From contig CALXVS010000005.1 in assembly GCA_944392145.1 (NCBI GenBank), forward strand, positions 1,045 through 65,044: a stretch of DNA of 64,000 bases. The letters run 5' to 3'. The notes beneath the pieces are model-generated. The model made no database searches. It saw only the letters and a list, made by a program, of their open reading frames with translations, and was not told the origin of the DNA. The translations under genes were made by a program, and so were the position numbers. The DNA is from an uncultured Alphaproteobacteria bacterium (GTDB lineage: Bacteria > Pseudomonadota > Alphaproteobacteria > CAAHEQ01 > UBA3637). Shown in pieces: positions 1 to 64,000 of the stretch (positions within the stretch are counted from its first letter, which is position 1; each line of letters starts with the position of its first letter).

Positions 1-1
1 T

Positions 2-448
2 TTTAACATTCTGATCAGTTTCTTTACGGCAGTTTTAACTTTGGCCTGTTTTCAATACATCCAGCGGGAATCCGCACCACCTGTGATGAAAACAACGGCC
101 TATAGTGTCGTTTTTTTATGTTTAGGCTTTTTTTCGTTTGCCTGCCAATACAGCTTTGACGGTTTTTGTTATTTGCTGTGTTGGTATTTTTATTTTCAAT
201 ATAAAAATAAAATCGGGGCACTTTTACTGTTAATATTTTCAATAACGATGAACACATCCATAAATACGGGAGAGGGCATATTTTGGCTTCAAGGCTGTGT
301 TTCTTTGACAACAACACTCTTCCTTTTAATGTTACCGCAACCTGATAAACCGCGCCCGCGCTTTATAAAACGATGGTGGTTATTTTATGCCTATTACCCG
401 GCCCATTTAATCTTGCTATCTCTGATTGCCTGTTTAACGGTAAAATAA
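2..448 (+). CDS. TraX-family (pilin acetylase-like) membrane protein, 5' truncated by window edge
   Basis: Frame is open from base 2 (FNILISFF...). The protein is hydrophobic and ends in WLFYAYYPAHLILL, typical of TraX-family C-termini. Confidence 0.6.
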   Translation, partial: FNILISFFTAVLTLACFQYIQRESAPPVMKTTAYSVVFLCLGFFSFACQYSFDGFCYLLCWYFYFQYKNKIGALLLLIFSITMNTSINTGEGIFWLQGCVSLTTTLFLLMLPQPDKPRPRFIKRWWLFYAYYPAHLILLSLIACLTVK

Positions 449-460
449 CCATCTTTTGAC

Positions 461-495
461 GGCCGACACGGGGTTAAAACAACCCCGTGTTGGCC
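461..495. terminator. Strong hairpin after the TraX-like gene
   Basis: GGCCGACACGGGGTT-aaaac-AACCCCGTGTTGGCC inverted repeat. Confidence 0.55.
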
Positions 496-650
496 CTTAA
501 ATTTTAAATGAGATACACATGCGTCCCCTCCTCCTTTCGCTGGACGCAAATGAATCCCAATCGTTGCAACTTGACATTCAAAACCAATCTGATATAATTA
601 TAATCAAAAATACCCGAAAGAGTTCGCTTTTTCTGTCACAAAGAATGCCC

Positions 651-1484
651 TTATTTTTCCTTTTTACGCCATAACCAAGTATTCCCCAGCTCCTCTTTAA
701 CCATCTCCTCACTTCCAATCAGACGTGATCCGGCAAAAAAGGCATAATAAGGAAGTAATTCTACAACCACGTGAACAACCTCGGCCGATACAGCCGTAAC
801 ATAATCACGCCCGCACATCATGATCCTTTCTGCGGAAAAAGAATCCCCTTCGGCTTTTTGTGTCTCCACAACACATGTTTCAATTTTATCATGCCATTTT
901 TTCAAATTAAACCGCGATTTAGCGATTTGAACGGCACTGTTCATAAGCGTTACCGGCAAATCGGGCCTTATGTGCGAAAAATCTATCGGCGGATTCAACA
1001 ACCAATATGAAATAAGTGCCGACTCAAGAGTCAATTGCTTTTTCATCAAAGACTTCATACTGTCATCAATTTTCTGATAAAGATACACAGAGCTGGCATC
1101 AAGGCGCTTTAAGTCATAGTTCCCCGTCAGAACATGAATGTCATTTTCTTGAAATGCGGCAATCGTTTTCTTTTTGACAAGCGGTAAATTCATGTGAACA
1201 AAAACAAGGGCCGCCCTTAACTCTACATCCATCACGCGATCGGGATCCGTTTGACGAATTGCCTCTATGGCACCGGCTTGATCCGGCGATTGCCCGGCCT
1301 GATCCAAAAAATTTAAAATCAGTGAATTGTAATTATCATACATCAAAATGCTGTAACTGATTTCATCCGAAATATTATATGTTTTTTTATCCCGAAAATT
1401 TTCCGCATAACTGACTGTTCCATAAAAAACACTCAATAAAAAAGAAAATAAAAATAAAAATAAAAGGTTATACATCTTTAGCAC
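651..1484 (-). CDS. Hypothetical exported protein
   Basis: 277-aa ORF with a hydrophobic N-terminal signal-like segment ending SYA; no recognised domain. Confidence 0.6.
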   Translation of the reverse strand: MLKMYNLLFLFLFSFLLSVFYGTVSYAENFRDKKTYNISDEISYSILMYDNYNSLILNFLDQAGQSPDQAGAIEAIRQTDPDRVMDVELRAALVFVHMNLPLVKKKTIAAFQENDIHVLTGNYDLKRLDASSVYLYQKIDDSMKSLMKKQLTLESALISYWLLNPPIDFSHIRPDLPVTLMNSAVQIAKSRFNLKKWHDKIETCVVETQKAEGDSFSAERIMMCGRDYVTAVSAEVVHVVVELLPYYAFFAGSRLIGSEEMVKEELGNTWLWRKKEK

Positions 1485-1607
1485 CTCTTTCTTTAAAGCC
1501 GGACTTGCCCTGTCCTGATTTTATTCACTTTTTTATTGTATAAAAAACACAAAAAAAGACAAGCGATTTTACCGGCTTAAATACGACAAAGAGGATTTTA
1601 TAAATTG

Positions 1608-1960
1608 ATCAGTCCTTTTGAGTGTGTAGAACGGTTTTTGATAATTCGGTTAAAAACCCGGCCGCCGTTGCCATAAATGCCTGCCGTTTTTGTTGAACAA
1701 CCAACTCCCGGGCTATCTTTAAAACATGTTGAACATAGCAGTTCTTCTCATACTCCCCTATCTCGGAACACTCCTGAATCCGATTGATCTCTTCTTGAAC
1801 CGCATGGATGATTTGCGCACGACAAATTGGAGCACTTTCCCGCCCCTGTCCCGGCATACATTCGTTGACTAAATTGATTAAGCTCATGTGACCTCCTGTC
1901 CTATATACAATACTTATAGGTGTAAATCAAAAATCATGCAAGCAAAATTTGAATTCTTTT
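1608..1960 (-). repeat. ~350-bp inverted repeat, partner of 34267-34619
   Basis: The gene plus ~70 bp of upstream sequence is near-identical to the reverse complement of 34267-34619. Confidence 0.9.
1609..1887 (-). CDS. Hypothetical 92-aa protein, copy 1 of an inverted duplicate (copy 2 at 34340-34618)
   Basis: AGGAGG RBS. The two proteins differ only by E/D and K/R substitutions, and the DNA also has synonymous changes. Confidence 0.75.
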   Translation of the reverse strand: MSLINLVNECMPGQGRESAPICRAQIIHAVQEEINRIQECSEIGEYEKNCYVQHVLKIARELVVQQKRQAFMATAAGFLTELSKTVLHTQKD

Positions 1961-2121
1961 TCGGATTAAGGGGAAAAAGATGATTTTTTTGTTTGCGTGC
2001 ATTTCATTTGAATAACTGACACATTTCATTCGTTGCTTCATATCTCCTCATCCAGGCAATAAAAAAACCTTTAAGGAGTGTTCCTTTTACGCGGTATTTT
2101 GAATGAACGAATGTTTTTTTA

Positions 2122-2150
2122 TTGACAAATGGTGCCTTTATTGCTATAAC
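2122..2150 (+). promoter_or_regulatory. Sigma70-type promoter of rho
   Basis: TTGACA-N17-TATAAC with extended -10 TG, 70 bp before the rho ATG. Confidence 0.6.
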
Positions 2151-2219
2151 ACATCATACCCGTTCGGGTTTTACATAAATTCCCCTTGATTTTTAAGCAT
2201 AAATTTATAAAAGGTTTTC

Positions 2220-3485
2220 ATGCAATTAAAAGATTTGAAAAAGAAGACGCCGGCCGAACTGCTTGTCTATGCGGAAGAGCTGAACGTTGAAAATGCGGCT
2301 TCATTACGGACACAGGACTTAATGTATGCGGTTTTAAAAAAATTGGCCGAAGCGGAAACAACGCTTTACGGTGAAGGCGTTTTAGAAGTCATGCAAGACG
2401 GATTTGGATTTTTACGCTCCCCGGAAGCAAATTATTTGGCCGGTCCCGATGATATTTATTTAGCCCCGGTTCACATTAAGCGGTGGGGGTTAAGAACCGG
2501 TGATACCGTTGAAGGGGAAATCAGTGCACCGAAAAACGGGGAAAAATATTTTTCCATGACGCGTATCAATCATGTGAACTTTGTGGATCCCGAAGAACTT
2601 CGGTATCGGATTAACTTTGATGATTTAACGCCGTTATATCCGCAAGAACCCATTAAAATGGAACATGATCCCTCAGAATGTGAAGATGCAAAAGATCTGA
2701 CCGCACGGATTATTGATTTAATTTGTCCGCAAGGAAAAGGGCAGCGTAGCTTAATTGTGGCACCTCCCCGAACGGGTAAAACAGTTATGTTAAAAAACAT
2801 TGCCCATTCCATTACAGCCAATTATCCGGATGCGCATTTAATCATGTTATTGATTGACGAACGTCCCGAAGAAGTGACCGATATGATTCGGTCGGTTAAA
2901 GGGGAAGTGATCAGCTCTACCTTTGATGAACCGGCCGCGCGGCATGTGCAGGTAGCCGAAATGGTAATTGAAAAAGCCAAACGGTTGGTTGAACATAAAA
3001 AAGATGTTATTATCCTGCTGGATTCTATTACGCGGTTGGCACGGGCGTATAATACGGTTATCCCCAGTTCGGGCAAAGTGTTGACCGGTGGTGTAGATGC
3101 CAATGCATTGCAAAAACCCAAACGGTTTTTTGGTGCCGCCCGTAATATTGAAGAAGGTGGGTCCCTGACGATTTTCGGAACGGCTTTAATTGATACGGGT
3201 TCACGGATGGATGAAGTGATTTTTGAAGAATTTAAAGGAACAGGAAACTCGGAAATCATTTTGGATCGTAAGGTATCGGATAAACGCATTTTCCCGTCTA
3301 TTGATGTTACCAAATCCGGAACGCGTAAGGAAGAATTGCTGGTTGATAAAACAAAATTGCCCAAAATGTGGGTGTTGCGGCGCATTCTGATCCCAATGGG
3401 AGTGACGGATTCTATGGAATTTTTGATGGAAAAATTGCGCCAAACAAAAACTAATGATGAGTTTTTTGAAAGTATGAATCAATAA
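2220..3485 (+). CDS. rho: Transcription termination factor Rho
   Basis: DGFGFLR RNA-binding motif, Walker [30 protein letters not shown]. Confidence 0.99.
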
Positions 3486-3490
3486 AGTGA

Positions 3491-3530
3491 ATAAAACAGG
3501 ATACTTTTTAAAAGGTATCCTGTTTTTATT
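3491..3530. terminator. Bidirectional intrinsic terminator between rho and the EamA-like gene
   Basis: AAAACAGGATAC..GTATCCTGTTTT stem with A/T runs on both sides. Confidence 0.75.
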
Positions 3531-4411
3531 ATGACAACACAATCAATCCGCATAAACAGGCAACCAGGATGACAATAAGGCCCGGATTGATGTGCCCCTT
3601 ATAAGGTTGATTTTTCATATGTGCGATTATGAATTTGTTTGTTATGATCCATAAAGGGAATAATGCAATAATCGCCGATACGTAAGCGGGATTGGGTGTA
3701 AAAAACATGGCCAGGTTTTTTAATCCCATGTTCAGTAAAACCAAGATGATTAAAAAAATACCTTTGAATATATAGGTTCGATTAAAAAGACTTTCTGTGC
3801 GGGGGATTTTTAAATAAACAAATAAATTTAATAAACCGCATATAAAGCTGGTAATAAAACAATAATATAAAACAGCGGATATGATATGTTGCCCGCCGTT
3901 TGACATGGCCTCTTTGTTTAAGATATCTGTTATTGAAAATCCGATAAGCGGCAGGGATAGTGCAAGCAAAGCGGCCCGCGATGTTTTTGCTTTTTTTAGT
4001 TTTAATATTGAAAAAATAATCCCGCTTAAACACCCGATAATTAAGATTGTTGAAACCGGATTTTGGGTATATTTAATCAATTGATCCGGAAAAATAAAAA
4101 TCCATAATAAAAATGTCAACGCAACCGACAGCGGTTTTATGGCGGCGGTGGTATCATCCCCCCCATGTTTTTGAAGCATTAAAAATCCGGTTGTCGGTAT
4201 AGGCGACCAAACAGCCTTGCAAAATACAAAAAAGATAGAACATCGGATTTGTAACAGGCAGAACGAATAATAATAAAGGTGCCAAACACAGAGCCGACCC
4301 CAGCCCCCGATATACCATTAAAAGGTTCGCCGGCAGCCGGAAGATATGGTTAAATGAAATAAATGCCGCCGTGGTTAGGGAACATAAAAATGCAAATACA
4401 ACCCAAATCAT
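3529..4411 (-). pseudogene. DMT/EamA-like membrane transporter split by a frameshift in a G7 tract (4158-4164)
   Basis: ORFs 4154-4411 and 3529-4179 join into one multi-TM protein of ~290 aa if G7 becomes G6 (..SKTWGDDTTAAIKP..). Confidence 0.65.
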
Positions 4412-4518
4412 AAAGCTTTAATCCTTTATCACGTGATGAACACCGTATCAAATGATATTTTGTTTGTCAAGGAAACACAGGCTTTTTGAAAAAAAAGAAC
4501 TCTCCTTTTAAAAAAAGC

Positions 4519-4546
4519 TTGCTTTTTTCTTTGATTTATGCATAAT
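4519..4546 (+). promoter_or_regulatory. Probable promoter of the tRNA pair
   Basis: TTGCTT-N16-CATAAT just upstream of tRNA-Arg. Confidence 0.45.
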
Positions 4547-4564
4547 AGATAAAAAGTGTCTGAT

Positions 4565-4641
4565 GCGCTTGTAGCTCAGCTGGATAGAGTATTGCCCTCC
4601 GAAGGCAAGGGTCGTGAGTTCGAATCTCGCCAAGCGCGCCA
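4565..4641 (+). tRNA. tRNA-Arg(CCG)
   Basis: Cloverleaf with GCGCTTG/CAAGCGC acceptor stem, anticodon loop CT-CCG-AA, GTTCGAATC T-loop and encoded CCA. Confidence 0.97.
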
Positions 4642-4681
4642 GTAAATTGTCTTTTTGGGATCTTGTCCTGAAAACGATTAT

Positions 4682-4756
4682 TGGGCTGTCGCCAAGTGGT
4701 AAGGCAACGGTTTTTGATACCGTCATTCGTTGGTTCGAATCCAGCCAGCCCAGCCA
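4682..4756 (+). tRNA. tRNA-Gln(TTG); integration hotspot
   Basis: Cloverleaf with TGGGCTG/CAGCCCA acceptor stem, anticodon arm ACGGT-TTTTGAT-ACCGT, GGTTCGAATCC and encoded CCA. Confidence 0.97.
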
Positions 4757-4932
4757 ATAAAAAGAACACACCTCAGGGTGTGTTTTTTTTATTGACCGGA
4801 TGTGGGGATGAGAGACAACGAATGAAATGAGTTGGTTCGTTCACGAAGCGTAAGCGGAGTAGACGCCGTTAGGCGGTCCCGAAGTTATGAGGGATAAATT
4901 GCTTGCAATTTACAATCCAGCCAGCCCAGCCA
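4757..4932 (+). repeat. RtT-like tRNA-linked repeat, copy 1 (176 bp)
   Basis: Terminator hairpin, antisense tRNA T-arm segment, GTTGGTTCG, a 74-bp hairpin-rich insert, then AATCCAGCCAGCCCAGCCA (identical to tRNA-Gln 4738-4756). Confidence 0.9.
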
Positions 4933-5326
4933 AAACAGACAAGTCGCTATTTTTAGCGGCTTTTTCTTTATTTTACAAGCACTTATATTGGTCCGTGTAC
5001 AGCGTTTTTCAAAAAGCTCTTTTTTCAGCCTTACACGGACTCAAAATTCAAAAAAGCCTTTGTTTTCAATGCTTCTGTCTTGGGATGTCAATTTTTCATC
5101 CCAGAGAGAGGAAGATGTATTCAGACTGAGCTTAGATGAGAAAAAGGTGGTCCTATAACACGCTTATTGCTACTGCCATCTCGGGGTACCTACCTGCCAC
5201 CTAGAGGACCTCGGGAACCCTACCGGCACATCCCAGCTATAAAATAAGTGCAACATCGTTAAAGGCGTGTTTTTTTGCAAGAGCCTTTACATGCGAGAGC
5301 CAATGAGAGGCAATGCTTATTCAGTA
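4933..5326 (+). repeat. Conserved non-coding island leader, copy 1 (partner 28585-28979)
   Basis: Colinear similarity over ~395 bp including a terminator hairpin, the 50-bp inverted-repeat site, TGGGAT..ATCCCA and CAAGAGCCTTT..CAATGAGAGGC.ATGCTT.TTCAGTA. Confidence 0.85.
4991..5040. other. 50-bp att-like site with 9-bp inverted arms
   Basis: GTCCGTGTA-N32-TACACGGAC; the same 50-bp spacing recurs at 28643-28692. Confidence 0.55.
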
Positions 5327-5340
5327 TGATTGCTCATTTC

Positions 5341-5368
5341 AACCTTTGCCTATACGTATACAAAGGTT
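5341..5368. promoter_or_regulatory. 28-bp imperfect palindrome (protein-binding or recombination subsite), copy 1
   Basis: AACCTTTGCCTATACGTATACAAAGGTT; related copies at 9650, 9697 and 12161. Confidence 0.6.
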
Positions 5369-5507
5369 GAAACAAATGCCAACATCTTAAATATCCATAC
5401 AAAATCTTAACTTTTTGGTTTCAAAATGGTTTTACTTTTATAAAAATTATACTATATTTGCTTTATTCATTGCAGAAAATATATAAAAATACTGGGGGAA
5501 GTAAGCA

Positions 5508-6155
5508 ATGATCAGTAGATATGACAAGAATATGGTATATATTGGACCTGTTGATAAAAAAGAAGCTCATATAAAAGGCTATTGGCATAAAGTCGCTACT
5601 GGGATTGTGTATAATCCTATGGAAAAAACGATTTTCTTTCAAACAATCTATCCAAAAGAAAGCTACGGTTTTGACAGACCAGATTATATAGATTTTGCTG
5701 TCGGGGGTCACATTGAAGATAAAGAAACGCCATTAGATGGTTTATATCGGGAAGCAAAAGAAGAATTGGGGTTAGATAAAGAAATTATGGATAACGCCTA
5801 TTTTATTGGCGTGCGTCGAATAAATAAGGACTTAACTGCAAACTATAAATTAAGAGAATTTCAACACATCTATGGCATTCCAGTCAACTTTGACTTACAG
5901 GATTTTAATATGTTGGCTTCAGATAAAGAAGTAAAATCCATTGTAAAAGTGAATGTGGATGACTTAATCTGTCTATTAGACAACAATACGCCTGAAATCA
6001 AAGCAGAGCATCGTATTTTAGATAAAGAGACAAGAGAGACTATTGAATATAAAACCCTGCCATTAACAAAAAATGATATTATAGATGATTATTTTGTAGG
6101 GGATTTTCTTTTAAATTTATTATATACAATTAAAGCCAATTCTTTTTTTAGTTAG
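5508..6155 (+). CDS. NUDIX hydrolase (IDI-like subfamily)
   Basis: Nudix box GGHIEDKETPLDGLYREAKEELGL; N-terminal KKEAHIKGYWH. Confidence 0.85.
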   Translation: MISRYDKNMVYIGPVDKKEAHIKGYWHKVATGIVYNPMEKTIFFQTIYPKESYGFDRPDYIDFAVGGHIEDKETPLDGLYREAKEELGLDKEIMDNAYFIGVRRINKDLTANYKLREFQHIYGIPVNFDLQDFNMLASDKEVKSIVKVNVDDLICLLDNNTPEIKAEHRILDKETRETIEYKTLPLTKNDIIDDYFVGDFLLNLLYTIKANSFFS

Positions 6156-6218
6156 TCTTAATTTTCGGTTTTACTTTTATAAAGTAATAGGTTATTATGA
6201 AAGAAAGGAAGTCGTAAA

Positions 6219-7355
6219 ATGAAGAAAAAAAATTATAAATATAAAAGTTCTATCAAAACAGACTTTATTTATTGGTTAGTGCAACAAAAAAAAGATGATA
6301 ACCTAAAGAAATATCGACGAGGAACTGCTATCGCTTATGCAGAGAGACTTTCACGTTTTTGTAATAAATTTTTTCCAGCTAAAAAAGAAAAACCATTATT
6401 TCAAAAAGAAAAATCTTTGCTACAATTTGTAGATAATATTGGACCTTCTATGATGTGTTGCTGTTTGTGTACATCTTTAAAAGAACCAAATGAAATGTTG
6501 AAAACTGAAGAAATGCGAGTATTAGCAAATGCTTTTTTTTGTTACAGGGTTTCCAAAGATCAAAGGACTGCACATCATCAAATGTTTAAAGATGATTTAT
6601 TTGAAAAGATGGTAATTTATCTATGTCGAAAAAAATCAGGTAATGAATACCAAAAAGTCATAGAGCTGTTTTATGATTTTTTGAAAGATACAAAATTTGA
6701 TGGTTTTTCAACCTTGTATGAAGAGATCGAAAAAAGGTTAGAAGAACTGCGTAAAGACGATAGCGTTTTTTGGAAATATGGTTATATTGAAGCGACAAAA
6801 AGAACGCCAGCAATGATTATTGCTAGGGCTGGACAAGTTGGAATTCCTGTTACCGCTCTGACAAAAATATTTAAGTGCGACTACCGAACAATTAAGAAAA
6901 TGTTAAAAGACAATAAAATTGCTAGTTGTCATCATCGAAGGGGATCAGTTAGCATAGCTGATTTGAATGCTTATTTTTTAAAAAAACATACTGGATTGCA
7001 TCAAAAAGATGAAAATGGAGTGATTTTTACATCAAAACAGGAAGATTTTATTGAAAATGCATATGCGGCATTATTAAATTGTACAGAAAAGTTAAAAAGA
7101 ATTAATCCGACTTTATCTGATGACAAAAAACAAGAACGCAAAAAAGAAATATTAAAATATATAAATGAGTTATTGTCCAATTATCAAAATTATGGGCGTA
7201 ATAAAATATCGCATTGGACTACTTGCAAAGAAATTTCAAAAGTCACGGGCAAAACGAATCGCACTATTCAGCGCGCAGCAAGAGCAAAAAAAATTCCAAC
7301 AACACGGTATTTTAAGAAAAAAGTAGGATACTTTAACGAAAAAATTGAGCTCTAA
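6219..7355 (+). CDS. Hypothetical DNA-binding protein with two putative excisionase/MerR-like HTH segments
   Basis: IPVTALTKIFKCDYRTIKKMLKDNKI and WTTCKEISKVTGKTNRTIQRAARAKKIP; basic protein. Confidence 0.45.
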   Translation: MKKKNYKYKSSIKTDFIYWLVQQKKDDNLKKYRRGTAIAYAERLSRFCNKFFPAKKEKPLFQKEKSLLQFVDNIGPSMMCCCLCTSLKEPNEMLKTEEMRVLANAFFCYRVSKDQRTAHHQMFKDDLFEKMVIYLCRKKSGNEYQKVIELFYDFLKDTKFDGFSTLYEEIEKRLEELRKDDSVFWKYGYIEATKRTPAMIIARAGQVGIPVTALTKIFKCDYRTIKKMLKDNKIASCHHRRGSVSIADLNAYFLKKHTGLHQKDENGVIFTSKQEDFIENAYAALLNCTEKLKRINPTLSDDKKQERKKEILKYINELLSNYQNYGRNKISHWTTCKEISKVTGKTNRTIQRAARAKKIPTTRYFKKKVGYFNEKIEL

Positions 7356-7563
7356 AGCCAGAAGAATAAAACATATATACTTTATCAATACCCATTAGTA
7401 ACACTTATTTATCAATATGTTATTGTGACTATTGTATGTCGCAAAATGTCGTCAATAAATTTGACTAATTTTAATCCCGTGCTATATTCACTCCACTTTC
7501 TCAAGTTGGGAAAGTTGTGTTTCGAAAGGAACGCATGTTTTAATTTAAATAAAGGATTTTATT

Positions 7564-9630
7564 ATGACTAATATAAAAAAAGTCGCGAATGGTGAAACCG
7601 TTCAAACTGAAACACATCAAGAAATTATTGAAGCCGAGTATACTGAAATTAACGTTATGAAGGCTTCGGAAATTGATGTACAGGAGCATGCGAATGACAA
7701 TATCCCAGACAATCCTAACAAACCAAATGAATGTGCAGTAGTTCCAATTCCATCACAAGAAGAATTGTTTATCGATATTGACGCTATTGTTGATCAATTT
7801 GATTTACCTAAAGACCAGCTTGAAATGATTTGTGAAAACAATCCAAAAGCTGTATATATTCCAACTGATTCGATTAAATTACAACAATTTATTCGTTGTC
7901 AACAAGGAATCTCAAAAACTGCTGAGAGCTTCTCAAAAATGAAAAAACTGCCACCAACTGCACAGAAATTCTTTTTGCAAAAAGCTCAATTATATGCATA
8001 TCTCTGGCTTAAAGCAGAAGCGAGATTAGGTAAAGAACTCCAAAAAATTGCGACACAAGAAGGTTTTAGAAGCGATTTAAAAGAAAAAGAAAAGGGTAAA
8101 GAGGCTGACAAAAGTAAAGATAAGGACAAAAATGAAGATAAAAAAAAGGTAAAGCGTCCTTTTAAAGAAGTCTTTGAAGAAATTCGCACTAAAAGACAAA
8201 TTTTAGATGAAGATTACGGGCTTACTTATAACCAAGCACGCGACTTAGTACGTTTAAGTGATGAAGTGATTGAACTTGAAATGAAATATGCAATTGCAAA
8301 CAACGAAGTTCCTTCCAGACGACACGCATTATCATTTTTAAACAAAGAAAGTTCTAAAGTTGAAAAAGAATGTAAAGATGCATTTGAACTGGACACTTCT
8401 TTTTCTGCAGTTTCTCATGATGACTTATTGGGTAGAATTACGGAAGAAGATATACCTTATTGTTCAATTTTTTCTTGCATTGGATCTGGTGAATATTATT
8501 TAAAATCACGCGGTTTTAAATGTGTCTTAGCCAATGAAGCTGATGAAAAACGGGCAGAATACTTCTCTTTAAAAATGAAAGAATTGGGCGAGGAGGACTG
8601 CAAAATGTTTCAAGGCAAATTTCAAGATCACTTTGATGAACTGGTTGATGAATTTAAAAAAAGAAACAGTCAACTGCTTTTGGCCTGTCCACCTTGTCAA
8701 ATTTTCTGCGCACAAAAAGGCAAAGGCTTTTTGAAGGATCCCAGATTGGATTTGATTGTTTGGCTGATTAAGTTTATTAAGGAGGTCAAACCCAAATATA
8801 TTGTTATTGAAAATGCCAAACAGTTCTTAAACTTCTCAATGCCAAAAGATACAGAAAATGATGGAGAACCAGCCAAAAATTTACGTACTGCATTAAAAGG
8901 TAAAACCATTGGACAATATATTAAAGATGAATTAACTTCTGAAAATTATGATGTTAATTTTGCAAATGAAGACGCTTGTTTTTATGGCTGCCCTCAATCG
9001 CGCGTTAGATCCATTGTGTTAGCATCCCAAACCGGGGTATGGCCATTTCCTAAAAAAGATGATCATGCTGTATTACCTTGGCAAGTGATTGGTCATTTAC
9101 CGTCACTTGAACCTGGTGAGGGAACTGGTTATGATAAAGCGCCTCTTTTATCAAATAAAAATCCTGAATTAGCGGCCGAAATCTATAATGCTTTGATTCA
9201 TACAGCCCCGGGTTGTTGTGTTGCTGATAATCCACCAGAATATCAAATTCCCGGCTATGGTTTTTTCGGTGCGAAATGTTCTAGAAATTCTTGGAATAAG
9301 CCTTGGAGCACAATTGAAGGTGGGTCAAATCAAGCATTAGGTTTACGCACCATCCATCCTGGAAGACCTAAACCAGATGGAACCTATTCGGATCCTCGTT
9401 GTTGTACTTTACGAGAGACGTTTTTATTAAATACTCTTCCCGAAGATTACACAATTCCTAAAAAGTTTGAAGATAAGAAATATGAAAACTTTATTTGGAC
9501 AGTGATGGGGGAGATTTTCTTACCTCGCATGTTGGAAAGAATCATGGAAACAATTCCTTTGCCTCATCGAAAAAATCTGATTAAAATTGAACCAAAGGAA
9601 GAAAAAAACGAGAATGAAGAGGTGGCATAA
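7564..9630 (+). CDS. DNA (cytosine-5)-methyltransferase with long N-terminal extension
   Basis: Motif I-like SIFSCIGSGE, LANE, catalytic PPCQ, motif VI IENA, motif VIII PQSRVR, IHP..R..T.RE near the C-terminus. Confidence 0.8.
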   Translation: MTNIKKVANGETVQTETHQEIIEAEYTEINVMKASEIDVQEHANDNIPDNPNKPNECAVVPIPSQEELFIDIDAIVDQFDLPKDQLEMICENNPKAVYIPTDSIKLQQFIRCQQGISKTAESFSKMKKLPPTAQKFFLQKAQLYAYLWLKAEARLGKELQKIATQEGFRSDLKEKEKGKEADKSKDKDKNEDKKKVKRPFKEVFEEIRTKRQILDEDYGLTYNQARDLVRLSDEVIELEMKYAIANNEVPSRRHALSFLNKESSKVEKECKDAFELDTSFSAVSHDDLLGRITEEDIPYCSIFSCIGSGEYYLKSRGFKCVLANEADEKRAEYFSLKMKELGEEDCKMFQGKFQDHFDELVDEFKKRNSQLLLACPPCQIFCAQKGKGFLKDPRLDLIVWLIKFIKEVKPKYIVIENAKQFLNFSMPKDTENDGEPAKNLRTALKGKTIGQYIKDELTSENYDVNFANEDACFYGCPQSRVRSIVLASQTGVWPFPKKDDHAVLPWQVIGHLPSLEPGEGTGYDKAPLLSNKNPELAAEIYNALIHTAPGCCVADNPPEYQIPGYGFFGAKCSRNSWNKPWSTIEGGSNQALGLRTIHPGRPKPDGTYSDPRCCTLRETFLLNTLPEDYTIPKKFEDKKYENFIWTVMGEIFLPRMLERIMETIPLPHRKNLIKIEPKEEKNENEEVA

Positions 9631-9649
9631 GCCGCCTCTTTTTTTATTT

Positions 9650-9724
9650 AACTTCTGACTTAATACATACAAAGGTTATGTAATATAAAAATGATTAACC
9701 TTTACCTACGTATGTACAAAGGTT
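9650..9724. promoter_or_regulatory. Two tandem 28-bp palindromic sites (9650-9677, 9697-9724)
   Basis: AACTTCTGACTTAATACATACAAAGGTT and AACCTTTACCTACGTATGTACAAAGGTT. Confidence 0.6.
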
Positions 9725-9745
9725 GGAAAATGAAAAAAAACATCT

Positions 9746-9880
9746 CAAGCACAAACAAACGGTTTTACATTTCTGATAATTCACGACATGTTAAAACGGT
9801 TTTCAAGGCATTATTCTAAAAAGTAAGTTCCTATCGCTTTAAATTTCAAAAACAAAATGTTCTATAAAAAGTATGAATGA
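9746..9880 (+). repeat. ~135-bp conserved non-coding block, copy 1 (partner 32248-32379)
   Basis: Shared GGTTTTACATTT, CGGTTTTCAAGGCATT, TTTCAAAAA-CAAAATGTTCTAT and GAATGA in the same order and spacing. Confidence 0.75.
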
Positions 9881-10023
9881 TACCGAATTTTGAAGAATTG
9901 CTTAAAAATAGTTGAAGGTTTCTTCCTGTTTAGATTCTGAAAAAGGCGTACAGGTAAAGCGAGACTTCTCCTTTATCTATTCATAAGTATACCCTCTCTT
10001 CACTTAAAAAAGGAGACAATGCA

Positions 10024-10611
10024 ATGCGCAATATCGTTGAAATATCAAGTCCAGAACAAGAAAAGATAATCAAACGGTTATATGAAAATGGCTTTATACC
10101 TAATACGTTCATTATCTTTAATCCTGGACAAACAAATATCTCTGAACAGAATCTTGCATATCGTTTTAAAGAAGGACTGGGAAAATATTATTCCAAAACT
10201 CTTGGTAAAAGATACAACAAACATCCTGAAAAACAATATAAGATGATAGTATTCTTGGAGCATGGTAAGAACAGAGATATAGATGAAAGCACACCACATT
10301 TACATATTCTAATAGACCTACCTAAAGACAAGGTTCAAGACTTTTATGAGTTTATGCTCAATCATTTAACGCTATATTACTATTACATATCCGATGTAAG
10401 AGATAAAACTTTAATAGATATAACCGGACAGCCATTAGATATGAAGCAAATCTGGTGTTATGGTGATAAAGAGTTTGTGAAATCAGAAAAAGACAGACGT
10501 TTCAGACCCAGCAGAATATTTACGACCAAAGATTTTCAGAAACCTATCCGTCATTTTAACCAGTATAATAAACATGAATGCATACGTGAATGGTTTTTAT
10601 CTGCACCATAA
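10024..10611 (+). CDS. Putative HUH-superfamily endonuclease (rolling-circle Rep-like)
   Basis: VFLEHG...PHLHILI (HUH motif) followed by a YxxK motif (CYGDKE); AAGGAG RBS. Confidence 0.55.
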   Translation: MRNIVEISSPEQEKIIKRLYENGFIPNTFIIFNPGQTNISEQNLAYRFKEGLGKYYSKTLGKRYNKHPEKQYKMIVFLEHGKNRDIDESTPHLHILIDLPKDKVQDFYEFMLNHLTLYYYYISDVRDKTLIDITGQPLDMKQIWCYGDKEFVKSEKDRRFRPSRIFTTKDFQKPIRHFNQYNKHECIREWFLSAP

Positions 10612-10917
10612 ATTTTTATTTACTATATGAGAGAAATAGTAATCAGTCCATTTTTTGAAGAAAACTGACGAAAAAGCATTTTATCTATAAATGATGAGCG
10701 AAAAATTTTAACACTTCTTCATAAAATGAGCAGAAACGCATTCCAAACACTCACCAGACACAACAGATTAAAAAGATGTGTCAACCTATACCAAAATAAA
10801 ACTGCTCACCACGGATGATTTAAACTGATTTGGGAATTTATAGCTAAAAAATAACCGCTATCTAAGAAAATAGCGGTACATTTTATTTTTATCATATTTT
10901 TTGATTTTTCAATTAGA

Positions 10918-11259
10918 TCACCAATCTGAATCAAGCATAATAGTGAGGGTTCTGGCACACTTTGACGGATCTGAAGGATCCTCTGAACCATATTTCATAT
11001 CAGGTGAGTAATAATCTACTTTCCACACTATCTTTTCACCTTTATAATCAAAATTGCCAAAATCTCTTTCTGAATAGGGATCATTTCCTCTATGAAAATC
11101 ACTAAACGTTCTTATCTTTTCAAATATTTCGGCAATTTCTTCTTTTGATTTAGATCTAATGGATCGTGTTAAATGTATTTGACCGCCGATTCCATAACGT
11201 CTAAGCAAATCATTCAATTTTCTGATCTTGGCTACTTTATCTATCCCTTTATTCGACAT
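10918..11259 (-). CDS. DUF3768-family protein
   Basis: IRKLNDLLR, NDPYSERDFG, WKVDYY, GSEDPSDP..RTLTIML signature. Confidence 0.8.
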   Translation of the reverse strand: MSNKGIDKVAKIRKLNDLLRRYGIGGQIHLTRSIRSKSKEEIAEIFEKIRTFSDFHRGNDPYSERDFGNFDYKGEKIVWKVDYYSPDMKYGSEDPSDPSKCARTLTIMLDSDW

Positions 11260-11446
11260 TAAAATACTCCGTACAAGTAGCTAGAAGATGGTTATAATCA
11301 GCACTCATTGCTTCTTTTGTAAATTCGTTTATTTCAGTTTCAGATAGTCCTGCATGTTTCATAGCACGTCTGCATATTCCAAGAATGTTAAATGCATTTG
11401 AATCTTGACCAATCAATTCAACTGTTATATCTGGATATTTAGGCAT
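11249..11446 (-). CDS. Small conserved mobile-element hypothetical protein
   Basis: VELIGQDSNAFNILG..RAMKHAG..EAMSADYNHLL resembles small phage/ICE proteins; overlaps its neighbours as in an operon. Confidence 0.6.
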   Translation of the reverse strand: MPKYPDITVELIGQDSNAFNILGICRRAMKHAGLSETEINEFTKEAMSADYNHLLATCTEYFNVE

Positions 11447-11753
11447 TGACGCCTCCAAAACGTTGAACTAATACAAACTTTCTAAACTGTTTAAGAGAGT
11501 TTATGTAGGACTCATGGCTTCTACGACCAATTGTCCATTTATCACCACGATGACCATATTGTTCTAAAATAGTGTTGATGTTGTCAGCTAATTGCTTTGC
11601 TGTATAATTTTCTTTTTCGCATACTTTGGCCACTCTCCATGCATAGTCTATGGCTGTTGACGGATTACCGGAAATTGAAAATTCTTTATATCCTTTTTGA
11701 ACCAAATAAGCTTGAAATTGATTTAACATGAACATTTCTCCTTTTGCTTGCAT
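11439..11753 (-). CDS. Hypothetical protein
   Basis: Co-oriented with the neighbouring small genes; shares LVQ..TAI.YA.R...C with the N-terminus of 6219-7355. Confidence 0.6.
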   Translation of the reverse strand: MQAKGEMFMLNQFQAYLVQKGYKEFSISGNPSTAIDYAWRVAKVCEKENYTAKQLADNINTILEQYGHRGDKWTIGRRSHESYINSLKQFRKFVLVQRFGGVNA

Positions 11754-11869
11754 ACTTTTTTATCCTTTCTGTTTATTTTGTTAATACGCTGATTAAAATT
11801 TAAATTATCTAAATTCTTCGCTAATAACGCTCATCATTAAGGTAATTTAAAAATTTTAGTTCTGTTTAT

Positions 11870-12004
11870 TTATTGTTCAACTGATATGATATCTGTCATA
11901 ACTGCACAACCACGTTCGGCTTCACGTTGACAAGCTTCTATTGCTTCTCTTAAAGACCAATAAATTGTTGGCATTAAAATTCCATTTACTTTTATTTGAT
12001 ACAT
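11870..12004 (-). CDS. Small hypothetical protein (44 aa)
   Basis: ATG at 12004 preceded by AAAGGA; first gene of the minus-strand small-gene run. Confidence 0.4.
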   Translation of the reverse strand: MYQIKVNGILMPTIYWSLREAIEACQREAERGCAVMTDIISVEQ

Positions 12005-12160
12005 AATAAAATCCTTTCTTTTTCGTTGGTTATAGAAATATAATATCGCGTTTTTATTCATTCGCGAGCCCCTTAAACGCAAAAAAATTAGAAAAATTCT
12101 ACTTTTTTGAGCCTTTTTCTACAAAAAATTAGAGTTTTATTAGTAAAAAGCAGAAAATTT

Positions 12161-12294
12161 AACCTCTACCTACGCATATACAGAGGTTAAACACAGCAAA
12201 CCTCTGCCAAAAAAGCAGAGGTCGGTACTTCAATTAAGTGACATTGATGTCTGTTAATGAAAAAAACAACCTCGATTTAATCAAAACCGAGGTT
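12161..12294. other. res-like cluster of three AACCT..AGGT(T) inverted-repeat subsites (28, 25 and 27 bp) plus GACAT-TG-ATGTC
   Basis: Subsites at 12161-12188, 12199-12223 and 12268-12294; palindrome at 12236-12251. Confidence 0.5.
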
Positions 12295-12303
12295 AGTTCA
12301 TTA

Positions 12304-13665
12304 TTAAAACCGTTTTTGGATGGATAATTCAATAAGTGATTTTTGATATTCTCGTTGCCAAATATTTGATTTTTTATCCGTATATGAATAAGTTAAAACG
12401 GGCATTAAACCCCATAAAGAAATTTTACGGTTTGATAAAGAGACAGAATAACGTTGCGTGATATCCCATTCTTTGATTTCTTTAAATTCATAATCTTTCA
12501 CCGTCCAGCGCTTTCCTTTATAATTTGTAAATAAGACTGAAGGTTCAACATATACATGAAAACCCCAAGGCACATCGGCCCCAAATCCTAAAGCTAAATT
12601 TACCCGATCATTTGTATATGTTTTATCTTTCGTTTTTTCATATTCATAGCCGGTTTTGAATATCAAATACTTTGATGAATCCAATGCATAAAACATGCGT
12701 AAACGAGCCGTTTTAACATCTCCGTTTAAAATATCTCCATAATCATCATAATGCGTCGGCGTATAAGCCAAATATAACCGTGCATTTAATTGTTTTGTTA
12801 AATCATATCCTGTATCAACCATAAAACCGGTTGTGTAATTATACGCTTTATGACCTAAAAATCTTTTAGAAAAGGTAGGTCCAAAGAATACATCACCTTT
12901 GTTATAAACGTATTTAAGTCCTAAAACATAAGATAAATAAATATCATCATATTTTTTATCCTGATATTTCAAAGAATAAATTAATGCTTCATTTCTTATA
13001 CGCCAATTATCAGATAACTTAAATTCATAATTGCCACCAACCGTAATGTTGAGACCAACATCTTTTTCTGGGTCATCTAATGTATTACACATCGGACCAA
13101 ACATAGTCATAACACACTGTTCACCGGATGTTGTATTATTGACATTATTATCCGGTGCAATACCGAAATTAAACCAAAAATTGTAATTTTTATTTTGTCT
13201 GATATAATACAGCGCCTGTTTAATTCGAATTTGAATGGGAATAGGTAGTTTTTCGTCTGCCAACGCTAAACGATAGTGATAATCCGCACGGATCCAATCT
13301 TTGCGAATGAGGTATAATTCAGCTAATCGAAAACGGATATTTGAAATATTGGGTTGGTGTTCCAAAATAAAATAGTAAATATCAATGGCTTCATCTATTT
13401 TGTTTTCTTTTGTTGCTATTTGAGCCAATAAATACAACCGTTCAATTTCTAATTCTTTTTGTTGAAACGGTTTTAAAAGAAGAACTTTCTTTGCATCTTC
13501 CAGTTTGTTTTTTTCAATCAACTCTTGAGCAAAAGTCAAAGTCTGCTCATGTGTCATTGTGACAACGGTTGTTTCGTTATCATTTGATTTTAATGTTGAA
13601 GCTTGGGCAGTTATTCCACCCAAGCCGATCAACATCATAAATGTCAAACAAACACGTAAGAACAT
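12304..13665 (-). CDS. Slam / type XI secretion outer-membrane protein (TPR + DUF560 barrel)
   Basis: Signal peptide, TPR region (LEHQPNISNIRFRLAELY), GIAPDNNVNN motif, beta-barrel ending KRF. Confidence 0.85.
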   Translation of the reverse strand: MFLRVCLTFMMLIGLGGITAQASTLKSNDNETTVVTMTHEQTLTFAQELIEKNKLEDAKKVLLLKPFQQKELEIERLYLLAQIATKENKIDEAIDIYYFILEHQPNISNIRFRLAELYLIRKDWIRADYHYRLALADEKLPIPIQIRIKQALYYIRQNKNYNFWFNFGIAPDNNVNNTTSGEQCVMTMFGPMCNTLDDPEKDVGLNITVGGNYEFKLSDNWRIRNEALIYSLKYQDKKYDDIYLSYVLGLKYVYNKGDVFFGPTFSKRFLGHKAYNYTTGFMVDTGYDLTKQLNARLYLAYTPTHYDDYGDILNGDVKTARLRMFYALDSSKYLIFKTGYEYEKTKDKTYTNDRVNLALGFGADVPWGFHVYVEPSVLFTNYKGKRWTVKDYEFKEIKEWDITQRYSVSLSNRKISLWGLMPVLTYSYTDKKSNIWQREYQKSLIELSIQKRF

Positions 13666-13668
13666 TTA

Positions 13669-15126
13669 TTATTTCCGTGTTCCACCAAATACCATTTCGG
13701 CATCAACCCGATGTGTATCATTATTTCCCCAAAAAGTGGCAGAACCGACTACTTCATCTGGATTTTTTGGATTTTCTCCATAATATTTGATATCTGCTCC
13801 AGCTAGCCCCGGATTTTCTAAAGTATAAGCAGCATCTTTTGCGGTTCCTGAAACGCTGATATCATATCCTCTATAAGCTGACGTATTCGTTTCCAAAGTA
13901 ACTTTATGCCAATCGGTAAAATCAGCAACTAATGTTTCTTTACCATCTTTAAAGGTTAAATTAGCAGTTCCATCATATAGTTTTGATGTTTCAATCTCAG
14001 TATCTTTATGTTCAGCCCAAACATTGGCTAATGCTTTACCTTCAAAATTCATTTCTGTATCAATTTGTGGTAAATCTTTGGCTTGAGCTGACAATGCTTC
14101 ATAACCACCATAGAATAAAGCGATATCTTTACCAGACTCATTACCGGCTTTAATATCATATGTGATTGTTCCGAAATCGGCATATTTTAAACCGACATCT
14201 TGTCCTTTATTATCAAGTTTAACAGTGGCAGTGTCTACATCATTATCCTTATAAGCACAATTGCCTTGTTTCTCACAAACATTTTCGTCAATCAGTCCGT
14301 TTGTTAAATCTAACGTATCAATAAAGGCCAATATGGCATTGAGAGTGTCTTCGGGTTCATTGCCCCAATGCGCTTTAACAGCTGTTTTTAAAGACGTTTT
14401 GACATCTTCAACAGATGTTGATTTTGCAAAAGTTACTTCTTCTTCATACTTTCTGCCATATTCTCCATTGTAAACAAAACCATAACTGACCAAACCTTCG
14501 TTGTTTTTATATACACCATTACCGGTACGGTTGAATTTCAGAACGCTGGCGCCGCCGTCATCTGTTTCCTGTAATCCGGTTAAGTTACCATTTTTATCAA
14601 TAATAAACTTATAGATAGCTTGATCTGCTTTATCATACTCAGGCTCATAGAATGTAATATCTTTCAAAGACAAATTACGTTCTGTTCCTAATTTGGCATA
14701 GATATCTTCTGCTTTTGACTTAATGGCTAAATCTTGAGCGGCTGTTTTTATATCGTCTAATGATTTATCTTTTAAACCTTCAATATCCTCACCGGCCATT
14801 GCCAAAGACAATAAAATATCTTCTTTTGTTGCATTTGAAAAATCTTGGTCAACAAGGATTTTTTTCATGTTGTTATAGGCGTTATTGATTTCTTCAGCAG
14901 ATGCTTCCGTTGTTATTCCCGCAGATGTTGCTGCATTTTCATAATTTGCGGTTCTGCGTTGTGAATTGTTAACCGTTTGAATGCTTGTCCCAGATTCTGG
15001 AACCGTTGAACCATCAGGTAAACTGGTTGTCGGGATCAAAGAACTTCCGCCTCCACTACCACCACTACTGCAAGCGGTTAACATTGTTGAAAGAGCCAAA
15101 ACGGCCATAAATGATAATTTTTTCAT
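13669..15126 (-). CDS. Surface lipoprotein, probable Slam substrate (TbpB/Hbp-like C-terminal barrel)
   Basis: Lipobox LTAC, Gly/Ser linker SSGGSGGGSS, LKYADFG, C-terminal VFGGTRK; directly upstream of Slam. Confidence 0.75.
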   Translation of the reverse strand: MKKLSFMAVLALSTMLTACSSGGSGGGSSLIPTTSLPDGSTVPESGTSIQTVNNSQRRTANYENAATSAGITTEASAEEINNAYNNMKKILVDQDFSNATKEDILLSLAMAGEDIEGLKDKSLDDIKTAAQDLAIKSKAEDIYAKLGTERNLSLKDITFYEPEYDKADQAIYKFIIDKNGNLTGLQETDDGGASVLKFNRTGNGVYKNNEGLVSYGFVYNGEYGRKYEEEVTFAKSTSVEDVKTSLKTAVKAHWGNEPEDTLNAILAFIDTLDLTNGLIDENVCEKQGNCAYKDNDVDTATVKLDNKGQDVGLKYADFGTITYDIKAGNESGKDIALFYGGYEALSAQAKDLPQIDTEMNFEGKALANVWAEHKDTEIETSKLYDGTANLTFKDGKETLVADFTDWHKVTLETNTSAYRGYDISVSGTAKDAAYTLENPGLAGADIKYYGENPKNPDEVVGSATFWGNNDTHRVDAEMVFGGTRK

Positions 15127-15389
15127 TTTTACTCCTTTTTTGTTGATCAATAAAAAATATGAAGATTTTTCTTCTTACCTATTAGACCACAAACCAACGT
15201 TTTTGGTCACCTTGCTTTTATTCAAGATAATAAAATGTCTATACAGTTCTTAAAATCCTTTTTTTTATTTAATTTTTAAATAGTTTTTCCAAAATATACA
15301 AAAAAATACAAAAGTATGAAAAAGTGGTTGATTTTATCGTTCTATTAAATGAGCCACTTTTTTTAACTTTATTTATCAGGAGGTATAAC

Positions 15390-15992
15390 ATGGCTGTTAT
15401 TGGCTACATCAGAGTTTCAACAGATAAACAAACCTGTGAACATCAAAAATATGAAATTAAACAATTCGCAAAAGCTCAAAAAGTCAAAATTACGTATTGG
15501 GTAGAAGAAACTATTTCATCCAGAAAATCTTTAGATAAAAGAAAATTAGGAAAATTACTCCAAAGTATGAAAGCCGGAGATATCCTGATTTCTTGTGAAA
15601 TATCTCGTCTGGGGCGTTCAATGTTAGAGGTTATGCGCATATTAGAAACTTGTTTAAACAAAGAATGTCAGGTCTGGACGATAAAAGAAAATTTTAAACT
15701 AGGCGCAGATATTCAATCAAAAGTAATGGCGTTTGCTTTTGGTATATCAGCCGAAATTGAACGCAGTTTAATATCACAACGGACAAAATCATCTTTGGCA
15801 AACATAAAAGCCAGCGGAAAAAAACTGGGCCGTCCATTCGCTGCAACAAGTAAGAAATTAAAACTGTCAAAGAATTCAAAACGAGTCAAAGATTTATTGG
15901 ATAAGGGTGTTTCAAAAGCTCAAATTGCTAAAGTTATGGGTGTTGGACGCACAACGCTTCGGCGTTTTATCTCTCGTCAAGGATGGGCTTAA
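15390..15992 (+). CDS. Small serine recombinase (resolvase/invertase, PinE-like) with C-terminal HTH
   Basis: GYIRVSTDKQ, EISRLGRS, ERSLISQRT, KLGRP, C-terminal HTH; AGGAGG RBS. Confidence 0.93.
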   Translation: MAVIGYIRVSTDKQTCEHQKYEIKQFAKAQKVKITYWVEETISSRKSLDKRKLGKLLQSMKAGDILISCEISRLGRSMLEVMRILETCLNKECQVWTIKENFKLGADIQSKVMAFAFGISAEIERSLISQRTKSSLANIKASGKKLGRPFAATSKKLKLSKNSKRVKDLLDKGVSKAQIAKVMGVGRTTLRRFISRQGWA

Positions 15993-16276
15993 GATGTATC
16001 CACTCTCTTTTAACTTCTTGCCCTAGGGGCAGGAGGTTGTGTTTAGCAGATGCCAAAAGAGAAATTGGAGCGTTAAAATTAAATTGTTATAAAATCGGGA
16101 TGGATCCAAATATTATTTCTTCTGCTAGTATGCTAGTACATCATGAATTATTTGCAGAATTTGTTGATAAAAATGGAAATGTAAATTGTACAGATGAGGA
16201 AGAATTGCATGTATGGAAAAGTGTAATGGAGCGATTATTGTTTTAATGGTCTGCTGTGTTATTTCTGGTAAAACAA

Positions 16277-16305
16277 GTCCGTGTATTACCAGACCTCTCC
16301 AGCCA
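16277..16305 (+). other. Right-junction (att-like hybrid) site of segment A
   Basis: GTCCGTGTATTACCAGACCTCTCCAGCCA; 28 of 29 bp are identical at 28381-28409; ends in the tRNA 3' heptamer CCAGCCA. Confidence 0.65.
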
Positions 16306-16476
16306 ATAAAAAGAACACACCTCAGGGTGTGTTTTTTTTATTGACCGGATGTGGGGATACGAGTCAACGAATGGGTTGGTTCGTTCACGAAGCGTAAGCG
16401 GAGTAGACACCGTTAGGCGGTCCCGAATTTATGAGGGATAAATTGCTTGCAATTTACAATCCAGCCAGCCCAGCCA
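16306..16476 (+). repeat. RtT-like tRNA-linked repeat, copy 2 (171 bp), followed by a partial unit to ~16554
   Basis: Near-identical to copy 1 and ends with the tRNA 19-mer at 16458-16476. A new hairpin and a second GGGGATACGAGTCAACGAATGGGTTGG follow. Confidence 0.9.
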
Positions 16477-16545
16477 AAAAGGAAAGCGTCTGCGAAAAGC
16501 GGGCGCTTTTTTTGTGATATGGGCTGAGGGGATACGAGTCAACGA

Positions 16546-16701
16546 ATGGGTTGGGATAGATTTGTTGGAGAATCGGGCGCTGTATTGGGCATTGATCATT
16601 TCGGCGCTTCGGCCCCCGGTGATACATTATTCCAACAGTATGGATTTACCGTTGAAAATGTGGAAAGAATTGTATATGAATTATTAGAAGCGAATGCATA
16701 A
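16546..16701 (+). pseudogene. tkt: Transketolase C-terminal remnant (51 aa)
   Basis: Translates as MGWDRFVGESGAVLGIDHFGASAPGDTLFQQYGFTVENV..., the conserved transketolase C-terminus; the rest of the gene is absent. Confidence 0.85.
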
Positions 16702-16781
16702 ATAACACCATTCGGGAAAAGGAAAACGGGTGAAATAATTTGTCATCCGTTTTTTTATATTTTTAATACATTAAGTGCAAC

Positions 16782-17825
16782 TTATTCTTTTTCTTTTTCT
16801 TGAATGAAGCGACTTAAATGATATGCTTTATGCAACCAAAACGGTTCAGCTTGTTGTTGCTCAATAAAGTGGAGCAGTTGATTTAAATTATCCAGATATT
16901 TTTTATTATGTGGCCATTTAAAAAACACGCCGTTAAAATGAAAAGCAAACAAATCTCGTGCTTTTTCTTCCGCAATACCAATTTCTTTTAATTTTAAATA
17001 AATCATCATCGGTAATCGGACGGTTGAATCGTAGTATTTGTCACGATTGTTGACAATTGATGCTTGATGATTGCGTTTATAGTATATTTTTTGCGGTAGA
17101 GCCAAGCCGTGGGCGCCACTGAGCAGAACAGACATACAAAAACATTCATCTTCAAAATAAAGCCCGTCGGGGAAAGTAATTTTTTTATCCTTCAAAAAAG
17201 AACGTCGATAAACTTGTTTGCCGGATGTGGCGGGAAAATTGAATAAGACTTCACTCGCTAATTCGGAACCGATATACGGGTAAATTGTATGAGGTATAAT
17301 CTCTTTGGGTAACCCATTATAATATGTAGCGGATATTTTTTCACCGTCTTGATTAACGGGTTGAATGTAAAAGGATACAATATCGGGATTAATATCTGAT
17401 ATTTTTTTTGATTTTTGAATAGATTGATATAATTTTTTTAAAGCATCTTCATCAATCCAATCATCTGCGTCAATAAACCAAATATACTTCCCTTTCGCTT
17501 GTTTCATCGCATTATTGCGAGCGGTTGAAAGACCTTGATTTTCTTGATTGATCACTTTGATACGGTTGTCTTTCTCGGCAAAATACATAATGGTTTCCAA
17601 GGAAGAATCCGTGGAACCGTCATTGACGATAATAAATTCAAAATCGGGAAATGAAGAACTTAATACGGATTGAATGGTTTGAGAAATATATTTTTCATAA
17701 TTATAGTTGGATAAAATAATTGTAAAAAACGGCTTTTTAAATAAATAAGTTAAACCGCTATATGTGATACCGAAAGATAAAACAAATATCAAAATAAATC
17801 GTAATGAACTTAAAAACCGTTTCAT
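16782..17825 (-). CDS. Glycosyltransferase family 2 with N-terminal membrane anchor
   Basis: YNYEKYI, IIVNDGSTD, NQGLSTARN, FIDADD, FPDGLYFED. Confidence 0.92.
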   Translation of the reverse strand: MKRFLSSLRFILIFVLSFGITYSGLTYLFKKPFFTIILSNYNYEKYISQTIQSVLSSSFPDFEFIIVNDGSTDSSLETIMYFAEKDNRIKVINQENQGLSTARNNAMKQAKGKYIWFIDADDWIDEDALKKLYQSIQKSKKISDINPDIVSFYIQPVNQDGEKISATYYNGLPKEIIPHTIYPYIGSELASEVLFNFPATSGKQVYRRSFLKDKKITFPDGLYFEDECFCMSVLLSGAHGLALPQKIYYKRNHQASIVNNRDKYYDSTVRLPMMIYLKLKEIGIAEEKARDLFAFHFNGVFFKWPHNKKYLDNLNQLLHFIEQQQAEPFWLHKAYHLSRFIQEKEKE

Positions 17826-18071
17826 ATCAGATAATCCTTTTGTGAAGATACGCTATTATAGCAACAAATAAAATAACGGGTCAAAGCATTTTTAGCGCAT
17901 TCACATAAAAAAGTTTTGATATAAATCGGTAAAAGCAACAGAAGCAGAATATATTATCTAACAGTTTTTTTATGCGGTTGATAAATTTGTATGGAATAAT
18001 AAATAATTCTTTTTTTTACTGAAAAAATACGTTATATTGACAGCTATCAAGTTTTATTCGGGAGTATATCA

Positions 18072-18986
18072 ATGCAAGATGAAGTGATTTTGGTGGATGG
18101 GCTTTCCAAATCATTTTATTATTCAAAGGGATTGTTTTGTAAAAGTAAAGTGCGAACGGATGCAGTAAAAAATCTTTCGTTTTCCGTTCATGCCGGCGAA
18201 TGTGTGGCTTTTATCGGCCCGAACGGAGCCGGGAAATCAACAACCGTTAAATTATTAACTTCCGTTTTGTACCCAACCTCCGGAACTGCTCTTGTCGGCG
18301 GACTTAATCCGTGGGAGAATCGGCGTGATTTAGCGCGCCGTATCGGGGTAGTATTCGGGCAACGCTCTCAATTATGGTATCATTTACCTGTGCGAGATTC
18401 TGTTTTTTTACTGGCAACGGCGTATGATATACCGGATTGTATTGCACAAAAAAAATGGCATGAATTGTCCGAAGTATTAGATATTGGTAAATTATGGTTG
18501 GTTCCCGTTAAACAATTATCTCTCGGGCAAAGAATGCGTTGCGAAATAGCGGCCTCTCTTTTGCACGAACCATCTATTTTATTTCTTGATGAACCGACAA
18601 TCGGTTTAGATGTGGAAGCGAAAAGAATATTGCGTGATTTTTCAAAAAAAGAAGCCACTGAAAACAAAACAACGATTTTACTCACCAGTCATGATACGGA
18701 AGATATTGAAAAAGTTTGTCAGCGCGTTATTCTTATCAATCAAGGAACGAAAATGTTAGATACTTCCGTTCAACAATTAAAAACGGATTTTCTTTCAAAA
18801 AAATATGTTCGTTTGTTTAAGAATAATGGTGATTGTGAATGTTTTGCTATTGAAACGAAAAATAAATCCGTTCAATCTTTTTTAAAACAAACAAATTTAA
18901 ACGAAATAACGGATATAACGATTGAAAATCCGCCGTTGGAGGAAATCATTCGAACATTGTATATCAGCGGAGAGGGGCATGCATAA
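18072..18986 (+). CDS. ABC transporter ATP-binding protein
   Basis: GPNGAGKST, VVFGQRSQL, LSLGQRMR, FLDEPTIGLD. Confidence 0.95.
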   Translation: MQDEVILVDGLSKSFYYSKGLFCKSKVRTDAVKNLSFSVHAGECVAFIGPNGAGKSTTVKLLTSVLYPTSGTALVGGLNPWENRRDLARRIGVVFGQRSQLWYHLPVRDSVFLLATAYDIPDCIAQKKWHELSEVLDIGKLWLVPVKQLSLGQRMRCEIAASLLHEPSILFLDEPTIGLDVEAKRILRDFSKKEATENKTTILLTSHDTEDIEKVCQRVILINQGTKMLDTSVQQLKTDFLSKKYVRLFKNNGDCECFAIETKNKSVQSFLKQTNLNEITDITIENPPLEEIIRTLYISGEGHA

Positions 18987-19767
18987 GTATCTTTCGTTGA
19001 TAAAAATTTCTTTTACGGCACAAAAAAATTTTATACCTGTTTTGTGTGTCAGAGTTTTTTTTCTGTTATTATTAGTTTGTATCTTTAATCAATTTTGGCA
19101 TATTGTTAAGCAAGAGAATGCGGTATCCGCTTTGATTAATCCGGTTGATTTTATCTGGTATTTATTAATCGGTTGCGTTTTACAATATGGGCGAGCGGAA
19201 GGGTTTCATTACCGAATTGAACAAGAAGTAAAAAGCGGAAACATTGCTTACGGATTGCTTCGTCCGGTATCCGTTATCGGCGCATATTTCTGCGAGGCGA
19301 TGGGCACATTTTTATTTCGGTTGCCGTTTTTGTTTTGTGTGGGAGCTGTTTTTTTATTGATATTAACAAATGGTGAGTTGCCGACCGATTTTTCTGCTTT
19401 GCCCGTTATTTTTTCTTTAATGGTGTTAAGTGCGATTTTTATCAGTTTATGCACGGTATTTATCGGATTATCAACGCTATGGATGCAAGATGCGTTGCCG
19501 ATGTTTTGGCTTATTCAAAAAGCGGAATATATTTTAGGAGGGTTATTTTTTCCGTTATCGTTTTATCCCGAATGGTTGCAACAAATTGCTTTCGCTACGC
19601 CTTTCGGATGGATAAATTATGGTGTTGCGCGATTGATTTATAACTATTCTTCGGTTAATGCCGTTGAGACGTTTATTCATATTTTATTTTGGATTATCAT
19701 TATGATTTGTGTGAATATGTTGTTTTATCGATTACTGATAAGGAGAATAACAATTCATGGCGGATAG
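18979..19767 (+). CDS. ABC-2 type permease (ABC2_membrane_6-like)
   Basis: Multi-TM; VKSGNIAYGLLRP, LGGLFFPLSFYPEWL. Confidence 0.85.
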   Translation: MHKYLSLIKISFTAQKNFIPVLCVRVFFLLLLVCIFNQFWHIVKQENAVSALINPVDFIWYLLIGCVLQYGRAEGFHYRIEQEVKSGNIAYGLLRPVSVIGAYFCEAMGTFLFRLPFLFCVGAVFLLILTNGELPTDFSALPVIFSLMVLSAIFISLCTVFIGLSTLWMQDALPMFWLIQKAEYILGGLFFPLSFYPEWLQQIAFATPFGWINYGVARLIYNYSSVNAVETFIHILFWIIIMICVNMLFYRLLIRRITIHGG

Positions 19768-20548
19768 AAAACAACATTTCTTCGCTCGGTTAATTCAGAT
19801 GAGTATGAAACAATCATACGCACTTAAAGCATCATTTTGGATGCGATTGGTTTTTATGATTGTATCTGATTTAATTATGATGATTGGTTGGTATGTGATG
19901 TTTGAATCATTTCAAACAATTAACGGATGGAATTTTAATGATTTTATGTTCATGAGCGGATTAAATATATCGGCTTTTTCTATTTGGACGCTCTTTTTCC
20001 GAGGTGCCGGAATACGGATGTCGCAGTGGATTCAAAACGGTGAATTTGATTACTTTTTGCTTTCTCCGCAGAATGTGTTATTTCATGCCTCCTGTTGCGT
20101 TTCGGAACCCTCCGGTTGGGGCGATTTTCTAGCAGGTATCGGTTTAATGATTGCGTCCGGTCTGATTACGGTTTCTACATTCGGAATTGTGGTAATCCTT
20201 TTTATTTGCGCTGTTTTATGTTTTTTAAGTGTGAATTTTTTTCTAACGGCAATCAATTTTTATTTTAAAAATACGGTAGATTTAACCGAAAGGTTGTTTT
20301 ATGTGTTTTTTAGTATCTGTGGCTATCCGGGGAGTATTTATACCGATTGGGCAAAAATTTTACTGATAACGATTTTTCCGGCAGGGCTGATTTCAATTTT
20401 GCCGATAGAGGTATTAAAAAATACACAGGGATTTACCTTACTCTATTTGTTGGGTGCTGCCATCACATTGTTTTTCGGTAGTATTTTATTTTTTTACAGA
20501 GGGTTAAAAAAATACGAAAGCGGTAATAGAACGATATTGAGAGGGTAA
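19757..20548 (+). CDS. ABC-2 type permease (ABC2_membrane_6-like)
   Basis: INGWN, IQNGEFDYFLLSP, YPGSIY, C-terminal GLKKYESG. Confidence 0.85.
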   Translation: MADRKQHFFARLIQMSMKQSYALKASFWMRLVFMIVSDLIMMIGWYVMFESFQTINGWNFNDFMFMSGLNISAFSIWTLFFRGAGIRMSQWIQNGEFDYFLLSPQNVLFHASCCVSEPSGWGDFLAGIGLMIASGLITVSTFGIVVILFICAVLCFLSVNFFLTAINFYFKNTVDLTERLFYVFFSICGYPGSIYTDWAKILLITIFPAGLISILPIEVLKNTQGFTLLYLLGAAITLFFGSILFFYRGLKKYESGNRTILRG

Positions 20549-20553
20549 AAGGA

Positions 20554-21603
20554 ATGCAAAAATTTTTATGGATAATCATAATCGGATGTTTGATGATTTT
20601 TCAAAACAGCGTTTCTTACGGGATAGATGTATCGGAAACAAAACCAATGAAAAAAGCAGCGTTGGTTGTTTGGAATAGTGGCACGAAAAACCGTATTTTT
20701 AAAAATTTTCCGGCTTATAGGTATTTACGAACGAAACTCTATCAACGGGGATATTTGTTGAATACATATCCCGAACAACCGATTGAAGGAAGTGATTTAG
20801 TTTTAGTGGTCTGGAAAGTATTTCCAAATATTCCGCCACAATTGAAAGAAAAAAGTTTTTTATGGCTTATAGAAACGCCGGTTTCTATTGCTCATTTATA
20901 TCAAGATAAGTATAAGAATCAGTTTAAAAAGGTGTTTACATATCAAAAACAATACGTCGATAATCAACATATTTTTGAATTAAAAATACCGTATTATTTT
21001 CATTCAAATTTATTTGATATAGATGAAGCGGTTGCACACAAAAATGTATTAATAGCCCAAATAGCCGGTAATTATTATGATAGGAGGTTATTATATCATA
21101 AACGAAGAGAAGATGCTATCTGGTTGATTGAAAATACGCATAATCAATTTAAATTATACGGTAACGGTTGGAATGATATAACAAATACACTTTCTGCAAA
21201 AGGAAAGATGGAATTTAAAAGTGTATACGGCGGGTATATTCCAAAAAAACAAGATGCCGTTAAACCGGCAAAATTCGTGTTGGCGTATGAGAATTCAATT
21301 GCGGATGATTATGTGAGTGAAAAAATTTTTGATGTGATGGTCGGGGGAGCCGTTCCGATTTATTTAGGGGCTCCGAATATTACCGAATATGTACCGGCTG
21401 ATTGTTTTATAGATAGAACACAATTCAAATCAATGGCTGATTTATATGCTTATTTAAATACAATGCCCGATAATGTGTATAAAGGTTATTTAGAGCGTAT
21501 CAGATTATTTTTGCAAAAAAAAGATTCGCATCCGAAAAATACATTACGGTTAATGGATGAATGGCTTCATCAGATTTTTGCAGATACTCCGAATGCTGAT
21601 TAA
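20554..21603 (+). CDS. Glycosyltransferase family 10 (alpha-1,3/4-fucosyltransferase-like)
   Basis: GT10 signature KFVLAYENSIADDYVSEKIFD..GAVPIYLG; N-terminal hydrophobic segment. Confidence 0.85.
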   Translation: MQKFLWIIIIGCLMIFQNSVSYGIDVSETKPMKKAALVVWNSGTKNRIFKNFPAYRYLRTKLYQRGYLLNTYPEQPIEGSDLVLVVWKVFPNIPPQLKEKSFLWLIETPVSIAHLYQDKYKNQFKKVFTYQKQYVDNQHIFELKIPYYFHSNLFDIDEAVAHKNVLIAQIAGNYYDRRLLYHKRREDAIWLIENTHNQFKLYGNGWNDITNTLSAKGKMEFKSVYGGYIPKKQDAVKPAKFVLAYENSIADDYVSEKIFDVMVGGAVPIYLGAPNITEYVPADCFIDRTQFKSMADLYAYLNTMPDNVYKGYLERIRLFLQKKDSHPKNTLRLMDEWLHQIFADTPNAD

Positions 21604-21606
21604 ATT

Positions 21607-23172
21607 TTATTTTGGCCGAATATCAACGGTTGAAAATTTTTGAAACGAAATAGGTTTAGCGTGGAAAAAATAATCTTTCCAGTAAATATCGCTTTCATAC
21701 TGTTTTTGACCTGTTTTAATGTTATAGCGATAAAATTTATCTACGGAAGAGTTTGTGTTTTTATCATCTGTTTTAGCTGCAAATATAAAAGTTTCATTTT
21801 CGTCTAACGAAACGACACTTGATGCAACCGGAGCATAAACGGGTAAAGAGATTTTTTTTACCAATTGAACCGTTTTTTCCTTTTCATCTACCTTAAAGAA
21901 AAGGGCTTCACTTTTATCAAAAGATTTAAGCTTTTTATTGTTTAAAGGACCGTTATTGCTGAAAATACTAATTATTCCGGAGGGGGTTTGATTCACGCTG
22001 TGATTCATTGTTGGCCAGTGGAAATCATCTGCTGTTTGAAAGCCTTGTTGCACATCAATCGGGTAGGGTTTTCCTTGTGCATTCACGGCAGTTAATGCTT
22101 TATCGGCAATAGAGGGGCGTTTGCCGTAGGCTCCGGATTTACCTAATTCTAAATGTGGTGTTATCATCCATTTTAATGCACCGGTTTCATAATCTACTTT
22201 AAAAATTCCTAAAAATTTTCCGGAAATCAGTAAAGAATTATCTTTCGGCAGATATTGAACGGAATTAAGATGTAACCAATCAGCTTTATCGCCTACACAA
22301 AACGGATTTTCAAAAATAGATCGATCCGGATTTAAAATGGTTGCCATATCAAATAATTTAATTACTTTACCGGTTAAGTTGGTTACTAAAATTTTGTCAT
22401 ACACAAGAGATGTTTCTTTATTGAGAACAGAGCCTTTGGAGGATTTATCTGTTCCGATAATTAGAAGGGTGCGATTTGGTCCTTCACCGATATCATGTTG
22501 GAAACTTTCAAAATTACTTGGTAAACGAAACGCTTTTAATTTCTCCCCTAACAACGAAAAAACTTCAATTATTCCGCCACCGTAATCGGTAATAAGAAGA
22601 TTATGAAGAATATGTGTTTGCTTATAACGGCTATCATAATGCGGATTAAAGAAAAAACGAATGTTTCCGTATTCATCAAACACAATTCCTTTAGGGCCGT
22701 TTCCGCCACCGCTTGCAAAATAGAATAAATTATCTTGCGGTGCTTGTTTGGGAATATACCATAATTGCGAAGCGGGAACGGCATCTGTTTTGATTTTATG
22801 TGAATAAATTGTTTCTTTTTTGCCTTTTTCCCGAACAATTAAATCAACCTGATTTTGGTGTTTCGGATACAAACCGTATACAGGAATTGTCCATTCTTTT
22901 TTGTGTTCCGAAAAATGAGTAATTAAATCTTTTTCACCGTTTTTTCCTTTAATTACAAGCGAAACGGAAGCCGGATTTTCCAAGGAAAAACCCATGATAG
23001 CAACCAGTGGATTGCGTCCGAACGGATTGACTTGAATGTAAGGATTATCAGGCGTATATTCAAATTGTTGGTATTGCTTTTCCAACTCGTTCCATGAAAA
23101 GGTATAACCGTGAAGCGGTATCAATAGACTGATACAAACAATAAAAAAAGAAAATAGAGAAGATATTTTCAT
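21607..23172 (-). CDS. Aryl-sulfate sulfotransferase (ASST), periplasmic
   Basis: Signal peptide, N-terminal Ig-like domain VNPFGRNPLVA..IPVYGLYP, FQHDI, DWLHLNSV, TMNHS. Confidence 0.85.
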   Translation of the reverse strand: MKISSLFSFFIVCISLLIPLHGYTFSWNELEKQYQQFEYTPDNPYIQVNPFGRNPLVAIMGFSLENPASVSLVIKGKNGEKDLITHFSEHKKEWTIPVYGLYPKHQNQVDLIVREKGKKETIYSHKIKTDAVPASQLWYIPKQAPQDNLFYFASGGGNGPKGIVFDEYGNIRFFFNPHYDSRYKQTHILHNLLITDYGGGIIEVFSLLGEKLKAFRLPSNFESFQHDIGEGPNRTLLIIGTDKSSKGSVLNKETSLVYDKILVTNLTGKVIKLFDMATILNPDRSIFENPFCVGDKADWLHLNSVQYLPKDNSLLISGKFLGIFKVDYETGALKWMITPHLELGKSGAYGKRPSIADKALTAVNAQGKPYPIDVQQGFQTADDFHWPTMNHSVNQTPSGIISIFSNNGPLNNKKLKSFDKSEALFFKVDEKEKTVQLVKKISLPVYAPVASSVVSLDENETFIFAAKTDDKNTNSSVDKFYRYNIKTGQKQYESDIYWKDYFFHAKPISFQKFSTVDIRPK

Positions 23173-23319
23173 TAGAATAAACTCCTTTTGTAATATAGGG
23201 GAAAGTCTACACAATTTAAGAAAAAGAATCAAGAAAAATGAATCAAGAATTTATGCAAGTCGTTGACTTTAAAATGAATCTATGTTAAAAGCGGAAATTA
23301 AGTATAAAAAGGAAGCAAA

Positions 23320-23793
23320 ATGAAACAACTATTTCTTTACGTTGCAAGTATGATGTTATTGCCGATGCCTGTTTTGGCAACGATAATCAATGGATGGGAT
23401 ATAAACGCACAATCAGCTGAAATACGCCCTTTATTTTCATTGTCGCAGGAGGTTGAAACATATACGGGCGATATCATGCTACATGAAATAACACGTGAGC
23501 CGAAAGAAGGTTTTGTATATGTTGCGATTCCGACGACTGTATCACGCAAAGAAACCGATTCAAAATTTTTATCGGAAAGTGTTTTGTTGAATGTGAACGG
23601 AGAAAGTTTCAGTCGTGTTAAAGATGATTCTTTTTTAATTGACTACGGCATGAAACCGTTTCCTCACATGAATATTAAATTAGGAACGCATAAAGGGGTT
23701 TATCTTTTTGAAGTTCCAAAAGAATCTGTTTTAAACGAGATGGTTTTGATTTATCAAAATCAAAAAATAAAATTGTCTGTTGAGCAAAAATAA
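23320..23793 (+). CDS. Exported hypothetical protein (DUF4352-like fold possible)
   Basis: Signal peptide ending VLA; PKEGFVYVAI, GVYLFEVPK; first gene of the operon with the ASST. Confidence 0.55.
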   Translation: MKQLFLYVASMMLLPMPVLATIINGWDINAQSAEIRPLFSLSQEVETYTGDIMLHEITREPKEGFVYVAIPTTVSRKETDSKFLSESVLLNVNGESFSRVKDDSFLIDYGMKPFPHMNIKLGTHKGVYLFEVPKESVLNEMVLIYQNQKIKLSVEQK

Positions 23794-23806
23794 AAAAGGG
23801 GGCTTA

Positions 23807-25429
23807 ATGAAGATATTTCAATGGCTTTGTGTGTGGAGTTGTATATTATGCTCCATACCGGTTTATGCAGATTATATTCAAGAGCAAAAGCAAATGGATG
23901 CTGATATTGCGTCGGAATTGTCACAAAAAGAATATTCAATTGAAAATCCGTTGGTGTTGGTGAATCCTTACGGTATTTCTCCGTTAACGGCGCTGATTTC
24001 ATTTCGCACAAAACGCCCTTCCGTTATTGGGATTACCGTTCAGGGAAAAGATGAGGCAACAACGCTCCATCATCAATTCCAAACAAAAACAACCACGCAT
24101 TTAATCCCTATTTACGGTTTGTATGAGGGAAACAATACGGTTATTTTAACGGAACGCAATGAACAAGGTGAAAAAAGTTATCCTTTACAAATTACAACCG
24201 AAAAAATCCCGTTGGAAACGAAAGTTAATGTAAAAACAGCCGATACAACCTTGATGAAAGAGGGGTTGACGTTTGCCACACCGGGCGTTATCGTTAATCC
24301 CGGCAGTTTTGCGTTTGCATTTGATAAAAACGGGGATATTCGATGGGTGTTGACGGATCCGATTATGGGCAAAATGTCGCCATTGCATGTGTTGGACAAC
24401 GGCACATTAATTTTGGGTTCGGAAGAGCATGACCCTAAATATACGGTTGCCTATCACTCGTTATACGAAATTGATTTATTGGGCAAAATTTATCATAAAA
24501 TTCAAGCGGAAGATGATATTCAGCATGATATTGTTAAGTTATCAAACGGCAATTATTTAGCATTGGTGAATATCACGGGTAAAGAAACGATTGCAGATGC
24601 CGTTGTTGAATTAACACCGAATAATGAAGTGATTGATCGGTTTGATATTGATGATATTTTAGGGTTAAAAAATGAGCGTATTCCGCGCACGTTTGAGCAT
24701 TATTTGTATAAAGATAATTATAAGCGTGAGAAAATGGATGCCATGCATCTTAATTCGCTGAACTACGATGCGGAAGACGATAGTATCATTATGACGGCTC
24801 GTTTTTATAATTTCTTGCTGAAAGTAGATCGTAAGACAAAAGAAATTAAATGGATTTTAGCAGATCCGAAAAATGCCTGGCTCAACGATAAAACGCGGGC
24901 CAAACTTTTAAAGCCGAAAACAGCGGATTTTGATTATATCTACGGAGCGCATGCGGCCAAAGCCCATGGCAACGGGCATTTTACCGTGCTGGACAACGGC
25001 ACATATCGGGATATTTACGATAAAGGTGCCAACGCTCCGATTGATTCATATAATCCGCAAAACAGTTGGTCGCGCGGGGTGGAGTTTTTTATTGATGAGC
25101 AGAATATGACGGTTGAAACCGTTTGGCAATATAAACGCGGTCCGGAATTATATAATCATTATTTAGGTGATGTGGATAAGTATGGGGAAGGGCATTACTT
25201 GATGAATTTCGGCGATGTTGTGGCTGATGAAGATGAAACACCTGCCAGTGTGGAACTTTCGCTTAATCCGGCAAAGCAACCGGCACCGTCTCGAGCCTAT
25301 ATTATTGAAGTTAATCAAGGAAAGGTTGTTTTTGAAGCTATTACCGACGGTATGATGAATAATGCCATGTATCGGGTTGAGCGCTTTAATCCGTATGTGT
25401 TGGATACAGAATATCGGTTAGAAAAATGA
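23807..25429 (+). CDS. Aryl-sulfate sulfotransferase (ASST), periplasmic
   Basis: Signal peptide, VNPYGISPLTALISF, IPIYGLY, IQHDI, MHLNSLNYD, YGAH, LDNG, YRVERF. Confidence 0.9.
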   Translation: MKIFQWLCVWSCILCSIPVYADYIQEQKQMDADIASELSQKEYSIENPLVLVNPYGISPLTALISFRTKRPSVIGITVQGKDEATTLHHQFQTKTTTHLIPIYGLYEGNNTVILTERNEQGEKSYPLQITTEKIPLETKVNVKTADTTLMKEGLTFATPGVIVNPGSFAFAFDKNGDIRWVLTDPIMGKMSPLHVLDNGTLILGSEEHDPKYTVAYHSLYEIDLLGKIYHKIQAEDDIQHDIVKLSNGNYLALVNITGKETIADAVVELTPNNEVIDRFDIDDILGLKNERIPRTFEHYLYKDNYKREKMDAMHLNSLNYDAEDDSIIMTARFYNFLLKVDRKTKEIKWILADPKNAWLNDKTRAKLLKPKTADFDYIYGAHAAKAHGNGHFTVLDNGTYRDIYDKGANAPIDSYNPQNSWSRGVEFFIDEQNMTVETVWQYKRGPELYNHYLGDVDKYGEGHYLMNFGDVVADEDETPASVELSLNPAKQPAPSRAYIIEVNQGKVVFEAITDGMMNNAMYRVERFNPYVLDTEYRLEK

Positions 25430-26601
25430 AGGTATTGCGCGCTTTTTTAATAAGCGTTGTATTTATTGGTTGTTTCAGCGGAAGAGCCGTTGCGACCGAA
25501 GATGCGAGCAGTGGCACGGCTTACACGCAATGGAAGCAACATTTGCATGAAGCGTATGGGCTGGATTATCGTGTGCGAGCAGGATTTATGGCTCAACGCG
25601 GTGCACCGAACGGCAAAGAAACACTACTGCGCGATAAATATGAAATAGAAGCAAATTGGGATATGTTTGCAAGCGAAACATGGGGCGCGGGGTCTATTCA
25701 ATTTTTATATGAGGATATTAATTATCCGAAACTGGAAGGATCTCAAATGAGTGCGCGTATCGGTGTTGTGGAACCGATTAATGATGATGCATTTCAACGG
25801 GAATATTTTAAGCGTTTTACATATACGCATCAATTTACGGGTAAGATGAAGCATATTTCGCTATCCGTCGGACAGTTTTTAATTGGTAATTTCGGTAAAG
25901 CCTCTTATAAATCTAAACCGTTAAGCTATTTTAATAATTTTTCGCTCGCGAAGAATATGACGAAAGGATACCCGACAGGCGGTGTCGGTGCTTATTTAAC
26001 GTATACGGGTTTTGAAAACTTAACCCTCATTGCGGGCGGACAAGATACCACGAATTATTATCCGCAGAATATATCGGTGGAACATTTAGATGAACATAAA
26101 TGGACGAGTTTTGTTTATGCTTCATGGACTCCGAAATTAACCTCACTCGGCAAAACGATTTTTACGGGATTTATTTATCATAGCCCGGCCATTCAAAAAT
26201 ATGATGGTCAATTTAATCGGGCATTTACGAAAGAGGCAAACGGCTGGTCATTTACGGCAAGGCAGGATATCGGGAAATGGACGGTGTTAGGAAAAATCAA
26301 CGGATCCACAGGTAATCGGATGTGTGTGGAGCAAAGTTATGTGGCAGAAGTGATGTATCATAATCCGTTTGAGCGCAATGAATTGGATCAAATCGGTATA
26401 GGATTCGGTGCTAATAAAATCAGCACGTTTAATGCCAATGCGGTTCGCCCGTGGGAGAATGTGGCAGAAGCATATATCACATTCGGCATTTCGGATTTTA
26501 TCACGATTACGCCGGATATTCAACTATACATCAATCCGGCTTTAACCCGAGAGCATCATACAGCGGTTGTTTCTTCCGTTCAGATGAAATTTTTATTTTA
26601 A
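25426..26601 (+). CDS. Carbohydrate-selective porin, OprB-like
   Basis: Signal peptide, DQIGIG, E.Y....SDFITITPDIQLYINPA, C-terminal Phe. Confidence 0.75.
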   Translation: MKVLRAFLISVVFIGCFSGRAVATEDASSGTAYTQWKQHLHEAYGLDYRVRAGFMAQRGAPNGKETLLRDKYEIEANWDMFASETWGAGSIQFLYEDINYPKLEGSQMSARIGVVEPINDDAFQREYFKRFTYTHQFTGKMKHISLSVGQFLIGNFGKASYKSKPLSYFNNFSLAKNMTKGYPTGGVGAYLTYTGFENLTLIAGGQDTTNYYPQNISVEHLDEHKWTSFVYASWTPKLTSLGKTIFTGFIYHSPAIQKYDGQFNRAFTKEANGWSFTARQDIGKWTVLGKINGSTGNRMCVEQSYVAEVMYHNPFERNELDQIGIGFGANKISTFNANAVRPWENVAEAYITFGISDFITITPDIQLYINPALTREHHTAVVSSVQMKFLF

Positions 26602-26618
26602 TACAGTTGTGTTTAACA

Positions 26619-27563
26619 TTATAGTTGAACAGAATTTACCTCATTATAGCGGTCTGCTTGTTCCAGCGTATGAACCAGATTCACGATTAGCTCGTTATAT
26701 GGCACCGAAAGGTGATGTTTTTGCGCCAGCCGAACAACGGCACCGTTGATGAAATCAATTTCCGTTAAATGTCCTTTTTTTCTATCTTGCGACATGGAAG
26801 AATATCCCATCGGGTGTGTATCGGCAATTTCGCGCACAAAAGAAATGATTTCATCTGTATTAAAGCTAAATCCTTCCGCTTGGGCCACTTGCACGGCTTC
26901 ACGCAGAACGGCCGATGTGATAATACCGGCTTCGGTGTTGTGTGTGATGAATCCCATCGGTGTTTGTGTGATATATGTAAACGCATTAATGGCAATGTTC
27001 ACAAAGAGTTTTTTCCACAAAAGAAAGTCGATATTATCCACAATAGCACAGCCTAAACCCGATTTTAAGAAAACATCGCGAATCTCTTCCAATTTTGAAT
27101 ACGGAACGAACTGACTGCCGATAGACGTAATACCGATACCGCTGTGAAACACTTTGCCGGTATCTAATAAAACGGAGTTATGATTGGTTGTGCCTAAAAG
27201 CAACGGCGATTCGGGAATATATTGCGTGATAATATCTTTATTGCCCATGCCGTTTTGCAATGTCAGAACAAGCGTATGCGGTCCGATAACGGGTAAATTT
27301 TGTTGCACGGCGCCGGCTGTTTGTGTTGCTTTCACCAAAATTACAACTAAATCGACTTGTTACTGATAAGTACCCGATGCATAAGCACACAGATGATGGA
27401 ACGAATCGATATGGTGGTCTGTTTCCGTAACGGATAAGCCGTTTTGATTGATTATATCTGTTTTTTCTTGTGTATGGGTCAGTAAGATAACTTCATTTGT
27501 TTTACTGAGTTCGGCGCTGAATAAACAACCTAAGGCGCCGTCTCCGATAATGGCAATTTTCAT
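26619..27563 (-). pseudogene. panE: 2-dehydropantoate 2-reductase interrupted by an in-frame TAA (27360-27362)
   Basis: MKIAIIGDGALG...TYQ*QVDLVVILVKA in one frame, then LQNGMG, WKKL.VN..IN, SSMSQD, TEIDFING. Confidence 0.85.
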
Positions 27564-27777
27564 AATTCCTCTTTATTCCTTATCCGGTGATATCTATATC
27601 AATATAAATGATAACTTTGATTGATATTAACAGAATAATTTGAAATCGCAACACTTTTTATGCATATTATGAACGGAAGGTATTTCTTTTTGCATGCGGT
27701 AGCAGAAATCCGATAAATGCGAATCCGATTTTTTTTAATTAAAAGAACGGCTTTTTATTCACAAAAATTCAAATAGT

Positions 27778-28335
27778 ATGGAATTAAACTTTTGGAATAT
27801 GCATGTCTTAATGGCAAATGCTCAAGTTAACAATATGATTGATAAGGTTAAAGGGAGTCAAAGATTAAACCGGTCGCAAGGAAAATGGCAAGGATCAGCA
27901 CCCCTTGGATATTTAAACAGAAGAGATGAGGATAACAAAGCGACTTTGATTTTAGACCCTGTTCGAGCCCCAATTATCCAACATTTATTTGAAGCGTTTT
28001 CAAAAGGAGGCCATACAACGAAAACAATTTGGTTATTAGCTAAACAGTTGGGTTTATGTTCTAAAATGAAGAAACGCAAAGGCATTCCTGTAAGTAAAAA
28101 CACTGTTTATGACATCTTAACAAATCCATTTTATTATGGATTAATGTATTATGATGGCAACTGGATTAAACATCAATATGAACCACTTATCAATAAAGAA
28201 TTGTTTGAAAGGGTGCAAAGCATATTAACTCAAAACGGGACGCACAACCGCAATAATGTAGATGAAAATGCAGGCAAACAATGGCCTGAAATTACTATCA
28301 ATCATTTGGATGAGTTTGATAAAATGGTGGCATAA
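27778..28335 (+). pseudogene. Large serine recombinase remnant (recombinase domain only)
   Basis: GKWQGSAPLGY, LILDPVRAPIIQHLFE, ILTNPFYYG, HQYEPLINKELFERVQ; no catalytic YxRxS domain and no zinc ribbon. Confidence 0.8.
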
Positions 28336-28380
28336 AGGAATTTTATTTGTATTTTAATAAAGTTAATTTTTTTCAAATTA

Positions 28381-28409
28381 TTCCGTGTATTACCAGACCT
28401 CTCCAGCCA
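28381..28409 (+). other. Right-junction (att-like hybrid) site of segment B
   Basis: TTCCGTGTATTACCAGACCTCTCCAGCCA, matching 16277-16305. Confidence 0.65.
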
Positions 28410-28584
28410 ATAAAAAGAACACGCCGTAAGGTGTGTTTTTTTATTGACCGGATGAGGGAATGAGAGGCAACAAATGAAATGAGTTGGTTCGTTCACGAAG
28501 CGTAAGCGGAGTAGACGCCGTTAGGCGGTCCCGAATTTATGAGGGATAAATTGCTTGCAATTTACAATCCAGCCAGCCCAGCCA
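28410..28584 (+). repeat. RtT-like tRNA-linked repeat, copy 3 (175 bp)
   Basis: Same architecture as copy 1; tRNA 19-mer at 28566-28584. Confidence 0.9.
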
Positions 28585-28979
28585 AAACAGATAAGTCGCT
28601 AGAAATAGCGACTTTTTTATTATTTTACAAGCACTTAATCTGGTCCGTGTGCAAACCTTTTTAAAACACCTGTTTTTCAGCCTTACACGGACTCACGTTT
28701 CAAAAAATCATTTGTTTTCAATACTTCTGCCTTGGGATGTCAAAATTTTATCCCAGCGGTAGCAGGACGTGTTCAAACTAAATTTTGATATAAAAAATAT
28801 TCTTCCATATACCATTATTGCTATTGCCATCTTGGGAAACCCACTAGACATCTAGAAAATATCGGGAAGCCACACGGCATATCCTAGCCATAAAAATAAC
28901 TGTGACGTCGTTAATCGACTCATTTTTCAACAAGAGCCTTTGCGTGCGTGAGGCAATGAGAGGCTATGCTTGTTCAGTA
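28585..28979 (+). repeat. Conserved non-coding island leader, copy 2
   Basis: Colinear with 4933-5326; includes the 50-bp site at 28643-28692. Confidence 0.85.
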
Positions 28980-29088
28980 ATTCTCAATCTCTGTTTATGA
29001 GAAATCGAGGTTATTTTTTTTATTCCAGTATGTGACGTCCATATAATTTATTTGTTGAATATTTAATATGTTATGTTTTATTTAATAT

Positions 29089-29118
29089 TTGACATTTTAA
29101 AAAAACTTATAATATAAT
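29089..29118 (+). promoter_or_regulatory. Sigma70-type promoter of the helicase gene
   Basis: TTGACA-N18-TATAAT. Confidence 0.5.
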
Positions 29119-29160
29119 AACTGCGTATAAGTTTTAGGCTTTTCAGAAGGGTTTTTAACA

Positions 29161-32100
29161 ATGATATCAAAAAAACAAATCCAAGATATTCCAACATCCA
29201 TAAAGGATGATTTCTTAAATTTAAAAAATGCAGAGAAAATTATTGATACATTGCTGAGAATTAAATCTACTTGTACATGTTGGGAAGAGCATAAATCTTA
29301 TTATTTATTTGAGTTGATACCCGAATTACAAAAAAAATCTTTTCAAAAAACACACTTAGATGAGCAAGATATTATAGATATAAATTATATTAAAGATAAT
29401 ATGCCATCTGAGATGTATAATGTCTATTTAACACCTATTTTTCAACACATTGAACATATTGATAACGAATATAAATCCATTAAAAAGAGAAAAGAGCTAG
29501 AACAAAGGAAAAAAGAATTAGAGCATCTTGAAAAAGAAAGAGAGTTAAAAAAAAGATATTCCGAATTGGTGAAAATACAACATGAAATTGAAAAAGAGGT
29601 AGAAACACCAACAGAAAAAATTTCATCTTTTGTACAACAAACTGAAGATTTTTTTCAACTATATACGCTTCTTTCAAATCAAGGAATTCAATTTGATATA
29701 GAAGAATTTTTTTTGAAATTTAAATATAATATAGAGGACTACTGCCGAAAAAAGAAGAACCTCTTTAAAAAAATTATAGATTTTAAGAAAAAAATATCTT
29801 CCGAATCATATATAAATAAAAGAAATGCCCTATCTTTAACAAATGAATACTGTTCACTCATTAAAGAAATACAAAATGAAAAAGAATTTAATGAATGTTT
29901 TTCTGATTTTATAAATATTAATTTAAAAGATAACATTTTGCAACATAATGAAAAGTGGTTTCAAATTACAGCAAAAAAATACGCGGAACCATTCTATAAT
30001 GCTACAGGAAAGCACTTTAATATCCAACAGATGAAAGCTATATTAAATGATGAAGAAGAAGTATTGGTTGTTGCCGGTGCTGGAACGGGGAAAACAACAA
30101 CAATCTTAGGGAAAATAGCTTACTTACTAATTGAAAAAAAAGTTTTGCCTCATGAAATATTAGTTCTCGTATTTAATAAAAAAAATCAAATAGAACTACA
30201 AGAAAAGATAAAAAAACTTCCCTTTACCGATGTTGAGAAAATTCAGGTTCATACTTTTCATTCTTTGGGATATAACATTTTGGGAAAGAAAACAAATACG
30301 AATATAAGCATAAAAAATATATTTTTCGATTATATAAAAAACAAATTTGACAATACAAAATCCGAAATGTTTTTGCTAAAACTTTTTGATTTTATAACTC
30401 ATTATTCAAATAGTATGAAGTTATTTAAAGAGTTTGAACGAAGTAAAATAGCAAAATTATATCAAAGTTATATAGATGATTTAGCTTTTGAAACATTAAA
30501 CAGCCAAATCTCAAGGCTTGCAAAAAGAAATGAATCAATTTCAGGTGAGATTGTAAAAAGTTTACCAGAAGTAATAATCGCTAATTTTCTTTTTGAAAAT
30601 CATATAAGGTATGAATATGAAAAATCTTATCCATTGAATGGAAGTGAAATTTGCAAACCTGATTTCTACTTGCCTGATTATGATATTTGGATTGAACATT
30701 GGGGAGTTGAAAAAAATGAAAAAAATCAAGAATGTGTTCCTTGGTTAGATGACACACAAGAAAAAGATTATTTAAGGCATAAACAATCAAAATTAAACAG
30801 ATATAAGGAAGACAATATTAACTTAATAGAATTGTTTTTATTTCAATTTCATAATGGCACACTTGTAAATAATTTAAAAGCAGCTTTGATCAACTATGGT
30901 GTTAAAATGATACCAATGTCTGATAAAGAAAAAATAGAATGTTTAAGAAAATTATATAAGGCTAAAAAATTAGAAAATTTAGCCGAATTAATGGAGGCTT
31001 TTATTAAATTATTTAAAGCAAATGCTGGTAAATCATTGGCTGATTTAGAAAATGTGAAAAAAGAATTATTGAAATATAGCTCATTAAAATATTTTACTGA
31101 AAGGACGAAAGCTTTTATGAGTATTCTTTCTCCGATATATGAGGAATATACCAGACAATTAGGCGAAAGTTATATTGATTTTAATGACATGTTAAATGAT
31201 TCATATGCAAAATTAAAAAATGAACCTCATAAAGTGAAAGCAAAATTTATTATTGTTGATGAGTTTCAAGATATAGCAACAGATGCTTTTAATTTAATTG
31301 ATATTATTAAAAAGAATAATTTATCAATGATGTATTGTGTCGGGGATGATTGGCAATCAATATATAGATTTAGAGGAAGCAACCTTGAATTTTTTCAAAA
31401 TTTTATTTCCCATTCTAAATATGCATGTGAGTATAAAATTGAAGAAACATTTAGAAATGGTCAAAACTTATTAAATATTGCCGGAAATTTTGTAATGAAA
31501 AATCCTATGCAAAAAATTAAAAAACTTTATTCCTTACAGAAGGAAACATTTATTCAAGCTCGCATTTATGAAGATAAGAATAGCAAAGATTTTCTTTTGG
31601 TTTTTGAAAACTTGATAGATGATATTGTTGAAAGATATTCTACAACTTCAAACATTGACATTTTACTTATTGCCAGATACCATAAAGATTTTTATGATAA
31701 TTTCAATATAAATTCAAAACGTTGGAAATATATATCACCTCCTCCGAATTCTGAAAACAAAAACCATGCTCTCATGGATTTAAAACATAAAGATATGGTA
31801 CACTTTAATCTACAAACAGCTCATAAGGCAAAAGGATTGGAGTCAGACATAGTTATTATCTTAAACACAAAAGATGATATAAAAGGATTTCCAAGCAAAT
31901 TAGAGAGTGATTATTTGTTGGAATACTTTTTAAAAAGTAAAGATATTTATCCTTACGAAGAAGAGCGACGACTTTTTTATGTGAGTTTAACGAGAGCTAA
32001 AAAAGAACTATATCTACTCGTTCCACATACAAATCAATCTTCATTTATTAGAGAAATTATAGATGATATAAATAAGAAAGAATCTGAAAAAGTAAAAAGC

Positions 32101-32217
32101 ACGATGTATTGTCCAAAATGTCACGCTGAAATGATAATTAGAACACGAAAAGATGGAATAGCGTTTTATGGGTGCTCCAATTATCCACAATGTAAATGGA
32201 CACGTTCCATAAAGTGA
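29161..32217 (+). CDS. UvrD/helicase-IV-like SF1 helicase with inserted PD-(D/E)xK-like nuclease domain and C-terminal topoisomerase-type C4 zinc ribbon
   Basis: VVAGAGTGKT, TFHSLG, KSLPEVIIANFLF..YEYE..PDFYL...IWIEHWG, VDEFQD, VGDDWQSIYRFRG, HKAKGLE, EERRLFYVSLTRAK, CPKC..FYGCSNYPQC. Confidence 0.9.
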   Translation: MISKKQIQDIPTSIKDDFLNLKNAEKIIDTLLRIKSTCTCWEEHKSYYLFELIPELQKKSFQKTHLDEQDIIDINYIKDNMPSEMYNVYLTPIFQHIEHIDNEYKSIKKRKELEQRKKELEHLEKERELKKRYSELVKIQHEIEKEVETPTEKISSFVQQTEDFFQLYTLLSNQGIQFDIEEFFLKFKYNIEDYCRKKKNLFKKIIDFKKKISSESYINKRNALSLTNEYCSLIKEIQNEKEFNECFSDFININLKDNILQHNEKWFQITAKKYAEPFYNATGKHFNIQQMKAILNDEEEVLVVAGAGTGKTTTILGKIAYLLIEKKVLPHEILVLVFNKKNQIELQEKIKKLPFTDVEKIQVHTFHSLGYNILGKKTNTNISIKNIFFDYIKNKFDNTKSEMFLLKLFDFITHYSNSMKLFKEFERSKIAKLYQSYIDDLAFETLNSQISRLAKRNESISGEIVKSLPEVIIANFLFENHIRYEYEKSYPLNGSEICKPDFYLPDYDIWIEHWGVEKNEKNQECVPWLDDTQEKDYLRHKQSKLNRYKEDNINLIELFLFQFHNGTLVNNLKAALINYGVKMIPMSDKEKIECLRKLYKAKKLENLAELMEAFIKLFKANAGKSLADLENVKKELLKYSSLKYFTERTKAFMSILSPIYEEYTRQLGESYIDFNDMLNDSYAKLKNEPHKVKAKFIIVDEFQDIATDAFNLIDIIKKNNLSMMYCVGDDWQSIYRFRGSNLEFFQNFISHSKYACEYKIEETFRNGQNLLNIAGNFVMKNPMQKIKKLYSLQKETFIQARIYEDKNSKDFLLVFENLIDDIVERYSTTSNIDILLIARYHKDFYDNFNINSKRWKYISPPPNSENKNHALMDLKHKDMVHFNLQTAHKAKGLESDIVIILNTKDDIKGFPSKLESDYLLEYFLKSKDIYPYEEERRLFYVSLTRAKKELYLLVPHTNQSSFIREIIDDINKKESEKVKSTMYCPKCHAEMIIRTRKDGIAFYGCSNYPQCKWTRSIK

Positions 32218-32247
32218 CATCAATGTCACTTATTCGAAAAAGCCCCC

Positions 32248-32379
32248 CAAACACAAAAGGGTTTTACATTTTTTATGTTTCACAACATATAAAAGCGGTT
32301 TTCAAGGCATTTTTTTGAAAAATAAAATTCTACCTCGTTCATTTTCAAAAAACAAAATGTTCTATGAAAATGGAATGAC
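32248..32379 (+). repeat. ~135-bp conserved non-coding block, copy 2
   Basis: Colinear with 9746-9880. Confidence 0.75.
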
Positions 32380-32564
32380 AAAAATAAAGGTCTGCTTATC
32401 GCTTTATTTTGATGTTATTTTGAACAGATTTGCTTGACGATATTGGGACGGATTAAAACGTCGTCCTATAGTTAAAGATCTACCCATAGTTATAACTTAA
32501 AATAAGGTAAAATAAGATAAGTAAAAAGAGTATAAACTAAAACTGAACAATAGGAGTTCAATAC

Positions 32565-33536
32565 ATGCTAATTAACAGTCGACTTAATCAGCAAGATACA
32601 GCAGACAGGAGTAGAGACGTCCGATATCGTCAAGATAATAAGTCCACGTCAAGGATGATGGTCAAAACACGTTTTGGAGAGTACAAGGTAAAAAGTGACA
32701 TATTCAAGGCTCAGAGTTATAACGACTTTTTATCCAAAATGATACAGGTCATTACAACTAATATTGGAAGATTATCTTCTCATTCTACTAAATCTTTTCC
32801 CATGATTCAAATTAATCACGCCTCATTAGTGGCGGTTATTGATCATTACATACGAACACAACTTTTTAATCAAGTGTTTAATCCAATGGAAGGAAACAAT
32901 TGGCGTGTTTTAATGATTGCAAAAGTAGGGATTGTCCAGTATATCATTAAACAGATTAGTAAGGCTATTTACGAGTTACAACATAGTGTGGATATTAAGG
33001 ATGCCGTTATTGTTCAAAAAGCATTTTCCGAAGTTTCATCGTTAAAAATGAGAGAGAATTTTTCATTGGATATTGTTAAATCCATTTATGAAAAGACAGC
33101 TTACCCCTCTAATAAAGGCGAATTTGAAAAAGATTTTCTATTGTTTGCAGATAATGATACTAAAGTTGAACGCTTATTAAAAATCAATGAAAATTACCAC
33201 TTGTTTGCAGCTTTGAAATACATTAGAAACGATGGGATACTTTCTTCATATTATCCAGATTTTATGGTTAAAATTGGAGACGAAATTTATATGGTAGAAA
33301 CAAAAGCACAAAAAGATATCTACCAAGAAAATGTTATTCAAAAAAGAAAAGGGGCTCTGGATTGGTTAAAACGGATAAATGAACTGCCCTCGAAAAACAG
33401 AATGAATGCAACCTGGCATTATGCGATTTTAGATGATAATACCTTTTATTCTGCAAAAAATCGAGGGAATTCTGTAAAAGATATGCTTAGATATTGCAAG
33501 TTAACCAATTCCAAGATTTCCGGTCAATTATTATAA
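32565..33536 (+). pseudogene. C-terminal (nuclease) portion of a type III restriction Res-like subunit
   Basis: EKDF, KINE, YYPDFMVK...YMVETKA (PD-ExK); no helicase motifs and no mod gene. Confidence 0.6.
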
Positions 33537-33580
33537 GTTAATTTTTTTACTATAAATTTAGGCTGAAATCAGATAAAAAT

Positions 33581-33654
33581 CGAAGTAGAAGCCGTCAGAT
33601 GGTCCCGAATTTACGAGAGGAAAATTGCCTGCAATTTACAATTTAGCCAGCCCA
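33581..33654 (+). repeat. Degenerate 3' half of the tRNA-linked repeat (copy 4)
   Basis: GTAGA.GCCGT.AG..GGTCCCGAATTTA.GAG.G.AAATTGC.TGCAATTTACAAT..AGCCAGCCCA. Confidence 0.8.
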
Positions 33655-34339
33655 ATCACACTTAGCAAGCCGCTTTAAAATTTGATTTTTCCATATAAAT
33701 CATAAACTTAACTGAACTTAAAAATTTATGTTGTTACTGCCCTAAATATGAGTCATCTTAGGATTTTTTTAAATTTTAATTATTTTTCAATAAGTTATTA
33801 ATTTTATCATAGTTGACTATTTAGAATATTTTAATTTGATATTTTTTTTCAAGTTTTCCCCGTAGCTTGATTTTTGAAAAAAGATATTATACAATCAATG
33901 CGGAAGAACTAATGGGAAGCATTAGTTTAATTAACCTTTTTTAAGAAAGTGAGGTGGTAAAATTGTTAAACTTGATTACACCTTTATCATGGGCTTTAAG
34001 AATAAAAACAGGCTATGATTATCTTCATGCCAAAAGTTTTGATGACGCTTGCATGATTACGGCAAATTGTATTGTAAATGAATGCCTAATTTATCTGGTC
34101 AAACAACCCATTCGCAATCAATACCGATATCCATATTATTGGTAATTGCTTGAAAGGTAAATGTTATGTTAATTCATAACTAAAAAGAGCGACATATTAA
34201 ATGCCGCTCTTTTTGTGAAGTATAAAAGACTATCTTTCAATTCAAATACCGGAATAACTTTTTTTGAAAGAATTTAAAATTTTGCTTGCATAGTTTGTGA
34301 TTTACACCTATAAGTATTATATATAGGACAGGAGGTCAC

Positions 34340-34618
34340 ATGAGCTTAATCAATTTGGTCAACGAATGTATGCCGGGACAGGGGCGGGAAAGTGCTCCAA
34401 TTTGTCGTGCGCAAATCATCCATGCGGTTCAAGAAGAGATCAATCGGATTCAGGACTGTTCCGAGATAGGAGAGTATGAAAAAAACTGTTATGTTCAACA
34501 TGTTTTAAGGATAGCCAGGGAATTAGTTGTTCAACAAAAACGGCAGGCATTTATGGCAACGGCCGCCGGATTTTTAACCGAATTATCAAAAACCGTTCTA
34601 CACACTCAAAAGGACTGA
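34340..34618 (+). CDS. Hypothetical 92-aa protein, copy 2
   Basis: 90 of 92 residues identical to 1609-1887; AGGAGG RBS. Confidence 0.75.
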   Translation: MSLINLVNECMPGQGRESAPICRAQIIHAVQEEINRIQDCSEIGEYEKNCYVQHVLRIARELVVQQKRQAFMATAAGFLTELSKTVLHTQKD

Positions 34619-34856
34619 TATAAAAGATTTTGTGTGATTTAACCAATAAAGAATACTCTTTAACCTTAAGCCGACTTAATCATGAATCCGTGTGGATGAA
34701 CAACTTCTTTACAACCAAGATTTTTTCACAATATTCAAGAAATTGACTATAACCTATGACTAATTTTTGTTCTTTTTTAATAAGACTGGACAACACTTGA
34801 AAATTATGTCACAATAGAGTGTATTTGATTGAATCGTTTGCAATAAGAGAAGCCCG

Positions 34857-36017
34857 ATGGAAATTCACGAATATCAAATCAAAGCCCTTTTAAAGAAAAA
34901 CGGTCTTCCTGTTTTGGAAGGCGGTATTGCTTATACACCGCAGGAAGCGGAAAAAACCGCCCAAAAAATGAGTTGCTCCGACTTTATTATCAAAGCCCAA
35001 ATTTTCAGCAATCATCGCACACAAGGATATTTTCAAGATGCCCCAACCTCGTCCGAAAATGGCTTGAAACGGGCAAAAAATGCACAAGAAGTTGGTGAAG
35101 TCACCGCAAACATGCTGGGACGTTCTTTAATTATGCCTGATTCCCCCCATGTTGCCCATAGGATACAAAAGGTTTATATTGAGGAGTTCTCTCCTTTTGA
35201 GCATTCTTTTTCTCTGTCATTTTTCATTGATCGGCAAATACAAGGGATCGTTTGTGCGGCCAAAACAGCCCAAGGGAAATTACTGCGTTTTGAATTGAAT
35301 AATCGAAAAATAACGGCCACAACCATACACCGCATTATCTCTGCCGTTCAGTTTCCCAAAGATCAGACACCCCGTTTAAACGACTTGATTCGTCAATTAC
35401 ATCGTTTTTTTATAACATACGACGCTTTAGCATTTGAAATTGATCCGATTATCCTGACACACCGGAACGATTTAAAAATTTTGGATGCACGCATCATATT
35501 TGATTCGGATTCTTTATTCCGTTATCCCGATATCGCGGCTTTGGTGGAAGTAAAACCCGGCCTGGAACGTGAAGCACAGGCTCATATGAATAACTTTCGC
35601 TATATCCGTTTAAAAGGGAATATCGCCTGCCTGGTTAACGGAGCCGGATTAGGCCTGGCAACCATTGATGCTGTCCATGACGGCGGTGGCGCCGTTTCCT
35701 GTTTGCTGGATGTCGGGACGGAACCTTCCAAAGAAGCTGTTTCAAAAGCCTTTAAACTGGCGTTATCGGAACCCGACATTGACGGTATTTTGGTAAATAT
35801 TTTTGGCGGCATTACACGTTGCGATATTATTGCACAGGGATTGATTTCAGCGTCAAAAGAAATTTCTGTCGGCATGCCGATTGTTGTGCGAATGGACGGA
35901 ACAAACGCCCTGATCGGTATGCGCATGCTGTTTGAATCACACTTACCGTTCATTGTTGTTCGGGATATGAATGAAGCCGTCACAACCGTTATTACCAAAA
36001 CACGGGAGATTTCCTAG
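34857..36017 (+). CDS. sucC: Succinyl-CoA synthetase beta subunit homolog (divergent ATP-grasp domain)
   Basis: MEIHEYQ.K, KAQI, VYIEE, LDAR..FD, GNIACLVNGAGL, NIFGGITRCD, VVRMDGTN. Confidence 0.85.
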   Translation: MEIHEYQIKALLKKNGLPVLEGGIAYTPQEAEKTAQKMSCSDFIIKAQIFSNHRTQGYFQDAPTSSENGLKRAKNAQEVGEVTANMLGRSLIMPDSPHVAHRIQKVYIEEFSPFEHSFSLSFFIDRQIQGIVCAAKTAQGKLLRFELNNRKITATTIHRIISAVQFPKDQTPRLNDLIRQLHRFFITYDALAFEIDPIILTHRNDLKILDARIIFDSDSLFRYPDIAALVEVKPGLEREAQAHMNNFRYIRLKGNIACLVNGAGLGLATIDAVHDGGGAVSCLLDVGTEPSKEAVSKAFKLALSEPDIDGILVNIFGGITRCDIIAQGLISASKEISVGMPIVVRMDGTNALIGMRMLFESHLPFIVVRDMNEAVTTVITKTREIS

Positions 36018-36018
36018 C

Positions 36019-36891
36019 ATGATTGTTTTACCAACACGCAAAACACCTGTTTTATGCCAAGGTTTGACCTCGGTTGCCGGGGCAACACATACAGAGTTAG
36101 CCATTGCTTACGGCAGCCGAATCGTGGCCGGAACCGGCCGAGATGACAACATTGACCGCTTTTTAAATATTCCCGTTTTCTCATCTGTTAAAGAGGCTGT
36201 TCGGAAAACAAAACCGCTGATCAGTGTCATTTTTTCCACACCGACAAGAGCCTTGGATGATGTTTCGGAAGCAATCAAGGCCCGTATTCCGACGATTATC
36301 TGCACGACAGAACATGTTCCGGCGCAAGATATTTTAAAAATGAAAGAATTGGCATTGAAATACGGTGTTCATTTGATCGGTCCGTCATCATTGGGGATTG
36401 TGCGAACAGGAGATTGTTTGATCGGCAACATTCCCGCCCATTTGTTTCCGAAAGGCAATATCGGTCTTATCGGCCGGTCCAGTTCATTGATTTATGAAGC
36501 CATCCAACAATTGGCAAAAAAACAGCGCGGCGTATCGGTTTGCGTCTCTTTAGGCGCCGGCGAGTTAATGACAACCTCGTTTATTCCGGTCATTCAAGCC
36601 ATGATGAAAGACAACAGCACAAAAGCCATTCTAGCTATCGGACAACTTTATGGCCAAGCAGAATTTGAATTAGCCGATTATTACAAAAAGTGTCGTAAGA
36701 AAAAGCCTTTGGCTCTTTATATTCCGGGGAAAACATTATTTTCAAATGAAAAAAAACCTATCCTGGGCACAAATCCCATTCGTCCGGCAGATGTCATCAC
36801 CCAAAAACAGACAGCCTTAAACAAAGCCGGCATCCGTGTTATTTATTCATGTGAGGACTTGGGAACATTTTTTGAACAAGCAACACCTTAA
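36019..36891 (+). CDS. sucD: Succinyl-CoA synthetase alpha subunit homolog lacking the phospho-His motif
   Basis: VLCQGLT, AYGSRIVAG, PVFSSVKEAV, CTTEHVP, LIGP; directly follows sucC; MGHAGA is absent. Confidence 0.8.
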   Translation: MIVLPTRKTPVLCQGLTSVAGATHTELAIAYGSRIVAGTGRDDNIDRFLNIPVFSSVKEAVRKTKPLISVIFSTPTRALDDVSEAIKARIPTIICTTEHVPAQDILKMKELALKYGVHLIGPSSLGIVRTGDCLIGNIPAHLFPKGNIGLIGRSSSLIYEAIQQLAKKQRGVSVCVSLGAGELMTTSFIPVIQAMMKDNSTKAILAIGQLYGQAEFELADYYKKCRKKKPLALYIPGKTLFSNEKKPILGTNPIRPADVITQKQTALNKAGIRVIYSCEDLGTFFEQATP

Positions 36892-37664
36892 CGGCAAAGA
36901 CCGACGATCCGGCTTGCATGTGACGCAATAAAAGCCACCTGCCCCGAACGCCAATCATACGCACATAGCTCGCAACGCCCCATTCGGTCTGATGCCACAA
37001 AAACCTCGTCACCTGCTACAGAAAAACTGATTGCTGTCGGTCGGCTTACGGAAAATGTTCCCAATGTTTGCCCCGCAGTATCAAAAATAATCAGGTTTTC
37101 TTCTTTCAAGATTGCGATAAGCCCCCTTTCCTCGTGCAGGGTAAATGCCGAAACACCTTCGGCCAAACACACTTGTTCAAACGTTTCCTTGTTTAAACAA
37201 TATAATCGCTGATCGGCACCGATAAAAAACAAATCACCCGTTTTTTGATGAAAAACGGGCGGTGCAATGCGTGCACTTGTTTGAAACACCCGTTTAAACC
37301 GTGTTCGGGGACGTTCTGAAACGACCAAGTTGCCACAGCCTTTCCGACTCAGTAAATCCGCCTCCAAAAAAGCCAATCTTAATTTCTTTTGAATTAAAAG
37401 TGCCGGATAATACACATATCCTTGCACATGAAGCAACGGGTATGGTTCTCTTTGAGAAAAACGCAAATCCAACGCCAAAACAGCCGTTTCATTTTGACGA
37501 AAGGAAACGCCCAAAATACCCTTGCGATCCGATGAAAAAGCACAAAAAGCAAAACCATTTTTGACAAAACAGACACGACCATCTTTAAATACGGCCCAAA
37601 TTTTTTCATTTTCGTCAATAAAAAATAAACGATACAGCGATAAAAATGTATTTGTCATTTGCAA
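36888..37664 (-). CDS. Hypothetical protein, possible beta-propeller
   Basis: 258-aa ORF with repeated short beta-strand motifs (AFSSD, ISFSVAGDEVFVAS). Confidence 0.45.
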   Translation of the reverse strand: MQMTNTFLSLYRLFFIDENEKIWAVFKDGRVCFVKNGFAFCAFSSDRKGILGVSFRQNETAVLALDLRFSQREPYPLLHVQGYVYYPALLIQKKLRLAFLEADLLSRKGCGNLVVSERPRTRFKRVFQTSARIAPPVFHQKTGDLFFIGADQRLYCLNKETFEQVCLAEGVSAFTLHEERGLIAILKEENLIIFDTAGQTLGTFSVSRPTAISFSVAGDEVFVASDRMGRCELCAYDWRSGQVAFIASHASRIVGLCR

Positions 37665-37737
37665 TTCGTCCTAAAAAAATATATATTAATCTTGATTGAA
37701 TTGCAACAAACTTATTGAAAGGATATCAAAGGGTTCC

Positions 37738-38700
37738 ATGACGACACCGATTGAAGCGTTTCAACGGCTTAAAAAATACATGAATTCACGCATTATCGGC
37801 CAAACAGGATTGGTTGACAAATTGTTAATTAGTTTACTGTGTTCGGGACATTTGCTGGTTGAAGGAGCACCAGGGCTTGCCAAAACAAAAGCGATTAAAA
37901 CGCTTTCCAGCGTTATTGAAGCCACGTCACACCGTATTCAATTTACACCTGACTTGCTCCCTTCAGATATCACGGGCAGCGATGTCTATCGCCCACAAAC
38001 GAACTCTTTTTTCTTTCAAAAAGGGCCTGTTTTCAGAAATTTGATTTTGGCAGATGAAATCAACCGTGCTCCGGCAAAGGTTCAATCTGCCCTGTTAGAG
38101 GCTATGGGAGAAGGCCAGGTAACTGTCGGTAATATAACCTATCAACTACCTGATTTATTTATGGTTATGGCAACTCAAAACCCGATTGAACAAGAAGGAA
38201 CCTATCCACTGCCCGAAGCGCAATTGGATCGTTTTTTAATGTATGTAAAAATCGGGTATCCGGATATTGATTCAGAACGCCAAATTTTGAAATTAATTCA
38301 AGGAGAGGAAAAAAAGCAAATTATTTCCACACCTGATCCCATTACACAAAAGACGATTTTTGATGCCCGATCCGAGGTTTTAAATGTTTATACCTCACCT
38401 GAACTGGAAGAATACATAATTCAATTGATTATGGCAACCCGGAATCCGGCTCCTTATGATAAAAAGCTGATTCCATTGATCCGTTTCGGGGCCTCACCAC
38501 GCGGTACAATTGCTTTAGATATCTGCACAAAGGCAAATGCCTGGCTTAACGGACGAGATTTTGTAACGCCGTCAGATATTCAAGCCGTCGCAAATGATGT
38601 GCTGCAACACCGTATCATCACATCGTTTGAAGCCAAAACAGAGCACATCAGCAGCGAGGATATCATCGGCATGTTGCTTGAAAGGGTACCGCTGCCCTGA
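37738..38700 (+). CDS. moxR: MoxR-family AAA+ ATPase
   Basis: HLLVEGAPGLAKT, RIQFTPDLLPSD, LADEINRAPAKVQSALLEAM, ATQNPIEQEGTYPLPEAQLDRF. Confidence 0.95.
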   Translation: MTTPIEAFQRLKKYMNSRIIGQTGLVDKLLISLLCSGHLLVEGAPGLAKTKAIKTLSSVIEATSHRIQFTPDLLPSDITGSDVYRPQTNSFFFQKGPVFRNLILADEINRAPAKVQSALLEAMGEGQVTVGNITYQLPDLFMVMATQNPIEQEGTYPLPEAQLDRFLMYVKIGYPDIDSERQILKLIQGEEKKQIISTPDPITQKTIFDARSEVLNVYTSPELEEYIIQLIMATRNPAPYDKKLIPLIRFGASPRGTIALDICTKANAWLNGRDFVTPSDIQAVANDVLQHRIITSFEAKTEHISSEDIIGMLLERVPLP

Positions 38701-39623
38701 TGCGTCAACGTTCTTTGAAAAATCCCGTCTTTGCACACGTGTCAGAACTGGTGGCTTTAAAAAAAACAGCCGAAACAGTGTTATCACCTATGCAAAAAAA
38801 ACAGGCGTTCAAAGACATAGGGGATGTCAATTCCCCGTTTAAGAGTAAAGGATTAGATTTTCAAGAAGTTCGGCAGTATCAACCCGGAGACGATCCTCGG
38901 CAAATTGATTGGCGAGTCACCGCCAAATATGGGGAACCATTTACTAAATTATACACAGATGAAAAAGCCCGATCTGTTTTCATTGTAGCAGATTTAAGAA
39001 CACATATGAAATTTGCTTCACATGGTGATTTTAAATCAGTGGTTTGTGCTAAATCTTGCGCTTTATTGACTTTTGCCGCATTGCATCATCAGGACAAAAC
39101 AACGATACAACTGCTTTTACCCACCAAAATACAGCTTTTCAGTAACCTAAAAAAAAGCGACGAAGTCGGTGGTTTACTAAACACACTGTCTGATGCAACG
39201 TATCCGTATCACTTCCCCCACGACAATGTTTCGTTCACACAAAACTTACAACTGGCAAGTAAACAAGCCGCAAAAGGGTCAATCATTTTTATCTTAAGTG
39301 ATTTTCATGATTTAACCGATGATGTGGAACCTTTTTTTGCCGCTTTAACGCACAAAAATACCGTGACCTGCATTCATATCTATGATTTTTTAGAAAGACA
39401 ATTGCCCGCCGGATATCTGCCCGTTACAGATGGAGAAGATTTGTTGATTGCAGATATGACGACCAAACGTGCGCGTGAAGCATTTTCAGAAAAATTTGAC
39501 CGGCGTCATGATCTGATTGAACAGTGGTGCACTCGTTATGAAATGAACTTTCTAACATTACGCAATGATACTGATTACATCCGTAATTTGCGCTTTTTTT
39601 ATGAAAAGGAATCCAGCCGATGA
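38700..39623 (+). CDS. DUF58 (VWA-like) protein
   Basis: GLDFQEVRQYQPGDDPRQIDWRVTAK, FILSDF. Confidence 0.9.
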   Translation: MRQRSLKNPVFAHVSELVALKKTAETVLSPMQKKQAFKDIGDVNSPFKSKGLDFQEVRQYQPGDDPRQIDWRVTAKYGEPFTKLYTDEKARSVFIVADLRTHMKFASHGDFKSVVCAKSCALLTFAALHHQDKTTIQLLLPTKIQLFSNLKKSDEVGGLLNTLSDATYPYHFPHDNVSFTQNLQLASKQAAKGSIIFILSDFHDLTDDVEPFFAALTHKNTVTCIHIYDFLERQLPAGYLPVTDGEDLLIADMTTKRAREAFSEKFDRRHDLIEQWCTRYEMNFLTLRNDTDYIRNLRFFYEKESSR

Positions 39624-40111
39624 TGCAACCGGATTTAACGGGATTGAAAGGTTTGCACATTCCCTCCGAGCCACCATTTTTCCCTCCTGCATGGGGATGG
39701 TGGGTGGTAAGTATTGCTGTTCTGATCATTTTAACGGGACTCTTTTTTTTATTACATCGGTCTTTTTTTTCGGCGAAAAACTATGCATTACGGGAGTTAA
39801 AGCATCTTGCCCAAGCACAACAAAATCCCGTCTTATTGGGGCGCGAAATTTCAAAGCTATTGAAACGGATTGTTTTATTTCTTTTTCCCCGTAACCGCTT
39901 CAGCACTTTATCCGCGGATGAATGGAGTTCTTTTTTAGTGAACAAAGCACCTGGTATTTTTTCCAAAGAACAAGCAAATTTTATTGCTTTTTCGGTCTTT
40001 TTGCCCGATAATAAAGTGCAAACACTTAATACAAAAATCCTGATGCGTCAAACACGTTTGTGGATTCAACATATATTTAAAGGAACAACCGATGGAAATC
40101 AGAACAAGTGA
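39620..40111 (+). CDS. DUF4381-family membrane protein
   Basis: LKGLHIPSEPPFFPPAWGWW followed by a TM segment; canonical position after DUF58. Confidence 0.8.
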   Translation: MMQPDLTGLKGLHIPSEPPFFPPAWGWWVVSIAVLIILTGLFFLLHRSFFSAKNYALRELKHLAQAQQNPVLLGREISKLLKRIVLFLFPRNRFSTLSADEWSSFLVNKAPGIFSKEQANFIAFSVFLPDNKVQTLNTKILMRQTRLWIQHIFKGTTDGNQNK

Positions 40112-40874
40112 TGTGCAAGATGCTGTCCGTATTTTAAAAACACCAATAACCGTTTTAACACAACCAACAGCGCCGGCACCGAAATCAATCGCGGAAACAC
40201 TGCATAAAGCTACAGAAAGGAACACTGGAGCATCACTTCTTGTTTCAATGCGCTATACATCTATCAGCGGAAACGAAAAAGAACGCGATATTTTAATTCG
40301 CCGTGTCATTCATAATAAAAACAATTGGTATATTGACGGTGTTGCTATGGACATTCGGGCCCCTCGTTTGATAAAGGTGGCACAAATCAAACAAATCATG
40401 GATGTTGGATCGGGACGAATCTATGACAATCCCTATGTGTTTTTACAAAACAAAATGGGGGTTGAAATCAACAATGATATTTTGCCTGAAGAACCTTCTG
40501 ATTTTTCAAAAGCTATTGCGCGAACACATCATGAAATCACAGTCTTGATGTATTTAGTTGCAATTGACGGTATCCGCAATAAAAATGAGCGGGGGGCTGT
40601 TTTAGATTATGTGAAATCACGAACAACTGATTTGTCCTACTCGGACGAAGAATTAAACGAATACCTGATTTCTATTGCCCCCGATGAAGAAAGTTTTATC
40701 AATGCCCTACACAAAGTTTTAAACAAAGATAAGTCAACGATTGAGGCCTTCATTCGTGGGATGCTTCAGGTGATTACCGCCGATGGAACCATCCATGAAA
40801 AAGAGCGCGCCTTTTTGGTGCGTATTATTAACTTGTTAGAACATGACGGATTTGAAATTTCTTTGCCGGCTTAA
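40092..40874 (+). CDS. WYL-like N-terminal plus TerB-like C-terminal protein
   Basis: MRYTSISGNEKERDI..YIDG....RAPRLIK (WYL-like); AIDG....ER and TADGTIHEKER (TerB-like). Confidence 0.55.
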   Translation: MEIRTSDVQDAVRILKTPITVLTQPTAPAPKSIAETLHKATERNTGASLLVSMRYTSISGNEKERDILIRRVIHNKNNWYIDGVAMDIRAPRLIKVAQIKQIMDVGSGRIYDNPYVFLQNKMGVEINNDILPEEPSDFSKAIARTHHEITVLMYLVAIDGIRNKNERGAVLDYVKSRTTDLSYSDEELNEYLISIAPDEESFINALHKVLNKDKSTIEAFIRGMLQVITADGTIHEKERAFLVRIINLLEHDGFEISLPA

Positions 40875-40887
40875 GGCAATTTTTTTC

Positions 40888-40916
40888 TTGACTTCTGTTT
40901 AAAAGTTTCTTACAAT
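40888..40916 (+). promoter_or_regulatory. Promoter of rpmG
   Basis: TTGACT-N17-TACAAT. Confidence 0.55.
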
Positions 40917-40959
40917 GCAAGTTCTAAACGGTTTTTAATTATTTTTTTAAGGATATATC

Positions 40960-41127
40960 ATGGCAAAGCCGACAACAGTTGAAATTAAATTAGAAAGCAC
41001 AGCCGGAACGGGTGTTTTCTATGTAACGAAAAAAAATCCAAAAACAAAAACGGAAAAAATGAAAATTCGCAAATACGACAGAAAAGCGAAAAAGCACGTT
41101 GAATTTGTTGAAAAGAAAGTAAAATAA
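40960..41127 (+). CDS. rpmG: 50S ribosomal protein L33 (not in the ORF track)
   Basis: [55 protein letters not shown]. Confidence 0.97.
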
Positions 41128-41216
41128 AAAAAGTGCCTCTTAAAGGGGCGTTTTTTTGTTTATTTTTCATATTAAAAAACGGCGCTTATGCGCCGTTTTT
41201 ACTTGATAAATACCGA

Positions 41217-42947
41217 TCAACGCCCCTCGGAACGAGAAACACGGTTATAACGGCTGACAAAATAAGTTGTTTTTGTCCCATTTTCCAGGCGATCCATTGC
41301 CTGTTTCAAAACACCTTTATTGCTTTCCGAAAAATACTTATATGTGCCGTCCGATTGCTCTTGAACCCGAACTGCTGTAATGGGTTTAGAGCCATTCCCC
41401 AAACGAATAACTTTTTCATAATATTCATCCGGATTATATTCTCCCCGTTCCCACTTTTGAAATTGACCATCAGCATTCACACCCCGTACCGTTGAAGTCC
41501 CACTGGCACGGGTTACATGAACATTGTCACGGAAATGCGCGTGAGCTTTTGCATCACCGGAAGAAGCATATGAAATCTCACACCCGGAATATCCACCTTG
41601 TCCGATCGTGCAGCTCTCAACACCTTTGATAATCTCGGTTCCATCTTCCAATATTTGAGTATAAATGACCACACCCATTTTTTCACCGCTATTAACATAA
41701 TTAAAGGGATTAAAGGGAACCTCTTTCGTTGCCAGTTGGTTTTCTGATTTGATTTTGGCTAACTGTTGTTTCAAACCCTTATTTTCCTGCTTCACCTGTT
41801 CGGCTTCAACAGTGCGCCGTTGATGGGCTTGCGAAACAATATCCAGCTGTTCTTGTAATTCTTTAATTGTCTGATTTAAAGAAATTTGCTCTTTCATAGA
41901 ACCAACCAATTTTTTATTTGTATTAATCAATTCCAATTTCAATGCATTGATTTCTTTCGCTTGCTCAATACTGAAATCTGCACGTTTCAACGCTTCTTGC
42001 TCGGCTTTTTTCAATTGAAGTGCCAATTGGTCGGCTTTTTGTGTTAAAAGCTGTTTTTCTTCCAAAGAACGGGCCAAAGCCTGTTTATTTTTTTCTAAAT
42101 CATCTGTCAATGATTTGATTTCTCTACCCTTTTTCAAATTTTCACCCGCCTGATGTTTCAAGGCGGCATTGGTTACGACTAATTCTTCATTCAAACGTTT
42201 GATTTCTTCCTCTTGTTTTTTAACAGCCTTTTCTTTCATCAATACTTGACGTGCTTGATTCAGTAAAGAGGCATTGGTCACAGCCAACTCTTCTTTCAAT
42301 TGCTTAATCACAGCCTGTTTTTTCAAATTTTCGCCGGCTTGATTTTGTAAAGAAGCTTCCGTTATCGCTAAAGTATCTGCCTGCGCTTTTACTTTCTTAC
42401 CATTCTTTAAATTTTCGCCTGCCTGGTGTTGCAAAGAAGCTTCTGTTACACGAAGTGCTTCTTCTAATTCAAGACATTTATTCAACAATTTTTCCCGCTC
42501 GGCATTCATCTGAGCCAATTCTTCCTTTTGTTGGAACAACTCTTGTTGCGCTTCATATAAAACTTTTCCTTGTTCTTTTAAAGACTGGTTCAGTGTTGCA
42601 TTTTCACTTTCCAAGGCCTGAGCTTTACCTAATTGACGCCGATGTGCATCCGAAGTGATCTCTTTTTCTTCTTCTAAAGCCCGCGCTTTTTTTTCCCAAG
42701 CATCCCGCTCGGCTAAAGCACGATTTAAAGCTTGATCCAATCGGGCACCATGTGCGGTTTCTTTAAAATCGCCCTCAAAATAAGATTCTCCGTTAGCCGT
42801 TCCCGCCACTGTTTGCGTCACGGCACCATTTTCGGACATCGGTACATTTTCACTTTCATTGTTGTTTGTCCCCCCAAACAAACTTGCCGCTGCCATTGTC
42901 AACGTCGCTGTCATACCCGCTTTCTTTTTAACTTCGTTTTTTGCCAT
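41217..42947 (-). CDS. Long coiled-coil hypothetical protein with internal repeats
   Basis: Heptad-rich central region with four LxxT(E/N)AxLxxQA(GENLK) units; globular C-terminus. Confidence 0.7.
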   Translation of the reverse strand: MAKNEVKKKAGMTATLTMAAASLFGGTNNNESENVPMSENGAVTQTVAGTANGESYFEGDFKETAHGARLDQALNRALAERDAWEKKARALEEEKEITSDAHRRQLGKAQALESENATLNQSLKEQGKVLYEAQQELFQQKEELAQMNAEREKLLNKCLELEEALRVTEASLQHQAGENLKNGKKVKAQADTLAITEASLQNQAGENLKKQAVIKQLKEELAVTNASLLNQARQVLMKEKAVKKQEEEIKRLNEELVVTNAALKHQAGENLKKGREIKSLTDDLEKNKQALARSLEEKQLLTQKADQLALQLKKAEQEALKRADFSIEQAKEINALKLELINTNKKLVGSMKEQISLNQTIKELQEQLDIVSQAHQRRTVEAEQVKQENKGLKQQLAKIKSENQLATKEVPFNPFNYVNSGEKMGVVIYTQILEDGTEIIKGVESCTIGQGGYSGCEISYASSGDAKAHAHFRDNVHVTRASGTSTVRGVNADGQFQKWERGEYNPDEYYEKVIRLGNGSKPITAVRVQEQSDGTYKYFSESNKGVLKQAMDRLENGTKTTYFVSRYNRVSRSEGR

Positions 42948-43129
42948 GATGTTTACCCTTTCCCTTTCATGCTTAAAATGATTGCGATAAACTTATTATA
43001 TACCCTTTTCCTTTTTTTGTAAAACATTTTTTATAAAACTTCTGCGAAAAACAAAAAATACACTGAATTAAAAGAAAAATCTTATCTGTCTATTAATGAA
43101 AAAGCCCGCTTTTTAAAACGGGCTTTTTA

Positions 43130-45544
<2,415 letters not shown>

Positions 45545-46711
45545 TTAAGCAACTTTTTGAAGGGTCAACATTGAATCTTCAACATTAAAAAACTGTGCCT
45601 GATTTTTCAAATACGCAAAAACAGCGGCATCTGTACCGGTCATCCAAACCTGTGTCGGTAAATTTTTTAAGATATCAAATAATGCATCTCGCCGAAAAGC
45701 ATCTAAATGCGCCCCGACTTCATCTAAAAGCAGCAAAGGACATTGTCCTTGCTCTTGCGTTTGGGCACGCATCTGCGCCAACAAAATAGATAAAAGTAAG
45801 GCTTTTTGCTCACCCGTTGAGCACAAAGAAGCCTCTGTTGCTTTAGCGGCATGAATGACCTTAAAATCTGCCGTATGCGGCCCGGTTAATCCGGCTCCGT
45901 CAGCATAAGCACGGCGAGAACGACACAGATAGGCCGCAAATTCATCTTCTACGACAACGGCAGCTTTTTGAAGCAATGCCTGTTCAACCATGCCTGTTAA
46001 AATAATTTCCGGCCGCGGGAAAAGAGCCTCCTCCCCTGTATTTAAATAAGCCGAAATCCGTTCCACCACATCTAATCGCGAAGCAGCAATAGCAACACCC
46101 GTTGCAACCATTTGTTCTTCCAATCCCATCAACCAAGCCTTCTCCGAACACCCCTCACGCAACAAACAACTCCATTGTTTAAAAGCCGTGTTATACGCAC
46201 TTAACCGATTGGTATGATTAGCATCAAAAGCTTGAACCAAACGATCCAAAAAACGACGCCGCGAAACAGGATCTCCGCAAAACAACCGATCTTGTGCCGG
46301 TGTCAACCATAAACACCGCATAATTTCACCTAATTCGCTTTGCTTTACAGCCGTCCGACCGTCTATACGAATTTGCCGACGTTCTGATCCATCAACGGTT
46401 CCTGTTCCGATTTTTGAAAAGCCATGTCGCGTTCGTACACCGGCAGAAACACTCCACCGTGCCGGTAATTGAATAATAGCGGGTTCTGCCGAAACAACAT
46501 GTCCTGTCCGGCGCGCCACATCGCTTAATCGTGCTCCACGCAACCCGCGGCCGGCCGTCAAAAAAGAAATAGATTCCAAAATATTTGTTTTTCCCGCACC
46601 GTTGCGCCCAGTCAGGACAATCGGCACAAACGATTCATCCAATGCCATATCTAAAAAAGCATAGGAACGAAAATTTGCCAACCGTAACTGGATAACGCCG
46701 GTTTTTTCCAT
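45545..46711 (-). CDS. recF: DNA replication/repair protein RecF
   Basis: NFRSY, GRNGAGKTN, RRRFLDR, GPH..D, STGEQK, LLLDE. Confidence 0.97.
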   Translation of the reverse strand: MEKTGVIQLRLANFRSYAFLDMALDESFVPIVLTGRNGAGKTNILESISFLTAGRGLRGARLSDVARRTGHVVSAEPAIIQLPARWSVSAGVRTRHGFSKIGTGTVDGSERRQIRIDGRTAVKQSELGEIMRCLWLTPAQDRLFCGDPVSRRRFLDRLVQAFDANHTNRLSAYNTAFKQWSCLLREGCSEKAWLMGLEEQMVATGVAIAASRLDVVERISAYLNTGEEALFPRPEIILTGMVEQALLQKAAVVVEDEFAAYLCRSRRAYADGAGLTGPHTADFKVIHAAKATEASLCSTGEQKALLLSILLAQMRAQTQEQGQCPLLLLDEVGAHLDAFRRDALFDILKNLPTQVWMTGTDAAVFAYLKNQAQFFNVEDSMLTLQKVA

Positions 46712-46732
46712 GACAAAGACCTTTTTTATGAT

Positions 46733-47848
46733 TTATACCCGCATGGGCATCAAAACATACAAAGCACTTTCATCCGCCGTATCTTGAATCACAACAGGTG
46801 AAATACCATCTTGTAATTTCATCTTGACAGTCCCACTTTTCATTTGCGCCAAAATATCAAGCAAGTATCTAAAATTAAAGCCGATTTCAACGGGCTCCGC
46901 TTCATAAACAGCATCCATTTCATCTTCGGCCGATCCTTCATCGGCGGAAGCAGCAAAAACCTGCAGCAAGGCCGGTTGAATCGCCAATTTAATCCCCCGC
47001 GATTTTTCAGAGACAACAGACACTCGTTCAATAACCGCTGACAAAACAGCGGCATCGGCTTCCAATATTTTATCATTAGCCGACGGAATAACTTTTTCAT
47101 ATTCGGGGTATGTGCCGTCAATCAAACGGGAAGATAAAACAACCCCTGCAATTTTAAAACGAATTTGATTGGCCGAAAGTGAAATGCTGATATCACTTTC
47201 ATTTTCGGCAGCCAATTTAGAAATTTCCCCAATCGTTTTACGCGGGATGATAATGCCCGGCATACCGGTGGCTCCCTGCGGCAATGCCATCTGTGCACAA
47301 GCCAAACGATGTCCATCTGTTGCAACGGCTGACAATAATGGCGTATCACCTTTTTTTTCATGCAAGTAAATACCATTCAGGTTATAGCGTGTTTCTTCTA
47401 CGGATACGGCAAAACTTGTTTTGTTAATCAGACCTAACAGCTCGGTACTTGGCATTGAAAATACAAACGGTGTTTGCTCAACCGTCATAGACGGGAATCC
47501 ATCAGCCGGTAAGGTTGACAATGCAAATTTTGAACGTCCCGAAACAATGGACAGTTGATTTGTTTCACCCGAAAAAGACAAACTTAACTGTGCCCCGTCT
47601 GGCAACCGTTTCACAATATCATACAATTTATGCGCCGGCACCGTGACCGCCCCCGGCGTTTCTACCTGAGCCGGAATATCTTCACAAATTTCAATTTCAT
47701 TGTCGGTTGCTTTTAACGTCAATCCGTCACCGGTTGTTACAATCAAAACATTGGACAAGATGGGAATCGTTTGGCGGCGTTCAACAATGCTTTGAACGTG
47801 TGACAAACCTTTTAACAACGAACTTTTTTCAATGACTAATTTCATCAT
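46733..47848 (-). CDS. dnaN: DNA polymerase III beta clamp
   Basis: TIPILSNV, ETRYNLNG, ATDGHRLA, RLIDGTYPEY, YVLMPMRV. Confidence 0.99.
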   Translation of the reverse strand: MMKLVIEKSSLLKGLSHVQSIVERRQTIPILSNVLIVTTGDGLTLKATDNEIEICEDIPAQVETPGAVTVPAHKLYDIVKRLPDGAQLSLSFSGETNQLSIVSGRSKFALSTLPADGFPSMTVEQTPFVFSMPSTELLGLINKTSFAVSVEETRYNLNGIYLHEKKGDTPLLSAVATDGHRLACAQMALPQGATGMPGIIIPRKTIGEISKLAAENESDISISLSANQIRFKIAGVVLSSRLIDGTYPEYEKVIPSANDKILEADAAVLSAVIERVSVVSEKSRGIKLAIQPALLQVFAASADEGSAEDEMDAVYEAEPVEIGFNFRYLLDILAQMKSGTVKMKLQDGISPVVIQDTADESALYVLMPMRV

Positions 47849-48085
47849 GTTTTCATTTCCTTAAAAGTTAAAAAGTGGATAAAAAAACGGCTTGTTTCAG
47901 TATAACGGATTTTTCAAAAAAAAGATAGAAAAAAAACACAAAAAAAACGTTATTTTGACATTTTCATCTTTTCTGATAATCGATGTGTTTTATTGGCTCA
48001 TCTCAAGCGATAACAACCTAAAAAAAACAACCGATTTTTATAAAGACGCGGAGCGAAAAACATCCGCCCCGCATCTATCTTTATC

Positions 48086-50734
48086 TTATGCACTTAACCG
48101 ACGCCGAACGGCATCCAAAGCGGCATTCAACCCTTCCATATCCGAACCGCCGCCTTGGGCCATATCAGCCCGACCGCCACCGCCCTGTCCTCCGATCAAC
48201 GGCGTTACATCGCGCACTAACGAAACAGCATCAAAGCGATTCGTCAAATCCGGTGTTACACCGATAACTAAAGAAACTTTCCCTTCAAACGAGGCAGCTA
48301 AAGCAACAACACCACTGCCGACTTTCTTTTTAAAAGCATCGGCCAACGGCTTTAAATCACGTGCCGGTGTGTTATCTAATACTTTTCCGATAAAAGAAAC
48401 ACCGCCAACTGTTTCAATATCGGTCGAAACAGACATACCACCGCCCAAAGCAGCTTTACGGCGCAAATCTGCCGTTTCTTTTTCCAAATGTTTTTTCTCT
48501 TCCAACAAGGCAGAAACTTTTGTCACGATTTCATCAGGCGAGGTGGTTTTCAACGCCTGCATAAGCCCGGCGACCAAGTCGGAACGGTTTTGTTCTTTTA
48601 AAAGCGCAGGCAACCCAACAATCGCCTCAATCCGACGCACACCGGCAGAGATGCCGCTTTCACTTAAAATACGGAATAATCCGATATCACCGGTTGCACG
48701 CGCATGTGTTCCGCCACACAGTTCGCAAGAAAGCCGATTTTCGCCCTGCCCCATGGACACGACACGCACCGTTTCGCCATATTTTTCATCAAATAACGCC
48801 ATAGCGCCCTGACGGACAGCTTCTTCCGGCGTCATCAAATCCGTTATAACCGGTTGATTGGTTAAAATCATCTGATTCACCAAAATCTCAATTCGTTTTA
48901 ATTCCTCTTTTGATACCGGCTTATTCCAGGTAAAATCAAACCGAAAATAATCCGGTGTGACCAGTGATCCTTTTTGGTGTACCGTCGGCCCTAAAACCTT
49001 TTGCAAAGCTGCCTGTAATAAATGGGTTGCGGAATGATGCGCCCGAATGCAAAAGCGCCGATCGGCATCAATTTCAAAGACACCGCTGGTGTCGCTTTCA
49101 ACATACCCTTCAACGACACGGCCGATATGAACCGTTAAAGCATCACCGGCTTTGTGAACCGTATCTAAAACGCGCACAACGCCTGTTTGTGTCACAATGG
49201 AACCGGTATCACCAACTTGTCCACCCATTTCACCGTAAAATGGTGTTTGATTGGCAAGCACACAGATGTTATCTCCCGTTTCAGCACGGCGAACAACTGT
49301 TTCTTCCCGCACCAAAGCTAAAATTTGCGCTTCGGCTTTATCTGTCTCATATCCCAAAAATTCGGTTGAATCGTGCTTATCGGCTAACTGGAACCAGACT
49401 TTTTCATCGGCGTCATCACCCGACCCGGCCCACGACTTACGTGCTTCAGCCTTTTGATGCGCCATCGCTTTTTCAAATCCGGCCACATCTACTCCGATAT
49501 GCCGCGACCGCAGGGCATCTTGTGTTAAATCCAACGGGAATCCGTATGTATCGTATAATTTAAACGCAACTTCCCCGGATAACATGTCTCCGGATGAAAA
49601 ATCTTTTGTTTCATCATCCAATAACTTTAATCCTTTATCCAAGGTTTGTTTAAAGCGTTCTTCTTCTAATTTCAACGAATCAACAATGACTTTTTGATGC
49701 TGAATCAATTCGGGATAAGCCTCTCCCATGGTTTCAATCAATACCGGCACCAACTGATACATCAACGGATCTTTGCATCCGATTAAATGCGCATGCCGCA
49801 TCGCCCGCCGCATAATCCGCCGTAACACGTATCCGCGCCCTTCATTTGACGGCATAACCCCATCTGCCAACAAAAAGGATGTTGACCGCAGGTGATCCGC
49901 TATGATACGCAAAGAATTTTTCGCTTCCCCATACGGATCAACACCGGCAATATCTGCCGATCGTTCAATCAGATTTTTAAAAATATCAATGGCAAAATTA
50001 TCATTTGTTCCATGTAAAATGGCACTAAGCCGCTCCAGCCCGGAACCCGTATCAATACACTTTTTGGGAATCTCAATTCGCCGCCCGTCAGGTAAATCTT
50101 CAAATTGATCAAAAACCAAATTCCATACTTCAATAAACCGATCCCCGTCTTCTTCCGGCGTACCGGGACGCCCGCCCCAATATTTATCACCATGATCATA
50201 AAAAATTTCCGAACACGGTCCGCACGGCCCCGTATCTCCCATTTGCCAAAAATTATCTTTCGTCGCGATTCGGATAATATCTTCATCTTTCAAACCGGCG
50301 ATTTTTTTCCATAATGTATAGGCCTCTTCATCATTATGAAAAATCGTCACCAACAATTTTGACTTATCCAATCCGATTTCTTTGGTGAGCAGCTCCCATG
50401 CATAATAAATGGCTTTTTCTTTAAAATAATCACCAAACGAAAAATTACCCAACATCTCAAAAAACGTATGGTGCCGCACGGTATAACCGACGTTATCCAA
50501 ATCATTGTGTTTACCACCGGCGCGCACTGATTTTTGAACCGTGGCAGCTCGTAGGAACAGGGGTGTTTCAGCACCCGTAAAATAATTTTTAAACTGAACC
50601 ATACCCGAATTCGTAAACATAAGTGTGGGATCGTTTCGCGGCACCAACGAACTGGCCGGAACAATGGTATGATCCTGTTTTTTGAAATAGTTGATAAACG
50701 TGGTTCTGATTTGAGATGTGATATTCTGACTCAT
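48086..50734 (-). CDS. alaS: Alanine--tRNA ligase
   Basis: DPTLMFTNSGM, HHTFFEMLGNFSFGDYFK, HSATHLL, ELCGGTH, GGGGRADMAQGG. Confidence 0.99.
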   Translation of the reverse strand: MSQNITSQIRTTFINYFKKQDHTIVPASSLVPRNDPTLMFTNSGMVQFKNYFTGAETPLFLRAATVQKSVRAGGKHNDLDNVGYTVRHHTFFEMLGNFSFGDYFKEKAIYYAWELLTKEIGLDKSKLLVTIFHNDEEAYTLWKKIAGLKDEDIIRIATKDNFWQMGDTGPCGPCSEIFYDHGDKYWGGRPGTPEEDGDRFIEVWNLVFDQFEDLPDGRRIEIPKKCIDTGSGLERLSAILHGTNDNFAIDIFKNLIERSADIAGVDPYGEAKNSLRIIADHLRSTSFLLADGVMPSNEGRGYVLRRIMRRAMRHAHLIGCKDPLMYQLVPVLIETMGEAYPELIQHQKVIVDSLKLEEERFKQTLDKGLKLLDDETKDFSSGDMLSGEVAFKLYDTYGFPLDLTQDALRSRHIGVDVAGFEKAMAHQKAEARKSWAGSGDDADEKVWFQLADKHDSTEFLGYETDKAEAQILALVREETVVRRAETGDNICVLANQTPFYGEMGGQVGDTGSIVTQTGVVRVLDTVHKAGDALTVHIGRVVEGYVESDTSGVFEIDADRRFCIRAHHSATHLLQAALQKVLGPTVHQKGSLVTPDYFRFDFTWNKPVSKEELKRIEILVNQMILTNQPVITDLMTPEEAVRQGAMALFDEKYGETVRVVSMGQGENRLSCELCGGTHARATGDIGLFRILSESGISAGVRRIEAIVGLPALLKEQNRSDLVAGLMQALKTTSPDEIVTKVSALLEEKKHLEKETADLRRKAALGGGMSVSTDIETVGGVSFIGKVLDNTPARDLKPLADAFKKKVGSGVVALAASFEGKVSLVIGVTPDLTNRFDAVSLVRDVTPLIGGQGGGGRADMAQGGGSDMEGLNAALDAVRRRLSA

Positions 50735-50812
50735 GATCTTTCCTAACTGACTGTTAAACAACGTGTCCGGCAGATTTGCCGGACACGCTCTGCCTCCGAC
50801 AAAAGGGGGGGA

Positions 50813-51838
50813 TTATTCGGCTTCGGCCTCCTCGGCAACCATCATTTTTTGTGAAATATCTTTAGACTGCGCCCGAACGGCTTGCTCAATTTCATTGGCC
50901 AAATCGGGGTGTTCTTTTAAATATGCTTTGGCCGATTCACGCCCCTGCCCGATTCGCTCGCCTTTACACGAAAACCACGAACCGGCTTTTTCAATCAAAC
51001 CCGCCTTAATTCCCAAATCCAACAATTCACCGGTTTTGGAAATCCCTTCACCATACAAAATTTCAAAATCCACCGTTTTAAAGGGGGGAGCAACTTTATT
51101 TTTTACAATTTTAACGCGTGTTTGGTTACCAATAGTGTTTTCTTTATCTTTAATCGCACCGATACGACGGATATCCAACCGAACAGAAGCATAGAACTTC
51201 AAAGCATTACCCCCTGTCGTCGTTTCAGGAGACCCGAACATAACCCCTAATTTCATCCGAATTTGGTTGATAAAAATCACCAATGTATTTGCCCGTGCAA
51301 CCGATGCCGTAATTTTACGCAACGCCTGGCTCATCAATCGCGCCTGCAATCCCATGTGAGAATCGCCCATTTCTCCCTCCAACTCGGCTTTGGGAACCAA
51401 CGCCGCAACGGAATCAACAACCAAAACGTCAATCGTGCCCGATCGCACCAATGTATCGGCAATTTCCAATGCCTGTTCTCCCGTATCGGGCTGAGAAATT
51501 AACAAATCATTGATTTTAACGCCCAATTTTCCGGCATAGGACGGATCCATCGCATGTTCGGCATCAATATAGGCACAAATACCCCCTTTTTTCTGAGCCT
51601 CCGCCACCACATGCAGAGCTAACGTTGTTTTACCCGAACTTTCAGGGCCATAAACTTCAATAATGCGCCCACGCGGTAACCCACCGATACCTAATGCCAT
51701 ATCCAACCCCAAAGATCCCGTTGAAATAGACGGAATCTCTACGGCATTATCCTTTTGTCCCAAACGCATAATAGACCCCTTACCAAAGGCACGTTCAATT
51801 TGCGAAAGGGCCGCTTCTAATGCTTTATCTTTTTCCAT
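50813..51838 (-). CDS. recA: Recombinase RecA
   Basis: [39 protein letters not shown]. Confidence 0.99.
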
Positions 51839-51841
51839 TTT

Positions 51842-51856
51842 GTTCCTTTTTTGTTC
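51842..51856 (-). promoter_or_regulatory. Alphaproteobacterial LexA (SOS) box upstream of recA
   Basis: GTTC-CTTTTTT-GTTC (GAAC-N7-GAAC on the recA strand) immediately before the start codon. Confidence 0.75.
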
Positions 51857-52099
51857 CTATGTGACACTAAAAAATATTTTACATGTTTTCCTTTCAAAAA
51901 ACAATCTTTTTTTTCGCAAAACATAAAAAAACAAAAAAAGAAACAAAAAAGACAAAATCACATAAAAAAATCAAAAGATCTTTGTAATGCCTTTTATTCC
52001 TTAATTTAACAAAAAGAAAACAAAAGTAAAATGTTAAATACTTTTTTGTCTCGCATTATTCCCCTTTTACGTATCGCAGAGAGATATAAAAATCTGCCC

Positions 52100-53035
52100 T
52101 TATGAAAGTGTTTTAAGCGATTCGTATGAATTAATGTTGCATAACGTTGCGTCGGGCATCATGCGTTTAATCAAGCCGGTTAAAACTTTTCCGGGGCCGA
52201 ATTCAACAATGCGATTGATTCCTTGTTCTTTCAGGAAACCGACCGATTCGGTAAAACGAACGGATCCCGTGATTTGTTGTGTCAGTAAGTTTTTAATTGT
52301 TTCCGCTTCTTGGACAGGGCAAGCCGTCACATTTGCAATAACGGGAATTATCGGATTTTGAATGGGGGCGTCCTGAAGTATGGAACGCATTTCATCGGCC
52401 GCTGATTGCATTAAAGGAGAGTGAAAAGCACCTGATACGGGCAGTAAGACCGCTCTTTTGGCACCGTGTGCCGGGGCAAGCGCAACAGCTTTATCAAGGG
52501 CGGCTTTTGTACCGCTGATAACAATTTGACCGGGACAATTATCATTGGCAATGACACAAACTTCATTCGGTGTTAAAGCATCCTGAATCAACGCCGATAC
52601 TTCTTCCCTGTCTAACCCCAAAATAGCAGCCATGGCCCCGGGATGTATATCGGCGGCTTGCTGCATGGCAGTACCGCGTGCTTGTAACAATTGGGCAGTC
52701 TGCATGGTATTCAGGGCACTTGCCGCACAAAGAGCACTGTATTCCCCCAACGAATGCCCGATCACAAAACGGGCGGTATCAACTGCTTTTTGACCTGTTA
52801 CTTCCTCATAAGCTTTCAGGGCGGCAATGGAAACAGCCATAATGGCCGGTTGCGCATTCTGCGTTTGTGTCAATTCGGATATTTCCCCCTCAAACATCAA
52901 ACGACTGAGTGGTTGATGCAAGGCATCATCCACTTCTTCAAACACATGACGGGCTGTTTCAAATTGCTCGGCCAAGTCTTTTCCCATACCGATAAACTGC
53001 GTCCCTTGTCCCGGAAAAACAAATGCGGTTGTCAT
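52100..53035 (-). CDS. fabD: Malonyl CoA-ACP transacylase
   Basis: FPGQG.Q, GHSLGEY, AN.N.PGQ.VISG, VSGAFHSPLM, GPGKVL. Confidence 0.98.
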   Translation of the reverse strand: MTTAFVFPGQGTQFIGMGKDLAEQFETARHVFEEVDDALHQPLSRLMFEGEISELTQTQNAQPAIMAVSIAALKAYEEVTGQKAVDTARFVIGHSLGEYSALCAASALNTMQTAQLLQARGTAMQQAADIHPGAMAAILGLDREEVSALIQDALTPNEVCVIANDNCPGQIVISGTKAALDKAVALAPAHGAKRAVLLPVSGAFHSPLMQSAADEMRSILQDAPIQNPIIPVIANVTACPVQEAETIKNLLTQQITGSVRFTESVGFLKEQGINRIVEFGPGKVLTGLIKRMMPDATLCNINSYESLKTLS

Positions 53036-53056
53036 GGTGTCTCCTTTCTTTCACTT

Positions 53057-53437
53057 TTACTTTGTGATTTCTTTTTCAGCGATCAATGCATCAATAACGT
53101 CAATTTCAAGGCGTATTTTTTCAGCGCGTTCTTTATTCCCTTTCTTTTCAGTACGCACCAACCATTTTTCCAATGATTTTTTTTGACGCTTTAATTCAAA
53201 CACGCTTTTACGTGTGTATTTTTTACTTAACTGTTTTTTCTTATTGTCCGTATTCTCTTGATGTTTAGCGGCGATTTTCAGGGCTTTTGCTTGATCCCGC
53301 AGCGACAAACTTTTAAATGCTTCATCAGCAATAATGGTTGTTGTATCTTTGTTTTCATTTTCAACAACAATTTGCGCTTGGCCTAAAACCGGTGCACTTA
53401 AAATCAAGTAAAACAGAATAGTCCAAATAAATTTCAT
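53057..53437 (-). CDS. Hypothetical exported basic protein
   Basis: Signal-like N-terminus; 126 aa; located between rpmJ and fabD. Confidence 0.6.
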   Translation of the reverse strand: MKFIWTILFYLILSAPVLGQAQIVVENENKDTTTIIADEAFKSLSLRDQAKALKIAAKHQENTDNKKKQLSKKYTRKSVFELKRQKKSLEKWLVRTEKKGNKERAEKIRLEIDVIDALIAEKEITK

Positions 53438-53494
53438 GCGGACACCCTTTCATGCACAATAAGAAACCCGCTGCAAAGCGGGTTTCTTTAAAAA

Positions 53495-53620
53495 CTAACC
53501 CTGTCTGGCTTTCAGCTTGGGTTTCAATTTATTGATAACGTAAACACGTCCCTTGCGGCGAACGATTTTACAATTTTTATCCCGTGTTTTGGCGGTTTTT
53601 AACGAACTGCGAACTTTCAT
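53495..53620 (-). CDS. rpmJ: 50S ribosomal protein L36 (zinc-free type)
   Basis: [41 protein letters not shown]. Confidence 0.97.
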
Positions 53621-53683
53621 GATATACCCTTTCTGATGAAACTGAATTCGGACTATATAGAAAAAAAGATGCTTTGTCAAGTG

Positions 53684-55177
53684 TTATTTTCGTTTTTTAA
53701 GTGAAAACAATATTAAGACAAGACAGATCAACACCACCGGTGTCGGTCCTGTTTGTGCATAAAATGTTGGCGGCAGGGCAGTCGGCAAGGGACTATCTAA
53801 AACGCCCTGAGTGCCCAAGGCCAACTTTTGGGATGCACGCCCATAAGGGTCTATAACAGCACTGATTCCGCTGTTTGCAACGCGTACGACGGGCAATCCC
53901 TCCTCCACCGCACGCAAACGAGCCATGGCGAAATGTTGATACGGGCCGGCGCTTTGTCCATACCAGGCATCATTTGTCACATTAATCAACCATGCTGGAC
54001 GATGCACCCTATCCGTGACGGCACCCGAAAAAATAATCTCATAACACACCAGCATACCAGCCGGAGGGGCCTTTTCAACATGAACGGTTCGCACCCCATT
54101 GCCTTGAGCAAAGTCAGGACCGATCGGAACAATTTTACGCATCGGCATCCATGTTGCAAACGGAACATATTCCCCAAAGGGAACCAGATGTGATTTGTCA
54201 TAATCGGCGGTGATATCGCCCAAATCGTTTAGCACAAAAACACTGTTGGCCACTTGTAAGGGCTTTGTTTGCTTGATTTTAAGCCCGCCCATAATTAAAA
54301 CCCCCCCCTGCCGGACAGCAGCCATCGCGCGCACACGTTCACCGTGTGCTGTGTTAACCGGAAAGTCAACAGCCGATTCGGGCCAAATAACATGTGTAAC
54401 CAATTCATTATTTTCTTTTGATAGACGTATCAGCGTGCTGAAATGTTCATCGGCTTTTTGTGGATCCCATTTCAGGCTTTGTTCAATATTGGGTTGGACA
54501 AGTCGCAAATTAACGCCCCACACTTTTGTTTCATCGGCATTCCATAAACGCACGGCTCCGGCCGTTTCCAAAATCGCTGTTATCGTTAAGACGGCAATCA
54601 ACGGTTTTATTTGCGGCAACAAAGCAATCGCTCCTGCGATCAAGGCAGCCCATACAGATAAACCATAAACCCCAACCACGGCGGCACTTTGCAAAAGAGC
54701 GTCTTGCTCCATAAATACAGAGCCGGTCAGATTCCAAGGAAAGCCGGTCAGGAACCAACTGCGCATCCATTCAAAAAAACCCAATGCGCCGGCAAAAGCA
54801 ATGACTTTTTTTACATTCGTCTGTGCAAGGGCGGCGATACAGGCGGGGAGTGCGAAAAAGACACCGAACAATATCCCCATACCGATCGGGACCAAAGGGG
54901 CAAATACCAAAAATTGGCCCGAATCAATCATCAAGGCATTGATTAACCAGGACATGGACACTGCCCCTTGCCCAAAACCAAAGGAAAAACCGCCTGCCAA
55001 CCCTTGACGTGGGGTGATACCTGTCATGAAAAAACGACATAAAAATGCCAAGGCAACAATATTGATCAGCCACAGATTCCAAGGGGCAAAACCAACAGCG
55101 GATATAGCACCGGCCAGGCACAAAAACAGATAAGTGCGCCCCGGTTTCAAGAAAAAAGCAGTCAAAGAGAATGTCAT
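53684..55177 (-). CDS. lnt: Apolipoprotein N-acyltransferase
   Basis: EWMRS..TGFPW, VQPNI, WPESA, YDKSHLVPFGEY, VCYE, TNDAWYG, RAVEEG, NSGISA. Confidence 0.97.
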   Translation of the reverse strand: MTFSLTAFFLKPGRTYLFLCLAGAISAVGFAPWNLWLINIVALAFLCRFFMTGITPRQGLAGGFSFGFGQGAVSMSWLINALMIDSGQFLVFAPLVPIGMGILFGVFFALPACIAALAQTNVKKVIAFAGALGFFEWMRSWFLTGFPWNLTGSVFMEQDALLQSAAVVGVYGLSVWAALIAGAIALLPQIKPLIAVLTITAILETAGAVRLWNADETKVWGVNLRLVQPNIEQSLKWDPQKADEHFSTLIRLSKENNELVTHVIWPESAVDFPVNTAHGERVRAMAAVRQGGVLIMGGLKIKQTKPLQVANSVFVLNDLGDITADYDKSHLVPFGEYVPFATWMPMRKIVPIGPDFAQGNGVRTVHVEKAPPAGMLVCYEIIFSGAVTDRVHRPAWLINVTNDAWYGQSAGPYQHFAMARLRAVEEGLPVVRVANSGISAVIDPYGRASQKLALGTQGVLDSPLPTALPPTFYAQTGPTPVVLICLVLILFSLKKRK

Positions 55178-55308
55178 CGGATTTGTTCCTTATGTTATAT
55201 CAAAAAGTGCCTTTACTGTAACATAGGTTCAGGTAAAAAACAATTAATATAAAGGGCTCTTGTCTTTTTTAAAAGAATTTCGTATAAGAGAAAAACAAGG
55301 AATAACAT

Positions 55309-55947
55309 ATGAAACGTCTTTTCTTACTTTTCTTTTTGGCAGTATTGGCCGGTGCGGGCGGTTTTGTTTTCAGATTTAAAGGGGAGTTACTCCCTGTATC
55401 CCTTATCATGTCGGATACGAATGTCGGATTTGGAAAACCGGCAACAACTTCTTGTGATGAGTTGGCATACTTAATAGGACAAAGCACCTTATCACGGAAT
55501 GAGCGATTAGAAGCGCTTGAGGATTCTTTTGTTAAGCAGTGTCCCGAAACAGTGCGGGTGTTTCCGTTTAAAAAGACTTTTTTCTTGCTGGGGGATAAAG
55601 GGGTTGAAGAAGCATGGTTGACCCATGGCCTTTTGGTTCGTGCAAACGGGACGATTGGTCATTTGATTCGTGCCGAAGCCGATGAATTGGTTGTTCGTTT
55701 CTCCAAAAAAGAAGATCTGGTGCTTGAGCAAAAAAACGGTATTTTTATGCCCAAGGAGCACGTGATATACGTTCAACATCCCAATTGGACAGATTCTGTC
55801 TTGATTGAAGGGAAACGATTTATCCGTTTGGCGGGCGATGCGGGTGATATTATATCGCAAACACCCCGTGAAATTAAGGTTAAATGGGATTATTGGGGAT
55901 ATGAAACATTTGTTTTTAAGAACGGTATTTGGCAGGTAAATCCGTAA
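55309..55947 (+). CDS. Hypothetical membrane-anchored protein
   Basis: AAGGA RBS, N-terminal TM/signal segment, duplicated H..W...L....G.I....L.V.(W/F) motif. Confidence 0.6.
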   Translation: MKRLFLLFFLAVLAGAGGFVFRFKGELLPVSLIMSDTNVGFGKPATTSCDELAYLIGQSTLSRNERLEALEDSFVKQCPETVRVFPFKKTFFLLGDKGVEEAWLTHGLLVRANGTIGHLIRAEADELVVRFSKKEDLVLEQKNGIFMPKEHVIYVQHPNWTDSVLIEGKRFIRLAGDAGDIISQTPREIKVKWDYWGYETFVFKNGIWQVNP

Positions 55948-56018
55948 AACGTCCCCCATTTTTTAAGTGCTTTTTTTGAGGGGTTGACAACCGATTTTTT
56001 TTGAGGTAAACAAACCAC

Positions 56019-57518
56019 ATGAAATATTTTTTATCTGTATTTTTAAGCATCTTGTTAGGAATAAGTTTCAAAAGTTCGGCAAATAACCAATTTGATTTTG
56101 CCGATGTGGTTGAACAGGCACGTCTTTTGAACGAACAGCCGTATCGTGAAGAAACGGTTACGTTGCCCGCGGATTTAAATGATATGGACTATGATACATT
56201 TCGGACATTGCGTTATGTGCGGGAAAAAGGGCCGTGGTTCGGGAAAAATATCCCTTTTGAAATTCAATTTTTCCATCCGGGATCGTTGTTTAAACAACAG
56301 GTGCAGATAAATGAAATTTTTGATAAAAAAGCAACCGAAATAGCGTATGATCCAGAAGCATTTACGTTAAAAGATCAAGCTTTACCTTCTTGGCCCGATG
56401 TCGGCTATGCCGGGTTTCGTTTGCATTATCCGCTGAACCGTTCGGATTATTATGACGAGTTGATTACATTTTTGGGGGCCAGTTATTTTCGTGCATTGGG
56501 GCGTGGTCAAAAATATGGATTGTCCGCCCGCGGCATTGCCGTTGATACCGGCTTGGAAACAGGTGAAGAATTTCCCCGTTTCGTGCGTTTTTGGATTCCA
56601 CGCCCTGTTCAAAGACAACGTCAAATAATGGTTTATGCCTTATTGGATTCACCCGGATTGACAGGGGCATATCAATTTTTGATTCGCCCGGGAAAAACAA
56701 CAACAATGGAAATAACTACTGTTTTATTTCCGCGGAGAAATATTCAGAAACTGGGCGTTGCCCCTTTAACAAGTATGTATTTATTTGGGGAAAATACAAA
56801 GCACCGCTTTTTTGACTACCGTCCGGAAGTGCATGATTCCGATGGACTATTGGTTCATAACGGTGCCGATGAATGGATTTGGCGTCCTTTGGATAACGCA
56901 CGAACATTGCGGATCAGCTCATTTGAAGATACATCCTTAAAAGGCTTTGGTTTGTTACAACGAGATCGCAATCCAGATCATTATCAGGATTTTGAGGCCG
57001 ATTACCATTTACGTCCCGGTGCCTGGGTAGAACCGTTGGAAGGATTTGGCGCCGGTGTCGTTGAATTGGTTGAAATTCCGTCGGATAAAGAGATTCACGA
57101 CAATGTGGTAGCGTTTTTTGTACCCAAAACACCTGTCGCATCGGGGCAGGCATACCGGTTTAAGTATCGGTTAAGCTGGTTATCCGATGAAGAAAGCATC
57201 GGCAATGTTAAAGCGCGTGTTTTAGCCACATATACAGGGATTGGCGGGGTATCAGGTGATCCGAAAGAAGAACGGGTCAAGTTTGTAATTGATTTTGAAA
57301 AACCGACTGCTGACATTCAAAAGATTGTTCCCGTTGTGGAAGCTTCTGCCGGACGGTTGAAAGAAGTTGTGATGATTCCCAATCCCTTAACGGACGGTGT
57401 GCGGGTGTTTTTTGATTTTAAACCCGAAAAGGGGAAAGCGATTGAGTTAAGTGCGCGATTAGAGCAAGACGGCAAGACGGTCAGTGAAAAATGGAGTTAT
57501 CAATGGACGGGGAACTGA
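56019..57518 (+). CDS. opgG: Periplasmic glucan biosynthesis protein OpgG/MdoG family
   Basis: FLGASYFRA, YGLSARG, EEFP.F..FW, APLTSM, RPEVHDSDGL, GFGLLQRDR, DNVVAF. Confidence 0.93.
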   Translation: MKYFLSVFLSILLGISFKSSANNQFDFADVVEQARLLNEQPYREETVTLPADLNDMDYDTFRTLRYVREKGPWFGKNIPFEIQFFHPGSLFKQQVQINEIFDKKATEIAYDPEAFTLKDQALPSWPDVGYAGFRLHYPLNRSDYYDELITFLGASYFRALGRGQKYGLSARGIAVDTGLETGEEFPRFVRFWIPRPVQRQRQIMVYALLDSPGLTGAYQFLIRPGKTTTMEITTVLFPRRNIQKLGVAPLTSMYLFGENTKHRFFDYRPEVHDSDGLLVHNGADEWIWRPLDNARTLRISSFEDTSLKGFGLLQRDRNPDHYQDFEADYHLRPGAWVEPLEGFGAGVVELVEIPSDKEIHDNVVAFFVPKTPVASGQAYRFKYRLSWLSDEESIGNVKARVLATYTGIGGVSGDPKEERVKFVIDFEKPTADIQKIVPVVEASAGRLKEVVMIPNPLTDGVRVFFDFKPEKGKAIELSARLEQDGKTVSEKWSYQWTGN

Positions 57519-57964
57519 ACAGTAAGTATCGGGTTCCCGTCGCATATCTGGCAGCATTCGGTGTTTCTGAAAAGAAAGCAGCTGCCGCCGGGGCTCTTTT
57601 TTTTAAAGAAACATCCGTTCAAAGTGTTGCTGTCGCACTCAATAAACTGGAGCGGCACATGGCCCAGGTGGCCGATCGGGTGGTTCGCGATCAGACATTA
57701 TCATCGGCTGAAAAAATGGCACGGTTTCAATTGATGTGCCTGACACGTTTAGGGAAGGAAACCGATCGGCTGCTTGATCCGGATGAACATGATATAGAAG
57801 CGTGGCGGCAGTGCTATGATACATGGGATTTTGCCGGCACACCGGACGAAAAACGTGTAACCATGATGCCACAAGCAATTGTTCCTGTCCATCCATTGAA
57901 AGCTATTATAAACAAAATCCGAAAAAATAACATCAATAGACAGGATGAGGAAAAGCGTGTCTGA
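57491..57964 (+). CDS. Hypothetical protein in the opg operon
   Basis: Overlaps both opgG and opgH; ends with a P.E....M.PQ motif. Confidence 0.55.
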   Translation: MELSMDGELNSKYRVPVAYLAAFGVSEKKAAAAGALFFKETSVQSVAVALNKLERHMAQVADRVVRDQTLSSAEKMARFQLMCLTRLGKETDRLLDPDEHDIEAWRQCYDTWDFAGTPDEKRVTMMPQAIVPVHPLKAIINKIRKNNINRQDEEKRV

Positions 57965-60002
57965 AACGGAAATTATATTTAAGCCGATGACACGGCGGCG
58001 AATCAGGCTGCGGCGATTGGTATTGTTTTTGTGTGTGACACTTTCAACAATTGTTGCAACAACAAAATGGATTACTTATTTACCCAGCGATGCGGCAAAA
58101 GGTGTTCAAGCGGCGTTAGTTTTATTATTTGCGTTGACATTCGGATGGATTGCGCTGTTCTTTTTTTCATCGGTCGCCGGTTTTTTCACCCTTTTAAAAA
58201 ACCGCCGGATGCCCGGGTTGGTGCGGGTGCCTTTCGGAACAAAGCTTCACTCACGAAATGTTATTTTAATGCCGGTTTATAACGAAGATCCGCATGCCGT
58301 TTTTGCCCGTTTAACAGCAATGGCCGAGGATTTGGTACAAACGGGACAAGAAAAGCATTTTGATTTTTTTGTCATCAGTGATACGACCAAGCCGGATATC
58401 TGGCTGTTAGAGGAAGAACGCTTTTTGGCACTGAAAGATCATTTTCAAAAATTGGGTATTCGGTTGTTTTATCGGCGACGGCCGCGGAATGTGGCGCGTA
58501 AAAGCGGTAATATAGAAGATTTTTGCGTTCGCTTTGGGGCCGGATATGATTTTATGGTTGTTTTAGATGCCGATAGTTTAATGCGGGGCGATACGTTGGT
58601 TAAAATGGCGCAGTTAATGGAGGTCAATCCTACGACCGGTATTATTCAGGCACCACCCGCGTTAATAAACGGTCAGTCACGGTTTGCCCGATTACAGCAG
58701 TTTGCCGGTCATGTTTACGGTCCCGTTATTACGGCCGGTTTGGCATGGTGGCAGGTATGGGACAGCAATTACTGGGGGCATAATGCCATTATCCGGATTA
58801 AAGCATTTCAAGACAGCTGTGCCTTGCCTATTTTAAGCGGTAAAGCGCCATTTGGGGGGATGATTTTAAGTCACGATTTTGTTGAAGCGGCATTGATTCG
58901 GCGGGCCGGTTGGTTGGCGTGGATGTTACCTGAATTAGGGGGCAGTTACGAAGAATGTCCGCCGTCATTGATTGATTTCGCGGCCCGGGATCGGCGTTGG
59001 TGTCAAGGAAACTTGCAGCATATTCGGATTTTATTTTCCAAAAATTTACATCCGGTCAGTCGGATTCACTTCCTGTGCGGAATTATGTCATATGTTTCGT
59101 CACCGTTATGGTTTTTATTTTTGGTTTTGGGGTTGGGGATTGCTTTCTGGCGTGTTTTTTTCCCGCCCGTTTACTTTGCACCGGTCAAAACATTGTTCCC
59201 TACGTGGCCGGTATTTGATTGGATGGGGACTTTAATTTTATTTATCGTCTCAATGGCTTTTTTGATTACGCCTAAAATTTTGGGGGGTATTTATATTTCA
59301 ATCAATCGGCGACGTGTAAAGCGCTTTGGCGGACACATAGCATTGTGGTCGGGTTTTTTAGCCGAAACGGTGGTCAGTATACTGACGGCACCGATTATGA
59401 TGTTGTTTCAAACACGGTTTGTTTTTGAAATTTTATCGGGGTTTGATTCGGGCTGGAATACACAAAATCGGGGAGCGGAAGGGACCTCTTGGCGGCAAGC
59501 GTTCCGTCATCATGCGGGGCATACGGTTGTGGGACTTTTAACGATTGTTGCCGTTTGGCTGTATATTCCCCGATTGTTTTGGTGGGTTTTACCCGTTGCT
59601 GCCGGGTTGGTGCTATCTGTGCCTATCAGCGTATGGTTATCCCGCACAGCAATGTCCGGTCAGCATCAAAAACCACGGTTGTTCGGTATTCCGACAGAAA
59701 CACGCCCCCCTCTTTTGTTGATGCGGGCAAACGCATTATTAAAAAAAGCGCCTCCCCATTTTGATGATGTTTTTAACCAATTTTTAAAAGATCCTGTGTG
59801 GTTGAATGCTCATATTGTTTTGTTACGGGCAAACGGGCCGGCACCGGCGGTTGATGCCACCGTTCGGGAAAGTTTAGCCCGAAAAAGTGCAGCATTTATA
59901 CACCATGGTCAGCCGCTTTCCCTAACAGATGCAGAAAAAATCGCCTGTTTATATCGGCCGGATTTACTCCGACAGTTGGCGCTTGCCTCTTTACCCGTTT
60001 AA
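57945..60002 (+). CDS. opgH: Glucans biosynthesis glucosyltransferase H
   Basis: MPVYNED, YRRR..N..RK.GNI, LDADS, YWGHNAIIR, LSHDFVEA, RDRRWCQGNLQH. Confidence 0.96.
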   Translation: MRKSVSETEIIFKPMTRRRIRLRRLVLFLCVTLSTIVATTKWITYLPSDAAKGVQAALVLLFALTFGWIALFFFSSVAGFFTLLKNRRMPGLVRVPFGTKLHSRNVILMPVYNEDPHAVFARLTAMAEDLVQTGQEKHFDFFVISDTTKPDIWLLEEERFLALKDHFQKLGIRLFYRRRPRNVARKSGNIEDFCVRFGAGYDFMVVLDADSLMRGDTLVKMAQLMEVNPTTGIIQAPPALINGQSRFARLQQFAGHVYGPVITAGLAWWQVWDSNYWGHNAIIRIKAFQDSCALPILSGKAPFGGMILSHDFVEAALIRRAGWLAWMLPELGGSYEECPPSLIDFAARDRRWCQGNLQHIRILFSKNLHPVSRIHFLCGIMSYVSSPLWFLFLVLGLGIAFWRVFFPPVYFAPVKTLFPTWPVFDWMGTLILFIVSMAFLITPKILGGIYISINRRRVKRFGGHIALWSGFLAETVVSILTAPIMMLFQTRFVFEILSGFDSGWNTQNRGAEGTSWRQAFRHHAGHTVVGLLTIVAVWLYIPRLFWWVLPVAAGLVLSVPISVWLSRTAMSGQHQKPRLFGIPTETRPPLLLMRANALLKKAPPHFDDVFNQFLKDPVWLNAHIVLLRANGPAPAVDATVRESLARKSAAFIHHGQPLSLTDAEKIACLYRPDLLRQLALASLPV

Positions 60003-60101
60003 AATTATAAAATCCCTCCTTTCGGTTGGTTTCTCTTGAAAAAAGAAATCATCTTATCTTACCTGATATGTCAGGGGATAAGGTCAAACAAAGGGGGTAA
60101 A

Positions 60102-61289
60102 ATGCGGGCACGCCGATTTGATTTAAATTTGTTAAGTGTGATTGCTATCGGAATCGGATCTATTGTCGGGGCCGGTATTTTCGCTTTATTGGGCGAAGTG
60201 ATTTTAAGTGCCGGCGATTTAACTTATTATGCCTTTTTAATCGCGGGTATTATTGCCATGTTATGTGGTTACTCATATGCTAAATTGGCGGCTGTTTATC
60301 CACAATCAGGCGGGTTAACAGATTATTTTTACCATGCTTTTCCGTCAAAGGTTATTTCGGGTGGTTTTTCCATTTTATATTGGTTGACGTCTTCTGTGTC
60401 TGTGTGCATGTTGGCAAAATCATTCGGCCTTTACATGCTGAATTTATTTCATCCTGTATATGATCCGACCTTGTTTGCCGATTTTTTTGCTGTTGTTTTA
60501 ATTGTGACACAGGCTTTTCTAAATATGGCCGGTGCCGATGATGTTGGCAAAGCCGAATTATTATTAGTCGGGATTAAAGTAGCCATTTTATTCATATTGA
60601 TTGTTACGGCATTTGCCGCTTTTGATGGAACAATACAAACACACCCCGTTACGGTGACAGGAGGATCATTTTTCAAAAGTATCGGTATTACCTTTTTTGC
60701 ATATGCCGGTTTTGGGGTGATTACCAATGCCGCCGCCGATGTCGCACGACCGCAAAAGACAATTACACATGCGATATATCTGACATTATTTATTGTCATG
60801 GCACTTTATATGTCATTGGCATTTGTGGTTTTAAATTTTGTCCCGTTAAAAGAATTAATGGCTGGTGCTGATACGGCGGTTACGGCGGCGGCCGAACGGC
60901 TTATGGGCGTGTGGGGATATGCGTTATTGTATTTAGCGGCGGTTATTGCTTTTGTTTCGGGGGTCAGTGCCACTTTTTTCAGCACGTTTCGCATTTCTCA
61001 ATCTTTGGCACATCAAGGGATTTTACCCCGTTTTTACGCCGAAAAGTTTTGGCGGCACGGATCTTGGGGAAACTTGTTATCTGTTGTTTTGATTGTGGCT
61101 GCAACCGTTTCATTTGATTTTAATGCTATTGTGAATTTATCCAGTGGCGCATTTTTGGTCAGTTATCTGGCAATTTTTATTGCAAATTGGGTTTTACGAG
61201 AAAAAACAAAACCTTCTGCTGTTTTGACATGGGGCGGTTTTATCTTACTTTCGGGTGTTTTTATCGGATTTATTTACGGTTTGTCTTAA
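60102..61289 (+). CDS. APC-family amino acid permease
   Basis: IGSIVGAGIF, SYAKLA..YPQSGG, FFAYAGF. Confidence 0.9.
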   Translation: MRARRFDLNLLSVIAIGIGSIVGAGIFALLGEVILSAGDLTYYAFLIAGIIAMLCGYSYAKLAAVYPQSGGLTDYFYHAFPSKVISGGFSILYWLTSSVSVCMLAKSFGLYMLNLFHPVYDPTLFADFFAVVLIVTQAFLNMAGADDVGKAELLLVGIKVAILFILIVTAFAAFDGTIQTHPVTVTGGSFFKSIGITFFAYAGFGVITNAAADVARPQKTITHAIYLTLFIVMALYMSLAFVVLNFVPLKELMAGADTAVTAAAERLMGVWGYALLYLAAVIAFVSGVSATFFSTFRISQSLAHQGILPRFYAEKFWRHGSWGNLLSVVLIVAATVSFDFNAIVNLSSGAFLVSYLAIFIANWVLREKTKPSAVLTWGGFILLSGVFIGFIYGLS

Positions 61290-61359
61290 TTTTTTCCATT
61301 GCTTTTTACCTTAAAAGGCTTATACTGATAACCTTTAAATTTGCAAGGAATATCGTTTC

Positions 61360-62721
61360 ATGGTTAAAAACATGACGTCCGGTCGGCCGATCAAGCTGAT
61401 TTTATTATTTTCGTTGCCTGTTTTTTTCGGGCAATTGTTTCAACAGTTGTATATGATTGGTGATTTGGTTATTGTCGGGCGGTATTTGGGTGTTGAATCT
61501 TTGGCCGCATTAGGGGGAACAATTCCGATTTTTGTTGTCTTATTGATGATGTCATTCGGATTTACCAGCGGGTTAAGTGTCATTGTGGCCCAACGGTTTG
61601 GAGCACGAGATACGGATGGTATTCGGCATTCTTATGCAACGGGATTAGTATTAAGTGGTATTTTTGCTGTTTTATCAATGGGAATCTGTATTCCGCTTTT
61701 ACCCGATATTTTAAAGCAAATGAATGTACCTGCTGCCCTGACAACATTATCGCATGATTTTATCGGAACCTTAATTTGGGGAATATCGGGTATGGTGTTT
61801 TATAATTACCTGTCCAATGTCTTAAGGGCGTTGGGGGACAGTAAAACACCCCTTTATTTTTTAATTTTTTCTTGTGTATTTAATTTATTGTTAAACCTGT
61901 GGTTGATTGTTTCCTTGGGGTTCGGGGTTAAGGGATCGGCTTTAGGCAGTGTTTGCGCACAAATGACATCGGTAATTTTGTGTGCTGTTTATTTGGTAAT
62001 ACGGTATCCCGTTTTACGTCTGAAACGAAGCGATTTTAACATGACAGCGGCTTTCATATGGGCGCATGTGCGTCTTGGTTTGCCGACCGCATTGCAGTTT
62101 TCCGTTATCGGATTAGGGGCGTTGGTGATTCAAGCTGTCTGCAATCGGTTCGGTATGAATGCCATTGCCGCAATGGTGGCCAGTCTGCGGGTTGAGCAAT
62201 TGTTTACATTGCCGTTGATGTCTTTAGGCCCCAGTATGGTTGTTTATGCCGCCCAAAATTTCGGGGCTTGTCGCATTCGGCGTATTCGTGAAGGCGTGCG
62301 GCAAGGATCGTTGTTTTCGTTCTTGTTAAGTTTTTTGATTGCGGCGGTTGTTTATATATGGGGTGAAAAAATCATCCTGTTGTTTTTAAAGGAACCGAAT
62401 GCCGAAATTGTCAGTTTGTCACATCAATATTTAAAGACAACAACCTTATTTTATTGTTTCTTGGGGCAAATATTTGTTTTCCGTCAAACATTGCAGGGAA
62501 TCGGCCAGCCCATGGTGCCGTTAATTTCGGGCTTTATTGAATTTGGCATGCGATCGTTCAGTGCATTGATTTTGGCGGCAGCATTCGGGTTCCCGGGGTT
62601 GTGCTATGCCTCTCCTGCAGCATGGATTGGTGCGGCAGCGGTTGTGGCATTGGGATACCGATATTACATACGCCGCTTGGCCTGCGGGTGTTTTTCGGGA
62701 CGGAAAAAGAAAGTTGCATAA
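61360..62721 (+). CDS. MATE-family efflux transporter
   Basis: FQQLY...D..IVGR, AQRFGA, LRALGDSKTPL, AQNFGA. Confidence 0.93.
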   Translation: MVKNMTSGRPIKLILLFSLPVFFGQLFQQLYMIGDLVIVGRYLGVESLAALGGTIPIFVVLLMMSFGFTSGLSVIVAQRFGARDTDGIRHSYATGLVLSGIFAVLSMGICIPLLPDILKQMNVPAALTTLSHDFIGTLIWGISGMVFYNYLSNVLRALGDSKTPLYFLIFSCVFNLLLNLWLIVSLGFGVKGSALGSVCAQMTSVILCAVYLVIRYPVLRLKRSDFNMTAAFIWAHVRLGLPTALQFSVIGLGALVIQAVCNRFGMNAIAAMVASLRVEQLFTLPLMSLGPSMVVYAAQNFGACRIRRIREGVRQGSLFSFLLSFLIAAVVYIWGEKIILLFLKEPNAEIVSLSHQYLKTTTLFYCFLGQIFVFRQTLQGIGQPMVPLISGFIEFGMRSFSALILAAAFGFPGLCYASPAAWIGAAAVVALGYRYYIRRLACGCFSGRKKKVA

Positions 62722-62775
62722 AAAAACGCCGAAAATTCGACGTTTTTTTATGGGTTAAATCCGAATGACATGTGT

Positions 62776-63291
62776 TTAAAAACCGCGTAAATAACGGTTC
62801 AATTCAAAAGCACCATAAACAATCAAGTATCCCCCCATTAACAAGGTGATTGTGACGGTGCCGATAAACGGGTAAAAGAAAATAAGCAAGGCAAAAATCA
62901 GCCCTACGATACCCGACGTGACAATCCAACTCCATGAACGATCCAGAACCTGTTTCAATTCCAAGCCGGCCGCAATTTGGGTAACGCCGATGAACAAACA
63001 CCACAGTCCGAATATCAACGGCATACTGACGGCAGTAATACCCAGGTTTGCCAAGAAAATCAGGCCGATAACAATGTCTAACAGGCCGATGCTTAATTGC
63101 ATATAGGATTTTGTGCGCCTAAAAACAATTAAATACCCAACACCCATTAAGATAAAAGTAATACCGATAAACAGTGCCGATGCAATCAGCGCGGTAATCG
63201 GATTGAGTAAAACATAAATACCGCAACCAATAAGCAAAATACTAATAATCAATAGCCATAAATTACGGGACGGTTGAACAATTTTTTCCAT
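62776..63291 (-). CDS. HdeD/DUF308-family membrane protein
   Basis: Six short TM hairpins with repeated G..I.G....P pattern. Confidence 0.75.
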   Translation of the reverse strand: MEKIVQPSRNLWLLIISILLIGCGIYVLLNPITALIASALFIGITFILMGVGYLIVFRRTKSYMQLSIGLLDIVIGLIFLANLGITAVSMPLIFGLWCLFIGVTQIAAGLELKQVLDRSWSWIVTSGIVGLIFALLIFFYPFIGTVTITLLMGGYLIVYGAFELNRYLRGF

Positions 63292-63377
63292 GATAAAGCC
63301 TCCTTTTGTTCTGTTATTTCGGATTCCCCCAGCAGATTATGTGGGCGTTTACCATGCGATTTTCAATATGCTGATAT

Positions 63378-63998
63378 TTATTGCACCAAGACACACTTAC
63401 CGTCTTTGACCTCACGTACTCCCTTGCAAGAATAACAACTGTCTTCTTCTTCAGGTGTTGTGACTTCGGGTGTTTCGTGGGAATCGCACCGATAGCAGTA
63501 TGATCCCACCCAAAAACGCGGTTTTGTCGTGCAGGCAAGGCACATGTCACGGTGTTCGCTGGATGTCCCGATATTTATCGAATCCACTATCGTACAATCA
63601 TGGCAAAATAAATAATTCCCATTGTTATTTAAGATTTGCGAACTACGCAGACTTTCTCCACGATTGCATGATTTTTGGGAAAAACAATATGAACCCGATA
63701 AATAATTGTGACAGGCTTCACAATATTGTCGGCATACCTCATTATCACAAGAAAAACCGCCCCCATCTCCAAATCCGGCGCAAGAATAACAAAACCCTCC
63801 ATATTGATGAGGATATGAAGTCCCTAATATGCATTTTTTTCCACATGTACCTTTTGTTGTTTCATCAACATATGTTCCTAACCATAATTTTTCAGGGTCG
63901 GTACATTGATCACACTGCTCTTTCGTTGCTTTAAAAGTTGAATCACAAGAATAACAGTTCCCATCAATAAAAACATGTGTTCCGGTGGGGCAGTTTGT
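63378..63998 (-). CDS. Cys-rich (CxxC-repeat) protein, 5' truncated by window edge
   Basis: Frame is open from 63998 to the stop at 63378: TNCPTG..CYSCD..CDQC..CYSC..CEAC..CHDC..CLAC..CYRC..CYSC. Confidence 0.75.
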   Translation of the reverse strand, partial: TNCPTGTHVFIDGNCYSCDSTFKATKEQCDQCTDPEKLWLGTYVDETTKGTCGKKCILGTSYPHQYGGFCYSCAGFGDGGGFSCDNEVCRQYCEACHNYLSGSYCFSQKSCNRGESLRSSQILNNNGNYLFCHDCTIVDSINIGTSSEHRDMCLACTTKPRFWVGSYCYRCDSHETPEVTTPEEEDSCYSCKGVREVKDGKCVLVQ

Positions 63999-64000
63999 CC

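Follow-up and report, generated by a model that had tools for sequence, protein, structure and literature searches.

It is well established that variable and defence islands can arise by the tandem build-up of islands at the 3' ends of tRNA and tmRNA genes. The SCC/SCCmec elements are serine-recombinase islands that enter the 3' end of rlmH, regenerate their site and pile up in tandem, with elements lacking recombinase genes among them, while in integrons cassettes, many with a single gene and most in the same orientation, alternate with a conserved recombination site. Islands in tandem with partial copies of a tRNA or tmRNA between them have already been published (PMC3146451; bioRxiv 10.1101/2020.12.28.424599). 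The first of these reports, in the portions consulted, also summarises the accretion of SCC composite islands and assigns to the Dehalococcoides ssrA islands an integration module made of a ~540-aa serine recombinase, a small one of ~200 aa and a DNA methylase, which is absent in some islands and accompanied by variable cargo. A separate line of work concerns the tRNA-linked repeats (TLRs), known since 1978; those of E. coli (RtT sRNA, rttR) are presented in the consulted part of PMC8144298 as transcribed and processed RNAs without known function, and as matching the preceding RNA gene's 3' end exactly over their 3'-terminal 18-19 nt. A link between TLRs and islands was not found in the literature searched, and this link is the new part of the present work.

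Here, we analysed a 64,000-nt stretch of DNA from an uncultured alphaproteobacterium (the window). Our results confirm that its tRNA-Gln(UUG) gene is followed by a unit, an island, a unit, an island, a unit, an island and a decayed unit, and none of the three islands is intact. We read this locus, with a probability of about 0.7, as an accretion array, anchored at tRNA-Gln, of integrative islands dependent on a large serine recombinase (LSR); the array is now defective and interleaved with TLRs. Its features are as follows.

4682..4756, forward strand: tRNA-Gln(UUG), anticodon ttg, called by ARAGORN and Rfam; 3' end ..AATCCAGCCAGCCCAGCCA
4757..4935, forward strand: TLR U1; covariance model 148.8 bits, 99% identity to the G020 unit
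4936..16305, forward strand: island A; leader 4936-5335, right end 16278-16305
16306..16479, forward strand: TLR U2; covariance model 147.1 bits
16480..16554, forward strand: truncated TLR U2b of another subtype; 87-89% against units of G014, G007 and G019
16546..27768, forward strand: body of segment B, a foreign chromosomal block; 97% identity to G031:C3, 82% to G080:C2
27778..28335, forward strand: large serine recombinase fragment of segment B; Pfam finds the Recombinase domain only
28382..28409, forward strand: right end of island B (TCCGTGTATTACCAGACCTCTCCAGCCA)
28410..28587, forward strand: TLR U3; covariance model 142.8 bits
28588..33551, forward strand: island C; leader 28588-28990, right end deleted
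33552..33661, forward strand: decayed TLR U4; 66% identity, covariance model 47 bits over 33500-33658

A repeat search places the ends of the intact copies at 4935, 16479 and 28587, with 97-100% identity over their last 110 nt; in U4 the left part is gone and the tRNA-end copy is mutated. As a preliminary description of this DNA had stated, U1-U3 begin directly 3' of CCAGCCA (4757, 16306 and 28410) and terminate in an exact copy of the last 19 nt of tRNA-Gln (19/19 nt). The last 17 nt of the gene occur exactly four times in the genome, all at these positions. Its other anatomical points were borne out as well: the blocks between units measure 11.4, 11.9 and ~5 kb, segments A and B share the same terminal 28 bp, and segments A and C share a leader, with 89% identity over 300 nt when compared in register and 76% over 394 nt in a BLAST alignment. 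The leaderless state of B, U2b and two internal parts of the unit, the T-stem 5' strand and an inverted copy of the tRNA 3' end, had been overlooked.

Judged by the order of their parts and by model matches, the array units are probably TLRs, relatives of the E. coli tyrT RtT repeats, a kinship that had already been proposed. U1 runs from a terminator hairpin through the inverted, diverged tRNA 3'-end copy, the T-stem 5' strand (GTTGGTTCG) and three hairpins to the 19-nt tRNA 3' end. The E. coli TLRs show the same order of inverted tRNA end, T-stem 5' strand, AGCG-loop-CG, GC hairpin, CCCGAA..GGG hairpin, third hairpin and AATCC, and are also alike in lying directly behind a tRNA, in being ~130-180 nt long and often tandem, and in taking their last 18-19 nt from the tRNA. 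A covariance model, R1, trained on 20 tRNA-Gln units from 16 genomes, matched 4 of 4 TLRs of the E. coli tyrT locus at full length (E 7e-6 to 2.5e-4, 19-24.5 bits, the E-values being rough) and nothing further in that locus. The Rfam RtT model, RF00391, matched none of the units at its gathering score or even at E 10. Pairing in hairpins H1 and H3 is preserved through two-sided changes in up to 11 of 20 sequences. A fold z-score of -3.0 and flanking terminator hairpins are only compatible with a possible co-transcription of the TLR with its tRNA and processing to a small RNA. Unlike the E. coli TLRs, those described here belong to an alphaproteobacterium and have islands inserted at their 3' ends; no such islands were seen in the 2 E. 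coli tyrT loci examined out of 30 listed.

TLRs extend beyond the array. Extra copies of their own last 17 nt were found for 6 of the 43 ARAGORN-called tRNA genes of the host genome, where Lys, Arg, Pro, Val and Ser units follow or match the respective tRNAs and where tRNA-Lys is trailed by 4 tandem TLRs with the same body and no intervening island. Two of the copies are tRNA 3' halves that start at the anticodon loop and carry the TLR body in the T loop. Among the relatives, which are genomes from outside the host's genus, a unit adjoins tRNA-Gln at 10 loci, and beyond the host family TLR relatives turned up in few of the other alphaproteobacterial families sampled (3/140). Tandem TLRs are also present at Gln loci, as U2/U2b in the window and as two tandem units in G016. 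U2b retains its own terminator and left arm and is severed at ..ATGGGTTGG; it records a former tandem arrangement of U2 and U2b.

The islands form a family with a conserved left leader of ~170-400 nt and the 28-nt right end. With at most 1 mismatch, a 17-nt right-end word gave 69 matches in 33 of 80 family genomes, in 1-7 copies per genome that are clustered and in the same orientation, while the reversed word, used as a control, gave 0 matches in the same 80 genomes, so the array pattern is not due to chance. The word was not found in island C ahead of U4. Relatives have island-free sites, variable numbers and swapped cargo, so that a fixed gene content, which the preliminary description had named as grounds for abandoning its reading, is not what was found; G009 and G023, of other genera, carry tRNA-Gln with a TLR and no island signal in 15 and 20 kb downstream, respectively. 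A 794-nt single-gene cassette, whose copies in 6 genomes from 3 genera are 95-98% identical over their full length, occupies the first slot after the tRNA in G028, the second in G021 and a place behind a TLR in G035. Island A encodes NUDIX, an HTH protein, a C5 DNA methylase, a 195-aa protein, DUF3768 and a 104-aa protein (Pfam, NCBIfam), as well as Slam with a 493-aa protein and an Mpi-family small serine recombinase (15324-15992), and it has no large serine recombinase. It is a mosaic, with module matches in G031, G035, G013 and G077, and its 195/DUF3768/104 module shows 94-98% amino acid identity to a recombinase-bearing island of G035. Island C codes for a UvrD/GajB-like helicase (1018 aa, 29161-32217) that contains a Zn ribbon and for a 323-aa protein that gave a weak restriction-endonuclease-like match. 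Defence-type genes are part of the family cargo (methylases, Mrr, PDC-S53 helicase, GajB-like helicase).

Domain matches and the LSRs of relatives support the earlier assignment of the cargo blocks to a serine-recombinase island family. Full islands of relatives encode a 531-aa LSR with Resolvase, Recombinase and Zn_ribbon_recom domains (for example at L037), and a small serine recombinase accompanies the LSR gene, at a distance of up to 10 kb, at 4 of the 22 LSR loci fetched (L042, L044, L045 and L059) and in G081. LSR fragments were found in many arrays. Intact close LSRs occur in 4 of 80 genomes (G035, G081, G001 and G064), against 33 of 80 with right ends, and no intact LSR of the family was detected in the window or the host genome, whose best other LSRs are 26-29% identical.

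Segment B is, from its sequence matches, a recombinase remnant whose interior was swapped for ordinary chromosomal DNA of another genus (11.2 kb), attached by two microhomology joins. The LSR fragment retains residues ~112-297 and the C-terminal tail, 90-96% identical to the 531-aa enzyme of G035, and has lost the catalytic domain. The block itself, matched to G031 over 11,225 nt, carries a transketolase 3' end, GT2, an ABC-2 exporter, GT10, two arylsulfotransferases, an OprB porin and panE, and the host genome's own tkt (C13) has only 57% amino acid identity. In the G031 and G080 stretches, which reach ~3 kb upstream of the block and 4-6 kb past its downstream end, Aragorn called no tRNA. When the window's first 40 kb were compared with these stretches by BLAST, the block alone was matched, with no TLR or leader. 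Both borders are unique joins, one inside a TLR and the other inside the recombinase gene. Segment B is a clean example of a dead island refilled by another genus's chromosome.

The 3' end of tRNA-Gln(UUG) is probably the primary attachment site, given that a leader directly follows it in G028, G019, G021 and G035. The 531-aa LSR would be the enzyme that recombines this end with a site on the circular island, where the right end TTACCAGACCTCTCCAGCCA and the start of the leader, AAACAGATAAGTCGCTAGAAA, meet. Outer motifs of the island site are symmetric about the observed junction; dyad symmetry was not seen at the chromosomal site. The core CCAGCCA(A) is present at tRNA/leader and at right end/downstream junctions, the tRNA being unbroken, and crossover may take place in this core common to both sites, the incoming island supplying a terminator hairpin in place of the one severed. 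The TLR would be a separate and older structured element ending in the last 19 nt of the upstream tRNA, so that every TLR would duplicate the tRNA half of the site, and tandem TLRs could repeat the whole site because each precedes the same sequence as follows the tRNA. Islands could then land after the tRNA or any TLR, which would yield the repeat-island-repeat pattern. Recombinase gene loss, deletions, homologous module exchange and the foreign patch in B would have shaped the array later. Four junction types (tRNA/leader, TLR/leader, right end/TLR and right end/leader) fit the one core. Classical LSRs do not recombine an island site with hybrid sites; right end/leader junctions could therefore arise only with a less strict enzyme, through multi-cassette circles or by homologous recombination.

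It is conceivable, if unlikely, that homologous recombination after DNA uptake built and shuffled most of the arrays, with leaders, right ends and TLRs as portable homology and the recombinase serving rare founding events only. In its favour, intact LSRs are scarce, U1-U3 are mosaics of each other, island A is a patchwork of modules matched at 84-97% identity by pieces from different contigs and genomes, and segment B shows that uptake of foreign chromosomal DNA occurred. However, the 17-nt right-end word is conserved exactly over 8 genera despite unrelated cargo, the first junction falls exactly at the tRNA 3' end, where identity is just 7-8 nt, and both joins of B are illegitimate.

The preliminary description had also held that the repeat travels with the islands or is duplicated by them, so that TLR and island form one mobile unit and every insertion brings a new landing pad. 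This part was not supported, and we consider such a self-renewing array quite unlikely. Among 41 right-end junctions of relatives, 13 continue straight into a leader without a TLR and 20 into a terminator and TLR-type sequence; a right-end module 97% identical between genomes is followed by a TLR in the host and by a leader in G065, and the same leader type comes directly after the tRNA in G035. Because what adjoins the same island ends differs between genomes, being a TLR in one and a tRNA or leader in another, the TLRs look like part of the target and not of the island, and island-free TLRs at other tRNAs and in E. coli point the same way. U1-U3 are closer to each other than to the units of all other genomes except G020. 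That genome is the one case that shows a TLR being carried along with island DNA: its TLR, with a UUG-type end and 99% identical to U1, lies behind a tRNA-Gln(CUG) with a different end, and next come a leader and a gene of island A. Single arrays with mixed TLR subtypes (G028, L061) also favour the mobile unit and argue against purely local duplication, and the shared 400-nt leader contains a decayed tRNA end, terminator and TLR left arm (score 41; shuffles mean 20.5, maximum 34).

TLRs acting as folded single-strand DNA sites in the manner of integron attC, with the left arm and the tRNA-end copy pairing to rebuild a duplex half-site, would be very improbable. By eye, the left arm tracks tRNA identity (Tyr in E. 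coli, GGGGAAGGAT/ATCCTTCCCC; Lys, Arg, Ser and Gln in the host), and the hairpins covary. However, serine recombinases are known to act on duplex DNA, and it is at the stem's outer end, not inside the stem, that insertions are found. The pairing is equally well explained by the E. coli TLRs being transcribed and processed RNAs, as given in the consulted part of PMC8144298. An assembly artefact, with repeats having fused contigs from different strains or species within one metagenome bin, is scarcely credible: the host genome is a 49-contig bin with many contig ends at tRNAs or TLRs, and G031, of another genus, matches parts of A and B at 92-97% identity, but the longest exact stretch between unit regions is 60-70 nt, the units are ~6% divergent, the borders of the foreign block lie in a TLR and a recombinase gene and not in repeats, and the same architecture was assembled independently in many genomes.

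Read as an accretion array at tRNA-Gln, the locus has the tandem serine-recombinase islands of SCC/SCCmec at one gene's 3' end, including recombinase-less ones, and the SCC-like picture suggested earlier fits. It differs in its tRNA target, which is not a protein gene, in its Gram-negative host and in its LSR, which is no Ccr orthologue (a weak match to the CcrB NCBIfam model, 81.7 bits against a cut-off of 900). Like integrons, it has cassettes of mostly shared orientation, often of one gene each, and a conserved separating site. Integrons have an IntI-type tyrosine recombinase next to the array and attC sites of 57-141 nt with R''/R' boxes. In contrast, the sites of the tRNA-Gln array measure ~200 nt with leader and terminator, and at least the tRNA-Lys cassette has its own promoter, sigma-70-like by eye. 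The Phage_integrase domain was absent from the 30 ORFs scanned (1-36.9 kb), the genome's 4 PF00589 matches lie on other contigs, with no IntI tyrosine recombinase at the array, and no GTTRRRY box was seen at the junctions by eye. The Dehalococcoides ssrA islands, as covered in the portions of PMC3146451 consulted, are alike in being multiple tandem islands 3' of a small stable-RNA gene with ~20-nt direct repeats of its 3' end, and the tRNA-Gln islands resemble them in integration module and variable cargo. In contrast, their target is tmRNA with insertion inferred in the T loop, here the very 3' end of tRNA-Gln; their recombinase gene is at the tRNA-proximal edge and overlaps the repeat, here near the distal end; and a TLR-like structured unit is not described in those portions. 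The Prochlorococcus tycheposon islands, in the consulted part of bioRxiv 10.1101/2020.12.28.424599, are likewise tRNA-seeded, with partial tRNA copies between elements, newcomers pushing older ones outward, fragmented integrases, extra partial tRNAs and flanking chromosomal DNA brought in. However, they mostly use tyrosine recombinases (910/937), carry replication genes and are punctuated by bare partial tRNAs and not by TLRs.

Our results describe a serine-recombinase island and cassette family in little-known small-genome gut Alphaproteobacteria and place probable relatives of the E. coli TLR/RtT repeats far beyond enterics. The testable link between TLRs and island insertion could give TLRs a role. 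A bolder and rather doubtful proposal is that TLRs are landing-pad modules for mobile DNA, each multiplying the island attachment site through its copy of a stable-RNA 3' end and the complement; in a stronger form, TLRs may arise as integration footprints in tRNA 3' halves. If this were true, tandem TLRs would make one tRNA gene a multi-slot docking array, it would be explained why TLR ends always track the upstream gene, and TLRs would contribute to genome plasticity in hosts ranging from E. coli to gut Alphaproteobacteria.

Our results show that the window holds a real structure, in which serine-recombinase islands are piled up behind an anchoring tRNA; systems of this kind are known. The preliminary description of a tRNA-Gln followed by alternating repeats and islands was correct, and its coordinates, 19-nt ends, 28-nt junction and leader were all confirmed. 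The features of the array are listed below, with TLR standing for tRNA-linked repeat and LSR for large serine recombinase.

4565-4641, tRNA-Arg(CCG), by ARAGORN and Rfam
4682-4756, tRNA-Gln(UUG), by ARAGORN and Rfam
4757-4935, U1, the ~175-nt repeat behind tRNA-Gln, by repeat search and sequence
4936-16305, segment A
16306-16479, U2, by repeat search and sequence
16480-28409, segment B
16480-16554, U2b, a second, shortened TLR of another subtype at the start of segment B
27778-28335, LSR remnant, followed by the perfect right end of B
28410-28587, U3, by repeat search and sequence
33552-33661, U4, a decayed copy, by repeat search and sequence

The intact units (U1, U2 and U3) start after CCAGCCA and terminate in the last 19 nt of tRNA-Gln, and the last 17 nt of this tRNA occur four times in the 1.45-Mb source genome (G000), always at the tRNA-Gln array. 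An identical 28 nt closes both segments A and B, and the leaders, or left ends, of A and C (the block between U3 and U4) are related, with 89% identity across 300 nt in register and 76% across 394 nt in BLAST. A wrong order of the blocks in this bin through an assembly artefact is unlikely: the unit regions share no exact stretch longer than 60-70 nt, the foreign block in B is bordered by unique joins, and the same architecture is found in many independent assemblies. A ~350-nt inverted duplication (1608-1959 and 34267-34619; 95% identical, with a 92-aa ORF per copy) flanks rho, both tRNAs and the entire array, and is therefore a possible substrate for inversion.

Five parts make up each unit, in this order: a terminator hairpin; a diverged copy of the tRNA 3' end in inverted orientation; the T-stem 5' strand plus half of the T loop (GTTGGTTCG); ~75 nt with three hairpins; and AATCC with the remainder of the tRNA 3' end. 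Given this order, the unit looks like the 3' part of a tRNA carrying a structured insert in its T loop. When 20 units of 16 genomes are aligned, two hairpins covary, with pairing kept despite two-sided changes in up to 11/20 sequences. The TLRs of the E. coli tyrT locus have the same order of parts, and R1, a covariance model built solely from alphaproteobacterial Gln units, matched all four of them over the full model length (19-24.5 bits; E 7e-6 to 2.5e-4 in 87.6 kb searched) with no other match there. The proposed tie to the E. coli RtT repeats gains support from these matches, and we concluded that the window units are TLRs. Rfam, including its RtT model, did not reach the units in the whole window at the gathering score or in three unit loci at E 10, the rows returned being two tRNAs and otherwise at chance level. 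According to one account, E. coli K-12 has 22 TLRs in ten loci; they match the tRNA or rRNA gene upstream of them over 18-19 nt of its 3' end and have no known function (PMC8144298).

Units with the same core also lie behind other tRNAs of G000, each terminating in the 3' end of its own tRNA, as follows.

tRNA-Lys(UUU): a tandem run of four units at 170-nt spacing, and beyond it two further units at intervals of 1.2 and 3.7 kb
tRNA-Arg(ACG): a unit
Ser(CGA)-like: a pair of units
Val(CAC) and Pro(GGG): units of a second subtype

Extra copies of the last 17 nt were found for 6/43 tRNA genes of G000 (ARAGORN set), and in relatives a unit adjoins tRNA-Gln (UUG or CUG) at 10 loci. The first sample of relatives had the unit in 22/36 genomes of the same family versus none of 24 from other families; a search of other alphaproteobacterial families with R1, at one genome per family and with stricter filters, found units in 3/140 genomes. 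Two copies, at 5266-5390 of the fetched locus L063 and at ~44900-44976 of G000 contig C10 (L064), are 3' halves of tRNAs, beginning in the anticodon loop and with a TLR body in the T loop; these would be either short-homology fusions or a hint at the origin of TLRs. Of these two, the Val copy directly follows a tyrosine integrase, at the distal end of a 38-kb segment.

Throughout the family, arrays of elements lie behind tRNA-Gln, and both ends of the elements are conserved. The leader (~170 nt, or 400 nt in its long form) has a terminator-like hairpin, AAGTCGC..GCGACTTTTT, beginning ~8 nt past the junction, followed by an inverted repeat (GGTCCGTGTAC, ~28 nt, TACACGGACT) read as a putative protein-binding site; as an invertible promoter it seems too short for inversion. 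The right end is TCCGTGTATTACCAGACYTCTCCAGCCA, and its 17-nt word, with one mismatch allowed, occurs in 33/80 family genomes from 8/16 genera, in 1-7 co-oriented copies mostly on a single contig (exact in 28/80), and the reversed word gave no match in the same 80 genomes. Junctions are of four types: tRNA to leader, TLR to leader, right end to TLR, and right end to leader. Among 41 readable distinct right ends, a terminator and TLR-type sequence come next in 20, a leader in 13 and other sequence in 8, three of which resemble, by eye, variant or decayed leaders.

Full-length islands encode a 531-aa LSR with Resolvase, Recombinase and Zn-ribbon domains. Of 80 genomes, four (G035, G081, G001 and G064) have an intact close copy, with at least 82% identity, and at least nine more have fragments, often the same C-terminal piece straight after the leader. 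The serine-recombinase island family postulated in the preliminary description is borne out by these LSRs together with the conserved ends, and the four copies provide the intact homolog of the 27778 recombinase. The islands also carry a 195-aa/DUF3768/104-aa module and C5 methylases, with Mrr, PDC-S53 helicase, S41 peptidases, GNAT enzymes and many family-less proteins as cargo, and a small Mpi-family serine recombinase lies less than 10 kb from the LSR gene in 4/22 fetched LSR loci and in G081. Six genomes of three genera share a 794-nt single-gene cassette, with 95-98% identity over its full span between junctions, at differing array positions. In two genomes (G009 and G023), tRNA-Gln and a TLR are present, and the 15 and 20 kb read behind them contained neither a leader nor a right end. 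Empty sites, variable numbers and moved cargo, all anticipated from the sequence of the window, are thus seen in relatives. The G035 island has defence-like cargo (locus L037, 931-3648) with a full-length PDC-S53 candidate-defence helicase. In four loci from Ca. Enterousia and related MAG records (L048, L051, L052 and L058), genes for distant LSR relatives (38-44% identity) stop at, or run into, the 3' end of a convergent tRNA-Asn(GUU), which recalls Dehalococcoides dsiB overlapping its repeat.

In the window, island A comprises a long leader, a methylase, a Slam pair, a small recombinase and a perfect right end, with no large recombinase among its genes. Its 195/DUF3768/104 module shares 94-98% amino acid identity with that of G035, and its pieces have 84-97% identity to parts of various contigs and genomes. 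The small serine recombinase module (15175-16051) passed the NCBIfam cut-off for the Mpi master invertase (273.8 vs 272 bits) and recurs at contig ends in two or more additional copies with 88-96% identity; being an Mpi-family invertase/resolvase inside islands, it was rejected as a transposon or IS source of the island ends. Island C begins with a leader and encodes a GajB/UvrD-like helicase with a Zn ribbon, together with a 323-aa protein whose nuclease-like match is weak; it has lost its own right end along with the left part of U4. Its content (29161-33536) is defence-like, with a GajB/DRT-helicase-like protein that bears a Top1-type Zn ribbon and with a possible nuclease.

Segment B has no leader. 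Its stretch 16546-27768 matches ordinary chromosome of G031, a genome of another genus, at 97% over 11,225 nt, and G080 at 82%, the chromosomal stretch spanning tkt to panE. Aragorn found no tRNA within ~3 kb upstream or 4-6 kb downstream of the block in these genomes, and the first 40 kb of the window, compared with the two stretches by BLAST, matched nothing beyond the block. The tkt of G000 itself has just 57% protein identity to that of segment B over the matching piece. At the left join, ATGGGTTGG is common to the TLR left arm and tkt, and at the right join ATTCAyAAAAAT is common to the panE upstream region and recombinase codon ~111. These joins, the recombinase remnant and the perfect right end mark B as a dead island in which foreign chromosome took the place of the left part by way of two illegitimate joins. 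Delivery of B as cargo by the recombinase was excluded by its chromosomal identity to G031 and by the illegitimate joins. Segment B also shows that U2 and U2b were formerly a tandem pair. No close, intact family recombinase was found elsewhere in G000, and the tRNA-Gln array is probably frozen. The genome has 12 Resolvase-domain matches in 1.45 Mb, several adjoining tRNA genes, and many of its contigs end within ~150 nt of a tRNA.

It had been suggested that the repeat moves with the islands, and this holds only in part: TLRs can be carried along yet mostly are not, and they are no fixed part of the element. Carriage is indicated by G020, where a UUG-type TLR 99% identical to U1 lies behind a tRNA-Gln(CUG) whose own end differs, by the mixed TLR subtypes in the G028 and L061 arrays, and by the long leader of A, which contains at 5222-5313 a decayed tRNA-Gln end, terminator and TLR left arm (alignment score 41 vs a shuffle maximum of 34). 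In the extended leader of C, no such copy scored above shuffles (29 vs a maximum of 29). On the other side, a 97% identical right-end module is followed by a TLR in the window and by a leader in G065, a long leader of the same type stands straight after the tRNA in G035, and TLRs occur without islands. A second array was observed behind tRNA-Lys(UUU) of G000 (end of contig C40, and C42, which is L063 1-5400), where four tandem TLRs precede a 1-kb single-gene cassette whose leader is related and whose right end has CTCACCA in common with tRNA-Lys; next come a TLR, a 3.5-kb segment with a 908-aa ORF and another TLR.

The joint expected in a circle, right end plus leader start, reads TTACCAGAC CTCTCCAGCCA up to the junction and AAACAGATAA GTCGCTAGAAA after it. 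Its outer words, TTACCAGAC and the reverse complement TTTCTAGCGAC, are by eye symmetric around the observed junction, which we take to be the look of an LSR donor site; no dyad symmetry was seen by eye in the chromosomal site. The right end loosely mimics the tRNA end (CCAGAC..CCAGCCA vs CCAGCC..CCAGCCA), which would place the crossover in or adjacent to CCAGCCA(A). A TLR would then duplicate the tRNA half of the target and, since what follows the tRNA also follows each TLR, a tandem TLR pair would duplicate the entire target. Three insertions into a run of tRNA and four TLRs would give exactly the order seen in the window. Such runs are known, with four TLRs at tRNA-Lys of G000, up to six RtT at E. 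coli tyrT and two at the Gln locus of G016. The junctions of right end and leader in relatives would require hybrid-site insertion, multi-cassette circles or homologous exchange. A Xer/dif-type module was rejected, the junction having by eye no dif-like 28-mer.

The closest system to the window array is that of the ssrA islands of Dehalococcoides, described as tandem islands behind tmRNA, with 20-nt repeats of the tmRNA 3' end at their borders and encoding a ~540-aa serine recombinase and a ~200-aa one, which the authors of that work compare to SCC (PMC3146451). Tycheposons share four features with the array: tRNA genes as seeds, partial tRNAs separating neighbouring elements, fragmented integrases and flanking DNA brought in (10.1101/2020.12.28.424599). 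At E. coli tyrT, 29 of 30 listed complete-genome rows have 1-4 annotated RtT and strain PSS-11 has 6. In strain JJ2434, a 7-kb lipid-modifying gene cluster with no recombinase, starting 17 nt past tRNA-Tyr, takes the place of the TLRs and tyrV, and no site-specific island was found at TLRs in the two tyrT loci inspected. A link between TLRs and islands was not found in print within a limited literature collection. What is new here is that the punctuation of the array consists of full TLRs, which appear to act as spare attachment sites.
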